NCBI GenBank assembly: GCA_950097015.1
Contig: CATNEN010000038.1
Span: 24,986,001 to 25,050,000 of the forward strand
Origin: Macrostomum hystrix
Taxonomy: Eukaryota; Animalia; Platyhelminthes
Reading direction: 5' to 3'
Length of the DNA stretch: 64,000 nt
Shown here: piece after piece, positions 1 through 64,000 of the stretch
How the letters are laid out: each line of letters starts with the position of its first letter
Numbering within the stretch: the stretch's first letter is position 1
Program-made: the position numbers and the translations under genes
The notes under the pieces: generated by a model
Database searches by the model: none
What the model saw: the letters and a program-made list of their open reading frames with translations, nothing else
Told to the model about the DNA's origin: nothing

Positions 1-2651
1 CTATAACGCTCTCGGATCTCGCTATATTGCTGAAGCCTCAATTGCAATGCAGCGACAGCTGAATAATATTAAACAATCATCAAATAGGGCGCAGCTTGTT
101 TCGCAAAAAGCGGTAAAGAAAATACCGGAGACAGCAGCATACAGCCGAAGCGGACTTTACAAAAGAAACAGCCGCAGCACCAGCAGCACGAACAGCTCCA
201 GTGAGGGCAGCGACAGTGATTTCAAGCGTCAACTCTGTCGTTGGCGCAGGCCTCGGGCCAGTAGCTCCAACACTAGCAATATTAACAGAAGCAATTACGA
301 AAAGCCTGAAGACTTTCTGGATGAAAAATTTGGCATAGAGAAGTCCAACAACGGCGTGCCATCCAAGCGACAAGTCTTCGAACGAAGTCAAGGTCAAGGC
401 TCTCAATCAAAATGGTCACCTGGAGAAGAGGGGAAGCTTGTCGGTGGTCACCGCACTATGTTGAACGAATCAGGGTTTGAAGCGAATCCGAACCACGCTG
501 TGAAGCCGGATCACGTCCATCAGTCTGTTGAGCAGCTGGAGCCTTTCGGCGCTGTGCGCATCCTCGACAGCGGCCTGCCAACAGATCAACTGACGTCTGC
601 TACGGCACTCAGCGATGAGTCCAGCAATGCCGTGGCTTTTACACCAAAACCAACGAGGCCAGAAAATGCGGAGGAAAGTAGCCAGGCGCTAAGCCAAAAA
701 AATATGACAGCTCAGCAGTTGCAGTCATCGGACCGTTTTAAGCTTCAGCAGAGTCCGGGTCAGTTGCAACCGAAGGCGCCGTCCTTAAACAATTCCGGCT
801 TAAGAGAAAACTGCGAACAAGAAAATGAGAAAAGTAATCAACAGAGTGCACCGATCTGCGAAACAGCTTCCAAGCCACCCGGAAAAATCAACTGGGACTC
901 AGATTTGTCTATGAGTTTGCTTCAGAAAGAGCAGGAGGAGCAGGTAACAGTAATGGTTTTCCTGAAACCAAGCCTAGCCGATAAAAATCAACCAAGCGAT
1001 GATAGCAAACCAAAAGCTTCACCAGATGCTTATAACGATATTTCTAAAGAGCTTGACGAGCTCCGGCATGAGATTGGCCTTGACTCGGAGAATACTGCCG
1101 TGGGCTGCCAAAAATTCACTAGTGGTCATCACGGACACGTGAGTTCGCCAAAAAAAATTTGAGGTCTACATTTTTTTGCGCTAGTTAGAAGAAGTCTAGC
1201 TAGAGCCTTGATAAAAACTACTTCCCTGAGACAGAATAACCTTGCAATACCTGCGGCTGTGCTGTCGGCTGCACATCTGGCCCAATCTGGGCAGTTAAAA
1301 TAAACTATTATCGTTACTATTATTATTTAAATCATCACTAGGTTTCTGAAATATAAGACTACAGTTGAATTTAATAGCAACAAACTTAGCAGTTTAGGGT
1401 GCAGTAATGAAGTATAAAGTAACTCACAGTTTTCATTCAGCGAATCAGGTAATTTTTTCAGAAAAAATGTCATAATGCGTCATTTAACTATTCCTTACAG
1501 GAATTGCCTTCTACTCAACCGGTTCCATCAGTATGGACAAATCAACAAGTCCAACAGCATCAGCAGCAAACAGACATGGACAGTTTGCTGCGATGGCTCT
1601 ATTCTGACAACAAGCAGGATCACAACAGATCGAATCAGCTTGGCACTTTGAGGCCGCAATCCGATGCGCAAGCTACAGTGATTGCAGATCAGCAGCAGCA
1701 TCTACTAGACCAATCAGTCAGCTGTCTGTCTGGTTTGAATGAAAGCGGCAGTGATGCAGGCTCTGTGGTGGTTAGCCATTGTGGTGAAGCCCAACCTTCA
1801 GCATTAACCAAGTGAGTTGATTACTTTATATGAAATCGCACATCATTTGGTGACACTAGAACAGTGCCAGCAAGGAGGCAATTCTGCCCATTTCGCTGAC
1901 TCCTGATAACACACAAAGATACTGTACGCAGGCAAGCACTCACACAAGTGTGTACATCTGCCCTGACTTTTTCATCAGCAGGTAGGGTGCACTTACACTG
2001 TGCCTTGGAGGTTGGCCCTCAAGGGCGTAAATTGCACGACAAGCCCCCAAGCCTTCTCCACGCGGCTGCGCCCCAAATTAATATTACCTCATTACGGAAT
2101 CGAGCTCAGGGACATTGGTGTGAAAGACAAACGCGTTACCCTCAAATGCGTGACAAACGCCACTCACCCTCCTAGTTGCTTGAATATTTTGCTGATTTCT
2201 GTAAATTCTATCTGTCGAAAATTCCGGAATCCTGCCCTTCAGATCAGTCACTGACCCAGCACAAGCTATCATAAGCCAGCTAGCTGATACTTTTCACGGA
2301 AAACAGTTGAACCAGCTTCCAGAGATCAGCTGCTATCTAGGAAAGGAGGCGCGCCAAAGTCAGTCAGCAAGATCCAATCGTCTTCAGTCGTCTGTGAACC
2401 TGAGTCAGCAAATAAATCAGCTTCGAGATGTTTCGCCTCAGCCACTAATAATACAGGATCAAATGAATGAAGTCGAGCAAAATGCAACACCGTTCAGCAA
2501 CGGGGCGACTGTGGCGCTGATCTCAAGCATTCCTGACGCGGGCGTAGCTGACGTCAATCGTCGGCCAAAACTGAAATGCTGTCATATTGTTTGCTATCTA
2601 CCGAGAATCATCGTAAATAAGAATGAAGTGTCAGTTGCATTGCATAGATAG
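1..2651 (+). CDS. 3' part of a spliced gene for a low-complexity S/Q/N-rich protein of unknown function; exons <1-1138, 1501-1811, 2243-2651
   Basis: Frame open from the window start. Donors CAC|GTGAGT (1138/9, phase 0) and AA|GTGAGT (1811/2, phase 2) and acceptors CCTTACAG| (1500) and CCCTTCAG| (2242) join ORFs 47, 1504 and 2307 in frame. No recognisable domain; could be an N-terminal extension of the calpain. Confidence 0.6.
1245..1330 (+). mobile_element. 3' fragment of CORE-type SINE (family B)
   Basis: CTGCGGCTGTGCTGTCGGCTGCACATCTGGCCCAAT matches the 3' end of the copy at 29374, followed by a TAT-rich tail. Confidence 0.6.
1842..2150 (-). mobile_element. tRNA-derived SINE family A (intronic)
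   Basis: Reverse complement of the element at 8429-8804. Confidence 0.8.
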
Positions 2652-3242
2652 CTGAGGGCCAGACAAGAATCTAAGGCTCCCTAACAGGATATTGCTTACA
2701 GGATATTATAGTGACATTGCGAATCGCCTGTCAGCAGAGCAGTCAAGATCACTGAATCAGCGCTGCTATGGGTTGAGAGGCATTCCAAAACATTTGCATT
2801 GATTTCAGTTAAACTTTGTTTTTTTGCTTACCAATTCGATTTGTGTTGCATAAGTAAAAAGAAAGAACTAAAATTCCCTAAAGCGGGTGTGTGCATGCGC
2901 GCCTATGGTTTCAGTGATAGTTATCATTGGCTGTCTGTCCAGCACAGCCTTTTGTGTTTGAGTATGCTGAATGTGTTTTACCACAGTAAAATGGAGAAAA
3001 TGAATTGCTTTATTAACATTTGTAAGAGCTTGTATTAAACTATAAAAAGCCATGCACGAGCTAAAGTTATGCCTCCGTGGAAGTGAAATCGTCAAGCGTA
3101 CGCAAGGAAGCGCTGAGAAGTTTTTCTACAAATCGTTATTTGAATTTTGTCATTTGATAAATAAAAATATTTAAAAATTATTGAAGTGCAATGACAATTT
3201 TTCTAATGGTATAAACCTTACGAAATGATATAACAAACAACA

Positions 3243-3563
3243 ATAATAATAATAATAATAATAATAATTGATTACACCTGCCCCAATCGGGCCAGATGTG
3301 CAGCCGACAGCACAGCCGCAGCTATTGCGCGGCGCATCTGAAGGCTGCGTACAGCTGTTCAGTCCATGGACTGGGGGGACGCCACACCCACCTTCAATTA
3401 TCCCAGCTGATGCTGGTACCCATTTAACAGCTGGGTGAACTGAAGCAATGCAGAGTTAAGTGTCTTGCTAAAGGACACAAATTGTTTCAGTGGAGTCGGG
3501 AATCGAACCCCCGACCTTCAAGTCGTGAGTCCGACGCCCTAACCACTAGGCTACAACCTCTGT
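3243..3563 (-). mobile_element. tRNA-derived CORE-type SINE (family B)
   Basis: tRNA head with A box (TAGCCTAGTGG) and B box (GGTTCGATTCC); CORE-like segment GTCCTTTAGCAAGACACTTAACTCTG...CAGTTCACCCAGCTGTTAAATGGG; (TTA)n tail; near-identical to 29374-29672. Confidence 0.85.
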
Positions 3564-3802
3564 CTTAAATTTTAATTTAATATAGCAAAATAAAGTTATA
3601 GGTTTGCTATAAAAGAGTTTCAGATGGATAGAAATTACATCCTACTCAGTTGGGTCAGATGTACAGCCGATCCAGTCCATGGACTGGGGAAGCCCATCTA
3701 AATTTCTACCGCAGCAAATAATGGTACCATTTTACATCACTTGGTAATAACGCTTCCTTATTAAGGGCACAATAGTTTTGCCAGGGATGGGATGCTAAGT
3801 CG

Positions 3803-5249
3803 TGTCGTCCACGGTGAAAGAGAAAAAATTGCCAAGAAAGTCCTTGGTCTCTCTCTGCGTTGAGATTCCTGAGATTTCTGAGACCCGAAATGAGGTCGGG
3901 TGTCCTACTCTTTGCGAGAGATTCTATTGCCGTAACTCGAAAATAACGAAGACAAGACGATTCAAAAGTCCAAGCTAAACAGCTGACAAGTATTATTAAG
4001 TATTAATTAGTTGATAAGAGATGGGCTATGAATGATTAATTCCGTTCATTCAGTTAAATTCAATATAAAAATTCACAATTCGCACTGGAAATTTACTTAA
4101 CAAAATCTCATTAACCTCAACACAAGAACAACAACGCGAACTCTACTCGATAGTGCTCTGCACAATAACAAACAGCTCACAAAAATAACACGATGATTAA
4201 CACGAATAACTCCTGGACAAGAACCAGATAGTTCCTATAACAAAATAAGACAAATAACGATCCCCAATAACACGAAAACCTAACCCAAAGTCCCTAGTCT
4301 GAAACCGAGGCAACCAGCAAGCACTTCCGCACTATGGCACAACGATAGTTCTATCGTGCCACACCAAATGTCAATTCGACGGCGTCGGCCCACCGATGAT
4401 TGTCGGCGATATGTAGAGTATTTCCGTGCTTGCCAATCACTGTCTAACACTCCGTCAGCACTTGGCAAGACGTGCCGAGCTCCGCGCAAGCTACTTACTG
4501 ACGTGGGATTGAGTGTGGGGTTTTCTCCGACTAGCTGGTTGGACCGGTTTACCTGTCCCGGTATCTATTTCTATGCAACGACAGATAGAAGGCGTAACAA
4601 CACGGAAAAGAAAAGGAAGATAAAGGGGCCTTCACAACGGAATAGTCAGTTATATAGTAAAACGCCAGCCCCATCAAAGCCTGGCTGCCGGCCGCGCCGC
4701 TCGTTCCACTGCCAGGTCGACCCTGCCGGTTAACGAACTGGCCGCTGATTGGCCCGGCCCGGGGTGTCGCGCTTAAGTAGGGTTGCATTAGATTGGCTAG
4801 CCATCTTCCTATTGGCTGGGCCCACCAGACCGGGGTTGGTTCGATGCCTTGGTTGTAGAGCAGGGTGACCGGCCGGTCGCGTGCGTAGGCCTGGGCTGGG
4901 TCGCGCATGCACTAACAACTAACCTATATATAACATACATTATAATAATTCATAATATTATAATAATATTGACGTGCGCGAATAATTTACTTCAAGTAGA
5001 CATATACGCATTTTATAATAAACATGCCGACACTACAACGTGCCGGTAGGATGCCTGCAGCGTGAGCACCTCCTGGACTCGGCGCGGATGATGCGGGCCT
5101 GACAGCTGGAGTCGCCGACGATAGAGTGCCGCGATAGTGACTCGCTCGTCGCTGATCTTAAAGGCGCTTAAGCGCCACCCTCTGGCGATCACAGAACGAA
5201 AGGTGGCCCAGGCGAGTCCATGGTGACCCACAGATTTTCTCGGACGTCA
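3803..5249. mobile_element. Probable solo LTR inserted in a degenerate family-B SINE
   Basis: Begins TGTCGTCC and ends GGACGTCA (TG...CA, 7/8 inverted match). Flanks GTCG/GGCG are an imperfect 4-bp TSD. TATA-like CTATATATAA at ~4924. SINE remnants on both sides. Confidence 0.4.
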
Positions 5250-6171
5250 GGCGATAGACCTCTGAGTCAGATAACAGACTGAATAAGCAAAGGATATATT
5301 AAAACACTACATTTTGAAAGTATATTTCAAGAGGCATTCAAACTGAAGATTGCAGAAATGAAGACACATACGAACACATAATGTTTCTATGCGTGAGCTA
5401 TAATTATTACTTACTTTTAGGCTTGTATTTTTTATTATTAGCGTTCAGCTCTTACTCTACATTACGCACCGATTCCGACTAATGATATAGCAAATAATTA
5501 AACAAATAATTAAGACTCTTTAAATGCATTGCAGTCCATTCCAGAAAAAGATATTAAAAGATGAAAGAGAACTTTAGAATGGAAAGCGCTTTCTATTGCC
5601 AGAGTAGCAACTACCAATTGCAGTGTGTGTAAGCGAAAAGTCACACAAACTATAGTTTCAACGACCCTGTGGCAGTTTTGGTTGCTGCTGTAACAAGAAA
5701 AGACTAGCTAGCTACGAGTATAATTCAGATTCATCTCATAATTATAATTCATCTCAGAAAGACCCAAAAAGCAAAGCGGCACATACTGGGAAACGATTCA
5801 AGATTCTTGGGGGCAACACGCCGAGCCGGTTAGTTTCAGAAAACACAATAAGCTCAAGCTTCGAAGCGAATTAGTATAGGAGTACATTCACAATATGCCT
5901 GTATTTAAACCAGTCACATTGTCCAGTCTCAATGCAGGTTTTCAACCACTAGAAACCCTCTATAGAATGGTATGAAAGAAGAATACTATAATGACAATTT
6001 CAGAATAATGAAAGCTACTCCCCACCCCAAGAGCGTGCCAATTCAGCTTTATTATACTGTCTGGCAAATTATTCATTTACTGACATTGTGAAGCTACGTT
6101 AACTCAGCATCGTTCTCTTGCTAGTCCGTTGACACAGCACATTAGCGACTGGAGCTTCGGCCAGTTCGACA

Positions 6172-8775
6172 ATGTACGGCAACGCGTCACCAGTCATAGT
6201 CGACGATCGACGTTCAATCCTAGCTGGTGGCGCCGGCTTCCTGTGCTGCAGCAACGACGAACTCAAGCGGGCCAGCAGAGCTCAGCTGAGAAAGAGTCAC
6301 CAACTGGCGGCCCTGGCCGAGGACCCGGCCGCTTTGCCGTTCTCTGGCGTAGAGACTTTCGCTCAAAAGAAACGCAAGCAGTTGGCCACCGGCCTACTGT
6401 ACGAAGACCCAGATTTTCCCGCCGACGAGTCTAGCCTGTTCCCCAATCCAGACTCTGCTGGGACCAAATCATCAGCTGACTATCAATGGAAGCGACCAAG
6501 AGAGATCAATCTAGCGCCACGATTTATCAGCAAGTCGATGAGCAGATTCGACATCAGACAAGGCGAGCTAAAGGACTGCTGGCTGCTCGCTGCCGTGGCC
6601 TCTCTGTCAATGCATCGTCGCCTGCTGGAGCGAGTCGTACCCTCCGACCAGAGCTTTGACCGCGACTACTGTGGCATGTTCCGCTTTCGATTCTGGCAGT
6701 TCGGCGAATGGCGCGAGGTTGTCATCGACGATCGACTGCCGACTAGGGACGGCCGGCTGTGCTTCATGAGCAGCCAGGAGCACAATGAGTTCTGGAGCGC
6801 CTTGCTGGAGAAGGCATATGCCAAGCTTAACGGCAGCTACCAGGCATTGTGCGGAGGAAATCAGGCCGAGTCGATGGAGGATCTGACCGGCGGGCTCTGC
6901 GAGTCGTTCGATCTGAAACAGCCGCCCGGCGATCTGCAGCCGATTCTGTTTCAGGTGAGAGCTAGCTGTGCTGGAGAACAGCCGCCACCTGCCAACGGAA
7001 TATACGCTCGTAATAAAAACAATAGTAATTAAAGGAGGGCTGCTAGCACAGGCCCATCATTTGGTGACAGTAGACCCGCAGCCAGCGAGAAGGCAATTCT
7101 GCCCCATTTTGCTGACTCCTGAGCGCACACTGACAAAGCTGTGTACACCTGCCCTGACTTTCTCATCGTCCGGCAGTGTACACTTTTCACTGTGCCTTGG
7201 TGGTTGGCCCTCAGGGCATAAATTGCACGACAAGCCCCCAAGCCTTCTTTACGCAGATGCGCCCCAATTTATTGTGGCCTCGCCACGGAATCGAGCTCAG
7301 GGACCTCGGTGCGAGAGGCAGAAGCGTTAACCGCTCTGCCACTTTTCCCCTAACGTACCAGGGGCAAGACCCTTTATTGCCTAGTTCTTCAGTTCAGATA
7401 ATGGCCACCTATTCATGCGGTAATAGGGGGGTGCGGAGGCACTCCCGGTCCACGGACTTTCTTTAGAGAGTAAGCAATCTCACAAAAATTTTCAATTTTG
7501 CTGAATGCAGTACATTGTAAAAGATCATCGTAATTTACTCCCTTACCCCCGACCAAAAACACCTAATTCCCTCCAACAACAGGCGAACCGCAGTCACTCA
7601 TTGATGGGCTGCTGCATCGAGGGCGGCCAGCAGCAGTCGGTGCTGCCAAACAAGCTCATCACTGGGCACGCGTATTCCATCACAGACGTTCGCAATGTCA
7701 CATTACTGGATGGCAGTCACCAGTGCTTGATTCGACTGCGCAATCCGTGGGGTAACGAATACGAATGGGCCGGCGACTGGGGGGATCACAGCGCCGCCTG
7801 GGACCGCGTTGGCCCGGCCGAGAAGCAGCGCCTAGGCGTGGAAGTCGGCGACGACGGCGAGTTCTGGATGGCCTACGCGGATTTCGCGCGCGAGTTCACT
7901 CGCCTGGAGGTGTGTCGCCTCAGTCCGGAGGCGATGTACGACGATACAACAGCCTCAGATCTGAGGAAGCGCAAGCGGCACTGGGAGATGAGTCTGGAGT
8001 CCGGCGCCTGGGTCGCCAACATCAGCGCCGGCGGGTGCCGCAACTACATCGCCAGCTTCCACACAAACCCTCAGTTTCGAGTGGAAATTCCGGCGCCGGA
8101 CGATAATGCGGCTTCGCAAGGCGGTGGCGAGAAGCTTGGAACCATCATTGTGGGACTTATGCAGAAGGTATCGGTAGCATTACTGTTGATTTTTGTTAGA
8201 TTTAGTAACAGAAGTTCATTCTTCATTTAACGAATAAGCTTATTTAAAAATTTTCAAGTCTTACGAAGTTTTTAACAGATGGATACATTGAGGCTTGTAT
8301 CTTACACAGCAGTTTTGCATCGAATGGCAGAGATAAAACGCGGAATACATGTTTATTACTTGGACTGCTGGTCGCTAGAACCTCCAAAATTTCTTCCCCA
8401 GCTATTAGTGGTGCCTTACGCTGTCGAGGGGAGGTCGGTGGCAGAGCGGTTATTGCGTTTGCCTCTCGCACAACGGTCCCGAAGTTCGATTCCACGGCGA
8501 GGCCACATTTATTTGGGGTGCAGCCGCGGAGAGAAGGCTTGAGGGCTTGTGGTGCAATTTACGACCTTGTGGGCCAACGTCCAAGGCACAGGTAAATGTA
8601 CACTGCCTGACAATGAGAAAGTCAGGGCAGATGTACACACCTGTGTGAGCGTATGCCACGTACAGTATCTGTGTCCGTGTGTGCTCAGGAGTCAGCGAAA
8701 TGGGCAGAATTGCCTCCTCGCTGGCTGCGGGTCTAGTGTCACCAAATGATGTGCCACTGCCCGCAGCCCTCCTGC

Positions 8776-8808
<33 letters not shown>

Positions 8809-10105
8809 GCTGTCGAGATAGGCGTAAAAATGAGGAAAATTTGCTTCGACCGCCCAGCGACTCACTCCCTTGGCAGTGTATTCAAACTCTTAACCAGTGG
8901 TCTTACCTCTCGCCAGAGTAGATCATAAAAAATGCAGATTTTTTACATGGAAACATCACGGGTGCTTCTTTTTGTTTGCTATTGTGCTTTTACCAACAGG
9001 GGGTTCGCAGGCAAGCCGGCGGAGGTCACTTCCACTCCATTGGCTACTGCATCTACAGCCTGACTGAGCGCGAGGCAGCCTCCGGCACCCTGGACCAGAT
9101 GTTCTTCAGGACGCATCGCTTTGTGGCCAAATCGGTATTCGCCGATCTGCGCGAAGTCTGCAGCCGCCATCGGCTTCCACCGGGCTATTACGTCATCATA
9201 CCGTCCACATTCGCGCCTAACGAGGAGGCCCAGTTTATATTGCGCATCTTTTCTGAGAAGCCAAATCGAGCAGAGACAATGGACAACTGCAGCTGCGTGA
9301 GCTGCGGACACGACTCCGGCTCAGCCCTTCTGGCAGGACGACAGTCTGTTCTGCAGACAGCGGCTGAGCAGCCAACTGATCAACTATACAAGGCGTTTGT
9401 TAAGTTCGCTGGTGAGTACGATGAGTACGAGAGAACGAGAGGAAGGAGAGAGCGAGAGGAAGGGAAGAGCGAGGGGAAGGGAAGAGCGAGAGGAAGGAGG
9501 GAGCAGTAGGAACAAGCCACTCATAAAGCGGCTGCTTTTGTGACTGGATAACACGAACATGATAAAACCAAGCTAGTATTCTGTAAAAAAATTCCCCAAT
9601 TGATATTCCCATTCCGTCAGGTCCAAGCCAGAAGATTGGTGCCCGCCAGTTGCAGCAGGTTCTGAACGTGACCTACAGCAAGGAGATAAAAACTTTTCCT
9701 GGCTTCAGCTTGGACACCTCGCGCAGTATTCTGGCCTTAGTGGACGTCGACATGTGTGGCAGCATGAACTACGCTGAGTTCAAACAGCTGTGGGGCCAGG
9801 TGCGACTACTGCGCAGGGTTTTCAAAGACTTCGATGCCGAAAATAGCGGCTTCTTTGACGCATTCAAGCTCAGGGAGGCGCTGAAACAGGGCGGACTGAG
9901 TGTCAGCAACAAGGTGTACCACGCTGTAGCTGTCCGATTCACCGACCGCGACAAGGGCCTAGTTGGCTTTGAAGATTTTGTGCTGCTCTGCACCAGACTG
10001 CGCATTGCATTCGAGTCGTTCAACGCGATGCCGAAATGCGACGAGGAGGGCTCGGTTGGAATGGTGAATCACGACAACTACCTGGAGCAAGCAATTTACA
10101 GCTGA
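6172..10105 (+). CDS. Classical calpain (CysPc protease core, C2-like domain III, penta-EF-hand domain IV); exons 6172-6954, 7583-8167, 9000-9411, 9621-10105
   Basis: Motifs LYEDPDFPA, DIRQGELKDCWLLAA (Cys), FWSALLEKAYAKL, GHAYS (His), LRNPWG (Asn), SAGGCRNY, YVIIPSTF and EF-hands. GT-AG sites keep frame (phases 0,0,1). Start codon uncertain; there is a possible acceptor at 6137. Confidence 0.92.
7032..7350 (-). mobile_element. SINE family A in calpain intron
   Basis: Reverse complement of the 8429 copy, including the tRNA head. Confidence 0.85.
8429..8804 (+). mobile_element. Full-length tRNA-derived SINE family A with 13-bp TSD
   Basis: A box GTGGCAGAGCGG, B box GTTCGATTCC, (TTA)n tail, TSD TTACGCTGTCGAG at 8416-8428 and 8805-8817. 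Confidence 0.93.
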
Positions 10106-10249
10106 GACTATTTTGTGCGCAGTAGAGCAAAGTCAGTACACAACGAACTCATTAACCGCACGTATAAAATACAATCTCGCTATACTTTATGGATTAAAGA
10201 TTTTAATCCGCGACACATTGCTTGTCCATACAGTTCAGTTCAAGCATAT

Positions 10250-10901
10250 GACGCTGAGCGGTCTTACGCGTTTGGCTCTCGTATTGGCTCTCGTATTGGC
10301 TCTCGTATTGGCTCTCGTATTGGCTCTCGTATTGGCTCTCGTATTGGCTCTCGTATTGGCTCTCGTATTGGCTCTCGTATTGGCTCTCGTATTGGCTCTC
10401 GTATTGGCTCTCGTATTGGCTCTCGTATTGGCTCTCGTATTGGCTCTCGTATTGGCTCTCGTATTGGCTCTCGTATTGGCTCTCGTATTGGCTCTCGTAT
10501 TGGCTCTCGTATTGGCTCTCGTATTGGCTCTCGTATTGGCTCTCGTATTCGCTCTCGTATTGGCTCTCATATTGGCTCTCGTATTGGCTCTCGTATTGGC
10601 TCTCATATTGGCTCTCGTATTGGCTCTCGTATTGGCTCTCGTATTGGCTCTCGTATTCGCTCTCGTATTGGCTCTCGTATTCGCTCTCGTATTGGCTCTC
10701 GTATTCGGTCACCTTAGTTTTGGGCGCAGCCGTGTAGAGAAGGCTTGGGAGGATAGCGTTGCATTGCAATTTTTTCGCTCTTGAAGACCAACCTCCATGG
10801 CACAGTGAGAGTGTGCACTGCCTGACGATAAAAAAGTCAGGGCAGATAAACACACCTGTGTGAGCGTGTGCCTGCATACTGTTCGGCTTGCTATTATTAT
10901 T
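10250..10901 (+). mobile_element. SINE family A whose tRNA head is expanded into a 12-bp minisatellite
   Basis: GCTGAGCGGTCTTACGCG head, then the array, then the family-A body and TATTATT tail. Confidence 0.8.
10272..10706 (+). repeat. 12-bp minisatellite (TTGGCTCTCGTA)n, about 36 units
   Basis: Directly visible; variants TTCGCTCTCGTA and TTGGCTCTCATA. Confidence 0.98.
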
Positions 10902-11586
10902 ACCCAGTTCAAAATTCAGCATTAGAATGAGGAATAAATCAATCTATATATATAAAAGTGAAAACTCTGTCTGTCTGTCTGTCTGTCTGTGTGCAACCTT
11001 TTGTCTTTATAGACGCCGAAACCGCTCAACCAAATCGCACCAAACTTTGCACATACCTAAAACCACCTACGCTGAGTGCAATAGGCTACTCAAATTCCCG
11101 AAAAATCATTTCCTTCCTGCTCAAAAGTGCAAAAAACTGCTCAAAATCGTCAAAAAAATCACTCAATTCGACATATCGTCGCCCCACTTTGTCAGATTTT
11201 CTCCAAATTTGATCCACTTACACTTTACATGTTTTCCAACAATGCTGTCAATTTTGAACATCTCTACTCAATCCAGAGCAAAGCTGCATCATCTCAAAGT
11301 GAGTCACTTTTTGTTTTCCGAGGACAGCCACCCCAACTCCCCTCCGCCACTCTGCGGGCCAAATTTTATTACAGCCACCCCCTCCCTTCCCCGGGCGCCG
11401 AAGCCCCAGACTGTACATTGTATTTCAAGCCGTGAATGTACACAGCCCAAACCCCTAGACTGTCTACTGGCCCCCAAGCAGCACTGAGACTGAGTGCGGT
11501 GAGTGCGGTGGCGTCCCAGTGCGCAGGGCTCTCCGGTCGATATTTCTCTCCAGCCAGCCTGGGATAGAAGAAAGAGAGAGGCTGGC

Positions 11587-12204
11587 GTTGACTGGCTGTC
11601 AGAGAGGGCAATTCTGTGTCCTAGAAATGATGCCGCCAACGAAATTAACTACCAACTGCTTCAGGAGTTGCCAGGTGCAGTTTTCACCTACAAGTCAATT
11701 GATACAACGTTGACTGATGACACCGCTGTGGAGTATCCTGTTGAGTTTCTGAACTCTCTAGATCCTCCTGGAACTCCATCGCACAACTTGCAGCTGAAAG
11801 TTGGGGCACCAATTATGCTCCTCCGCAACCTGAATGCGCCAAGGCTGTGTAACGGCACCAGACTGATAGTCAGGCGGCTCTTCCCACACGTGATTGAGGC
11901 CACGATAATGACTGGATCTGGCAGAGGAGAGTCTTTGTTCGTTCCCCGGATTCCAATTATCCCCACGGACCTGCCATTTCAGTTCAAGCGACTGCAGTTC
12001 CCTGTGAGAGTGTGCTTTGCGATGACTATTAACAAGGCTCAGGGACAGTCGCTGAAGGTGGCTGGCATCAACCTGGAGACTCCTTGCTTCTCGCATGGGC
12101 AGCTTTATGTCGCCTGCTCCCGTGTTGGAACTCCAGCTGGCCTATTCATTTTCGCACCAAGGGGAAGAACGAAGAATGTGGTGTATCCCCAGGCCTTGAG
12201 GTGA
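11587..12204 (+). pseudogene. C-terminal fragment of Helitron PIF1-like helicase
   Basis: ERAILCPRN, LKVGAPIMLLRNL, LCNGTRL, RLQFPVRVCFAMTINKAQGQSL, FSHGQLYVACSRV. Confidence 0.9.
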
Positions 12205-12356
12205 CTCGCAAGCAATTAATAGAAAAGTAGTCACGAATTGACCTTGACCTGTCTAACTCTGAACTCTGAAACAGTTTAATTTTGTTTCTTTGACATTGTT
12301 ATTGTTATGCCATGGCTATTTTCTTTATGTATACGCGTGTACATGCATACTGTATA

Positions 12357-12730
12357 CAGAGGCAGATTTAGGGGGGGGGGCGGGGGGGCAGTCGCCCCCC
12401 TAAATTTTAATCATGGGAATAAGATGCCCCCACCAGAAATTTTCGGTCGCTGGCGCCCCTTTTCGGTCGCTGGCGCCCCTTTTTCAGCCGCTGGCTCCCG
12501 TTTTTCAGCCGCTGGCGCCCTTTCTTGGCTCCTGGCGCCCTTTTTCGGCCGCTGGCGCCCCTTTTTCAGCCGCTGGCTCCCCTTTTTCAGCCGCTGGCTC
12601 CCGTTTTTCAGCCGCTGGCGCCCTTTCTTGGCTCCTGGCGCCCTTTTTCGGCCGCTGGCACCCCCTCTGTGATTCTCATGGCGCTCCCCTGACAGACCGC
12701 CCCAAAACAAAATTCCTGGATCTGCCACTG
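12357..12730. mobile_element. hAT-type MITE nested in the Helitron, with internal GC-rich ~20-bp tandem repeats
   Basis: Imperfect TIRs CAGAGGCAGATTTAGG / CCTGGATCTGCCACTG; 8-bp TSD ACTGTATA (12349-12356, 12731-12738). Confidence 0.88.
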
Positions 12731-13344
12731 ACTGTATAGAGGAGTGGCTAAGAGACATGTTTCTAAAGAAGTAATCAAGAGGGGGCTGTTTGGACAAACT
12801 TTTCACTTATTTTTTACTTAAAACGCCCTTAAACAAACTCTTCACTTTTCATTAATGCAGTAAATAAATAAATGGTGACCTTCACTATAAAGTTATTACA
12901 GAGACGTGAATTGCTTACTGCTTTGCTTTAAATTTCTGCCCCAAAAACAACGGGCAAAAAAAGCTAGTGACAATTATATTTGATAAGTTTTATGCTCTTT
13001 AGCGCTAGAAATTCGAAAAGTACAATGAACGGAAACTATTTTGCATGTTGTTTACATTGTTGTACGCTCATTAAGAATTATTTTTTTTGCGTTAGTAGGA
13101 TTAGTAGAAGTGCAATTAATTTTTTTCTAATTTTCTAATAGTTTTTCTAATAGTCGGGTGGTCTGTGCTATTTTTGAAGGAGTTGGTTAAAAAATGTAAT
13201 TATGAATTATGAAATTTATATAAGCTAAGAAGCATTTCTAGACACAGAAACTGGCAAATAATTAAGCTAAGCAAATTAATTAAAGCAAAAGTTAAAATTT
13301 CACCTCTCGAAAGTAATAAACTAACGCTCAGTAAATAAGCTTCT

Positions 13345-14439
13345 TTAAGATAATAATAGATCAAAAGGTTTACGAAAATACACTTCCTGCACAACGGATG
13401 TGCGCAGCTGATGCAGCCGCCTCCGAGCGAAGTCGTCAAGGTTGTTGAACTTCTCGAATTCCGAGACGGCTGCGTCAAAGGAGCCCACGTCGCCAGCGCG
13501 AGCCGCGGATGTCAGCCGAGTCACCAGCGAGAGCTCATTGCTTTCCGCAAACGAGCTGCTCATGCTAGCCAGCTGCTGAGCCTTCTCACCTGCGAGCTCA
13601 GCTGAGCCTGAGCACAGTAGACACAGACACGACTTGAACAGGTGATCCTTGGCTCCGAATCCCAACAGACTGTGACTCTGCGATGACACTCCCAGCTGCT
13701 CAAACTGCTCAGCTGCATCGGCCAGCCTCCCGCAGTCCGCCATCAGCTCCGCAGCCTTGGTGCGACAGCCGCCAGCGTTGGCCGGACTGTTCTCGCCGTC
13801 CCAGAAGTCCGCCGCTCTCAGGTACAGCCTGATCGCTGCCAACAGCTCCGCCTTATCGCCGCCGCAAAAGGATTTCAGCAGGTCTCCGGCCTCCTCCAGG
13901 TGTCTGGCCGCGATGCTGAACTGGCCCTGCTCTGCGTAGATCTGGGCTGCTCGCTGCATGAGCTCGGCAGCTTTCTTTGTGAACTCGACCTCCTTCAGCT
14001 TGCGGTAGCAGTTAGCCGCCTCCGAGAAGCTGTTGGCCGCGTCCATCTCGCCTCGACTCTGGCGTGAGAACTGCTCAGCCGCTGACTCGAACTCGCGACC
14101 AGCTTCGTGCCACTGCTGGAGAAGCTTGAATTTGTTTCCCCGATTAATCCTAGTAGTGGCGGAACTAAATTTAGATAAATTCTCGTAAATGTAATACGCT
14201 GTAATTAAGGCAAAAACGGCTCCTGCAATAATTATTTTGCGATGACAATTCTTCCTGTCGTTTGCAATGCATTGGACGCGTGAATCACACATGGCCAGTC
14301 TAAGACTGTCTCGAATTGGACGATTGACGCTGGTATGCAGGCTTGACTCTAATCGAACCTTGCTGATCAACTGGCCCATCGTTAATTTGCTCAACCTGGA
14401 AGTGGAACAAATAAGAAGAGGTGGAGTTAAGAGTGCCAT
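13345..14439 (-). CDS. alpha-SNAP-like protein, copy 1, with N-terminal predicted TM helix
   Basis: SNAP motifs EAANCYRK, IYAEQGQFSIAARH, AADFWDGENS, SHSLLGFGAKDHLFKSCLCLL; hydrophobic segment IIIAGAVFALITAYYIY. Confidence 0.88.
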   Translation of the reverse strand: MALLTPPLLICSTSRLSKLTMGQLISKVRLESSLHTSVNRPIRDSLRLAMCDSRVQCIANDRKNCHRKIIIAGAVFALITAYYIYENLSKFSSATTRINRGNKFKLLQQWHEAGREFESAAEQFSRQSRGEMDAANSFSEAANCYRKLKEVEFTKKAAELMQRAAQIYAEQGQFSIAARHLEEAGDLLKSFCGGDKAELLAAIRLYLRAADFWDGENSPANAGGCRTKAAELMADCGRLADAAEQFEQLGVSSQSHSLLGFGAKDHLFKSCLCLLCSGSAELAGEKAQQLASMSSSFAESNELSLVTRLTSAARAGDVGSFDAAVSEFEKFNNLDDFARRRLHQLRTSVVQEVYFRKPFDLLLS

Positions 14440-14475
14440 AGTTATCTACTAATCATCTTGTAATAACTTGCTACG

Positions 14476-14775
14476 AGGGTCAGTGAAATATGGTCTCACG
14501 CGTTTGCCTATAGCTCCAAGGTCCCTGAGCTCGATTCCGCGGCGAGGCCACATTAGTTCGGGGCGCAGTCGCGAAGAGAAGGCTTGGGGGCTTGTCGTGC
14601 AATTTACACCCTTAAAGACAATCTCCAAGGCACAGCGAGCGCGTGCACACTGCCTGACGATGAGAAAGTCAGGGGCTGATGTACACACATGTGTGAGCGT
14701 GTGCCTGCGTTCAGTGTGTGTGGGTGTGTGGTCAATTGTCACCAAATGATGGCCGGTACCACAGTCCTACTGTAA
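14476..14775 (+). mobile_element. SINE family A just upstream of SNAP copy 1
   Basis: Family-A body; repeated at 17313 and 25877 as part of the duplicated unit. Confidence 0.8.
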
Positions 14776-15554
14776 ATAGTATCAATGCTCACATATACAT
14801 AGTTGTTACTGTGATCAGCACCACTCAACGCTGTTGTTGTCTACAGTCAGTCGAATATAAGAAGTTCTCAATAAATAGCTGACCCAGATAATCTGGTAAG
14901 TCTAATTTCTGAGCAGCACCAATCCGCTATAAAAATGGGTCGAATAGAGATTTATATGAACCTGACTAAAGCTGGAGTACTTATATAATGAGCGAAAATG
15001 TTTAACTCATTAATATTTTTAGAGGCCCAAAATGTAAACTATTAAAACAGTTTAAAAAGGGACAAAAAAGCAACAAAAAGTAGTGCAAAACATAATGCTT
15101 ATATTTCTTGCATAATTAAATTTTTATTACGAATATTATTGAGCCTTCTCTACAAAGTACTTTCCTCCTGCATTGGCTAAGAAACGGATGTTTTAATTCA
15201 GATATAAGAGATCATCCATAAAATATGTGCCTCAATTAGCCGCTCCAATAGAATGTCGCAGAAAGGTACAAAATTATGCCTAGAAATACAGAGGGCATGT
15301 TTATTGGTCCGAAGCTGTCTAACGGAAACGGGTCATTCATTTTGCCGAAATATTCGGTTAGGTAGTTGCATAACTTACACATGTTCGCGTCGTTGGGTGA
15401 AAAAACAAACTTAAAGCGTCGATAAAGCGCTGTCGTACATTTTTACAGAAATTAAATTTTGAAAATCTTGGGTTTAAATGAAGTGCAGGCAACAAAATGT
15501 TTCTTGTAAAGTAAAATTATTTAGCTTACTAAGATGGCTTGGAGCTGACCGTAG

Positions 15555-17276
15555 CTATGTCAGCTGAATGAGTTGCTTGGAAACTATTAATTGCAGCTGA
15601 TGCAGCCGCCTCTGAGCGAAGTCGTCAAGGTTGTTGAACTTCTCGAAGTCGGCCACGGCTGCGTCAAAGGAGCCCACGTCGCCAGCGCGAGCCGCGGATA
15701 TCAGCCGAGTCACCAGCAAGAGCTCATCGCTGTCCGCAAACGAGCTGCTCATGCTAGCCAGCTGCTGAGCCTTCTCACCTGCGAGCTCAGCTGAGCCTGA
15801 GCACAGTAGGCACAGACACGACTTGAACAGGTGATCCTTGGCTCCGAATTCCAACAGACTGTGACTCTGCGATGACACTCCCAGCTGCTCAAACTGCTCA
15901 GCTGCATCGGCCATCCTCCCGCAGTCCGCCATCAGCTCCGCAGCCTTGGTGCGACAGCTGCCAGCGCTGGCCGGACTGTTCTCGCCATCCCAGAAGTCCG
16001 CCGCTCTCAGGTACAGCCCGATCGCTGCCGACAGCTCTGCCTGATCGCCGCCGCAAAAGGATTTCAGCAGGTCTCCGGCCTCCTCCAGGTGTCTGGCCGC
16101 GATGCTGAACTGGCCCTGCTCTGCGTAGATCTGGGCTGCTCGCTGCATGAGCTCGGCAGCCTTCTTTGTGAACTCGACCTCCTTCAGCTTGCGGTAGCAG
16201 TTGGCCGCCTCCGAGAAGCTGTTGGCCGCGTCCATCTCGCCTCGACTCTGGCGTGAGAACTGCTCAGCTGCATCGGCCATCCTCCCGCAGTCCGCCATCA
16301 GCTCCGCAGCCTTGGTGCAACAGCTGCCAGCGCTGGCCGGACTGTTCTCGCCATCCCAGAAGTCCGCCGCTCTCAGGTACAGCCCGATCGCTGCCGACAG
16401 CTCTGCCTGATCGCCGCCGCAAAAGGATTTCAGCAGGTCTCCGGCCTCCTCCAGGTGTCTGGCCGCGATGCTGAACTGGCCCTGCTCTGCGTAGATCTGG
16501 GCTGCTCGCTGCATGAGCTCCGCAGCCTTGGTGCGACAGCCGCCAGCACTGGCCGGACTGTTCTCGCCGTCCCAGAAGTCCGCCGCTCTCAGGTACAGCC
16601 CGATCGCTGCCGACAGCTCCGCCAGATCGCCGCCGCGAACGGATCTCAGCAGGTCTCCGGCCTCCTCCAGGTGTCTGGCCGCAATGCTGAACTGGCCCTG
16701 CTCTGCGTAGATCTGGGCTGCTCGCTGCATGAGCTCGGCGGCCTTCTTTGTGAACTCGACCTCCTTCAGCTTGCGGTAGCAGTTGGCCGCCTCCGAGAAG
16801 CTGTTGGCCGCGTCCATCTCGCCTCGACTCTGGCGTGAGAACTGCTCAGCCGCTGACTTGAACTTACGACATGCTTCGAGCCACTGCTGCCATTTTCGTT
16901 GCCAATTGTTGCCAATTTCGTTGCCAGCCGTTGCAATGCAGTTGTCGGGTGAATCACACATGGCCAATTTGTTTCCCCGATTAATCCTAGTGGTGGCGGA
17001 ACTAAATTTAGATAAATTCTCGTAAATGTAATACTCTGTAATTAAGGCAAAAACGGCTCCTGCAATAATTATTTTGCGATGACAATTCTTCCTGTCGTTT
17101 GCAATGCATTGGACGCGTGAATCACACATGGCCAGTCTAAGACTGTCTCGAATTGGACGATTGACGCTGGTATGCAGGCTTGACTCTAATCGAACCTTGC
17201 TGATCAACTGGCCCATCGTTAATGTGCTCAACCTGGAAGTGGAACAAATAAGAAGAGGTGGAGTTAAGAGTGCCAT
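15555..17276 (-). CDS. alpha-SNAP-like copy 2, chimeric, with in-frame internal duplications (573 aa)
   Basis: N-terminus of copy 1 type and C-terminus of copy 5 type; the QRAAQIY...TKAAELM segment occurs three times. Confidence 0.85.
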   Translation of the reverse strand: MALLTPPLLICSTSRLSTLTMGQLISKVRLESSLHTSVNRPIRDSLRLAMCDSRVQCIANDRKNCHRKIIIAGAVFALITEYYIYENLSKFSSATTRINRGNKLAMCDSPDNCIATAGNEIGNNWQRKWQQWLEACRKFKSAAEQFSRQSRGEMDAANSFSEAANCYRKLKEVEFTKKAAELMQRAAQIYAEQGQFSIAARHLEEAGDLLRSVRGGDLAELSAAIGLYLRAADFWDGENSPASAGGCRTKAAELMQRAAQIYAEQGQFSIAARHLEEAGDLLKSFCGGDQAELSAAIGLYLRAADFWDGENSPASAGSCCTKAAELMADCGRMADAAEQFSRQSRGEMDAANSFSEAANCYRKLKEVEFTKKAAELMQRAAQIYAEQGQFSIAARHLEEAGDLLKSFCGGDQAELSAAIGLYLRAADFWDGENSPASAGSCRTKAAELMADCGRMADAAEQFEQLGVSSQSHSLLEFGAKDHLFKSCLCLLCSGSAELAGEKAQQLASMSSSFADSDELLLVTRLISAARAGDVGSFDAAVADFEKFNNLDDFAQRRLHQLQLIVSKQLIQLT

Positions 17277-17312
17277 AGTTATCTACTAATCATCTTGTAA
17301 TAACTTGCTACG

Positions 17313-17612
17313 AGGGTCAGTGAAATATGGTCTCACGCGTTTGCCTATAGCTCCAAGGTCCCTGAGCTCGATTCCGCGGCGAGGCCACATTAGTTCGGGG
17401 CGCAGTCGCGAAGAGAAGGCTTGGGGGCTTGTCGTGCAATTTACACCCTTAAAGACAATCTCCAAGGCACAGCGAGCGCGTGCACACTGCCTGACGATGA
17501 GAAAGTCAGGGGCTGATGTACACACATGTGTGAGCGTGTGCCTGCGTTCAGTGTGTGTGGGTGTGTGGTCAATTGTCACCAAATGATGGCCGGTACCACA
17601 GTCCTACTGTAA
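17313..17612 (+). mobile_element. SINE family A (duplicated with the SNAP unit)
   Basis: Near-identical to 14476-14775. Confidence 0.8.
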
Positions 17613-18391
17613 ATAGTATCAATGCTCACATATAAATAGTTGTTACTGTGATCAGCACCACTCAACGCTATTGTTGTCTACAGTCAGTCGAATATAAGAA
17701 GTTCTCAATAAATAGCTGACCTAGATAATCTGGTAAGTCTAATTTCTGAGCAGCACCAATCCGCTATAAAAATGGGTCGAATAGAGATTTATATGAACCT
17801 GACTAAAGCTGGAGTACTTATATAATGAGCGAAAATGTTTAACTCATTAATATTTTTAGAGGCCCAAAATGTAAACTATTAAAACAGTTTAAAAAGGGAC
17901 AAAAAAGCAACAAAAAGTAGTGCAAAACATAATGCTTATATTTCTTGCATAATTAAATTTTTATTACGAATATTATTGAGCCTTCTCTACAAAGTACTTT
18001 CCTCCTGCATTGGCTAAGAAACGGATGTTTTAATTCAGATATAAGAGATCATCCATAAAATATGTGCCTCAATTAGCCGCTCCAATAGAATGTCGCAGAA
18101 AGGTACAAAATTATGCCTAGAAATACAGAGGGCATATTTATTGGTCCGAAGCTGTCTAACGGAAACGGGTCATTCATTTTGCCGAAATATTCGGTTAGGT
18201 AGTTGCATAACTTACACATGTTCGCGTCGTTGGGTGAAAAAACAAACTTAAAGCGGCGATAAAGCGCTGTCCTACATTTTTACAGAAATTAAATTTTGAA
18301 AATCTTGGGTTTAAATGAAGTGCAGGCAACAAAATGTTTCTTGTAAAGTAAAATTATTTAGCTTACTAAGATGGCTTGGAGCTGACCGTAG

Positions 18392-18746
18392 CTATGTCAG
18401 CTGAATGAGTTGCTTGGAAACAATTAATTGCAGCTGATGCAGCCGCCTCTGAGCGAAGTCGTCAAGGTTGTTGAACTTCTCGAAGTCGGCCACGGCTGCT
18501 TCAAAAGAGCCCACGTCGCAAGCGCGAGCCGCGGACGTCAGCCGAGTCACCAGCGAGAGCTCATCGCTGTCCGCAAACGAGCTGCTCATGCTAGCCAGCT
18601 GCTGAGCCTTCTCACCTGCGAGCTCAGCTGAGCCTGAGCACAGTAGGCACAGACACGACTTGAACAGGTGATCCTTGGCTCCGATTCCCAACAGACTGTG
18701 ACTCTGCGATGACACTCCCAGCTGCTCAAACTGCTCAGCTGCATCG
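18392..18746 (-). pseudogene. alpha-SNAP-like copy 3, 5'-truncated by the duplication breakpoint
   Basis: Matches the 3' end of copy 5 (LLGIGAK, ACDVGSFEAAV, QLIQLT) and breaks into calpain sequence at ~18747. Confidence 0.88.
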
Positions 18747-18748
18747 AC

Positions 18749-21700
18749 GAGCTGCGGACACGACTCCGGCTCAGCCCTTCTGGCAGGACGACAGTCTGTT
18801 CTGCAGACAGCGGCTGAGCAGCCAACTAATCAACTTTACAAGGCGTTTGTTAAGTTCGCTGGTGAGTACGATGAGTACGATGAGAGAACGAGAGGAAGGG
18901 GAGAGCGAGAGGAAGGGAGAGAGCGAGAGGAAGGCAGAGAGCGAGAGGAAGGAGAGAGCGAGAGGAAGGGAGAGAGCGAGAGGAAGGAGAGAGCGAGAGG
19001 AAGGGAGAGAGCGAGAGGAAGGGAGAGAGCGAGAGGAAGGGAAGAGCGAGAGGAAGGGAAGAGCGAGAGGAAGGAGAGAGCGAGAGGAAGGGAGAGACCG
19101 AGAGGAAGGGAAGACCGAGAGGAAGGAGAGAGCTAGAGGAAGGGAGATAGCGAGAGGAAGGAGAGAGCGAGATGAAGGGAGAGAGCGAGAGGAAGGGAGA
19201 GAGCGAGAGGAAGGAGAGAGCGAGAGGAAGGTAGAGAGCGAGAGGAAGGAGAGAGCGAGAGGAAGGAGAGAGCGAGAGGAAGGGGAGAGCGAGAGGAAGG
19301 GAGAGAGCGAGAGGAAGGCAGAGAGCGAGAGGAAGGAGAGAGCGAGAGGAAGGGAGAGAGCGAGAGGAAGGAGAGAGCGAGAGGAAGGGAGAGAGCGAGA
19401 GGAAGGGAAGAGCGAGAGGAAGGAGAGAGCGAGAGGAAGGGAGAGAGCGAGAGGAAGGGAGAGAGCGAGAGGAAGGGAAGAGCGAGAGGAAGGGAAGAGC
19501 GAGAGGAAGGAGAGAGCGAGAGGAAGGGAGAGAGCGAGAGGAAGGGAAGACCGAGAGGAAGGAGAGAGCTAGAGGAAGGGAGATAGCGAGAGGAAGGAGA
19601 GAGCGAGATGAAGGGAGAGAGCGAGAGGAAGGGAGAGAGCGAGAGGAAGGAGAGAGCGAGAGGAAGGTAGAGAGCGAGAGGAAGGAGAGAGCGAGAGGAA
19701 GGAGAGAGCGAGAGGAAGGGAGAGAGCGAGAGGAAGGAGAGAGCGAGAGGAAGGGAGAGAGCGAGAGAAAGGGAGAGAGCGAGAGGAAGGAGAGAGCGAG
19801 AGGAAGGTAGAGAGCGAGAGGAAGGAGAGAGCGAGAGGAAGGGAGAGAGCGAGAGGAAGGGAGAGAGCGAGAGAAAGGGAGAGAGCGAGAGGAAGGAGAG
19901 AGCGAGAGGAAGGTAGAGAGCGAGAGGAAGGAGAGAGCGAGAGAAAGGGAGAGAGCGAGAGGAAGGAGAGAGCTAGAGGAAGGAGAGAGCGAGAGGAAGG
20001 AGAGAGCGAGAGGAAGGGAGAGAGCGAGAGAAAGGGAGAGAGCGAGAGGAAGGAGAGAGCGAGAGGAAGGTAGAGAGCGAGAGGAAGGAGAGAGCGAGAG
20101 GAAGGGAGAGAGCGAGAGGAAGGCAGAGAGCGAGAGGAAGGAGAGAGCGAGAGGAAGGGAGAGAGCGAGAGGAAGGAGAGAGCGAGAGGAAGGGAGAGAG
20201 CGAGAGAAAGGGAGAGAGCGAGAGGAAGGAGAGAGCGAGAGGAAGGGAGAGAGCGAGAGGAAGGGAAGAGCGAGAGGAAGGGAAGAGCGAGAGGAAGGAG
20301 AGAGCGAGAGGAAGGGAGAGAGCGAGAGGAAAGGAAGACCGAGAGGAAGGAGAGAGCTAGAGGAAGGGAGATAGCGAGAGGAAGGAGAGAGCGAGATGAA
20401 GGGAGAGAGCGAGAGGAAGGAGAGAGCGAGAGGAAGGTAGAGAGCGAGAGGAAGGAGAGAGCGAGAGGAAGGAGAGAGCGAGAGGAAGGGAGAGAGCGAG
20501 AGGAAGGAGAGAGCGAGAGAAAGGTAGAGAGCGAGAGGAAGGAGAGAGCGAGAGGAAGGAGAGAGCGAGAGGAAGGTAGAGAGCGAGAGGAAGGAGAGAG
20601 CGAGAGGAAGGAGAGAGCGAGAGGAAGGGAGAGAGCGAGAGGAAGGAGAGAGCGAAATGAAGGGAGAGAGCGAGAGGAAGGCAGAGAGCGAGAGGAAGGA
20701 GAGAGCGAGAGGAAGGGAGAGAGCGAGAGGAAGGAGAGAGCGAGAGGAAGGTAGAGAGCGAGAGGAAGGAGAGAGCGAGAGGAAGGGAGAGAGCGAGAGG
20801 AAGGCAGAGAGCGAGAGGAGAAGAGAGAGCGAGAGGAAGGGAGAGAGCGAGAGGAAGGAGAGAGCGAGAGGAAGGGAGAGAGCGAGAGAAAGGGAGAGAG
20901 CGAGAGGAAGGAGAGAGCGAGAGGAAGGTAGAGAGCGAGAGGAAGGAGAGAGCGAGAGGAAGGAGAGAGCGAGAGGAAGGGAGAGAGCGAGAGGAAGGAG
21001 AGAGCGAGAGGAAGGGAGAGAGCGAGAGAAAGGGAGAGAGCGAGAGGAAGGAGAGAGCGAGAGGAAGGTAGAGAGCGAGAGGAAGGAGAGAGCGAGAGGA
21101 AGGGAGAGAGCGAGAGGAAGGCAGAGAGCGAGAGGAAGGTAGAGAGCGAGAGGAAGGAGAGAGCGAGAGGAAGGGAGAGAGCGAGAGGAAGGAGAGAGCG
21201 AGAGGAAGGAGAGAGCGAGAGGAAGGTAGAGAGCGAGAGGAAGGAGAGAGCGAGAGGAAGGCAGAGAGCGAGAGGAAGGAGAGAGCGAGAGGAAGGGAGA
21301 GAGCGAGAGGAAGGAGAGAGCGAGAGGAAGGGAGAGAGCGAGAGGAAGGAGAGAGCGAAATGAAGGGAGAGAGCGAGAGGAAGGCAGAGAGCGAGAGGAA
21401 GGAGAGAGCGAGAGGAAGGGAGAGAGCGAGAGGAAGGAGAGAGCGAGAGGAAGGGAGAGAGCGAGAGAAAGGGAGAGAGCGAGAGGAAGGAGAGAGCGAG
21501 AGGAAGGTAGAGAGCGAGAGGAAGGAGAGAGCGAGAGGAAGGAGGGAGCGAGAGGAAGGGAGAGAGCGAGAGGAAGGAGAGAGCGAGAGGAAGGGAGAGA
21601 GCGAGAGAAAGGGAGAGAGCGAGAGGAAGGAGAGAGCGAGAGGAAGGTAGAGAGCGAGAGGAAGGAGAGAGCGAGAGGAAGGGAGAGAGCGAGAGGAACG

Positions 21701-23138
21701 AGAGAGCGAGAGGAAGGGAGAGAGCGAGATGAAGGGAAGAGCGAGAGGAAGGAGAGAGCGAGAGGAAGGGAGAGAGCGAGAGGAAGGAGAGAGCGAGAGG
21801 AAGGGAGAGAGCGAGAGGAAGGAGAGAGCGAGAGGAAGGGAGAGAGCGAGAGGAAGGAGAGAGCTAGAGGAAGGAGAGAGCGAGAGGAAGGAGAGAGCGA
21901 GAGGAAGGCAGAGAGCGAGAGGAAGGAGAGAGCGAGAGGAAGGGAGAGAGCTAGAGGAAGGAGAGAGCGAGAGGAAGGGAGAGAGCGAGAGGAAGGAGAG
22001 AGCGAGAGGAAAGGAGAGAGCGAGAGGAAGGAGAGAGCGAGAGGAAGGAGAGAGCTAGAGGAAGGAGAGAGCTAGAGGAAGGAGAGAGCGAGAGAAAGCA
22101 GAGAGCGAGACGAAGGGAGAGAGCTAGAGGAAGGAGAGAGCGAGAGGAAGGGAGAGAGCGAGAGGAAGGAGAGAGCGAGAGGAAGGAGAGAGCGAGAGGA
22201 AGGAGAGAGCGAGAAGAAGGGAGAGAGCGAGAGGAAGGAGAGAGCGAGAGGAAGGAGAGAGCGAGAGGAAGGGAGATAGCTAGAGGAAGGAGAGAGCGAG
22301 AGGAAGGAGAGAGCGAGAGGAAGGGAGAGAGCTAGAGGAAGGAGAGAGCGAGAGGAAGGAGAGAGCGAGAGGAAGGAGAGAGCGAGAGGAAGGAGAGAGC
22401 GAGAGGAAGGGAAGAGCGAGAGGAAGGAGGGAGCGAGAGGAAGGAGAGAGCGAGAGGAAGGGAGAGAGCGAGAGGAAGGAGAGAGCGAGAGGAAGGGAAG
22501 AGCGAGGGGAAGGGAAGAGCGAGAGGAAGGAGGGAGCAGTAGGAACAAGCCACTCATAAAGCGGCTGCTTTTGTGACTGGATAACACGAACATGATAAAA
22601 CCAAGCTAGTATTCTGTAAAAAAATTCCCCAATTGATATTCCCATTCCGTCAGGTCCAAGCCAGAAGATTGGTGCCCGCCAGTTGCAGCAGGTTCTGAAC
22701 GTGACCTACAGCAAGGAGATAAAAACTTTTCCTGGCTTCAGCTTGGACACCTCGCGCAGTATTCTGGCCTTAGTGGACGTCGACATGTGTGGCAGCATGA
22801 ACTACGCTGAGTTCAAACAGCTGTGGGGCCAGGTGCGACTACTGCGCAGGGTTTTCAAAGACTTCGATGCCGAAAATAGCGGCTTCTTTGACGCATTCAA
22901 GCTTAGGGAGGCGCTGAAACAGGGCGGACTGAGTGTCAGCAACAAGGTGTACCACGCTGTAGCTGTCCGATTCACCGACCGCGACAAGGGCCTAGTTGGC
23001 TTTGAAGATTTTGTGCTGCTCTGCACCAGACTGCGCATCGCATTCGAGTCGTTCAACGCGATGCCGAAATGCGACGAGGAGGGCTCGGTTGGAATGGTGA
23101 ATCACGACAACTACCTGGAGCAAGCAATTTACAGCTGA
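18749..23138 (+). pseudogene. Partial calpain duplicate: exon fragment 18749-18861, expanded intron, intact terminal PEF exon 22654-23138
   Basis: Copy of 9299-10105. ORF 22683 has the same protein sequence as ORF 9650; splice sites are retained. Confidence 0.88.
18882..22537 (+). repeat. ~3.65-kb polypurine minisatellite, 15-16-bp unit GAGAGCGAGAGGAAG(G)
   Basis: Directly visible; only ~80 bp at the paralogous site 9428-9505. Confidence 0.98.
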
Positions 23139-23282
23139 GACTATTTTGTGCGCAGTAGAGCAAAGTCAGTACACAACGAACTCATTAACCGCACGTAAAA
23201 AATACAATCTCGCTATACATTATGGATTAAAGAATTTAATCCGCGACACATTGCTTGTCGATACAGTTCAGTTCAAGCATAG

Positions 23283-24374
23283 GACGCTGAGCGGTCTTAC
23301 GCGTTTGGCTCTCGTATTGGCTCTCGTATTGGCTCTCGTATTGGCTCTCGTATTGGCTCTCGTATTGACTCTCGTATTGGCTCTCGTATTGGCTCTCGTA
23401 TTGGCTCTCGTATTGACTCTCGTATTGGCTCTCGTATTGGCTCTCGTATTGGCTCTCGTATTGGCTCTCGTATTGGCTCTCGTATTGGCTCTCGTATTGG
23501 CTCTCGTATTCGCTCTCGTATTGGCTCTCGTATTGGCTCTCGTATTGGCTCTCGTATTGGCTCTCGTATTCGCTCTCGTATTGGCTCTCGTATTCGCTCT
23601 CGTATTGGCTCTCGTATTCGCTCTCGTATTGGCTCTCGTATTCGCTCTCGTATTCGCTCTCGTATTGGCTCTCGTATTCGCTCTCGTATTGGCTCTCGTA
23701 TTCGCTCTCGTATTCGCTCTTGTATTGGCTCTCGTATTCGCTCTCGTATTGGCTCTCGTATTGGCTCTCGTATTCGCTCTCGTATTGGCTCTCGTATTCG
23801 CTCTCGTATTGGCTCTCGTATTCGCTCTCGTATTCGCTCTCGTATTGGCTCTCGTATTCGCTCTCGTATTGGCTCTCGTATTGGCTCTCGTATTGGCTCT
23901 CGTATTGGCTCTCGTATTGGCTCTCGTATTCGCTCTCGTATTGGCTCTCGTATTGGCTCTCGTATTGGCTCTCGTATTCGCTCTCGTATTGGCTCTCGTA
24001 TTCGCTCTCGTATTGGCTCTCGTATTGGCTCTCGTATTGGCTCTCGTATTGGCTCTCGTATTGGCTCTCGTATTGGCTCTCGTATTGGCTCTCGTATTGG
24101 CTCTCGTATTGGCTCTCGTATTGGCTCTCGTATTGGCTCTCGTATTGGCTCTCGTATTCGCTCTCGTATTGGCTCTCGTATTCGGTCACCTTAGTTTTGG
24201 GCGCAGCCGTGTAGAGAAGGCTTGGGAGGATTGCATTGCAAGTTTTTCGCTCTTGAAGACCAACCTCCATGGCACAGTGAGAGTGTGCACTGCCTGACGA
24301 TGAGAAAGTCAGGGCAGATGAACACACCTGTGTGAGCGTGTGCCTGCATACTGTTCGGCTTGCTATTATTATTA
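23283..24374 (+). mobile_element. SINE family A with embedded 12-bp array (duplicate of 10250-10901)
   Basis: Same head, body and flanks. Confidence 0.8.
23305..24184 (+). repeat. 12-bp minisatellite (TT[G/C]GCTCTCGTA)n, about 73 units
   Basis: Directly visible. Confidence 0.98.
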
Positions 24375-24836
24375 CCCAGTTCAAAATTCAGCATTAGAAT
24401 GAGGAATAAATCAATGACAATTATATTTGATAAGTTTTATGCTCTTTAGGGCTAGAAATTCGAAAAGTACAATGAACGGAAACTATTTTGCATGTTGCTT
24501 ACATTGTTGTACGCTCATTAAGAATTAGTTTTTTTGCGTTAGTAGGATTAGTAGGAGAAGTGCAATTAATTTTTTTTCTAATTTCTAATAGTCGGGTGGT
24601 CTGCTGTGCTATTTTTGAAGGAGTTGGTTAAAAATGTATGAAATTTATATAAGCTAAGAAGCATTTCTAGACACAGAAACAGGCAAATAATTGAGCTGAG
24701 CAGACTAATTAAAGCAAAAGTTAAAATTTCACCTCTCGAAAGTAATAAACTAACGCTCAGTAAATAAGCTTCTTTAAGATAATAATAGATCAAAAGGTTT
24801 ACGAAAATACACTTCCTGCACAACGGATGTGCGCAG

Positions 24837-25841
24837 CTAATGCAGCCGCCTCCGAGCGAACTTCTTGAAGTCGGCCACGGCTGCGTAAAAAGAGCCCACG
24901 TCGCCAGCGCGAGCCGCGGAAGTCAGCCGAGTCACCAGCGAGAGCTCATCGCTGTCCGCAAACGAGCTGCTCATGCTAGCCAGCTGCTGAGCCTTCTCAC
25001 CTGCGAGCTCAGCTGAGCCTGAGCACAGTAGGCACAGACACGACTTGAACAGGTGATCCTTGGCTCCGAATCCCAACAGACTGTGACTCTGCGATGACAC
25101 TCCCAGCTGCCTAAACTGCTCAGCTGCATCGGCCAGCCTCCCGCAGTCCGCCATCAGCTCCGCAGCCTTGGTGCGACAGCCACCAGCGTTGGCCGGACTG
25201 TTCTCGCCGTCCCACAGCCCGATCGCTGCCGACAGCTCCGCCTGATCGCCGCCGCAAAAGGATTTCAGCAGGTCTCCGGCCTCCTCCAGGTGTCTGGCCG
25301 CGATGCTGAACTGGCCCTGCTCTGCGTAGATCTGGGCTGCTCGCTGCATGAGCTCGGCGGCCTTCTTTGTGAACTCGACCTCCTTCAGCTTGCGGTAGCA
25401 GTTGGCCGCCTCCGAGAAGCTGTTGGCCGCGTCCATCTCGCCTCGACTCTGGCGTGAGAACTGCTCAGCCGCTGACTCGAACTCGCGACCAGCTTCGTGC
25501 CACTGCTGGAGAAGCTTGAATTTGTTTCCCCGATTAATCCTAGTAGTGGCGGAACTAAATTTAGATGAATTCTCGTAAATGTAATACTCTATTTTTGCGG
25601 TAACAATGAGGGTAAAAACGGCTCCTCCAAGAAATATTTTGTGCTTCCAATTCTTCTTGTCGTTTGCAATGTAGTTGTCGCGTGAATCACACATGGCCAG
25701 TCTAAGACTGTCTCGAATTGGACGATTGACGCTGGTATGCAGGCTTGACTCTAATCGAACCTTGCTGATCAACTGGCCCATCGTTAATGTGCTCAACCTG
25801 GAAGTGGAACAAATAAGAAGAGGTGGAGTTAAGAGTGCCAT
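24837..25841 (-). CDS. alpha-SNAP-like copy 4, predicted TM anchor, with in-frame deletions and a shortened C-terminus
   Basis: Paralog of copy 1; lacks YLRAADF and part of the last helix; ends RRRLH. Confidence 0.8.
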   Translation of the reverse strand: MALLTPPLLICSTSRLSTLTMGQLISKVRLESSLHTSVNRPIRDSLRLAMCDSRDNYIANDKKNWKHKIFLGGAVFTLIVTAKIEYYIYENSSKFSSATTRINRGNKFKLLQQWHEAGREFESAAEQFSRQSRGEMDAANSFSEAANCYRKLKEVEFTKKAAELMQRAAQIYAEQGQFSIAARHLEEAGDLLKSFCGGDQAELSAAIGLWDGENSPANAGGCRTKAAELMADCGRLADAAEQFRQLGVSSQSHSLLGFGAKDHLFKSCLCLLCSGSAELAGEKAQQLASMSSSFADSDELSLVTRLTSAARAGDVGSFYAAVADFKKFARRRLH

Positions 25842-25876
25842 AGTTATCTACAAATCATCTTGTAATAACTTGCTAC

Positions 25877-26170
25877 GAGGGTCAGTGAAATATGGTCTCA
25901 CGCGTTTGCCTATAGCTCCAAGGTCCCTGAGCTCGATTCCGCGGCGAGGCCACATTAGTTTGGGGCGTAGTCGCGAAGAGAAGGCTTGGGGGCTTGTCGT
26001 GCAATTTACACCCTTAAAGACAATCTCCAAGGCACAGCGAGCGCGTGCACACTGCCTGACGATGAGAAAGTCAGGGGCTGATGTACACACATGTGTGAGC
26101 GTGTGCCTGCGTTCAGGGTGTGTGGTAAATTGTCACCAAATGATGGCCGGTACCACAGTCCTACTGTAAA
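25877..26170 (+). mobile_element. SINE family A (duplicated with the SNAP unit)
   Basis: Near-identical to 14476-14775. Confidence 0.8.
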
Positions 26171-26948
26171 AAGTATCAATGCTCACATATACATAGTTGT
26201 TACTGTGATCAGCACCACTCAACGCTGTTGTTGTCTACAGTCAGTCGAATATAAGAAGTTCTCAATAAATAGCTGACCCAGATAATCTGGTAAGTCTAAT
26301 TTCTGAGCAGCACCAATCCGCTATAAAAATGGGTCGAATAGAGATTTATATGAACCTGACTAAAGCTGGAGTACTTATATAATGAGCGAAAATGTTTAAC
26401 TCATTAATATTTTTAGAGGCCCAAAATGTAAACTATTAAAACAGTTTAAAAAGGGACAAAAAAGCAACAAAAAGTAGTGCAAAACATAATGCTTATATTT
26501 CTTGCATAATTAAATTTTTATTACGAATATTATTGAGCCTTCTCTACAAAGTACTTTCCTCCTGCATTGGCTAAGAAACGGATGTTTTAATTCAGATATA
26601 AGAGATCATCCATAAAATATGTGCCTCAATTAGCCGCTCCAATAGAATGTCGCAGAAAGGTACAAAATTATGCCTAGAAATACAGAGGGCATGTTTATTG
26701 GTCCGAAGCTGTCTAACGGAAACGGGTCATTCATTTTGCCGAAATATTCGGTTAGGTAGTTGCATAACTTACACATGTTCGCGTCGTTGGGTGAAAAAAC
26801 AAACTTAAAGCGTCGATAAAGCGCTGTCGTACATTTTTACAGAAATTAAATTTTGAAAATCTTGGGTTTAAATGAAGTGCAGGCAACAAAATGTTTCTTG
26901 TAAAGTAAAATTATTTAGCTTACTAAGATGGCTTGGAGCTGACCGTAG

Positions 26949-27995
26949 CTATGTCAGCTGAATGAGTTGCTTGGAAACAATTAATTGCAGCTGATGCAGC
27001 CGCCTCTGAGCGAAGTCGTCAAGGTTGTTGAACTTCTCGAAGTCGGCCACGGCTGCTTCAAAAGAGCCCACGTCGCAAGCGCGAGCCGCGGACGTCAGCC
27101 GAGTCACCAGCGAGAGCTCATCGCTGTCCGCAAACGAGCTGCTCATGCTAGCCAGCTGCTGAGCCTTCTCACCTGCGAGCTCAGCTGAGCCTGAGCACAG
27201 TAGGCACAGACACGACTTGAACAGGTGATCCTTGGCTCCGATTCCCAACAGACTGTGACTCTGCGATGACACTCCCAGCTGCTCAAACTGCTCAGCTGCA
27301 TCGGCCAGCCTCCCGCAGTCCGCCATCAGCTCCGCAGCCTTGGTGCGACAGCCGCCAGCGCTGGCCGGACTGTTCTCGCCATCCCAGAAGTCCGCCGCTC
27401 TCAGGTACAGCCCGATCGCTGCCGACAGCTCTGCCTGATCGCCGCCGTGAACGGATTTCAGCAGGTCTCCGGCCTCCTCCAGGTGTCTGGCCGCGATGCT
27501 GAACTGGCCCTGCTCTGCGTAGATCTGGGCTGCTCGCTGCATGAGCTCGGCGGCCTTCTTTGTGAACTCGACCTCCTTCAGCTTGCGGTAGCAGTTGGCC
27601 GCCTCCAAGAAGCTGTTGGCCGCGTCTATCTCGCCTCGACTCTGGCGTGAGAACTGCTCAGCCGCTGACTCGAACTCCCGACCAGCTTCGTGCCACTGCT
27701 GGAGAAGCTTGAATCTGTTGCCCTCATCGATCAAAGGTTGATAGCTGCCGAATCGATCCGTCTTGTGACATAATTTTCTCACCAGCTTTAAGCAAACAAT
27801 CAAGCACAGAAAGGACACAGCAGTCCAGAGAACTATCCACCCAGCATTGATTTGCGGTGGAGCAGGCGCTATTGTTTTCGGTTCAACTGGAAACTTGGTG
27901 ACAGTAAAAGTTACAGTTGTAGTCCAGTTTTGAGCCGTTGTTAATTTTCGGCTCCACATCCAATATTGAGTTGGTGTTCTAGTCGATTGGTGCAT
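26949..27995 (-). CDS. alpha-SNAP-like copy 5 with Thr-rich N-terminus and predicted TM helix
   Basis: NWTTTVTFTVT stalk, WIVLWTAVSFLCLIVCL followed by KLVRK, then the SNAP core. Confidence 0.88.
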   Translation of the reverse strand: MHQSTRTPTQYWMWSRKLTTAQNWTTTVTFTVTKFPVEPKTIAPAPPQINAGWIVLWTAVSFLCLIVCLKLVRKLCHKTDRFGSYQPLIDEGNRFKLLQQWHEAGREFESAAEQFSRQSRGEIDAANSFLEAANCYRKLKEVEFTKKAAELMQRAAQIYAEQGQFSIAARHLEEAGDLLKSVHGGDQAELSAAIGLYLRAADFWDGENSPASAGGCRTKAAELMADCGRLADAAEQFEQLGVSSQSHSLLGIGAKDHLFKSCLCLLCSGSAELAGEKAQQLASMSSSFADSDELSLVTRLTSAARACDVGSFEAAVADFEKFNNLDDFAQRRLHQLQLIVSKQLIQLT

Positions 27996-29373
27996 GTCAG
28001 CCTTCCAGGACGTTGTTGCTAGAAGATTCTGGACAATCGCTTTTCTTTGATTTGCTGAAACAATTTGGTTTAGTGACGGAGTGTAAGCTGAAGTGTGAGC
28101 TGAAGAGCCAATAATATTTGTGAGAACACGCTAGACAATTAGTGCATCCTACTAAATCCTAGACTTAAGCCTTAATACACTTTTTCTATGAATCAAAGAT
28201 CTGTTTATTAAAACTGAATTAAGTACGAATAAAAGTATAGAATTGTAATTCTACGCCATTAAACCAGTGCATTTGGTAACAATATAGGGTTTTCATTTGC
28301 GTTTTTAAAGTTACTTAGGTCTAATTAAAAAGGCGTATATATTACGCGTCGTTAAAAAAAAATAAAGACTTACACCACAAAAAGTTTGCATATACTACTT
28401 ACTGCTCTAAGCGACGTGTTCGATGTTTTTTTAGCGAAAACTGTTGATAAGGAACTTAATTAACGGTTTCCTATAGTTTTAGAACTTAATGGATAAATAC
28501 TTAAAGTCCTTAAAAAGGCAGTAGAGGAGACAGGGGAGATGAGACAGGAGAGGTGAGAAAGGAGAGGTGAGACAGGGGAGATGGGACGGGAGAGAGATAC
28601 GTCGTGAAAAATAGTGTCAATGTTTCCCTTAGTTTAATCCTTAAAAGGCTCAAGTAGACACTGTTGAGCTAGGAGGTAATATGAAATTAGTCTTACGAAA
28701 GCATTAAGTACGAGTATACGGCCCCGATATATATTCGCAAAATGACTTTAGTTGCTTCAGTGTAAAAATAACAGATTAGGAGAATAGTATTAGATGGCTG
28801 CTATAGGCTTCTAAGTTGAGAAAAGAATTCTATTTGTTTCGCTTTAACGGCTCAATGCCTGCTTCTGTCTGACTGTAAGTGTAAGTGTCATGCCAGTATG
28901 TTGTGTAGAAATGCTTGCGCTTTAAAAACCGAACTTCCCCAAATAATGTCCAGAAGGAAAGAGATACTGTGGGGGGGTAATGTACGGCAGCACTGTACAG
29001 TGAAGCAATGTACATCAAACCCTTAAAATAGCAATCTACAAAACAGCCGAAGGGTAAAAGCTGACTCACCCTTTAAACAGGTAGTCAGACCATGAGCTCT
29101 TCCAACAAATCAAAAAGTACAGAGCTGCACGTGGAATAGCGCCTTTCATTTCCAGGCATTTTGCACGGCTTACAAAAAGGGAACTTCAGTTTTATGTACT
29201 CACTTAGTAAAGAGAAAAACTATATTTTTAACAAAACGGAACTATTGCTAGCAGACTAGAAAAGAAATGTTCTTTTTAATTCTCTTATGATAGTTCATGA
29301 CAGCTCGCAAACCGAATGACAAGGACAAATAAGATTGCTCTGCTTAAATCTATTTGGCGAATCTGGTATCTTT

Positions 29374-29672
29374 GGCAGAGGTTGTAGCCTAGTGGTTAGG
29401 GCGTCGGACTCACGACTTGAAGGTCGGGGGTTCGATTCCCGACTGAACTGGAACAATTTGCGTCCTTTAGCAAGACACTTAACTCTGCATTGCTTCAGTT
29501 CACCCAGCTGTTAAATGGGTACCAGCATCAGCTGGGATAATTGAAGGTGGGTGTGGCGTCCCCCCTGTCCGTGGACTGAACAGCTGTACGCAGCCTTCAG
29601 ATGCGCCGCGCATTAACTGCGGCTGTGCTGTCGGCTGCACATCTGACCCAATTGGGACAGGTGTAATCAATT
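29374..29672 (+). mobile_element. tRNA-derived CORE-type SINE (family B)
   Basis: A/B boxes, anticodon-like loop CTCACGA, CORE-like segment; matches 3243-3563. Confidence 0.88.
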
Positions 29673-31255
29673 AAAATTAATTTAATATTGGGACAAAAAT
29701 AATTTGTCAATCCAAAATACCCGACCATGATGACATAGTATCATGATAACATTTTTTGAACAGAAAAAAACAATGTCTTGATTGGTGGTTTTTGCCTCCT
29801 GACACCCCGACAAGAATCGTTGAATATCTCGCCGATGCCGATGTTTTGTGATTCTGGAACTAGTTTCATCGGAGCGGAAGAGCGGAAAATTTTAGCCAGT
29901 TTTCTGGATTTTCATGGCGATTGGTTTAACATTCTGGCATGGGAGATACAGGAAAAAAGATTAAATGTGGATATTTGAAATACCCTAAGTGGTCTTCTAA
30001 TGTTAAAAAAGTCTGCGTTCAATTTAAGAATCCTAAATCAATGCCTTTTACACTGATTGACGCACTCGAACGCGATTCCAATGATTTTACCATAGACAGT
30101 TGCTGACTGCTTCCACTGGCTTGATATTCTTAAACTGAGCGACGCAAGCAGCATTGCTTGCAAACTGAACTGACCCAGCCTAAATAATGCAGGGAGTTTT
30201 AGAAACGAAGATTAGTAAAAGAAGAAGAGCATTGCTATGCACTTTTGGCGAAGTTAAGACGCACCTAGGATGCGCGTTAATGTCCTTCTACGTTAGAAAT
30301 GTCGCTCTAGTTCATAGACTAAAGTTTAGTAGACCACACATTCAAGGAATGACTTAGTCAAACATTTTTGTCTATGTTAGGAAGTGGGGGCTTCGCTCCC
30401 TGCACACCTCATTCTTACTCTCTGCCCTCGCGGTTAATACCCATTAATCTGACTATAAATTGGTTTCATTCCCCATAGCTGTGTCGTGTAAAAACTTGCT
30501 ACGATATAGATTACTTGCAATTTAAAAAAAGCTATGAATTTTGCCAGTTGACGCATGCTTAGATTTGCAGTGTCACAGAAAACTATTTATAGGACATATA
30601 GCGAGAAAAGTCCACGAGAAACATTCAGTTTCTGGACCAGTAAAATCTGAATGGCCCTAAAACCTTTCGAGTTGACACCTAAGAAAAAATATTTGCTTGT
30701 TACTTTTCGTAAACGTTTAACAGATCAAAAGCGGGTATTAGCGCGGGTAGCGGCTAAATTGCTGAGAGTTGAGTTTAGGTTGAATACGTAAAAGTTCAAA
30801 TTAATTACGAAGTTTAAAAATAACAGTCAATGAAAAAATGATATTGCAGAACAGGAAACAAAATTCTAACCCGAAACCAGCTAGTGAATAAGAAGAAGAG
30901 GCAACTGAAATATCCAATCAATAGAATATTGTCGTCAACCCAATAAACTATTTGAACAAAAAGAGACCAGACTAAAAATCATGATTTTTTAAAAAATGTA
31001 TCACTTTTAGCTGACTAGAAAATAGTAGACAAAAAGATTTTGATTTTGGCAAATTTTATTAAAAAAACCTTTCACAAAAATTTTAAACACGTGACTAGAA
31101 CTAACCACCATTTTCACACAAAGCATTTCGTAGCTTTTCGATGAGACTTTCAGCAATACTCGTCCATATTTTCTTAAATTTTCTTAGTCGGCCACAGCTA
31201 CATGAAGGTTCTTTAGCAAATTATCACTATTAGAATAGTATACCGGACAACAAAT

Positions 31256-32275
31256 CTAGCGCAACGGCTCGGCGTCCCCAGCCACAGATGTGCGCAGCTG
31301 ATGCAGCCGCCTCTGAGCGAAGTCGTCAAGGTTGTTGAACTTCTCGAATTCCGCGACGGCTTCGTCAAAGGAGCCCACGTCGCCAGCGCGAGCCGCGGAC
31401 GTCAGCCGAGTAACCAGCGAGAGCTCATCGCTGTCCGCAAACGAGCTGCTCATGCTAGCCAGCTGCTGAGCCTTCTCACCTGCGAGCTCAGCTGAGCCTG
31501 AGCACAGTAGGCACAGACACGACTTGAACAGGTGATCCTTGACTCCGAATCCCAACAGACTGTGACTCTGCGATGACACTCCCAGCTGCTCAAACTTCTC
31601 AGCTGCATCGGCCAGCCTCCCGCAGTCCGCCATCAGCTCCGCAGCCTTGGTGCGACAGCCGCCAGCGTTGGCCGGACTGTTCTCGCCGTCCCAGAAGTCC
31701 GCCGCTCTCAGGTACAGCCCGATCGCTGCCGACAGCTCTGCCTGATCGCCGCCGCGAACGGATCTCAGCAGGTCTCCGGCCTCCTCCAGGTGTCTGGCCG
31801 CGATGCTGAACTGGCCCTGCTCTGCGTAGATCTGGGCTGCTCGCTGCATGAGCTCGGCAGCCTTCTTTGTGAACTCGACCTCCTTCAGCTTGCGGTAGCA
31901 GTTGGCCGCCTCCGAGAAGTTGTTGGCCGCGTCTATCTCGCATCGACTCTGGCGTGAGAACTGCTCAGCCGCTGACTTGAACTTACGACCAGCTTCGAGC
32001 CACTGCTGCCTCTTTTTGAAATTGATGCCTTTCTCAATCAAGCGTTGAAGAGAGCCCGTATTGTTATGCCTTCTATAGAACATGTAAGCAGCTAGAAGCA
32101 GCATCGGTATCAGCATCAGCAGCGTCAGCTGTATCAGGATGATGAGGCTGATTGAATTAAAAAATTTCGGCGGTGGCGAAGCCGTTGGTGTCGCTGTCGT
32201 TTCTGTGGTCGTTGCGAAAACTGGTGACGACATCGATGAAGTTGTGGTAGTCTCTATTGTTGAATTCGAACTCAT
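31256..32275 (-). CDS. alpha-SNAP-like copy 6 with mucin-like S/T stalk and predicted TM helix
   Basis: MSSNSTIETTTTSS...TTTETTATPT, long hydrophobic run ISLIILIQLTLLMLIPMLLLAAYMFY then RRH, SNAP core, tail GDAEPLR. Confidence 0.9.
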   Translation of the reverse strand: MSSNSTIETTTTSSMSSPVFATTTETTATPTASPPPKFFNSISLIILIQLTLLMLIPMLLLAAYMFYRRHNNTGSLQRLIEKGINFKKRQQWLEAGRKFKSAAEQFSRQSRCEIDAANNFSEAANCYRKLKEVEFTKKAAELMQRAAQIYAEQGQFSIAARHLEEAGDLLRSVRGGDQAELSAAIGLYLRAADFWDGENSPANAGGCRTKAAELMADCGRLADAAEKFEQLGVSSQSHSLLGFGVKDHLFKSCLCLLCSGSAELAGEKAQQLASMSSSFADSDELSLVTRLTSAARAGDVGSFDEAVAEFEKFNNLDDFAQRRLHQLRTSVAGDAEPLR

Positions 32276-33011
32276 GGTAGAACAGCCTTTAAAAAGGAAT
32301 GCTTCACGTTCTGTAAATGGTGTAATGATAGTGGATATTGCTGCTAAGAATGTTTAGCTAACAGTGTCAGACCCAAAAGAGTCATTGGTCACTTATAACA
32401 ATATATAGTAAGCTGGAGTGCCATGGAGTTTCTTAAGATCTGGCTTGAATATAAACTTGGCGATTTTTCTGGAATTATGTAAGACTGCTGATAAAAAACT
32501 AAGCTAAATATTTTAAATTTAACTTTGCAAAAGCTTTGATGCTAAATGAGACTCTAATCTTTTCAAATGTAACTTTTATATGCTTTTAAGACGCAAAAAC
32601 TCGTAGATTTTTTATATTCAACAAAAGCTACAAAAACGCTAAGAAATTAGATATTAGAACACATGAACTAGCTAGATAAAAACCATGAATCTAAAAAAAT
32701 TACTGCTCACAATGTTCTTGTAGATATAAAAACAAAACTTTTATTTTACATTTTACCGATTGAAAAATTGGCCATAAAACACACAATCTAATATTAAAAA
32801 AAGCTTTGGCATATTCTTGAGAAGACGGAATTATTACAACTTTTCGATCATGCGAGCGTACCAGTGACACAGGCGGCAATTTCTTAAACCCAAAGGCTGT
32901 TGAGTCCAAGACACAGGCAAGAAAAAGCAGAAATACACGATCGTTACAAAGAAATTCAAAGGACATCAGAATTAAAAAAGTAAAGGGTCACAAAAAGAAA
33001 CCTAGGAAAAT

Positions 33012-33916
33012 TTAAGTTATACTATCATGCTCCAATCGCAACGGCACGGTCTCCCCTGCCACGGATCCGCGCAGCTGATGCGGCCGCCTCATAGACGAAG
33101 CGTAAAGGTTTTTGAACTTCTCGAAGTCGGCCACGGCTGCGTCAAAAGAGCCCACGTCGCAAGCGAGAGCCGCGGACGTCAGCCGAGTCACCAGCGAGAG
33201 CTCATCGCTGTCCGCAAACGAGCTGCTCATGCTAGCCAGCTGCTGAGCCTTCTCACCTGCGAGCTCAGCTGAGCCTGAGCACAGTAGACACAGACACGAC
33301 TTGAACAGGTGATCCTTGGCTCCGAATCCCAACAGACTGTGACTCTGCGATGACACTCCCAGCTGCTCAAACTGCTCAGCTGCATCGGCCAGCTTCCCGC
33401 AGTCCGCCATCAGCTCCGCAGCCTTGGTGCGACAGCCGTCAGCGCTGGCCGGACTGTTCTCGCCGTCCCAGAAGTCCGCCGCTCTCAGGTACAGCCCGAT
33501 CGCTGCCGACAGCTCCGCCTGATCGCCGCCGCGAACGGATCTCAACAGGTCTCCGGCCTCCTCCAGGTGTCTGGCCGCGATGCTGAACTGGCCCTGCTCT
33601 GCGTAGATCTGGGCTGCTCGCTGCATGAGCTCGGCGGCCTTCTTTGTGAACTCGACCTCCTTCAGCTTGCGGTAGCAGTTGGCCGCCTCCAAGAAGCTAT
33701 TGGCCGCGTCCATCTCGCCTCGACTCTGGCGTGAGAACTGCTCAGCCGCTGACTCGAACTCCCGACCAGCTTCGAGCCACTGCTGGAGAAGCTTGAATTT
33801 GTTTCCTGATTGAACAAACTTTTCTGCTTTTTTGCTCGTATAACGATCAAAATAAAGCCGAAAACCATGATACCATGGGTAGCTGCGCTTGAGATTATTC
33901 GCAGTTCATTTAGCAT
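33012..33916 (-). CDS. alpha-SNAP-like copy 7; TM-containing N-terminus joined to the core by a 1-nt frameshift at 33828-33833
   Basis: ORF 33662-33916 encodes GIMVFGFILIVI. One extra A in the A6 run gives RAKKAEKFVQSGNKFKLLQQW, in frame with ORF 33012-33713. Confidence 0.72.
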
Positions 33917-34611
33917 CCTGGCTTTAATAATTTTCAGCGCCGAACTAATTACTTACACTTGTATTTTCCGCTCGTCGAAGCTGAAACGCTGAAGCTGAAA
34001 AAATGTTTTTTAGATTATGCCTTTTTGCAGATCGTTAAGTGAGAAATTATTAGAAGCGATACAAATACTTTGATTTTATATGGCAGTCTGTTTATTGCAG
34101 AGAGTTGCTAGTTTAGTAACTTAGCTTTGTCACTTTTTGCAGCTTGTTATAATCTACCTTTTAATATATGCCCACACTGACTAGGGATTATCAATTTTCA
34201 GGTCTCGCCTCTGCACTTGGATCCGCGCCAAAGGCATTCTCTCGTCATGCGTGGTGGGGAGTGGCCTTTTTGTAAGCCTGTGCGCGTGATTCCTTTGTCT
34301 GGCTGTCTTTCGATTGTAATGACCGGCTCATGCGATCAGCAGAGGATACTGCCTGTCGACTTTTAGCCATAAATCATGGCTAATTTAGTATTAAGTCTGT
34401 GTGTCCTAGAATTCTCCCCCCCAACGTACATCCTACAAATACATGACGTCAGCTTCTATTAATAGCAACAGACGGTCATGAATCTACTGGCTTGTTCATC
34501 TGACGTCAGTTTCTATTAATAGAAAGCATATGATGCGCCTGCTACCACCGACCTAAAATAAGTGCCCCACTGAGGCTGAGACCAGATAATTTTTCGTATT
34601 TTTTTAAACAG

Positions 34612-34922
34612 TTTGATTCCTCGGCGAGGCCACATTTATTAGGGGCGCAGCCGCCGAGAGATGGCTTGTGAGCTTGTCGTGCAATTGACGCCCTTGAGTG
34701 CCAACCTACAAGGCACAGTGAATTGTACACTGCCTGACGATGAGAAAGTCAGAGCAGATGTACACACCTGTGTGAGCGTGTGCCTGCGTACAGTATCTGT
34801 GTGCGTGTCTGCTCAGGAGTCAGCGGAATGGGCAGAATTGCCTCCCCGCTTGCTGCGGGTCTAGTGTCACTAAATGATGTGCCACTGCCCGCAGCCCTCC
34901 TGCAATTATTATTATTACTATT
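34612..34922 (+). mobile_element. SINE family A, 5'-truncated
   Basis: Family-A body from the B box to the (TTA)n tail. Confidence 0.85.
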
Positions 34923-35502
34923 ATGGCAGTATGCTTTATCCGCTCTTACTACCAATATCTAGTTGAGGGTGTCCGATGGTCTTTAGCACTGTGCTAATCT
35001 AATTCCTGCGAGAGCTCTGGCTCTAACTAATTTCTCTTCTAGTGTAAAGCTACTTCCTGACCGCAGTTCAAGGAACTTCAAGGCACTCAGGTGGCAGCTA
35101 CCTTACGGAAGTGACTTCCGCTGGAAAATTTACCTTGGCTACAGATTGGAGCTTACTGTCTAGTGAGTTGGTTGATCTCATTGTTACTACGCGCTGGCAA
35201 TTGATAATCTAAAATTATCTTCCGCAAACAACTCAGATTTCCTAGACTGCCAAACAGCTTACTCAGCCGACATAAATGAAACTACACTTAATCAGAGCAG
35301 TATACAAAATTGCAAAGGAAGGCTTGATAATAAGAAGTTTAAATATAAGTTGTGGTCTACTTGTGTATTTAGAAAAGCATTATATTTGGCTATATTATTT
35401 AATAACACTTTGCTTTACCTTTCCCTATGAAAAATCACTTGCTGTCAGATGTTGAAAATCTTGGTTAGTTAAAATCACAACAAAGCTACGACTTTACATA
35501 AA

Positions 35503-35573
35503 GTTAGAAATACTTTTGTTAGAAATAATTTTGTTAGAAATACTTTTGTTATAAATAATTTTGTTAGAAATAC
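35503..35573. repeat. 15-bp tandem repeat GTTAGAAATA(C/A)TTTT, ~4.5 units
   Basis: Directly visible. Confidence 0.8.
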
Positions 35574-36109
35574 TGTCTAGTCAAACTGAAAGCTGAATAA
35601 ATGATCCTATTCAATGAAACCTATAAAAGTTAAATATTTCGAAACAAGAAATCTAGCAAGGTTTCTTTTGTACATAAACAAACGACAATTATCACCAAAT
35701 CATAGCAAAGAACTGCCAGTTGAGAGCGCTAATTATAACAAACTTGAAAAAATGATACATTTTGATTGGGCAAGCATTGATGCCTTCAATCAAACCAATG
35801 TGCAATTTTTTTTTAAAAACAAACTAACATCTTATGAAACATTTTTGTACTTTTTTCATTTTAGGAAAAAAATAACCTAGAATAAATATTGTGCATTGGA
35901 AATTAGTTGAAAAAACTATTCCCCAAGCTAAATCTAAGGCAAAAAGTGGCACTCAAGAAAGCAAAAACAATAGGCTGAGGGAATCATTGTATCAGAGAAT
36001 ACGAGCGCACACATCAACACTCACGCGACTTTCGAGACAGCCAAAAAGAATATCTATGTGAAAAAAAATGTTTATATCATAATTTGTAAGTGGAAAATTT
36101 TAAACAAAT

Positions 36110-37699
36110 CTAGCGCAATGGCTCGGCGTCCCCAGCCACGGATCCGCGCAGCTGACGCAGCCGCCTCTGAGCGAAGTCGTCAAGGTTGTTGAACTTCTCG
36201 AATTCCGCGACGGCTTCGTCAAAGGAGCCCACGTCGCCAGCGCGAGCCGCGGACGTCAGCCGAGTCACCAGCGAGAGCTCATCGCTGTCCGCAAACGAGC
36301 TGCTCATGCTAGCCAGCTGCTGAGCCTTCTCACCTGCGAGCTCAGCTGAGCCTGAGCACAGTAGGCACAGACACGACTTGAACAGGTGATCCTTGGCTCC
36401 GAATCCCAACAGACTGTGACTCTGTGATGACACTCCCAGCTGCTCAAACTGCTCAGCTGCATCGGCCAGCCTCCCGCAGTCCGACATCAGCTCCGCAGCC
36501 TTGGTGCGACAGCCGCCAGCGCTGGCCGGACTGTTCTCGCCATCCCAGAAGTCCGCTGCTCTCAGGTACAGCCCGATCGCTGCCGACAGCTCTGCCTGAT
36601 CGCCGCCGCGAACGGATCTCAGCAGGTCTCCGGCCTCCTCCAGGTGTCTGGCCGCGATGCTGAACTGGCCCTGCTCTGCGTAGATCTGGGCTGCTCGCTG
36701 CATGAGCTCGGCAGCCTTCTTTGTGAACTCGACCTCCTTCAGCTTGCGGTAGCAGTTGGCCGCCTCCGAGAAGCTGTTGGCCGCGTCCATCTCGCCTCGA
36801 CTCTGGCGTGAGAACTGCTCAGCCGCTGACTCGAACTCACGACCCGCTTCGAGCCACTGCTGGAGAACTTTGAATCTGTTGCCCTTTTCAACTGACATTC
36901 GAGATGAATTTCTCAGTGTCATTTTTAAAAGAAACGCAACTGGAATGAGGCTTGTGACAATGAGGAGTAACACGATAAAAATAACAAAGAAATTGTTTTT
37001 AGACAGCTTTTGTGCTGATGAACTTATTTTCACGTCTTGCCACATGCACTCGATGATTGTCTTTGTGAAGTCGACATTTCCTCCCTTGAGGCTGCAGTAG
37101 CTGCTTGCCGCTTCCATATCGCCTAGCGTCTGCTTTAAGCACCGCTCAACCGCTGAATCGACCCTTCGACCACTTTTTTGCGCCTCCTTGTGAACCTCAA
37201 CTGGACTGGGAACATTGTTTTCATCATCTCTCAACATGTAGTTGATGTCTTTCCTTAATAATTTGTTTATCAGTTTGCAAAAGCGTCTTGCGGCTTCCAT
37301 ATTGCCTAGCAACTGTTGTAAGCACTGCTCAGCCGCTGACTCGAACTCAGGGCCACCCTCGGGCCACTTCTGGCAGCTCTTCAATTGAGATTCATCGATA
37401 TTCTGATCAGATCGCACAATGTAATTAATGGCTTGCTTTGTAAAATTGTTCGTCAGCTGTCTGAACTCGCGCTTTATTTTCTGGTAGCGATCAGCCTGAT
37501 CCGGTTGACCAGTCATATTGCGTAGCCAGTGTTTTAAGCACTCCTCAATTGGTGACTCGACATCTGGACTAACTTGATGGGCAATGTCTTGATGTTCGCG
37601 ACTCGACTGGCGGACAGGGAGTTTATAGAAAACAATTGCGGCGATCAGGAGCATAATAAAAGAAATCACTAAGGTTTTCTGTGGATTCATCTCGTTCAT
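36110..37699 (-). CDS. alpha-SNAP-like copy 8 (529 aa): two hydrophobic helices flanking degenerate SNAP-derived repeats
   Basis: LVISFIMLLIAAIVFY and FFVIFIVLLLIVTSLIPVAFLL; between them EFESAAEQCLQQLLGNMEAA and VDSAVERCLKQTLGDMEAA; then the intact core. Confidence 0.9.
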   Translation of the reverse strand: MNEMNPQKTLVISFIMLLIAAIVFYKLPVRQSSREHQDIAHQVSPDVESPIEECLKHWLRNMTGQPDQADRYQKIKREFRQLTNNFTKQAINYIVRSDQNIDESQLKSCQKWPEGGPEFESAAEQCLQQLLGNMEAARRFCKLINKLLRKDINYMLRDDENNVPSPVEVHKEAQKSGRRVDSAVERCLKQTLGDMEAASSYCSLKGGNVDFTKTIIECMWQDVKISSSAQKLSKNNFFVIFIVLLLIVTSLIPVAFLLKMTLRNSSRMSVEKGNRFKVLQQWLEAGREFESAAEQFSRQSRGEMDAANSFSEAANCYRKLKEVEFTKKAAELMQRAAQIYAEQGQFSIAARHLEEAGDLLRSVRGGDQAELSAAIGLYLRAADFWDGENSPASAGGCRTKAAELMSDCGRLADAAEQFEQLGVSSQSHSLLGFGAKDHLFKSCLCLLCSGSAELAGEKAQQLASMSSSFADSDELSLVTRLTSAARAGDVGSFDEAVAEFEKFNNLDDFAQRRLRQLRGSVAGDAEPLR

Positions 37700-38140
37700 T
37701 GTTCTTTCACTGAAATTGAAATGGGATAGTTAAGCTTAGTGCGATAGATTTACAAATTTTGTTCAAGTTTAAATTTTTTTCGACTTTAAAAGTTTCCATT
37801 AAAAATTCTGGCGTTACGTTATGAATAGTTGTTCGCAGCAACAGAGTCAGTGTCTGAGTAATTTATTTGTTCATCACATATGAAAGTTTCTAGGTTAGTC
37901 AACAGAAAAAAACATTCGGTTCCTATCGATTCTAACAGTTCCTAACAGTTTGAAAATCGAAGAATTGAAATTTAAGATATCATGTGCAAAGCTGCAACGC
38001 TAGCTCAATAAAAATAGTCTGGAATGTAAAAAAACTATTACGGAAAACTTTTGCTTTTTTACGGAAGTTTTTTGCTTCATCGCTGGCACAAAATAAGTGC
38101 ACCTTCCAATACACTAATACCTCAAAAGATTAAAACAAAT

Positions 38141-39292
38141 CTAGCGCAACGGCTCGGCGTCCCCAGCCACAGATGTGCGCAGCTGATGCAGCCGCCTCTG
38201 AGCGAAGTCGTCAAGGTTGTTGAACTTCTCGAATTCCGAGACGGCTGCGTCAAAGGAGCCCACGTTGCAAGCGCGAGCCGCGGACGTCAGCCGAGTCACC
38301 AGCGAGAGCTCATCGCTGTCCGCAAACGAGCTGCTCATGCTAGCCAGCTGCTGAGCCTTCTCACCTGCGAGCTCAGCTGAGCATGAGCACAGTAGGCACA
38401 GACACGACTTGAACAGGTGATCCTTGGCTCCGATTCCCAACAGACTGTGACTCTGCGATGACACTCCCAGCTGCTCAAACTGCTCAGCTGCATCGGCCAG
38501 CCTCCCGCAGTCCGCCATCAGCTCCGCAGCCTTGGTGCGACAGCCGCCAGCGCTGGCCGGACTGTTCTCGCCGTCCCAGAAGTCCGCCGCTCTCAGGTAC
38601 AGCCCGATCGCTGCCGACAGCTCTGCCAGATCGCCGCCGCGAACGGATCTCAGCAGGTCTCCGGCCTCCTCCAGGTGTCTGGCCGCGATGCTGAACTGGC
38701 CCTGCTCTGCGTAGATCTGGGCTGCTCGCTGCATGAGCTCGGCGGCCTTCTTTGTGAACTTGACCTCTTTCAGCTTGCGGTAGCAGTTGGCCGCCTCCGA
38801 GAAGCTGTTGGCCGCGTCCATCTCGCCTCGACTCTGGCGTGAGAACTGCTCCGCCGCTGACTCGAACTCCCGACCAGCTTCGAGCCACTGCTTGCTCGCT
38901 TTGAGTCTGTTGCCTTTTACAACCGAGATTCTTGGCGTCGCATCTCCAACTATAGGGCAGCAGTCAGTACACTGCCTTGTGTGTGCACTATTAAGGCGGC
39001 CAATCAGTCTTTGAATAATGTCGCGTGTCAAAGCGAGGAGTTTTTTCATGACAACGGTATCAAAGACTGAATCTCCGACTACAAAAACTGCCAGCAAGAC
39101 CAAGGCGACTAATTGAATGCTATATTTCGAGTTTGAATACACGTTTAGAACCATCGCCAACGCAATGATGATCAAGGCGATCGAAAGAAACGTCATCAGT
39201 CTTTTAAATTTGAATTTCTTTTCTTGCAGCTGCAGAGCGGGACTCAGTTGTCTACCGTGTTCAATGGTCAGTGTGGTATATTCGGCTGGCAT
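38141..39292 (-). CDS. alpha-SNAP-like copy 9 with two adjacent predicted TM helices
   Basis: LMTFLSIALIIIALAMVLNVY and IQLVALVLLAVFVVG; SNAP core; tail GDAEPLR. Confidence 0.9.
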   Translation of the reverse strand: MPAEYTTLTIEHGRQLSPALQLQEKKFKFKRLMTFLSIALIIIALAMVLNVYSNSKYSIQLVALVLLAVFVVGDSVFDTVVMKKLLALTRDIIQRLIGRLNSAHTRQCTDCCPIVGDATPRISVVKGNRLKASKQWLEAGREFESAAEQFSRQSRGEMDAANSFSEAANCYRKLKEVKFTKKAAELMQRAAQIYAEQGQFSIAARHLEEAGDLLRSVRGGDLAELSAAIGLYLRAADFWDGENSPASAGGCRTKAAELMADCGRLADAAEQFEQLGVSSQSHSLLGIGAKDHLFKSCLCLLCSCSAELAGEKAQQLASMSSSFADSDELSLVTRLTSAARACNVGSFDAAVSEFEKFNNLDDFAQRRLHQLRTSVAGDAEPLR

Positions 39293-39513
39293 GATTACTG
39301 CAGGCTGGTGGGCTCTGAAAGTGAGGTTATCAAGCTATCGTCAGAAATGCATTGTCAACGCACGTATCAACGGGTGGAGAATAAATATCTAGGGGCCCTG
39401 TTACTTATTTATTTTCATTTATTTTTTTGACGTTTAAATTATTTGATTTTTAAGTAATTTAAGAAATGGGAGCTATCTTTTAAATTGACAGTCATGAAAG
39501 AAATTAACTTTTT

Positions 39514-39840
39514 GGGGGTCGGTGGCTGAGCGGTTAACGCGTTTTCCTCTCGCACCACGGTCCCTAAGTTCGATTCCACAGCGAGACCACATTCATTTGG
39601 GGCGCAGCCGCTGAGAGAAGGCTTGAGGGCTTGTCGTGCAATTTACGCCCTTGAGGGCCAACACTGCCTGATAATGAGAAAGTCAGGGCAGATATACACA
39701 GCTGTGTGAGCGTATGCATGCGTACAGTATCTGTGTGTGGTCAGGAGTCAGCGAAATGGGCAGAATTGCCTTCTCGCTGGCTGCGGGTCTAGTGTCACAA
39801 ACTGATGTACTATTCATTGCCCGCAGGCCTCCTGCAAATT
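39514..39840 (+). mobile_element. SINE family A (internal deletion)
   Basis: GGTCGGTGGCTGAGCGGTTAACGCG head, B box, family-A body. Confidence 0.87.
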
Positions 39841-40344
39841 AATGTTAGTAATATAATAAAATTATTGAAAAAAAAATTACTGTGCAAAACTGGGATCAAA
39901 ATTAGAAGCCGAGCATAAGGCTCACGTACAGTTTTATTAAGTATTTTTATGCTTCAGCGATCAGGTAACTGACAACTATGTTGTGTTGAAAATAAAAAAA
40001 TTAAAAAAGAAGAGTTAATTTAGACAGAAAGTTTTTTAATTTGTTTTAAAACTAGGTTAAAATCTTAACCACTTAAGATCTGGCTAAAAAACGAAAAACG
40101 GAAAGTTACGTATCCTTTTGCGAAAGATGTGCGAAAGATTTTGGCTTCAACCTGGCAGTTTGCATACCTAACGCGCACTATTAATATCGTCGTGAGACAG
40201 ATGTGTCAGGATACGCTCGTACGCGTGACCGCGTGTCAATATTATACGGGTGATTACATGTTAAATTCACATGAAACTAATTTTCGGAATGTTTAATCGC
40301 ATCAAGCTTCTGAATTGTTCATTACGCAATAGATTTACAGATGT

Positions 40345-41445
40345 CTAAGTCAAAGATCTGCCACGTGACTTCACAATGCCATCCCGTGCCTCGTTCAGTC
40401 GGCGTTGAACAAATTCGTCGAGACTGTTGAACCTCGTGAACTCCTTCAGGGCGGCGTCAAACGTGTCAACACAGCCCGTTTCGCTAGCTTTGGCGATCTC
40501 TTTGACTAGCTGAAATTCGTCGCTGTTTTGAAAGTGACCGCACAGTCTGGCCAACTCGTCTGCCTTCATGGCGCAGGCCTTATGATCCAAAGATAGGCAT
40601 AGACAGCACTTAAACATGTGATCCTTGGAGCCGTATTCGAGCAGGCTGTGTGTCTTGGACAGCTTGCTGACGTTTTGAAACTCATCAGCTGCTTTTTTCA
40701 GCATACCGTAGTCAGCTAGTACAATCGCGGCCTTCGTCAGGCAGGCGGCTGCGCTGCTCGGACTGTCCTCGTTCATAAAGTATTCGGCAGCTTTCTTGTA
40801 GTATTTGACAGCGTCATTGCCAATTTCAGCACTACTTTGGTCTACGACTACAAAGCCTTCGGCCTCCATCGTTTGAACATCTATGGGTGAAGGTGAGGTC
40901 GCACTATTTTCTTGTCCAAATTCCACTTCCAATTCAAGCTGTTCGGACAGTTCACCGGCTGACTCCAGCAGTCTGGCAGCAATGTTAAACTGGCCTAGCT
41001 GGCAGTACAACTGAGCGGCGTGCTCTAAACAAGGTATGGCATTTTTCTTTTTCACTTTACGAAAGCAATTTGCAGCAGTGCTGAAGCAATCTGCCTGCTC
41101 ATACTGACAGCCGTCTCTCTCTGCGTAACGTTTCGCTGCTTCAACAAAAGCATCACCAGCTCGATTCCAATTGTTCGCTAGTTTGAACAAATTGCCGGCC
41201 ATGACGAATTTCTTATCGGAATCCTGCGAACCAGAAAAGCTGGCAAACCTATGTGGATGAGATTGTGCCTGGTTGAATAGATCCTCTGCTTTCTCATTAT
41301 AAGAGCATAAATTAGCATCCGTAGAATGATATTCAGTACTGATATTCGGTCCTGACTGACTACCTGGTTCGGAATCGTCTGTTTTAGGTGAGTTGTCCAT
41401 CTCAGACTGATCTAGAATTCGATTTAAAGAAAATTCTTGACTCAT
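40345..41445 (-). CDS. Divergent soluble alpha-SNAP-like protein (copy 10), likely older or parental paralog
   Basis: AGNLFKLANNWNRAGDAFVEAA, AANCFRKV, GQFNIAAR, LLEYGSKDHMFKCCLC; no TM; ~40-aa acidic insertion; start Met uncertain. Confidence 0.88.
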   Translation of the reverse strand: MSQEFSLNRILDQSEMDNSPKTDDSEPGSQSGPNISTEYHSTDANLCSYNEKAEDLFNQAQSHPHRFASFSGSQDSDKKFVMAGNLFKLANNWNRAGDAFVEAAKRYAERDGCQYEQADCFSTAANCFRKVKKKNAIPCLEHAAQLYCQLGQFNIAARLLESAGELSEQLELEVEFGQENSATSPSPIDVQTMEAEGFVVVDQSSAEIGNDAVKYYKKAAEYFMNEDSPSSAAACLTKAAIVLADYGMLKKAADEFQNVSKLSKTHSLLEYGSKDHMFKCCLCLSLDHKACAMKADELARLCGHFQNSDEFQLVKEIAKASETGCVDTFDAALKEFTRFNSLDEFVQRRLNEARDGIVKSRGRSLT

Positions 41446-41663
41446 TTTTTTCTTAATCAGCAACTGGAAAGCAAGTTCAAAATAATATTCATATCCATTT
41501 GGTTAGATACGAAGTAAATTTTCAGGCACTAGATTCCAAATATTTTTGTTTCTAAAGTTTTGTGAACTAGAAAAAAATCATCAAATTTATCAGCGTTATT
41601 AAAACTTTGCTTGTATTTTAACTTAAAATTTAGAATATGGTTCCGTTTGCGAATTTGAGTACA

Positions 41664-41731
41664 GCGTGTCACTCTGAGCTGTGTGCCTGCGTGTCACTCT
41701 GCGCTGTGTGCTTGTTTGTCACTCTGAGCTT
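41664..41731. repeat. 25-bp tandem repeat (~2.7 units) upstream of SNAP copy 10
   Basis: GCGTGTCACTCTGAGCTGTGTGCCT repeated. Confidence 0.7.
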
Positions 41732-43570
41732 CGAAAGATATAGAAAATAGAGCATTGGTAGAAAAGTATTCATAGAAAGTAGAGTCTGCTGGTTGCTATA
41801 TTAGTGAATCTCTTGAACCATAAGTGTTTAAGTCATGATGCTAGCACTGAAACCTATTTCTGTGTACAGTGATTAAAAATATGCAAAAGTGGGTAACTTA
41901 GATAACTAGAAGTGTAGTTTTTCAAATGGCAATTAATTGCAAATATATGTAATGTACATAATTATTTTTAAACCACAACATATATTGCTCTCCAATGTAC
42001 GGTCATGGAAAACAAAAAATTTAGAAAGTCTTTTGAACATTAGGATGTCACTATAAGCTTTTCTTCAATTATGTTTGAAATGCTATGGCTAAAAGATGCG
42101 TGCAATATATATTACATTATAAACAAAATTACAGAGCTATACATAGTCTAGCAAGAAAGAAAAATATCTATATACAGTCTTATAAGTCGATTATTATTAC
42201 ATGATTATTTTTAAGGCTATAACTTTAAGTTTTGGATCAAAAATTTGTACTCTTGGTGAAGCAGTTAGTTTACTTTGTGGGGAAAAACAGTACACCTATA
42301 AAAACTATCAATGAAGAGTAAAGAAAAAAATCAATGAGTATAGTCTATAGTGACAAGTTACTGATTTATATGCATGCTAAAGCAATGTAGTTTTATAAAA
42401 TGTAAAAATTCATACAATAATATATAGTCGAGGTACTTTTCACAGCTTTTCTTTTGGCAACTGAGTTCGGGTTGATTTATAGTTTAGGTTTAAGGCTGTT
42501 TACACATACTTAATATATTTATATTGACTTTATTTACATAAAATCAACATATTGATATAAATACATAATAAAGGGCCTTACGCCCAAAATATAAATAAAC
42601 CGGTATTCAGAATAATATAGACTAGACTATAATAATCAATATATTAAATCATTCTAAACAGAAAATGTTACAATTTGTGAGCACAACCAGCTAGATAAAA
42701 ACACGATGAGCTATTATATTTCGTAAAAAGCAGCACATAACTCCTTGAATGGATTCAAATAAAAATAACAGGTTGCGCAAAAGAGGCAAAATCAAATGTT
42801 GAATTTTAACGAAGCGACGAGCGACAAACCACGATTTTATTTTTAAAACGGGGTAATTTTTATTTCCAAGTTGCTCACTTTTCGCAATAAATTTTTTTCT
42901 ATTAAAACTTCAGAAACAATTTTTTATCTAAAACACAGTGTATTTAAAATATTGGTTATTTTTAATAACCACATTTTAAATATAAATTGCATGTTTTCTT
43001 ATACGCTTTGCATAACACCGGACGTTTTAATGAAAAAAGTTCAATATTCAATACTTAGAAATCTTCTGGAAAATTGATGTAATTATAGATTAAATTAATT
43101 TTATATAGAATCGCCAAAAAACCTTTAATGCATAAAATATGTCTACGCTTTAATTTTCTGGAAAGTTTTATCGAATTGAAATTATTTTTAATTAAAAGAT
43201 TTAAGACTTTGTTATTTTAGAGTGCCGTGCAGCCTGTGCTTCACCTGTGTATTTTGCAGAGAGCATGTCAACCACAGCCTAGGATAATAGCGAATTTTGG
43301 AATGTCCGTATACAATGAATTCCGCGAATAATTGCAGTACTTTGATGAGCGTTATTTTTGTGATAATGATCAAGCCACATGCATAAATTTCATTTAAGCA
43401 GCCACCATAGCAGCGACCGTCAGCCAGCAACATTCCACGTACGCTGAAAACTCGAACAAGATGCAAAACACCGATGCTACTGTGAGCCTTATGTAACTAA
43501 TAGTGAGTGGGCTTAGTTTTATGCATTGCACATGAGACTACATGGAAGCCGCGATCTCTAAACCGCATGA

Positions 43571-44931
43571 ACGAGGAGCATTTAAAAAGTTCTTTTTCGG
43601 TGTGCCCTAAAAATTAACAAGCAGCAGATATTAACTAGAAAAACATGGTTAAATTGCTCATTGTCATTCACTTATTCAACACATTCCCCACCATTGTCCT
43701 CGCACTTCTGCCAACGATGCACTGTAGGCCTCTGATTCCGGCACCCACGCCTCTTGCGTCCGCATCGCGTAACGCTCCATTGCAAGCAGCTTCGATGGCT
43801 CAATGCTGTCGAATCGATTGCCCTGAAGGTGCTTCTTCACAGTTGGAAATAGGAAGAAGTTCACGGTGACAAGTCCGCGAATAGGTTGGATGCTATAGCA
43901 CGTCCCAGCCCCATCTGTTCAGAAGATCCATGATATTGTGCTTGCGAGGTGCTGGTGCATTTTCGTGCAACAGGATCACACCAGACTCCAGCAGGCCAGG
44001 ACGCTCTTCAAAGCGCAGGACACAACTTCTACTGCAGGATCCACTTAGAGTAGTGCCCATTCACGGTGGTTCCCTTGGAGCATAACAAAACTAAATTTGC
44101 ATGACCTTCAGCGCGCCCTGCTTCCTGATTGCCTTCTGCGGCCTCGAAGAATCAGCCGGAAGCCATTCAGCAGACTGGGCCTTTGTTTCACGATCCCAGC
44201 TGTAAATCTACGCGCGTTTTATCTCCGACAAAAATTCTCTAAAGAAAGTAGATACCTTCGCTTTGAAAGGGACGCAGTTATTTCTTGACTGCTGCAGAGC
44301 TCGCTGAATATTCTGCTCCCGTCAGAATTTGTGGCAGCCATACTTGCAAAACTTCTTCTGCAGGTTCTCGAAAAATGACGTACGAAGTGTCATGTTCGAA
44401 GCTTCAATTTCTGCAAGCGAAAAAGCCTCGGGAGATATGTTCCGAGAGCTTCAGCTAATTTTTTGCAGCAACGCACCAACTGAGCAGACGGTTCGCAAGT
44501 GGTACCTGTTGTTTACGGAAGGGAGGGAGAGAATGCATCGAAGATAATGATCGTTCAGGAAGGCCAACGACTGCCACCAACGAGACAGTAATGAAGAAAG
44601 TCCAGGAGCTCCTGGATAATGATCGGCGACGGACATGCGAAAAGCTGGCAGAATAGGCTGGAGTGTCAGTTGGAAGTAATATATATACCATTCTGACTGA
44701 GCGTCTCAACCTGCAGAAGAAGTTTTGCAAGTATGGATGCCACAAATTCTGACGGGAGCAGAATATTCAGCGAGCTCTGCAGCAGTTAAGAAATAACTGC
44801 GTCCCTTTCAAAGCGAATGTATCTACTTTCTTCAGAGAATTTTTGTCGGAGATAAAACGCGCGTGGATTTACAGCTGGGATCGTGAAACAAAGGCCCTGT
44901 CTGCTGAATGGCTTCCGGCTGATTCTTCGAG
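43571..44931. mobile_element. Rearranged, degenerate Tc1/mariner element
   Basis: TIR-like ACGAGGAGCATTTAAAAAGTT at 43571. The minus strand gives mariner C-terminal remnants (HENAPA, WDVL*HPTYS, FFLFPTVKKHLQGNRFDS); plus strand 44378-44931 gives N-terminal remnants (TVRKWYLLFTEGR, DRSGRP, WMPQIL). Confidence 0.8.
44143..44931. repeat. Long inverted repeat, arms 44143-44366 and 44708-44931 (224 bp each)
   Basis: Arms are reverse complements with only a handful of mismatches. Confidence 0.95.
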
Positions 44932-44949
44932 CCTTCTTGCTGTCCCTAT

Positions 44950-45746
44950 CTGGACACTCTCAACCTTGAGTCGGGCCCCTCTATCTTTGCTGCATCCTTA
45001 AAAATCCCCTATGCAGAAGTCCTCTCTCTTGCTGAACCGTCTACTCCCTGAGAATACTTCGCATAGGAGTCCCTATAGTTTCGGCCATGGACGTTGCATC
45101 TTGCATGGGGATGAGACAAAAATACATCCTCTTTTAGAGCGGCAGCCTCCGTTTCGTCAGGGTCAGTCGGTTGTGCTGTCCCGCAGGTGGCTGGTGGCAG
45201 CCCTGCCTGCAGATTCTACCTTTTCACAACCCTGGCCTTTTCCCCTTGGTCCCTGCCCAAAGCGATACCAACAGAGGTGGTTTAGTTACGAAGGGACGAG
45301 GTCCGCTTCTGCCATGCATTGCTATCCCCTGGGAGCCGGTACCGCCTTCAGGAGCGTTAGGCTTAAGAAAGGCGACATCAAAAGCTGTGTGCTGCGGCCC
45401 ATCACGAGCTGTGTGTCACGCTGAAGATGCTGGATGATAGGGCGCTAGTGAAGTGCGGTGACGTCCTGTTGTTATCGAGCTCCTTGACTAGCGTTATGAA
45501 GATTCTATGATGAGTGCAGAAAAAAGGCCAGACGCCTACAACTACTTGGGAATCCGTAGCATCCGACATGGGCCTGGTGACCGCCTATCTAATATGGCAC
45601 CACAGAGAGTACCGACTACCTCAGACAGACTGCCGAAGCGGAGCCAGCAGCCTGAGTGCTTCGATTTCAACCCGCGGGAAGCCGGCTGCAAAAGAAGAAG
45701 CTGCAGATTCGCTCACCAATGCTGTATGAGCAAGCCATCGCACTGA
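44950..45746. mobile_element. Possible DIRS-like retroelement relic
   Basis: CFDFN...CKRRSCRFAHQC resembles a DIRS gag CCCH finger; the minus-strand remnant DATSMAETIGTPMRSIL resembles a tyrosine-recombinase C-terminus. Confidence 0.3.
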
Positions 45747-46294
45747 CTGGGTGATCGTTCTGACTTTAACTCTAATTTGACAACCTTGCTCAATTTTTGC
45801 CAGCTTCGTCTCGATTTCGTCGCTTTGGCTTTGGAGATCTCACTGTTGCTTCGCGTTCGCCAAATTCGTGCCTTCTTGCTTACTGTATGGTGCTTTCAGG
45901 CCACTGAGGCTGCAGTTGTCAACGGCGAACAGCACAATGAACGACTGAGGTCTACAAATATAGAGAAATTAACCGTCGTGTGCCTTGAGTCATTCCACCC
46001 GTGCTACCTGCTGCTCACCACGATCGCCCTGCAACACCGATCGCGAGGAAGCTGAAGAATATCTACACTTACTGTCGCCGTAACGTCGAAGCTCTTGACA
46101 ACGACGATGCTCTAAGGCCGTTAAGTTCAAAACGCTCGGAAGGTCCAGCAGGTTGCCATATCTTCCCTATGGCATATCTTCCCTGCCATATTTCGGCTGC
46201 GGCTATTAGCGCGGGTATACTGCATCTGATTATACGCTTTGACTATCTGTGCCTTGTTCTTCTATAATCTGCATTTTATTTTTTTATATTATTA

Positions 46295-48560
46295 CTAGCT
46301 TTTTTTGCCCGTTGTTTTTGGGGCAGAAATTTAAAGCAAAGCAGTAAGCAATTCACGTCTCTGTATTAACTTTATAGTGAAGGTCACCATTTATTTATTT
46401 ACTGCATTAATGAAAAGTGAAGAGTTTGTTTAAGGGCGTTTTAAGTAAAAAAGAAGTGAAAAGTTTGTCTAAACAGCCCCCTCTTGATTACTTCTTTAGA
46501 AACATGTCTCTTAGCCACTCCTCTATACAGTCAGTGGCAGATCCAGGAATTTTGTTTTGGGGCGGTCTGTCAGGGGAGCGCCATGAGAATCACAGAGGGG
46601 GTGCCAGCGGCCGAAAAAGGGCGCCAGGAGCCAAGAAAGGGCGCCAGCGGCTGAAAAACGGGAGCCAGCGGCTGAAAAAGGGGCGCCAGCGGCCGAAAAG
46701 GGGCGCCAGTGCTGCGACTGGCGCCCCTAGTGGGGGCATCTTATTCCCATGATTAAAATTTAGGGGCGCGACTGCCCCCCGCCCCCCCCTAAATCTGCCT
46801 CTGTATACAGTATGCATGTACACGCGTATACATAAGGAAAATAGCCATGGCATAACAATAACAATGTCAAAGAAACAAAATTAAACTGTTTCAGAGTTCA
46901 GAGTTAGACAGGTCAAGGTCAATTCGTGACTACTTTTCTATTAATTGCTTGCGAGTGACCTCAAGGCCTGGGGATACACCACATTCTTCGTTCTTCCCCT
47001 TGGTGCGAAAATGAATAGGCCAGCTGGAGTTCCAACACGGGAGCAGGCGACATAAAGCTGCCCATGCGAGAAGCAAGGAGTCTCCAGGTTGATGCCAGCC
47101 ACCTTCAGCGACTGTCCCTGAGCCTTGTTAATAGTCATCGCAAAGCACACTCTCACAGGGAACTGCAGTCGCTTGAACTGAAATGGCAGGTCCGTGGGGA
47201 TAATTGGAATCCGGGGAACGAACACAGACTCTCCTCTGCCAGATCCAGTCATTATCGTGGCCTCAATCACGTGTGGGAAGAGCCGCCTGACTATCAGTCT
47301 GGTGCCGTTACACAGCCTTGGCGCATTCAGGTTGCGGAGGAGCATAATTGGTGCCCCAACTTTCAGCTGCAAGTTGTGCGATGGAGTTCCAGGAGGATCT
47401 AGAGAGTTCAGAAACTCAACAGGATACTCCACAGCGGTGTCATCAGTCAACGTTGTATCAATTGACTTGTAGGTGAAAACTGCACCTGGCAACTCCTGAA
47501 GCAGTTGGTAGTTAATTTCGTTGGCGGCATCATTTCTAGGACACAGAATTGCCCTCTCTGACAGCCAGTCAACGTCAGCATATCGAACCATCAGGTTCGG
47601 GTAAACTTTTGCCTTGAGCTCCTGCACTGACTGCACAATGGTTCCGATTGTAGCGATCGATGACTGCCCATCCTCGGTGCTAATCTCCAGCAGACCATTG
47701 CCGATTCGCAATAGATTGGCAGAGAACTCATGAGCTGTTTCGTCTCCTTGAATTGTAGCTCTCATGTTTGTTCGTAGGTGCAACTTCACAACCGATGGCC
47801 ACAGGTGAGATGATTTTAGGCAAGCATTAATCTCATCAGCAGGAGTGCCACGCGGAATCACAGGCAGCGTCTGTCTAAAGTCTCCAGACAGCAGCAGAGT
47901 GACACCACCCATCAGTTGATCGCCAGCCTCTCTCTTTCTTCTATCCCAGGCTGGCTGGAGAGAAATATAGACCGGAGAGCCCTGCGCACTGGGACGCCAC
48001 CGCACTCACCGCACTCAGTCTCAGTGCTGCTTGGGGGCCAGTAGACAGTCTAGGGGTTTGGGCTGTGTACATTCACGTCTTAAAATACAATGTACAGTCT
48101 GGGGCTTCGGCGCCCGGGGAAGGGAGGGGGTGGCTGTAATAAAATTTGGCCCGCAGAGTGGCGGAGGGGAGTTGGGGTGGCTGTCCTCGGAAAACAAAAA
48201 GTGACTCACTTTGAGATGATGCAGCTTTGCTCTGGATTGAGTAGAGATGTTCAAAATTGACAGCATTGTTGGAAAACATGTAAAGTGTAAGTGGATCAAA
48301 TTTGGAGAAAATCTGACAAAGTGGGGCGACGATATGTCGAATTGAATTGAGACGATTTTTGAGCAGTTTTTTGCACTTTTGAGCAGGAAGGAAATGATTT
48401 TTCGGGAATTTGAGTAGCCTATTGCACTCAGCGTAGGTGGTTTTAGGTATGTGCAAAGTTTGGTGCAATTTGGTTGAGCGGTTTCGGCGTCTATAAAGAC
48501 AAAAGGTTGCACACAGACAGACAGACAGACAGACAGAGTTTTCACTTTTATATATATAGA
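46295..48560 (-). mobile_element. Non-autonomous Helitron (longest derivative) with nested hAT MITE 46532-46803
   Basis: Same TC/CTAG ends and hairpin as 10943-12967; A|T target in a TAA-rich tract. Confidence 0.95.
46941..47921 (-). pseudogene. Helitron PIF1-like helicase C-terminal portion
   Basis: GGVTLLLSGDFRQTLPVI, LRTNMR, LLRIGNG and downstream motifs; lacks the Walker A motif and Rep domain. Confidence 0.9.
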
Positions 48561-48563
48561 TTA

Positions 48564-50017
48564 CTAGCTTTTTTTGCCCGTTGTTTTTGGGGCAGAAATT
48601 TAAAGCAAAGCAGTAAGCAATTCACGTCTCTGTATTAACTTTATAGTGAAGGTCACCATTTATTTATTTACTGCATTAATGAAAGTAAAGAGTTTGTTTA
48701 AGGGCGTTTTAAGTAAAAAATAAGTGAAAAGTTTGTCCAAACAGCCCCCTCTTGATTACTTCTCTTGTCTCTTAGCCACTCCTCTATACAGTCAGTGGCA
48801 GATCCAGGAATTTTGTTTTGGGGCGGTCTGTCAGGGGAGCGCCATGAGAATCACAGAGGGGGTGCCAGCGGCCGAAAAAGGGCGCCAGGAGCCAAGAAAG
48901 GGCGCCAGCGGCTGAAAAACGGGAGCCAGCGGCTGAAAAAGGGGCGCCAGCGGCCGAAAAGAGGCGCCAGTGCTGCGACTGGCGCCCCTGGTGGGGGCAT
49001 CTTATTCCCATGATTAAAATTTAGGGGGGCGACTGCCCCCCGCCCCCCCCCCCTAAATCTGCCTCTGTATACAGTATGCATGTACACGCGTATACATAAG
49101 GAAAATAGCCATGGCATAACAATAACAATGTCAAAGAAACAAAATTAAACTGTTTCAGAGTTCAGAGTTAGACAGGTCAAGGTCAATTCGTGACTACTTT
49201 TCTATTAATTGCTTGCGAGTCACCTCAAGGCCTGGGGATACGCCACATTCTTCGTTCTTCCCCTTGGTGCGAAAATGAATAGGCCAGCTGGAGTTCCAAC
49301 ACGGGAGCAGGCGACATAAAGCCGCCCATGCGAGAAGCAAGGAGTCTCCAGGTTGATGCCAGCCACCTTCAGCGACTGTCCCTGAGCCTTGAGCCTAAAG
49401 ACAGAGTTTTCACTTTAGCTACAAAAAAAAGCCCTGCGCACTGGGACGCCACCGCACTCACCGCACTCAGTCTCAGTGCTGCTTGGGGGCCAGTAGACAG
49501 TCTAGGGGTTTGGGCTGTGTACATTCACGTCTTAAAATACAATGTACAGTCTGGGGCTTCGGCGCCCGGGGAAGGGAGGGGGTGGCTGTAATAAAATTTG
49601 GCCCGCAGAGTGGCGGAGGGGAGTTGGGGTGGCTGTCCTCGGAAAACAAAAAGTGACTCACTTTGAGATGATGCAGCTTTGCTCTGGATTGAGTAGAGAT
49701 GTTCAAAATTGACAGCATTGTTGGAAAACATGTAAAGTGTAAGTGGATCAAATTTGGAGAAAATCTGACAAAGTGGGGCGACGATATGTCGAATTGAGTG
49801 ATTTTTTGACGATTTTTGAGCAGTTTTTTGCACTTTTGAGCAGGAAGGAAATGATTTTTCGGGAATTTGAGTAGCCTATTGCACTCAGCGTAGGTGGTTT
49901 TAGGTATGTGCAAAGTTTGGTGCGATTTGGTTGAGCGGTTTCGGCGTCTATAAAGACAAAAGGTTGCACACAGACAGACAGACAGACAGACAGAGTTTTC
50001 ACTTTTATATATATAGA
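48564..50017 (-). mobile_element. Non-autonomous Helitron (shortest derivative), tandem with the previous copy; nested MITE 48793-49067
   Basis: Same termini; only 3 bp from the neighbouring copy. Confidence 0.95.
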
Positions 50018-50061
50018 TTATTATATATATTGTATACAGTCATTGAGACAAAATAAGTTAT

Positions 50062-50873
50062 TGTACCAGGGCTTACTTCCTTTTACTTAATTTTACTGAA
50101 TGCCACCAAAGTTGTACAGGTGGAAATTAATATTTCTACTACAGTTGACTCACATTAACTGGTGGACCTTAAAAAGGGCCGTTTTAACTTCTTAATTGGT
50201 AGCGTTTATATATGCACGAGCGGTAATTAGGCAACTGTATACTTTTCCAGCCGATTAGGCGTCCCCGAGATTTAGAGTTTAGCAGTTCCCTTCGATAATA
50301 TTCTTAGTATAACTTCTGAGTATAATTCTACTTATACTTCTCACTGCTATCTTCCTTTAAAATGAATAACACAATGCAAAGCTGTCGGAAATTTATCTTT
50401 TAAACACACTTAAAACTATATTTACAAACACCTCTTGAAAAACTACTTCAACTTTTAAACTCTTTAAACACTCTCCTGAAACACTTTAATACTCTTGTAC
50501 AAAGGCTTTCAGCTTTAACTCAACTCAACAATTTCAACTTTAACTCTAAAAACACACTTCGAAACACTCTTACAGACTCACTGAAACACTTCGAACACTT
50601 TCGAACTCTCTCGGACTCACTCCAGGTTATTTTTCCAGACCAAAAGTGCGGCTATTTATAGTGAGAAAAATTAACTTTTGTTTAAACGGGAGCATTTTAC
50701 ATAATATTATTTATAATACGCGATTTAAAACAAAATTATTTACATACAGTATTACTTTTGATACGGTACAAAGATAAACAAATTATTATTTTTTTTTTGG
50801 CGCATTTTTAATTTTATTTATTTTTATAATTTTTATAATAGAATAACGTATATACAAGAGGCTAACTATTACA
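50062..50873 (-). repeat. 3' LTR (812 bp)
   Basis: Near-identical to 57571-58381. Confidence 0.97.
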
Positions 50874-50887
50874 ACTTTCCCTCTCTA
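50874..50887 (-). promoter_or_regulatory. Polypurine tract
   Basis: AGAGAGGGAAAGT immediately upstream of the 3' LTR. Confidence 0.85.
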
Positions 50888-50935
50888 AACAAAGAAATTT
50901 GAACGAAAAACAGAAAAAGAGTGAAAATTTCTTTT

Positions 50936-51604
50936 CTAAAAAGTACAGTTGTTCGGCAAGTCTTTAAAGTAGGGGAAATTTACTTGATTGAACAACCAGC
51001 GAAACTCGATATTCACCAATTGTCGTTGAAAAGTCCTCGAGTCGGCTTGCCGCAGGCGCTGTAGTTCTCGTCCGATTGCGGCGTAGAGGATTACAACCTC
51101 CGGCTGTGCCATCAGCTCTTTTAGCGCCCTTACCGCCGCCCATACTTGTGCTCGTTGGGGCAAGGCCTCGTCCAGCCTTAGGTAGGCTACTCTTGTTAAG
51201 TAGCGCAGAATGGCGAAGCGGAGCCGTTCGGCATGCTCCCCGTACTTCACCATCAATTCTTGATATGTCAGTTCGGTTGATGGCGGTGGCGGAGGCGGCG
51301 GCAGTGCTTCGGCAGCGGGTTGACCATGCTTAGCCGCCGGCGCAATGACGATTTGGCACGTGCTTCTGGTACCCGGCGTATTCTTAGCGTGCCTCTCGAC
51401 TGGTGATACCGCCTGGGCCGCCATTACGTCTGCTCTCCTCTTGTGGGGGTCCAGCTGTCGCACCTTAGTTGGCGAAGAAGTTCGCGGCCGCTTTCCTGCT
51501 ACCGGTTGAGGCCTCGTCGGTTGTCGCTCTGGTGCTGATATTTCGGCGTCAAGATCCACTTCAGGTTCTAGAGATCGCAGTAATTCGTCCAGCTCGTTGT
51601 CCAT
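50936..51604 (-). CDS. Accessory ORF3 of the Gypsy element, unknown function, not env-like
   Basis: ATG at 51604, 222 codons, no signal peptide or TM; CCAAT (51741-45) and TATA (51668-74) upstream. Confidence 0.7.
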   Translation of the reverse strand: MDNELDELLRSLEPEVDLDAEISAPERQPTRPQPVAGKRPRTSSPTKVRQLDPHKRRADVMAAQAVSPVERHAKNTPGTRSTCQIVIAPAAKHGQPAAEALPPPPPPPSTELTYQELMVKYGEHAERLRFAILRYLTRVAYLRLDEALPQRAQVWAAVRALKELMAQPEVVILYAAIGRELQRLRQADSRTFQRQLVNIEFRWLFNQVNFPYFKDLPNNCTF

Positions 51605-52010
51605 TTCTCTGCGCAAATTAGCTTTCCTTCTCAAAATTGTTGCTCCTAGATGCTGACCCTCCCTTCATTATATAGGCTTTGGGGGTTGGCTAAAAACGAA
51701 ATAATCATGGATACTGTTGTCAAGTCCTAACTCGCTTGCTATTGGCTGGCGCGGGAGGTGGGGTTAGGCAGACTCACGGCTGTGTGGCGTGGGCCGGGAG
51801 AAAAGTGGCTGAACATAGTTTGAGCATAGTGAGCATAGCAAAATTTTCCTTTCTTTATAAAACCTTTAAATTTCAATTTTAATCTTCAAGCAAAATGTTT
51901 TTGGAAAGCTGGCATCAAAACGAATACATTGGTTTTTAAATTTTTCAAATATCATATGCCGTTCTCATTTTATTGACTGGCGGCACTAAAAAGGGCCGTT
52001 TAACTATTTT

Positions 52011-55000
52011 CTACTGTCCATTATTCATTCTCTCGTAGTTAATCGCATTGTTACGTGGTCTAAGATTATATCTTGCTTCAGGAACTTGGTCCTCTTCATA
52101 CTGCTCAGCTTCTTGTTCGATTGGTTCATCTTCTTCAGCTTCTTCTTGAATTTCTTCCTCAATTTCTTCTTCTATTACACTCTCAATTTCTTCTTCTTCA
52201 GATTCTTCAATGTCTTCAGGCTCTCTTATTCTCCACTGTAATCTTCTTTCATCTTCTTCTTCTTCTTCTTTTTCTTCTTCTTCTATCACAATTTCTTCTG
52301 TTCTCTTCTTCTCCTTGACTTTTGTCTTCTGCTTACTAATCTTCCCTCTCTTAATTTTTGGCTCTGTCTTTTCTTCTTGTTGTTCTTCTGGAATTTCTCT
52401 CTCAGAGTTCGGGACTGGTGTGAGGTTGTTTCGGTGAACCAACATTTTCTCACCTGTTCTCGTTCCTTCAATTTCCTTCTGCACTCGGAAAACTGTGTCA
52501 CTCATCTGCGCTAATACTCGGTATGCTGCGCGCTTTTTGCGATGGAATTTGTTGCTTTCATCGACATGCAATTGTGGGTTGTTGATTAGAGCTAAGCATC
52601 CTACTGGGATAATCTTAGGCTGTTTACTCTCAGCAGAGATTTCTTCTCGTTTGTCTCGAATTTTCTCTAACTTCTTCTGAACTATTCCTCTGACTTCTTC
52701 GAGTCGCTTCGCATGATCAGCTACATAGCTCGGATAATCACTGTACTGCTTCGGCTTCTTAATAATGTTATCAATGGGCAAATCTGCTTCTCGGCCAAAC
52801 AGTAAGTAATGTGGAGTGAATCCAGTAGTCTGGTTCACACTTGTTCTGACAGCTACTAGTGCGGCTGGGATTAGCAAATCCCAATCAGAGTGATCTTTCT
52901 CCACTAGACAGGTAATGATTGACTTGATTTGTCTATTAAATCTCTCGACCAGTCCGTTACTTTGTGCATGATAAGGCGTTGTGCAGGTATGTTTGATTCC
53001 ATACAGAGCACAAAATGCCTGAAACTGCCTACTCACGAATGTCTTACCATTATCGGTATGTATCCACTGACACTGGCCGTATTCACTAAAAATTCTCTCT
53101 TGGATCAGCTTAATGACGGTGTCGGACTTTTGATTCCGAATTGGGAAAGCGAACGGGAACTTAGTGGTACTATCCACAACAGTGAGTACATAACGGTATC
53201 CTCGCTTACTTTCTTTGGAGATTGGGCCGATAATGTCAATGTGCAGCCGGTGAAATGGTTCGCAGATTGGGAACGTCTGTACCGGCGCTTGCACTTTACT
53301 GCCGACCTTACTCTCTAGACACGGAATACACTCCGAAATATATCGCTCAATAGAGGTCACCAATCCTGGTTTCCAAAACCTCTCACGAACACGCTGAATG
53401 GTTTTATCACGCCCTAGATGACCTGCGAGAGGACTGTCGTGCAATTCTTTTAGCACATCCTTCTCAATAGCCTCTGGCAAAACCACTTTCCTTTTTCCGT
53501 CTTCTTCAATCACCAGCATTTCATCTTCGATTCTCATGTGTTCATAAAACTTCGCCATTTTCTTCAATTCTTTACTCGCGTTCTCAGGTACTTTTGGCTC
53601 TCGGACATCTTGTTCCTTCCAATCTATCAGTGTCCTTATAGAGGGATCTTCATGTTGAGCTGTTGTCAACTGTTCCTTCTTTAACGGGACATTGAGATAG
53701 TCGGTTAGAAGTTTCCGACACACGGCCTCATTATGTAATTCTTCCTCAAAATAGTCTCTAGCATCTTCATATTCTTCATAATCATCGTCTTCTTCGTCTG
53801 AGGACTCAATTTCTCTAGTCAGGGAAGTTTGACAGCTCTGATGCACGAGGCTTGGGCTGCATTGAGACTGTTGTTCTGACATTTCTTCTCTTGAATTAAC
53901 TGACTGGTTTCGATTCACTGTAATGGCAGGAGGCTCAGCTTCTACCTGTGGTTCTTCCTTCTGGACCTTTTCTTCGTTGGACTTTTCCGGTGGTCTTCTA
54001 GATAGGCTGTCTGCATTTCCATGCTTTGCTCCACTTCTATGCTCAATATCATATTGGAATTCGCTCAATCTCTCAATCCATCTTCCTAAGATTCCTTGCG
54101 CCTCGGTTTGTCTCAGCAACCATAAGATTGCCTTATGATCTGTGCGAGCCAGAAACCGTTTGCCTATTAGGTAGAACCTGAAATGCTTCATCCCGTCTAC
54201 TAGTGCAAGCAATTCCTTCCTTGTAATCGGGTATCTCTTTTCAGATTCCTTCATCGCTCTGCTAAAATATGCTATGGGCCTTTCAACTCCATCAGATTGA
54301 ATCTGACCTAGGCAGGCGCCAATTCTTCCATCGCTAGCATCTGTATCAAGCACCATTCTTACATTTTCATCATCCGTGAACTCAGGATATGCCAGTACTT
54401 CAGTGGAAGTCATCTTCCTTTTGAGTAGCTCAAAAGCTTCATCATGTTTTTTAGTCCACTTTTCCTTAAAGTTCTGGATTCCTTTCTTGGTTAACTGGAA
54501 TAGCGGATTCGCTGCTTCGGCATAGTTCCGAACAAATCTACAATAGTAGTTACATAGTCCGAGAAAACTTCTTAGCTCCTTGACATCCTGTGGTGTTGGC
54601 CAGGTCTGGATTGCCTCTATTTTGGCAGGATCGGTACTTATTCCTTCTCTTCCAACAACATGACCTAGGTATTTCAATTCCTTTTGAAACAGATTACACT
54701 TCTTAGGTCTCAGCTTCAGTCCAGCAGTTGATAGTCTTTGAAATACTTCTCGTAGGTGGCTCATATGATCTTCAAATTCCTTTGAATAAGTGACAATGTC
54801 ATCAATGTAGGACATAGCGTACTTGTGCTGGATACCCATTAACACTAGGTTCATCAGTCTCTGGAATGTTCCTGGGGCATTTGATAAGCCCTGAGCCATC
54901 ACTTGATATTCAAACTGTCCTCGAGTCAAGGTGGAGAAGGCTGTTATGAACTTATGTTCCTCCTTGATGGGTACCTGCCAGTAACCGGAGTTCAAGTCTA

Positions 55001-56537
55001 GGCTGCTGAAGTAGTTGCTTCCAGTCAGATGCGAGAAAGTCTCTTGTATATTCGGCAATGGGTATGGATAGTAGTTGACACGAGAATTCAACACTCGAAA
55101 GTCACTAACAATCCTGATAGTTCCATCTTTCTTTGGCACTATCACCAATGGTGTCGAGTATGTACTATAACAAGGTCTTATTAAATTCTTTACAAGCATG
55201 TCATCAAGCTGTTCGTCTACTTGCTTCTGTAGATGTGGTGGAATTCTGCGGGTTGGAATCCTGACCGGAGTAGCATCTTTTAATGAGATCTCATGGGTTA
55301 CCAGGTGGGTCAGACCCATGTCTTGATTAGTCTGAGAGAAGGCTGATCTATTCTCCTTTACTAACTCAACTACTCTTGCTCTTTGCTCTGCTGTTAGCTC
55401 TTCACTGATGTTAATCTCTTTGATCAATTCATCATCCTCCTCAGCTTCATTGCTTTTTACTGTCTTGATTCCTCCATCAGTCTTTGCATTAGGTAATTTT
55501 TCCTCTTTCTGACTATTCAGGTAAACCAGATCTTTTACTTTTAATGGCTTTGCGACTCCAATGAAAGTTGACTTGGATAAGCGAACATCGTTACTTTGCT
55601 GATTGATTACTTCCACTACACCTTCTCCGTTCGTCATTGTTACAAGAGTCGGACTTATTTCCAGACTACCTTCTTTTGTGATTATACTTCCTCCGGATCG
55701 CTCAATTACCATAGGTGTGCCATGATTTGCTTCATTATTTCTGGCCAATTTTACAGGTATTCTCAATGCACTATTAGCTGGTATAATAATTCTTTCTTGG
55801 CAATATACTCGGCAGACTCTGACTGGTAGCTTAGTGAATCGAATAGGAAGGCAGATTCCATCCTTCATCACTAACATTCCTTTTGTGAAGCTGACATTCT
55901 CGCAATGATTCATAAAAAACTCCATGCCTAGGATATCATCACAGTCGTGACTGCACAGCAAAAACTCTGTCTCGATTTCAACATCTCCAAATCTGACCTT
56001 TGTCGTAATTTCACCTTCAATTCTGACTTTCGATCCATCAAATGTGGTTACTCTTCTATCTGACGGCTCAATCTCATGACTTTTGAACATCTTTTTCCAT
56101 GAACATTTACTAAGAAAATTATGACCGGCTCCAGTATCTAACAAGAAATCAACTTTCTGTTTCCGAATCTCTCCACTCACAACAGCTTCACGTCCTTTCT
56201 TGATCGGTTCTTTATATTCACTGGTCTCTGGGGTAATTTCGGCATGTACCTCTGTACTTTTAATCTTCTCATTCAAGTTTCCACGCGTAGGTGCATAATC
56301 GCATTTAGGTGCAAGCGGCTTATTTACAGTGGGTGCATTAGGTGCATAATAATTCGCATGACTATTTACACTCTTCTTTGGCAAATAAAACTTATTATAC
56401 TCGTCACTTCGCTTATGTACAAACTTCTTCTGATTAACCTTATACGCATTATTTACAAATTCAGAGGCCTGAGCTTCGTACTTTCTATTTCTTGAGGGGC
56501 GTGGCCTCGCAGTTCGACCCTCGGCAATCAGTTTCCC
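52011..56537 (-). CDS. pol: Pol polyprotein (protease, RT, RNase H, integrase), reached by -1 frameshift from gag
   Basis: LLDTGA, YIDD, LDTDAS, integrase HHCC plus HIDIIGP/TDNG/NGLVERFN; frame open back to the slippery site. Confidence 0.96.
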   Translation of the reverse strand, partial: GKLIAEGRTARPRPSRNRKYEAQASEFVNNAYKVNQKKFVHKRSDEYNKFYLPKKSVNSHANYYAPNAPTVNKPLAPKCDYAPTRGNLNEKIKSTEVHAEITPETSEYKEPIKKGREAVVSGEIRKQKVDFLLDTGAGHNFLSKCSWKKMFKSHEIEPSDRRVTTFDGSKVRIEGEITTKVRFGDVEIETEFLLCSHDCDDILGMEFFMNHCENVSFTKGMLVMKDGICLPIRFTKLPVRVCRVYCQERIIIPANSALRIPVKLARNNEANHGTPMVIERSGGSIITKEGSLEISPTLVTMTNGEGVVEVINQQSNDVRLSKSTFIGVAKPLKVKDLVYLNSQKEEKLPNAKTDGGIKTVKSNEAEEDDELIKEINISEELTAEQRARVVELVKENRSAFSQTNQDMGLTHLVTHEISLKDATPVRIPTRRIPPHLQKQVDEQLDDMLVKNLIRPCYSTYSTPLVIVPKKDGTIRIVSDFRVLNSRVNYYPYPLPNIQETFSHLTGSNYFSSLDLNSGYWQVPIKEEHKFITAFSTLTRGQFEYQVMAQGLSNAPGTFQRLMNLVLMGIQHKYAMSYIDDIVTYSKEFEDHMSHLREVFQRLSTAGLKLRPKKCNLFQKELKYLGHVVGREGISTDPAKIEAIQTWPTPQDVKELRSFLGLCNYYCRFVRNYAEAANPLFQLTKKGIQNFKEKWTKKHDEAFELLKRKMTSTEVLAYPEFTDDENVRMVLDTDASDGRIGACLGQIQSDGVERPIAYFSRAMKESEKRYPITRKELLALVDGMKHFRFYLIGKRFLARTDHKAILWLLRQTEAQGILGRWIERLSEFQYDIEHRSGAKHGNADSLSRRPPEKSNEEKVQKEEPQVEAEPPAITVNRNQSVNSREEMSEQQSQCSPSLVHQSCQTSLTREIESSDEEDDDYEEYEDARDYFEEELHNEAVCRKLLTDYLNVPLKKEQLTTAQHEDPSIRTLIDWKEQDVREPKVPENASKELKKMAKFYEHMRIEDEMLVIEEDGKRKVVLPEAIEKDVLKELHDSPLAGHLGRDKTIQRVRERFWKPGLVTSIERYISECIPCLESKVGSKVQAPVQTFPICEPFHRLHIDIIGPISKESKRGYRYVLTVVDSTTKFPFAFPIRNQKSDTVIKLIQERIFSEYGQCQWIHTDNGKTFVSRQFQAFCALYGIKHTCTTPYHAQSNGLVERFNRQIKSIITCLVEKDHSDWDLLIPAALVAVRTSVNQTTGFTPHYLLFGREADLPIDNIIKKPKQYSDYPSYVADHAKRLEEVRGIVQKKLEKIRDKREEISAESKQPKIIPVGCLALINNPQLHVDESNKFHRKKRAAYRVLAQMSDTVFRVQKEIEGTRTGEKMLVHRNNLTPVPNSEREIPEEQQEEKTEPKIKRGKISKQKTKVKEKKRTEEIVIEEEEKEEEEEDERRLQWRIREPEDIEESEEEEIESVIEEEIEEEIQEEAEEDEPIEQEAEQYEEDQVPEARYNLRPRNNAINYERMNNGQ

Positions 56538-57523
56538 TGCGCCCGATAGCGCGGTTGTCTGGACTCTTGACAGAATCTGGCCATATGACCTGGCTTTCCA
56601 CAGTTGAAACAGGTTCTGGGTTGCTGCTGTTGCTGCATCATTGGCTGTGGCCTGTTGTTATTACGAAATCCTGCCTGCTGTTGCTGGCTAGGCGGGGGTT
56701 GGGCTCTGACAGCCTGGGCGTACGTCTGACGCTGTGGATTCTGTAGAAACTGCTGCTGCTGTTGCATTTGCTGTTGCTGATAGCCATCTTTCTTCTCTGT
56801 TAGTTCTTGTAGCATTTTCCGCTGCTGAGCCAGCTCCATCATCTGTTTCCTCACCAGTTCTTCCAACCTTTCCCGAGCAAGCTTCTCTTGCTGGTTATCC
56901 TCATCTTCCTTGGCCATTCTTACACCAGAATTATTTCTGTGTGACATACACCAGGCAGCCTCTATGCGCCTGAGAATTCTCTTCGCATCCTGCAGATTCG
57001 CTGGCTGGGCGAAAATCAGCTTTTCTCTGGTTTCTGTCGGAACCTTGGCTCCCCTAATAAACTGCTCTACCAGCTCTTCTTCTCGCTGTTCTATCGTCAT
57101 ATTAGGAAATGCCCTTGCGGCTAATTCAATCAAGCAATCGGAAAATGCTTCAGCAGATTCATTTCTTCCTTGCATCCTTCCTCGAAATTCCTCTCGACAT
57201 TCCGCAGAACTGCCAGTTCTTCCAAATCGCTCAATAAGTCTGTCTTTGAACTCTTGATATTCTAGATCTTCAGGAAGGCTCATTCGTTGAACTGCAGCGA
57301 AGGCCGTTGATAAGTCCAGATTGGCAAGCACTTCCTGCTTCCTGTTTTCTTCCGGAAAATCATCTGCATCACATCGGAGATCAAATGCCAGCAGCCACAT
57401 CCTGATGTCTTGTCCTGGCTTAAATTTCTCAATTTTCACATGGCGCGTTGGCCCGATTTCGAGTCTGTTTCTCAGTTCCTCGGCTAACATAGCCATTAAA
57501 TCTTGAGCTTGTGCCTGATTCAT
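56528..57523 (-). CDS. gag: Gag with CCHC zinc knuckle
   Basis: CFNCGKPGHMARFC; QGRNESAEAF capsid-like motif. Confidence 0.95.
   Translation of the reverse strand: MNQAQAQDLMAMLAEELRNRLEIGPTRHVKIEKFKPGQDIRMWLLAFDLRCDADDFPEENRKQEVLANLDLSTAFAAVQRMSLPEDLEYQEFKDRLIERFGRTGSSAECREEFRGRMQGRNESAEAFSDCLIELAARAFPNMTIEQREEELVEQFIRGAKVPTETREKLIFAQPANLQDAKRILRRIEAAWCMSHRNNSGVRMAKEDEDNQQEKLARERLEELVRKQMMELAQQRKMLQELTEKKDGYQQQQMQQQQQFLQNPQRQTYAQAVRAQPPPSQQQQAGFRNNNRPQPMMQQQQQPRTCFNCGKPGHMARFCQESRQPRYRAQGN
56531..56537 (-). other. -1 ribosomal frameshift slippery heptamer G GGA AAC
   Basis: X XXY YYZ in the gag frame directly before the stop; the -1 frame is continuous with pol. Confidence 0.88.
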
Positions 57524-57554
57524 CTTGCTTTAATCGCTGCTTCTCTAATCCTTT

Positions 57555-57566
57555 CCGCTGCCACCA
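57555..57566 (-). promoter_or_regulatory. Primer binding site TGGTGGCAGCGG (tRNA-Leu type)
   Basis: 4 nt downstream of the 5' LTR; complementary to a ...CCGCUGCCACCA tRNA 3' end. Confidence 0.8.
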
Positions 57567-57570
57567 AAGT

Positions 57571-58381
57571 TGTACCAGGGCTTACTTCCTTTTACTTAAT
57601 TTTACTGAATGCCACCAAAGTTGTACAGGTGGAAATTAATATTTCTACTACAGTTGACTCACATTAACTGGTGGACCTTAAAAAGGGCCGTTTTAACTTC
57701 TTAATTGGTAGCGTTTATATATGCACGAGCGGTAATTAGGCAACTGTATACTTTTCCAGCCGATTAGGCGTCCCCGAGATTTAGAGTTTAGCAGTTCCCT
57801 TCGATAATATTCTTAGTATAACTTCTGAGTATAATTCTACTTATACTTCTCACTGCTATCTTCCTTTAAAATGAATAACACAATGCAAAGCTGTCGGAAA
57901 TTTATCTTTTAAACACACTTAAAACTATATTTACAAACACCTCTTGAAAAACTACTTCAACTTTTAAACTCTTTAAACACTCTCCTGAAACACTTTAATA
58001 CTCTTGTACAAAGGCTTTCAGCTTTAACTCAACTCAACAATTTCAACTTCAACTCTAAAAACACACTTCGAAACACTCTTACAGACTCACTGAAACACTT
58101 CGAACACTTTCGAACTCTCTCGGACTCACTCCAGGTTATTTTTCCAGACCAAAAGTGCGGCTATTTATAGTGAGAAAAATTAACTTTTGTTTAAACGGGA
58201 GCATTTTACATAATATTATTTATAATACGCGATTTAAAACAAAATTATTTACATACAGTATTACTTTTGATACGGTACAAAGATAAACAAATTATTATTT
58301 TTTTTTGGCGCATTTTTAATTTTATTTATTTTTATAATTTTTATAATAGAATAACGTATATACAAGAGGCTAACTATTACA
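57571..58381 (-). repeat. 5' LTR (811 bp)
   Basis: TGTAATAG...GGTACA on the minus strand, adjacent to the PBS. Confidence 0.97.
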
Positions 58382-59326
58382 TTATAATCAATAAATTTTA
58401 ATTCAAGATTACTCCAACGATTTTAGAGGCGACGAAGCAACAAAAAACCACTGCTATTTTTAGGTTTAGTGTAAGAAAGTACAATGTTCTCTGTATAATA
58501 GGAAAAAGGAAATCGAGCCAACTTTTAATTGTTTTTATTTTTTACTGCTCTAAACAAACAAGCTTTGGCACAAACACAATTAAATATGTTTAGTCGAGAA
58601 CATATAAGCCATTCATCACTAATAAATTGCTGATGTAAGAGCATCGTAAAATATTGTTGATATCAAATTTGCGCTTGTGTATAGAGCAAAAGTGTAAATT
58701 TATACTTAATATAGATGCCTATTAAAAAAGTATGAATAGCTTTTATGTACGCTTCTCTTGATATTTTCACAGCACTTGATTTTTTAACAAAGGAAAGAAA
58801 AAAAGGCGACTTAAAAAAGTTTCGGTCATACCAGCGAAAATATTTAAGTACCATAGAAGTAATATAGGACTGTTGGAGCCGCGTAACAACCAGCGTAAAT
58901 AAAGAATCTTTTTTTTGTCGTTGTCAAAAATAAACAGCAAAGTATAGTAAGTTAGTATTTAACTTATTAAGTAATTAAGTAAAAGTCAATACTATATAAT
59001 CTAAAGAAAAAGGAAGCAAAGTAAAGAAATATATAAACGTAGAGCAACACGTACAGAACACAGATTCACTGGGGCAGAAATTACGTTATAGTTTTATTTG
59101 ATTCACTAGTAAATTCTTTTAAAAGTTGGAGAAAACTTCTTAAACTTCTTTTAAACTTTTTTTTAAAAGTAGTAAAAAAAATAAATCACCACTTAATGAT
59201 TTTTTGTTTTTCTTTTTTTGTCGCGTAACAGGATAAAAATGTATGTACTAGCTGTAGCTTGATATAGTACAACAATAATGACATAGTACAAGAAATAACT
59301 TTACTATAGCACTTTTTGATTTAAAT

Positions 59327-59989
59327 CAGGGGTCGGCAAACTTATTAGCTAGCGGGCCAAAGAGAAAACGTAAAATACTACAGCGGGCCGCATTGATTGT
59401 AGAAATGTGGGATAGGGGAGAGATGAGACACAGGAGAGAAGAGACACAGGAGAGATGCGACACAGGAGAGATGCGACACAGGAGAGATGAGACACTCGGA
59501 AAGAAGAGACACAGGAGAGATGCGACACAGGAGAGATGCGTCACAGGAGAGATGCGTCACAGGAGAGATGTGACACAGGAGAGATGCGACACAGGAGAGA
59601 TGCGTCACAGGAGAGATGTGACACAGGAGAGATGAGACACTCGGAAAGAAGAGACACAGGAGAGATGCGACACAGGAGAGATGCGACACAGGAGAGATGA
59701 GACACTCGGAAAGAAGAGACACAGGAGAGATGCGACACAGGAGAGATGTGACACAGGAGAGATGTGACACAGGAGAGATGTGACACAGGAGAGATGTGAC
59801 ACAGGAGAGATGCGACACAGGAGAGATGAGACACTCGGAAAGAAGAGACACAGGAGAGATGCGACACAGGAGAGATGCGACACAGGAGAGATGAAACAAG
59901 ATACTATAAGTGTCGGTAGGGGCAACGGGCCGGATTTGGGAGCTTCGAGGGCCGGATCTGGCCCGCGGGCCGGAGTTTGCCGACCCCTG
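59327..59989. mobile_element. hAT (Charlie-like) MITE with internal 16-bp minisatellite
   Basis: Perfect TIR CAGGGGTCGGCAAACT; 8-bp TSD ATTTAAAT; internal (GACACAGGAGAGATGC)n at ~59420-59895. Confidence 0.93.
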
Positions 59990-60405
59990 ATTTAAATAAA
60001 AGTCCAATATCGAATCAATACAAAGTCTGTGCTTTGGAAAGTATAAAAAAGTAGAATATTAAAATTCGCAATCGGCAAAATTAATTTTCTTACAAATATT
60101 TGCAAAAGCAAAATATTCAACTGCCCTAGCTATGCATGTAAGTATTACTTTAGAAACAACAAGTTTTAATTTAATTTTTAAACTAAAAACAACAAAAACG
60201 AATGTGGACAACACGTACAAAAAATAAAAACAATAAAGAATTGCTACTAAAAACACCTTGTCTTGCGTCGGCATGATTTTCTATGGAGATAAATTCTGCT
60301 GTGTGTAAAGTAATCAATAAATAAAGAAAAATATGACATGGATTAAAACTTTACCGTTATTTTAAAACGAGTATTTAAAAATCAAGAAGTAAATTAGTCA
60401 CAGAT

Positions 60406-63400
60406 TTAAACTTTCCGAATGTCGATTTGCACTAGGCCAACAAATGACAGTGCCAACGCGAATGACACGATGCACTTCTTCTTGCTCATCTCTTCTGAGA
60501 CAGACTTTGCGGGTACGAACAGCAACCAATCTGGCAGCTGTTCGCATTTTAATCTATTGGATTCTTCCAGGCTTCCTTTGAAATTGTAAGCGTTCAATCG
60601 CCAATTGAGATTGCATTCCTGTTGTCCGTACTTCGGCTTGCGTGGAAAGAACCGCAGAGTGTCAATTGGGTTCTTGGCTACGGAAATTATTAGGCGCAGC
60701 CGAGTGGAACCGTACTTTCGTTTTGTCGATCCGTCGGGCGATGACTGCAGAATGGTGGCACTATTGCACGTCTCCAAAGATCTATTAGCGAGTCGCAGCA
60801 TTTCTCTCCTGTTTTCAAAACTATTGCTTCTTAAAGCTTTCGCTAGCATAAAGGCGGCAAACATGAAATGAGCCAGAAAATCGTCTTTAAACTTTCTGCA
60901 CCATTCCTTTGACACTTCTATGGCAGTTTCTAATGCATTTGTCGGCTTGAGTGTGAGTAAGATAATACACAGTTCAAAGTAGTTCTTGGCGAGCTTGGAG
61001 TTACAATTGAGTAAAATATCCTTTAGCTTCTCCTTCGAATCTCGATTCAGATGGCGAATCTCCCAGCCTCGATCCCAGCGGCCGTAAAAGCACACATTTT
61101 GGTCAGAGGAAAAATCATCGGCTTCAAATTCCACAGTCGGGTGATTAACAGATTTGCATTTATTGAGATAATACTCAACAGCCACCCATGCAAATGGGAA
61201 TGTTGTGAACTCTGTGCTTTCGGCACGTGGGTAACAGCGCTTGATAAATTCCATTTTCGTTTCTTTAATTTTTGCCATCTGCTTTTGTGTAAACGTGTCT
61301 TGCTGTACACGTCCATCTTCGTACATTTCCTCTAGCCGAAATATGTTCATCAGAACAGTGTCGTGTGTGTGCTTTATCGTCTCGAACTGCGGATCCAGGA
61401 TTTTTTGCAAGTAAACTTCAGTCTTACTGTCGCAGACATCAGAGAAGAAATTGTTTAGTAGGACGCGTTGCGCTTGAATTTCGTTGCAGTATGGATGGGC
61501 GCGAAATTCTCCGGGAGCAAATTTTACATTTCTCCTCTTATCCTGCGCTTTGCGACACAACGTCATGCTCTCACAGGCCAAATGTTGCAGCTCCTCAAAT
61601 TGTAGATGCCTTCCCGAGTTCAGTCGACAGTTGATTAGGTGAGCTGACAGACCAAGAACCACGTCATCGTTACACTCCGTATCTTGGAACGGAACTTTTT
61701 CATCTTTCAAATCCAGCGCCGCACGAACGAGTTTAAGAGAATTTTCATAGTCATGCAGCTCGTAAGAGAATAGACGAGCGCAGTGAATTAAAATGTGCGC
61801 TCGCTTCTCGGGGAACATTTTTGCCAACTTCAGAAATATTTCTTCAATCTGCTTCCAGGTAAGCTTCTTACTGACAGTGCACAACTTCGAAATCGTGATG
61901 ATAAAATCGGTGAAAAGCTTCTTCGGATCGAGCATGCGCTTTTCGCAGGTGAATAATTCCTGCACAAGTTTCTCCAGACAAGGAATCAGCTGAGGACTAT
62001 CGACCATGCTGCAGATATCATTAACAAACGTGTCGATCAGCAGCAAATCTCTTTCTGTTTCAGGTATGCATGAAAACAAGCACTCCAAAATCATGTTGCC
62101 AACCACGAAGACAGGAGCGAAACCGAAGATTCGCTTGTGCCTCTGTACGGTTAGCAAATGCCTTTGTTTGCCTAGTGCGTCAAGAGTTAGACTAGGATCG
62201 GCCTGTGCAGGTGATAGTCCCACCACAATGAGCAGCTATCGTCAAGTCCAGTGGCGCATGAGTAAAAAGCTGAACTAGCGAGGCAAAGAACAGCAGTTTC
62301 TTCTTTGAATCGTCAATGTTTGTCAGTAGAAGCTCCACAAATTCTTTGATTCGACGGTAATCTTTTTTAAAATACCAAACGCCGAACAGAAATGGGGTGC
62401 ATTCCGTTTCATCGCCAACTTCAGTGGCAAACTTTTCAAATGTGACATCACCCCCGACACTGTCGTAAATAGCAGTGAAGGCTTTCGTTTCTTCCTCGTT
62501 GAGCTCCATAGTGACTGTGTGACTGCGTGACTGTGCGGTCGCTTGACTGCGTGACTGCGACGATTCGGGGGCCACCTGTTCAACAAATAAGGCAATGAAC
62601 TTAGGCGTTGGCTGGAGTAGCCTTAGCTCGCTTACAAAAGTTTGGACCGTAATGAAGTCTGCAGTATGTGAGTCGAAAAGTATTAGCACGGGAATCCCGG
62701 AGTCTTTAAAAACAATACAAACAGCGTCAATAATGTCTTTCAGTTTACCTATGCTTTTTACCTCAATGCATGGATAATCCTCACGAAGCTGCCACAATAC
62801 AGCCCTGGCGATGGTGGTGGCTCCTGATAGTGGATCGTGATACAGTCGGACAATCTGGTTTTCCCAAGGGTTAAAGCTAGCTCCAGTTCGATCTCTGCTA
62901 TTCTCCAGTGAAGCTTTGACCCGATTCTTAAGTTTGTCTATCTCCCTACGCCTGACGAACACTCGCTTGCTGGAGTTCCTGTACTCCATCTGCTCATTAG
63001 CATAGAGCATCTCCTTGGTCAGCTCACTTCCTGCAAGAAACTCTCGAATTAATGAAACTTCTCGTTCCTCTGTTTGCTTTTCATTTAGTTGGCTTTGGCT
63101 CCTTTGACCAGATTTGATGTGATACAGCCTCAGATATGGTTTGTGGCAAGCAAAGCTCTCACGCGACAGGAGGAATCGCCCTGAGATACCTGGCAGCTCA
63201 TAATCTTGCTTCGAAGAGTCGGACGGACTCAAGGAATCCAGAACGTAGCTGATTTGATTGGCGGGTGAGACAAAAGATTCTGAACAGTCCGTTATTTTAA
63301 CACTATTCTTCACACATTCGTGCGTAAAAAGTGCTATTAGTTGAAATTCTTTTGCATTGCCAGACTCTGACTCATAAGCGTCCTTTAGCATGCTGGGAAT

Positions 63401-64000
63401 TTCGTCAGGCCTAAGGGTTGAGGCCAAAAAGTCATCCACAGAAGCGGTTAGAAACAAAGCCAGGCAAATGACTGGCTTTGGGGTCAAATTCCTTTCGAAT
63501 ACTGGCTCAAGCGCATTCGACCTGATCAACTTTTTTACCTTAGCCGGATTCTTTTCTTCCTTAATGGAACGTAATTCGCAGCCGTTTGTTTGAATGTTGA
63601 GAGTTCTATCGCCTCGCTGACACTCTTCCATGTCCTTTATTTCAATCTTTTCGTTTAGTTCATTCCAGGCCTTCATGGTATAGAGCCGACCTTGCTTGTT
63701 CATCTCTTCTTCAATTAATGCACAATGATTGCCTGGCTTTCTACTATTGCGATCAAAGTCCAATATAATGCTCCACTTTCCGCGACCCAAGGCCCTAACC
63801 AAAGTGTTCATATCTTCATCCCTCTCGACACCAGAGAACCGCGTTAGTAGGAGCACTCGAAAGTAATTGTATGCACTTTCCAACTTATCCTTGACTAACA
63901 GCATCGCGCTGGCATCGTAATGCTTTGTGAATAGTTTTTTCACACGCTCGTGAATAGTCTGGGTCCATTCTTCTTCAGGCAGGTTTTTCGCGTCACTTCT
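60406..64000 (-). CDS. SAMD9/SAMD9L-like STAND NTPase protein, 5'-partial, with one frameshift near 62230
   Basis: WSIILDFDRNS, LYHDPLSGATTIARAVLWQLR (SAMD9-type degenerate Walker A), PVLILFD (Walker B), helical TPR-like region, C-terminal OB-like VSFALALSFVGLVQIDI. Frame open to the window end; ORFs 62192-63943 and 60406-62226 overlap out of frame. Confidence 0.82.

Follow-up and report, generated by a model that had tools for sequence, protein, structure and literature searches.

The array of SNAP-like genes on Macrostomum hystrix contig C38 is best explained, with a probability of roughly 0.6, as a family of Macrostomum-specific, intronless alpha-SNAP paralogues whose transcripts receive the spliced leader (SL) by trans-splicing just upstream of the anchor ATG and are translated as one exon, giving predicted cytosol-facing, membrane-resident NSF adaptors whose cores would have been homogenised by gene conversion. 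Ten SNAP-like loci, all on the minus strand, are located between positions 13345 and 41463 of the window, that is, the 64,000-nucleotide stretch of DNA analysed here, and match the Pfam SNAP profile (PF14938) with E values of 1e-40 to 5e-74. The sequence-only reading had described ten co-oriented alpha-SNAP-like copies with uninterrupted cores; the number and orientation stand, but c2 is rearranged, c3 is a fragment, and c4 has deletions and an early stop. The complete build of variable N-terminus plus core is present at five of the ten loci (c1, c5, c6, c8 and c9), whereas four of the nine TM-type loci (c2, c3, c4 and c7) are damaged or rearranged. Since the genome also contains an ordinary two-exon alpha-SNAP gene on contig C7, with an intact loop (SSFFGIFS), the array copies are additional to the canonical gene.

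Constant core and variable N-termini

The core DNA is 95–97% identical across copies over ~737 bp, with abrupt homology boundaries at G-N-[KR]-F-K at one edge and near the stop codon at the other, and has a GC content of 61–62%, above the 37–45% of the N-termini and the 46% of the window as a whole. DNA alignment and GC content therefore bear out the earlier description of a near-identical, GC-rich core beginning at about G-N-[KR]-F-K. In alignments with alpha-SNAP the homology begins at N50-M51-F52-K53, and the PF14938 matches in c1–c9 begin at profile position ~40–42 of 282. Core dN/dS is 0.2–0.8 in most pairs, and the core has many unpaired Cys residues. Assignment to the SNAP fold is supported by Pfam, by the match of c5 to alpha-SNAP in the PDB (phmmer, E 3e-29) and by an AF2 model of c6 (pLDDT 89.8), which Foldseek aligned with alpha-SNAP/Sec17 of the 20S complex (TM 0.78–0.81, rmsd 2.4–2.9). 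In this model the TM segment runs on through the linker into the first core helix as one continuous helix (residues 41–88).

Upstream of the core there are six types of N-terminus (1/2/4, 5, 6, 7, 8 and 9), among which sequence comparison detected no similarity, in keeping with the initial view that they are mutually unrelated. Helix 1 and the apolar membrane-insertion loop of alpha-SNAP/Sec17 are absent from c1–c9, and from three M. lignano proteins considered below (P0001–P0003), where homology starts at residue ~50; the alignments thus agree with the proposal that the hydrophobic-loop region is what has been replaced. TM helices were called using hydropathy scales and are predictions. Kyte-Doolittle (KD) 19-mer means are 2.4–3.1 for c5, c6, both helices of c8 and both helices of c9, and 2.08 for c7, while of the 90-aa control stretches taken from open frames in this window 2.3% reach 2.4 and 3.4% reach 2.0. 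Strongly hydrophobic helices are therefore found in five of the six N-terminus types versus about 2–3% of control open frames, and the claim that every N-terminus carries one or two of them fails only for c1/2/4, where the segment is weak (16 aa, KD 1.5). The predicted helices, from hydropathy and the AF2 model of c6, would conflict with the solubility that is typical of alpha-SNAP/Sec17 as cytosolic proteins binding SNARE complexes and NSF.

The C-terminal flank of the helix is more basic than the N-terminal flank in c5, c6, c7, c8 (second helix) and P0003, and the earlier remark that most helices are followed by basic residues holds for these four array copies. The c9 anchor is a hairpin with a basic N-flank, and in c1/2/4, P0001 and P0002 the charges of the flanks point to an anchor inserted the other way round, or to the absence of a genuine TM helix. 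The distance from anchor to core is 11–22 aa in eight of nine proteins from the two species. Upstream of the core, frames of 80–272 codons remain open, whereas stops abound in the remaining five frames. Substitutions in the N-termini are mostly non-synonymous (19 versus 2 synonymous between c1 and c4; all three differences between run X1 and the window in c8), a pattern that would fit weak constraint as well as diversifying selection and does not favour the earlier suggestion of selection for anchors.

The penultimate Leu (alpha-SNAP L294; Sec17 L291/L292), which stimulates the NSF/Sec18 ATPase, is present in c1, c5, c6, c8, c9, c10, P0001–P0003 and P0010, and the acidic/Leu C-terminal tail is kept in both Macrostomum species. 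The SNARE-binding face, which we take to comprise alpha-SNAP K163 and K167 (Sec17 K159 and K163), K122, K93/94, R116, K56 and K203, was compared with residue numbers that had been verified on P0007. In the alignment K167, K203 and K94 are retained, K122 and K93 are replaced by R, K163 by G, R116 by Q and K56 mostly by Q. Since K163, R116 and K56 are lost, SNARE binding may be weaker or different, judging from these substitutions.

Individual loci and their transcripts

The c1 ORF (13345..14439; this and all following loci on the minus strand) joins a SNAP core (Pfam SNAP E 2.4e-50) to the c1/2/4-type N-terminus. Translation of c1 probably begins at the second ATG, at 14379 (MGQLISK, resembling a myristoylation motif), with a pyrimidine tract and CAG 18 nt upstream; the hydrophobic segment of c1, IIIAGAVFALITAYYI, is weak. 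An RNA contig from run X1 links a core to an N-terminus of this type. At c2 (15555..17276; ORF and Pfam) a c1-type N-terminus precedes a core that is rearranged and contains three partial repeats, for a total of 573 aa. The c3 locus (18392..18715) is a C-terminal core fragment of 107 aa, the upstream part of which has been replaced by a GA-rich microsatellite (about 18.7–22.6 kb). The c4 locus (24837..25841) has a c1-type N-terminus and a core with in-frame deletions of 7 aa and 6 aa plus an early stop that removes the C-terminal tail, including the penultimate Leu, and is probably degenerate. A segmental duplication matches 14059–16271 to 25449–27665 at 97%, and the array region in general is rich in segmental duplications, microsatellites and transposons.

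Four of the remaining TM-type loci have intact cores. In c5 (26949..27995) a predicted single-pass anchor (residues about 49–72) is followed by RKLCHK, a linker of 19–22 aa, depending on the helix end chosen, and a core ending in IQLT. The c6 protein (31256..32275) has a Ser/Thr-rich disordered stretch of 40 aa, a predicted TM helix (42–66), YRRH and a core ending in EPLR. In c8 (36110..37699) a hydrophobic helix or signal-like segment (10–24) precedes a 210-aa domain, in which the first hairpin of the core recurs as two degenerate copies, and a predicted TM helix (237–258); the topology of this protein hinges on whether the first helix is cleaved off as a signal peptide. The c9 protein (38141..39292) begins with a basic stretch (KKFKFKR) and a predicted two-helix hairpin (32–51 and 59–77), with a linker of 49–54 aa, depending on where the second helix ends. 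At c7 (33012..33916) a short anchor ORF (MLNELRIISSAATHGIMVFGFILIVIRAKKQK, 33806–33916) is shifted by one frame relative to a core that is complete in other respects; the frameshift falls somewhere within 33806–33916, the A6 run at 33828–33833 being one possible site, and c7 is either a pseudogene or a case of long-read homopolymer error. Finally, c10 (40345..41400; ORF, Pfam and alignment) is a divergent, full-length, intronless paralogue without a hydrophobic helix, 37% identical to the array cores and with an insertion of ~40 aa, in which helix 1 and a degenerate loop (RFASFSG) are retained.

Expression was followed for c8–c10 from RNA contigs, which carry no expression levels. In three RNA runs the Macrostomum SL, the sequence of which is given in PMC8629364, is joined 10 nt upstream of the ATG in c8, 22 nt in c9 and 11 nt in c10, placing the AG acceptors, from the contig ends, at 37710..37711, 39315..39316 and 41412..41413, respectively (all minus strand). 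For c8, contigs from runs X4, X5 and X7 end at 37710 and continue as the reverse complement of CTGCGAAGACTCAATTTATTGCAT, the genomic sequence at the acceptor being tttcag followed by tgaaagaacaATG. The contig ends also place the c10 start at the ATG at 41400, replacing the TTG at 41463 with which the array had been closed; a second, weaker contig end is found upstream of c10 at 41464, beside another tttccag. The contigs are colinear with the genome, introns being absent: 36809–37710 crosses the c8 N-terminus/core junction (36883/36884), 38853–39315 crosses that of c9 (38914/38915), and a single contig, 39890–41412, covers the whole c10 ORF and a 455-nt 3'UTR. The first ATG after the SL junction is the anchor ATG in both c8 and c9. 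Since the SL is joined just upstream of the anchor ATGs and the contigs run colinearly over the junctions, the anchors of c8 and c9 are part of the mature mRNA; transcripts starting or trans-spliced downstream of the TM-coding part had been put forward as grounds for rejecting the original idea, and in these two genes the SL lies upstream of it. The spacers measure 430 nt (c9 to c8) and 1029 nt (c10 to c9, including a dispersed repeat of about 330 nt) and are covered by RNA contigs, with depth falling upstream of 41464. An operon, as defined in PMC8629364, has a spliced leader at mRNA 5' ends and same-strand neighbours <1 kb apart minus repeats; c8–c10 show this arrangement and constitute a candidate operon.

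Relatives and proposed mechanism

Three M. lignano proteins (BOX15_Mlig022924g1 and g2, and BOX15_Mlig021756g2; P0001–P0003) are true members of the family, in which G-[NI]-[RK]-[LH]-K and the core come after variable hydrophobic N-termini. Their cores are about 90% identical to one another and 59–67% identical to the window copies, identity within one species being 86–95%; their N-termini, in which they differ from the window copies, resemble none of the M. hystrix ones, so that no orthologous N-termini were found across species in a comparison limited to these three proteins. In the tree both species form one clade with species-specific subclades, outside which fall c10 and then the canonical alpha-SNAP; the array family thus branches beside M. 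hystrix's own canonical protein. As the anchor-plus-core build is shared with M. lignano at only 59–67% core identity, it has persisted across a deep split. The build was not seen in other organisms among the 150 best of 853 matches (E <= 0.001) from 1.84 billion representative proteins, and no natural membrane-anchored SNAP family was found in protein libraries or in the literature searched. The assertion that no such family had been described holds to that extent, but the M. lignano members were already in GenBank, annotated only as hypothetical or TPR-region proteins.

The array proteins share the SNAP fold, in which a sheet of helical hairpins at the N-terminal end is joined to a C-terminal helical bundle, with alpha-SNAP/Sec17 (PF14938), which serves the 20S complex as its soluble NSF adaptor; their homology extends from residue ~50 to the C-terminus, and they conserve the penultimate Leu as well as several Lys/Arg residues that face the SNAREs. 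Unlike alpha-SNAP (loop F27/F28) and Sec17 (F21/M22), they have predicted TM modules in place of helix 1 and the hydrophobic loop, K163, R116 and K56 are changed, and the genes are intronless and arranged as multiple tandem copies as opposed to a single spliced gene. A functional parallel is the engineered TM-Sec17 (Song et al. 2017, PMC5540461), in which the Vti1 transmembrane anchor is fused to the Sec17 N-terminus; this protein stimulates fusion and makes the apolarity of the loop dispensable. Both are SNAPs with an N-terminal TM anchor, which in TM-Sec17 replaces the membrane-binding role of the apolar loop in vitro; however, the artificial protein keeps the whole of Sec17, including helix 1 and loop, whereas the Macrostomum proteins delete these and join the anchor to helix 2 via a short linker.

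In the mechanism proposed here, the first ~48 alpha-SNAP residues (helix 1, the membrane-inserting loop and the start of helix 2) would be swapped for a module of one or two TM helices, the last usually ending 11–22 residues ahead of G-N-[KR]-F-K. The anchor would insert with its more basic C-terminal flank in the cytosol, which would leave the SNAP core facing the cytosol and tethered to the membrane through a helix continuous with the first core helix. The anchored core would then bind SNARE bundles of the same membrane and recruit and activate NSF via the conserved C-terminal Leu, the permanent anchor standing in for the loop that is missing, as it does in TM-Sec17. Different N-terminal modules would probably target the copies to different membranes or cell types. 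The functions put forward in the initial reading, as compartment-specific SNARE regulators, fusion inhibitors or decoys, stand as candidate roles.

With respect to origin, the features that suggest gene conversion are likeness greater within than between species, sharp homology edges, a GC-enriched tract and divergence lowest in the core centre; a further hallmark, orthologous flanks in both species, did not appear when the N-termini were compared with those of the three M. lignano proteins. The cores would be held near-identical within species by GC-biased gene conversion, with the N-termini outside the conversion tract and diverging fast. Repeated acquisition of TM anchors had originally been suggested; from the sequence comparisons, it would fit at least as well that the ancestor was old and already anchored, with N-termini that have since diverged and a core evened out by GC-biased gene conversion. 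Recent independent expansions with N-terminus replacement may provide an alternative to concerted evolution.

Competing explanations and implications

The proteins could feasibly act as membrane-tethered clamps or inhibitors that hold t-SNAREs or SNARE bundles inactive, or titrate NSF, as a local brake on fusion. The family is multi-copy and rapidly evolving, changes affect three of the roughly seven basic residues that face the SNAREs (K163 to G, R116 to Q, K56 to Q), and alpha-SNAPs that are atypical or present in excess can have inhibitory or toxic effects, as with those of soybean Rhg1, a tandemly amplified, lineage-specific variant of altered function that resembles the array in its amplification. 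The Rhg1 variants, however, are soluble and differ precisely at the C-terminal NSF-binding tail, which the Macrostomum copies keep while their N-terminus is replaced; a pure clamp would need neither this conserved acidic/Leu tail nor the NSF-stimulating penultimate Leu, and the clamp role appears unlikely. It is similarly doubtful that the loci are young chimeras of little or no specific function, in which duplicated cores lacking 5' ends picked up chance upstream ATG sequence, with hydrophobic N-termini as by-products and expression from a trans-spliced, co-transcribed cluster. The breakage or rearrangement of four of nine TM-type loci, the N-termini without similarity within or between species and with mostly non-synonymous change, the core dN/dS only moderately below 1 and the surroundings full of duplications, microsatellites and transposons are all as expected of such chimeras, but the same build and similar spacing (11–22 aa, eight of nine proteins) in M. 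lignano at 59–67% core identity, the excess of hydrophobic helices (five of six types versus 2–3% of control frames) and the SL acceptors directly preceding anchor ATGs argue against them.

That the hydrophobic segments are signal sequences or signal anchors of opposite orientation, with the SNAP-like domain lumenal or secreted and unrelated to NSF, is very improbable: c8 does start with a signal-peptide-like segment, the N-flank is more basic in c1/2/4, P0001 and P0002, and rapid N-terminal evolution recalls the secreted reproductive proteins of the genus, yet the helices of c5 and c6 lie 40–50 residues from the N-terminus with the more basic flank after the helix, and the unpaired Cys and NSF-activating tail of the core are typical of a cytosolic SNAP. 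Equally little weight is given to the N-termini being an untranslated 5' leader, with translation from an internal core Met. ORF calls merely extend to the first upstream start codon, and c7 is open only from an internal Met; against this, 80–272 codons are open upstream of the core with all other frames closed, the anchor ATG is the first past the SL junction in c8 and c9, and the M. lignano gene models include the N-termini.

The reading as anchored, cytosol-facing NSF adaptors may, more tentatively, be extended to a modular system of variable anchor and constant core, in which a conversion-protected NSF-adaptor core is combined with fast-evolving anchors, through which SNAREs would be recycled or regulated at particular organelles or in particular types of secretory cell. 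SNAP function would in that case not depend on solubility in vivo, and the loop at the N-terminus of conventional SNAPs would essentially be a membrane anchor. As predicted anchored proteins, the Macrostomum SNAPs would be the natural counterpart of something that has so far only been built in the laboratory.

Organisation of the array and its shared core

Ten SNAP-like loci (c1–c10), all on the minus strand, were found in the window between positions 13345 and 41463, and the Pfam SNAP profile (PF14938) matched every locus tested (E 1e-40 to 5e-74). In c1–c9, the TM-type copies, in which a variable N-terminus precedes a SNAP-homologous core, the matches begin at profile position ~40–42 of 282, and the closest solved structures are the alpha-SNAP chains of the 20S complex (E 3e-29), with alignment from alpha-SNAP residue ~49–50 onward. 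A gamma-SNAP origin was ruled out, since the best PDB matches and the tree both indicate alpha-SNAP. At the DNA level c1–c9 have ~737 bp in common at 95–97% identity; homology starts exactly at the G-N-[KR]-F-K codons and extends to around the stop codon, and no alignment is possible on either side. The GC content of this tract is 61–62%, whereas that of the N-terminal coding parts is 37–45%, and its variable sites are fewest at the middle. The near-identical GC-rich core described in the sequence-only reading was therefore recovered with the same starting motif. The likeliest account of a constant core with unalignable N-termini is GC-biased gene conversion acting on the core alone; a less likely alternative is that new N-termini were captured repeatedly.

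The same reading had described ten co-oriented copies with uninterrupted cores. Number and orientation hold, but only c1, c5, c6, c8 and c9 are intact. A partial core is triplicated in c2; c3 is a 107-aa C-terminal stub, truncated by an adjacent 4-kb GA-rich microsatellite (about 18.7–22.6 kb); c4 has lost two in-frame segments and terminates prematurely; and the anchor ORF of c7, which was analysed as two separate pieces, one per frame, lies one frame off its core, an A6 run being a possible shift site. A larger unit, comprising the c4-type N-terminus, the spacer and the core of the upstream neighbour c5, has been copied twice at 97% identity, with copies at c1/c2 and c2/c3. The remaining locus, c10 (40345..41400), is 37% identical to the cores, contains about 40 inserted aa and still has helix 1 together with a weakened loop; no hydrophobic helix was found in it, and a word-based protein search with c10 returned distant SNAPs only. 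It is a distinct, older paralogue.

The array lies among several other features. A calpain gene occupies 6172–10105 (plus strand), and its last exon (a 151-aa penta-EF-hand ORF), together with an adjoining hexanucleotide 'LALV/ESQY' microsatellite (9650–10784), is duplicated at 22683–24297, midway along the SNAP array and adjoining the GA-rich microsatellite; the translation of the duplicate is identical to the original. Helitron/PIF1-like helicase fragments are inverted about the array at 11503–12204 (plus) and 46941–48005 (minus); the near-identical helicase-like ORFs and an adjoining ORF extend over 10888–12204 (plus) and 46941–48545 (minus), with a further partial copy at 49473–49913. Further along, 50936–57523 (minus) holds what looks like an intact retrotransposon of Ty3/gypsy type, whose gag-like and pol ORFs encode 331 and 1457 aa, respectively. 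Additionally, a dispersed repeat of about 250–330 bp (73–86% identical) is present at 14498–14748, 17335–17585, 25900–26126, 34610–34924 and 39537–39866, with further copies at about 1834–2141, 7055–7342, 8430–8806 and 10707–10882. Copies upstream of SNAP loci are about 60 nt away from the listed ATG in the case of c1, c2 and c4, about 250 nt away for c9 and about 700 nt away for c7; in the RNA contigs the repeat reaches very high depths of 1000–2400.

Variable N-termini and predicted anchors

The N-termini comprise six types without detectable mutual similarity, in agreement with the earlier description. Transmembrane calls rest on hydropathy, expressed as the highest Kyte-Doolittle 19-mer mean, which is 2.53 in c5, 2.74 in c6, 2.08 in c7, 3.06 in c8 and 2.56 in c9 (the second helix of both c8 and c9 scoring 2.42), and 1.50 in c1. 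Of 177 control pieces (90 aa, from open frames in other parts of the window), 2.3% attain a mean of at least 2.4 and 3.4% a mean of at least 2.0. The N-terminal frames are open over 36–272 codons, the other five frames carrying stops, with a single exception in the short c7 piece. Chance ORF extension as the source of the anchors was ruled out by the open-frame control.

The gap between the end of the last helix and the core is 11–22 residues in eight of nine proteins from M. hystrix and M. lignano, the exception being c9. The more basic flank follows the helix in c5, c6, c7, c8 (second helix) and the M. lignano protein P0003, while c9 has a helix hairpin preceded by KKFKFKR. On the basis of these flank charges, the positive-inside rule predicts a cytosolic core in c5–c9 and P0003; c1/2/4 and the M. 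lignano proteins P0001 and P0002 do not fit the pattern. The expectation of one or two strongly hydrophobic helices, mostly followed by basic residues, is thus borne out by the hydropathy of c5–c9 and the basic C-flanks of c5–c8, but not by the weak c1 type or by c9, where the basic residues come first. The M-G-Q...S/K start of c1/2/4 and P0002 resembles a putative myristoylation motif, and in c1/2/4 a pyrimidine tract and CAG lie 18 nt upstream of this start. In c8, the first hairpin of the core recurs twice in degenerate form within the long N-terminal domain (E 3e-8 and 1e-6). In an AF2 model of c6 (pLDDT 89.8), residues 1–40 are disordered, residues 41–88 form one continuous helix comprising the TM segment, linker and first core helix, and the remainder adopts a SNAP fold that matches alpha-SNAP/Sec17 at TM 0.78–0.81.

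Expression and trans-splicing of c8–c10

RNA contigs were examined over 36000–41600, which includes c8 (36110..37699), c9 (38141..39292) and c10. Contigs from three runs of one study (X4, X5 and X7) are identical to the window and cover 36000–41464; they stop at 37710, 39315 and 41412, beyond which they read CTGCGAAGACTCAATTTATTGCAT in reverse complement. This sequence forms the 3' part of CGGTCTCTTACTGCGAAGACTCAATTTATTGCATG, the 35-nt spliced leader of Macrostomum (PMC8629364), which is reported to be highly conserved in M. hystrix (PMC10468722). A pyrimidine-tract AG marks every junction, and the ATG follows after 10 nt in c8 (37699), 22 nt in c9 (39292) and 11 nt in c10 (41400). Contigs 36809–37710 (c8) and 38853–39315 (c9) span the anchor/core junctions with zero differences from the genome, the entire c10 ORF lies within one contig, and no intron-like joints were seen in the RNA contigs over 36000–41464. 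Since the contigs bridge anchor and core without introns, and the leader is joined upstream of the ATGs, the TM-coding parts belong to the c8 and c9 transcripts, and each gene consists of a single exon. Trans-splicing downstream of the TM-coding part, which had been proposed as grounds for rejecting the anchors, was looked for in c8 and c9 and did not refute them: the anchors were found within the transcripts.

The spacers are short (430 nt between c9 and c8, and 1029 nt, repeat included, between c10 and c9) and both are covered at depths similar to the genes, while depth drops to about 4 upstream of 41464; c10, c9 and c8 therefore look like a polycistronic unit resolved by the spliced leader. 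There are apparently two alternative acceptors at c10, 41412 and 41464. The leader ends in AUG, which after trans-splicing is directly followed by UGA in c8 (37700–37713) and in c9 opens an 18-codon out-of-frame uORF overlapping the start codon (39293–39318). In run X1, from a close relative, one contig joins a core to the c1-type N-terminus, a hint that the relative likewise has or expresses this type.

Distribution and interpretation of the family

Every TM-type copy in the M. hystrix assembly (220,453,370 bases, 42 contigs; figures as in PMC10468722 Table 1) is located in the window, which spans 24986001–25050000 of contig C38. Contig C7 encodes an ordinary alpha-SNAP in two exons, its loop (SSFFGIFS) intact; exon 1 only (L001:1483-2103) was used in alignments and the tree. 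Contig C25 carries a divergent, N-truncated SNAP-like locus (G000:C25:1007789-1008885; L015/L017). The latter and a further Macrostomum protein, P0010, represent a third kind of SNAP-like gene, truncated just before A-N-K-L-K and lacking the hydrophobic helix, with an insertion at the same position as in c10 and a tree position between c10 and canonical alpha-SNAP. M. lignano has at least three protein clusters with the TM-type architecture (P0001–P0003, each reported on a 411,559-bp contig). Core identity is 86–95% within species versus 59–67% between species, and in a quick tree with SH-aLRT support the TM-type proteins of both species form one clade (96) with species-specific subclades, followed outward by c10, P0010 and canonical M. 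hystrix alpha-SNAP.

At E below 1e-30, a phmmer search of 1.84 billion representative proteins returned M. lignano proteins alone, and ordinary alpha-SNAPs came next (2.7e-29); among the best 150 of 853 matches (E <= 0.001) none outside Macrostomum has an N-terminal hydrophobic helix. A search of the ESM Atlas gave ordinary SNAP clusters only. One of the phmmer matches, P0080 (501 aa), is a complete alpha-SNAP with intact loop that continues, from residue ~333, into a multi-pass hydrophobic region at its C-terminus; it may represent a fused gene model or a SNAP anchored by that end. Literature searches on Macrostomum alpha-SNAP/NSF attachment, Mlig gene ids and natural membrane-anchored SNAPs yielded nothing relevant except engineered TM-Sec17, so that the earlier statement that no such natural family had been described stands with respect to these searches.

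Functional residues follow alpha-SNAP numbering, checked against the mammalian-type protein P0007. The penultimate leucine (L294) is kept in all copies aligned (c1, c5, c6, c8, c9 and c10) and in P0001–P0003; K167, K203 and K94 are conserved, K122 is replaced by R, K163 by G and R116 by Q, and K56 is mostly Q. The family most likely consists of membrane-resident NSF adaptors, predicted to face the cytosol, with a transmembrane helix in place of the membrane-binding loop. Engineered TM-Sec17 provides a precedent, its anchor having been shown to substitute for the loop in membrane binding (PMC5540461); whereas that protein is artificial, the Macrostomum family is natural and expressed, with the loop deleted and the NSF-activating tail kept.

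Other readings were weighed against that of membrane-resident adaptors. The proteins could instead constitute an inhibitory clamp, an explanation regarded as unlikely; the residue pattern is mixed, in that substitutions at K163 and R116 accompany the retained leucine. Core dN/dS is about 0.2–0.8, with one pair at 1.5, and N-terminal changes are mostly non-synonymous, which would suit near-neutral chimeric genes, a reading judged similarly improbable. Lumenal or secreted proteins, the reverse of the predicted cytosolic placement, are a very remote prospect, and it is just as hard to credit that the N-termini, open in frame and present in the c8 and c9 transcripts, go untranslated.

SNAPs are textbook soluble adaptors, as the name itself states, and it is still disputed, on the basis of reconstitution with artificial TM-Sec17, whether their N-terminal apolar loop is a mere anchor or disturbs the bilayer as well. 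A natural transmembrane family provides an in vivo counterpart of that experiment. Tests of localisation and loss of function appear feasible in M. lignano, a species that possesses the family and in which RNAi and transgenesis can be applied. In addition, the array is probably a clean example of domain-restricted concerted evolution, with a GC-rich, apparently homogenised core beside unalignable N-termini. More broadly, the family points to a way in which SNARE disassembly or regulation could be permanently tied to specific membranes.
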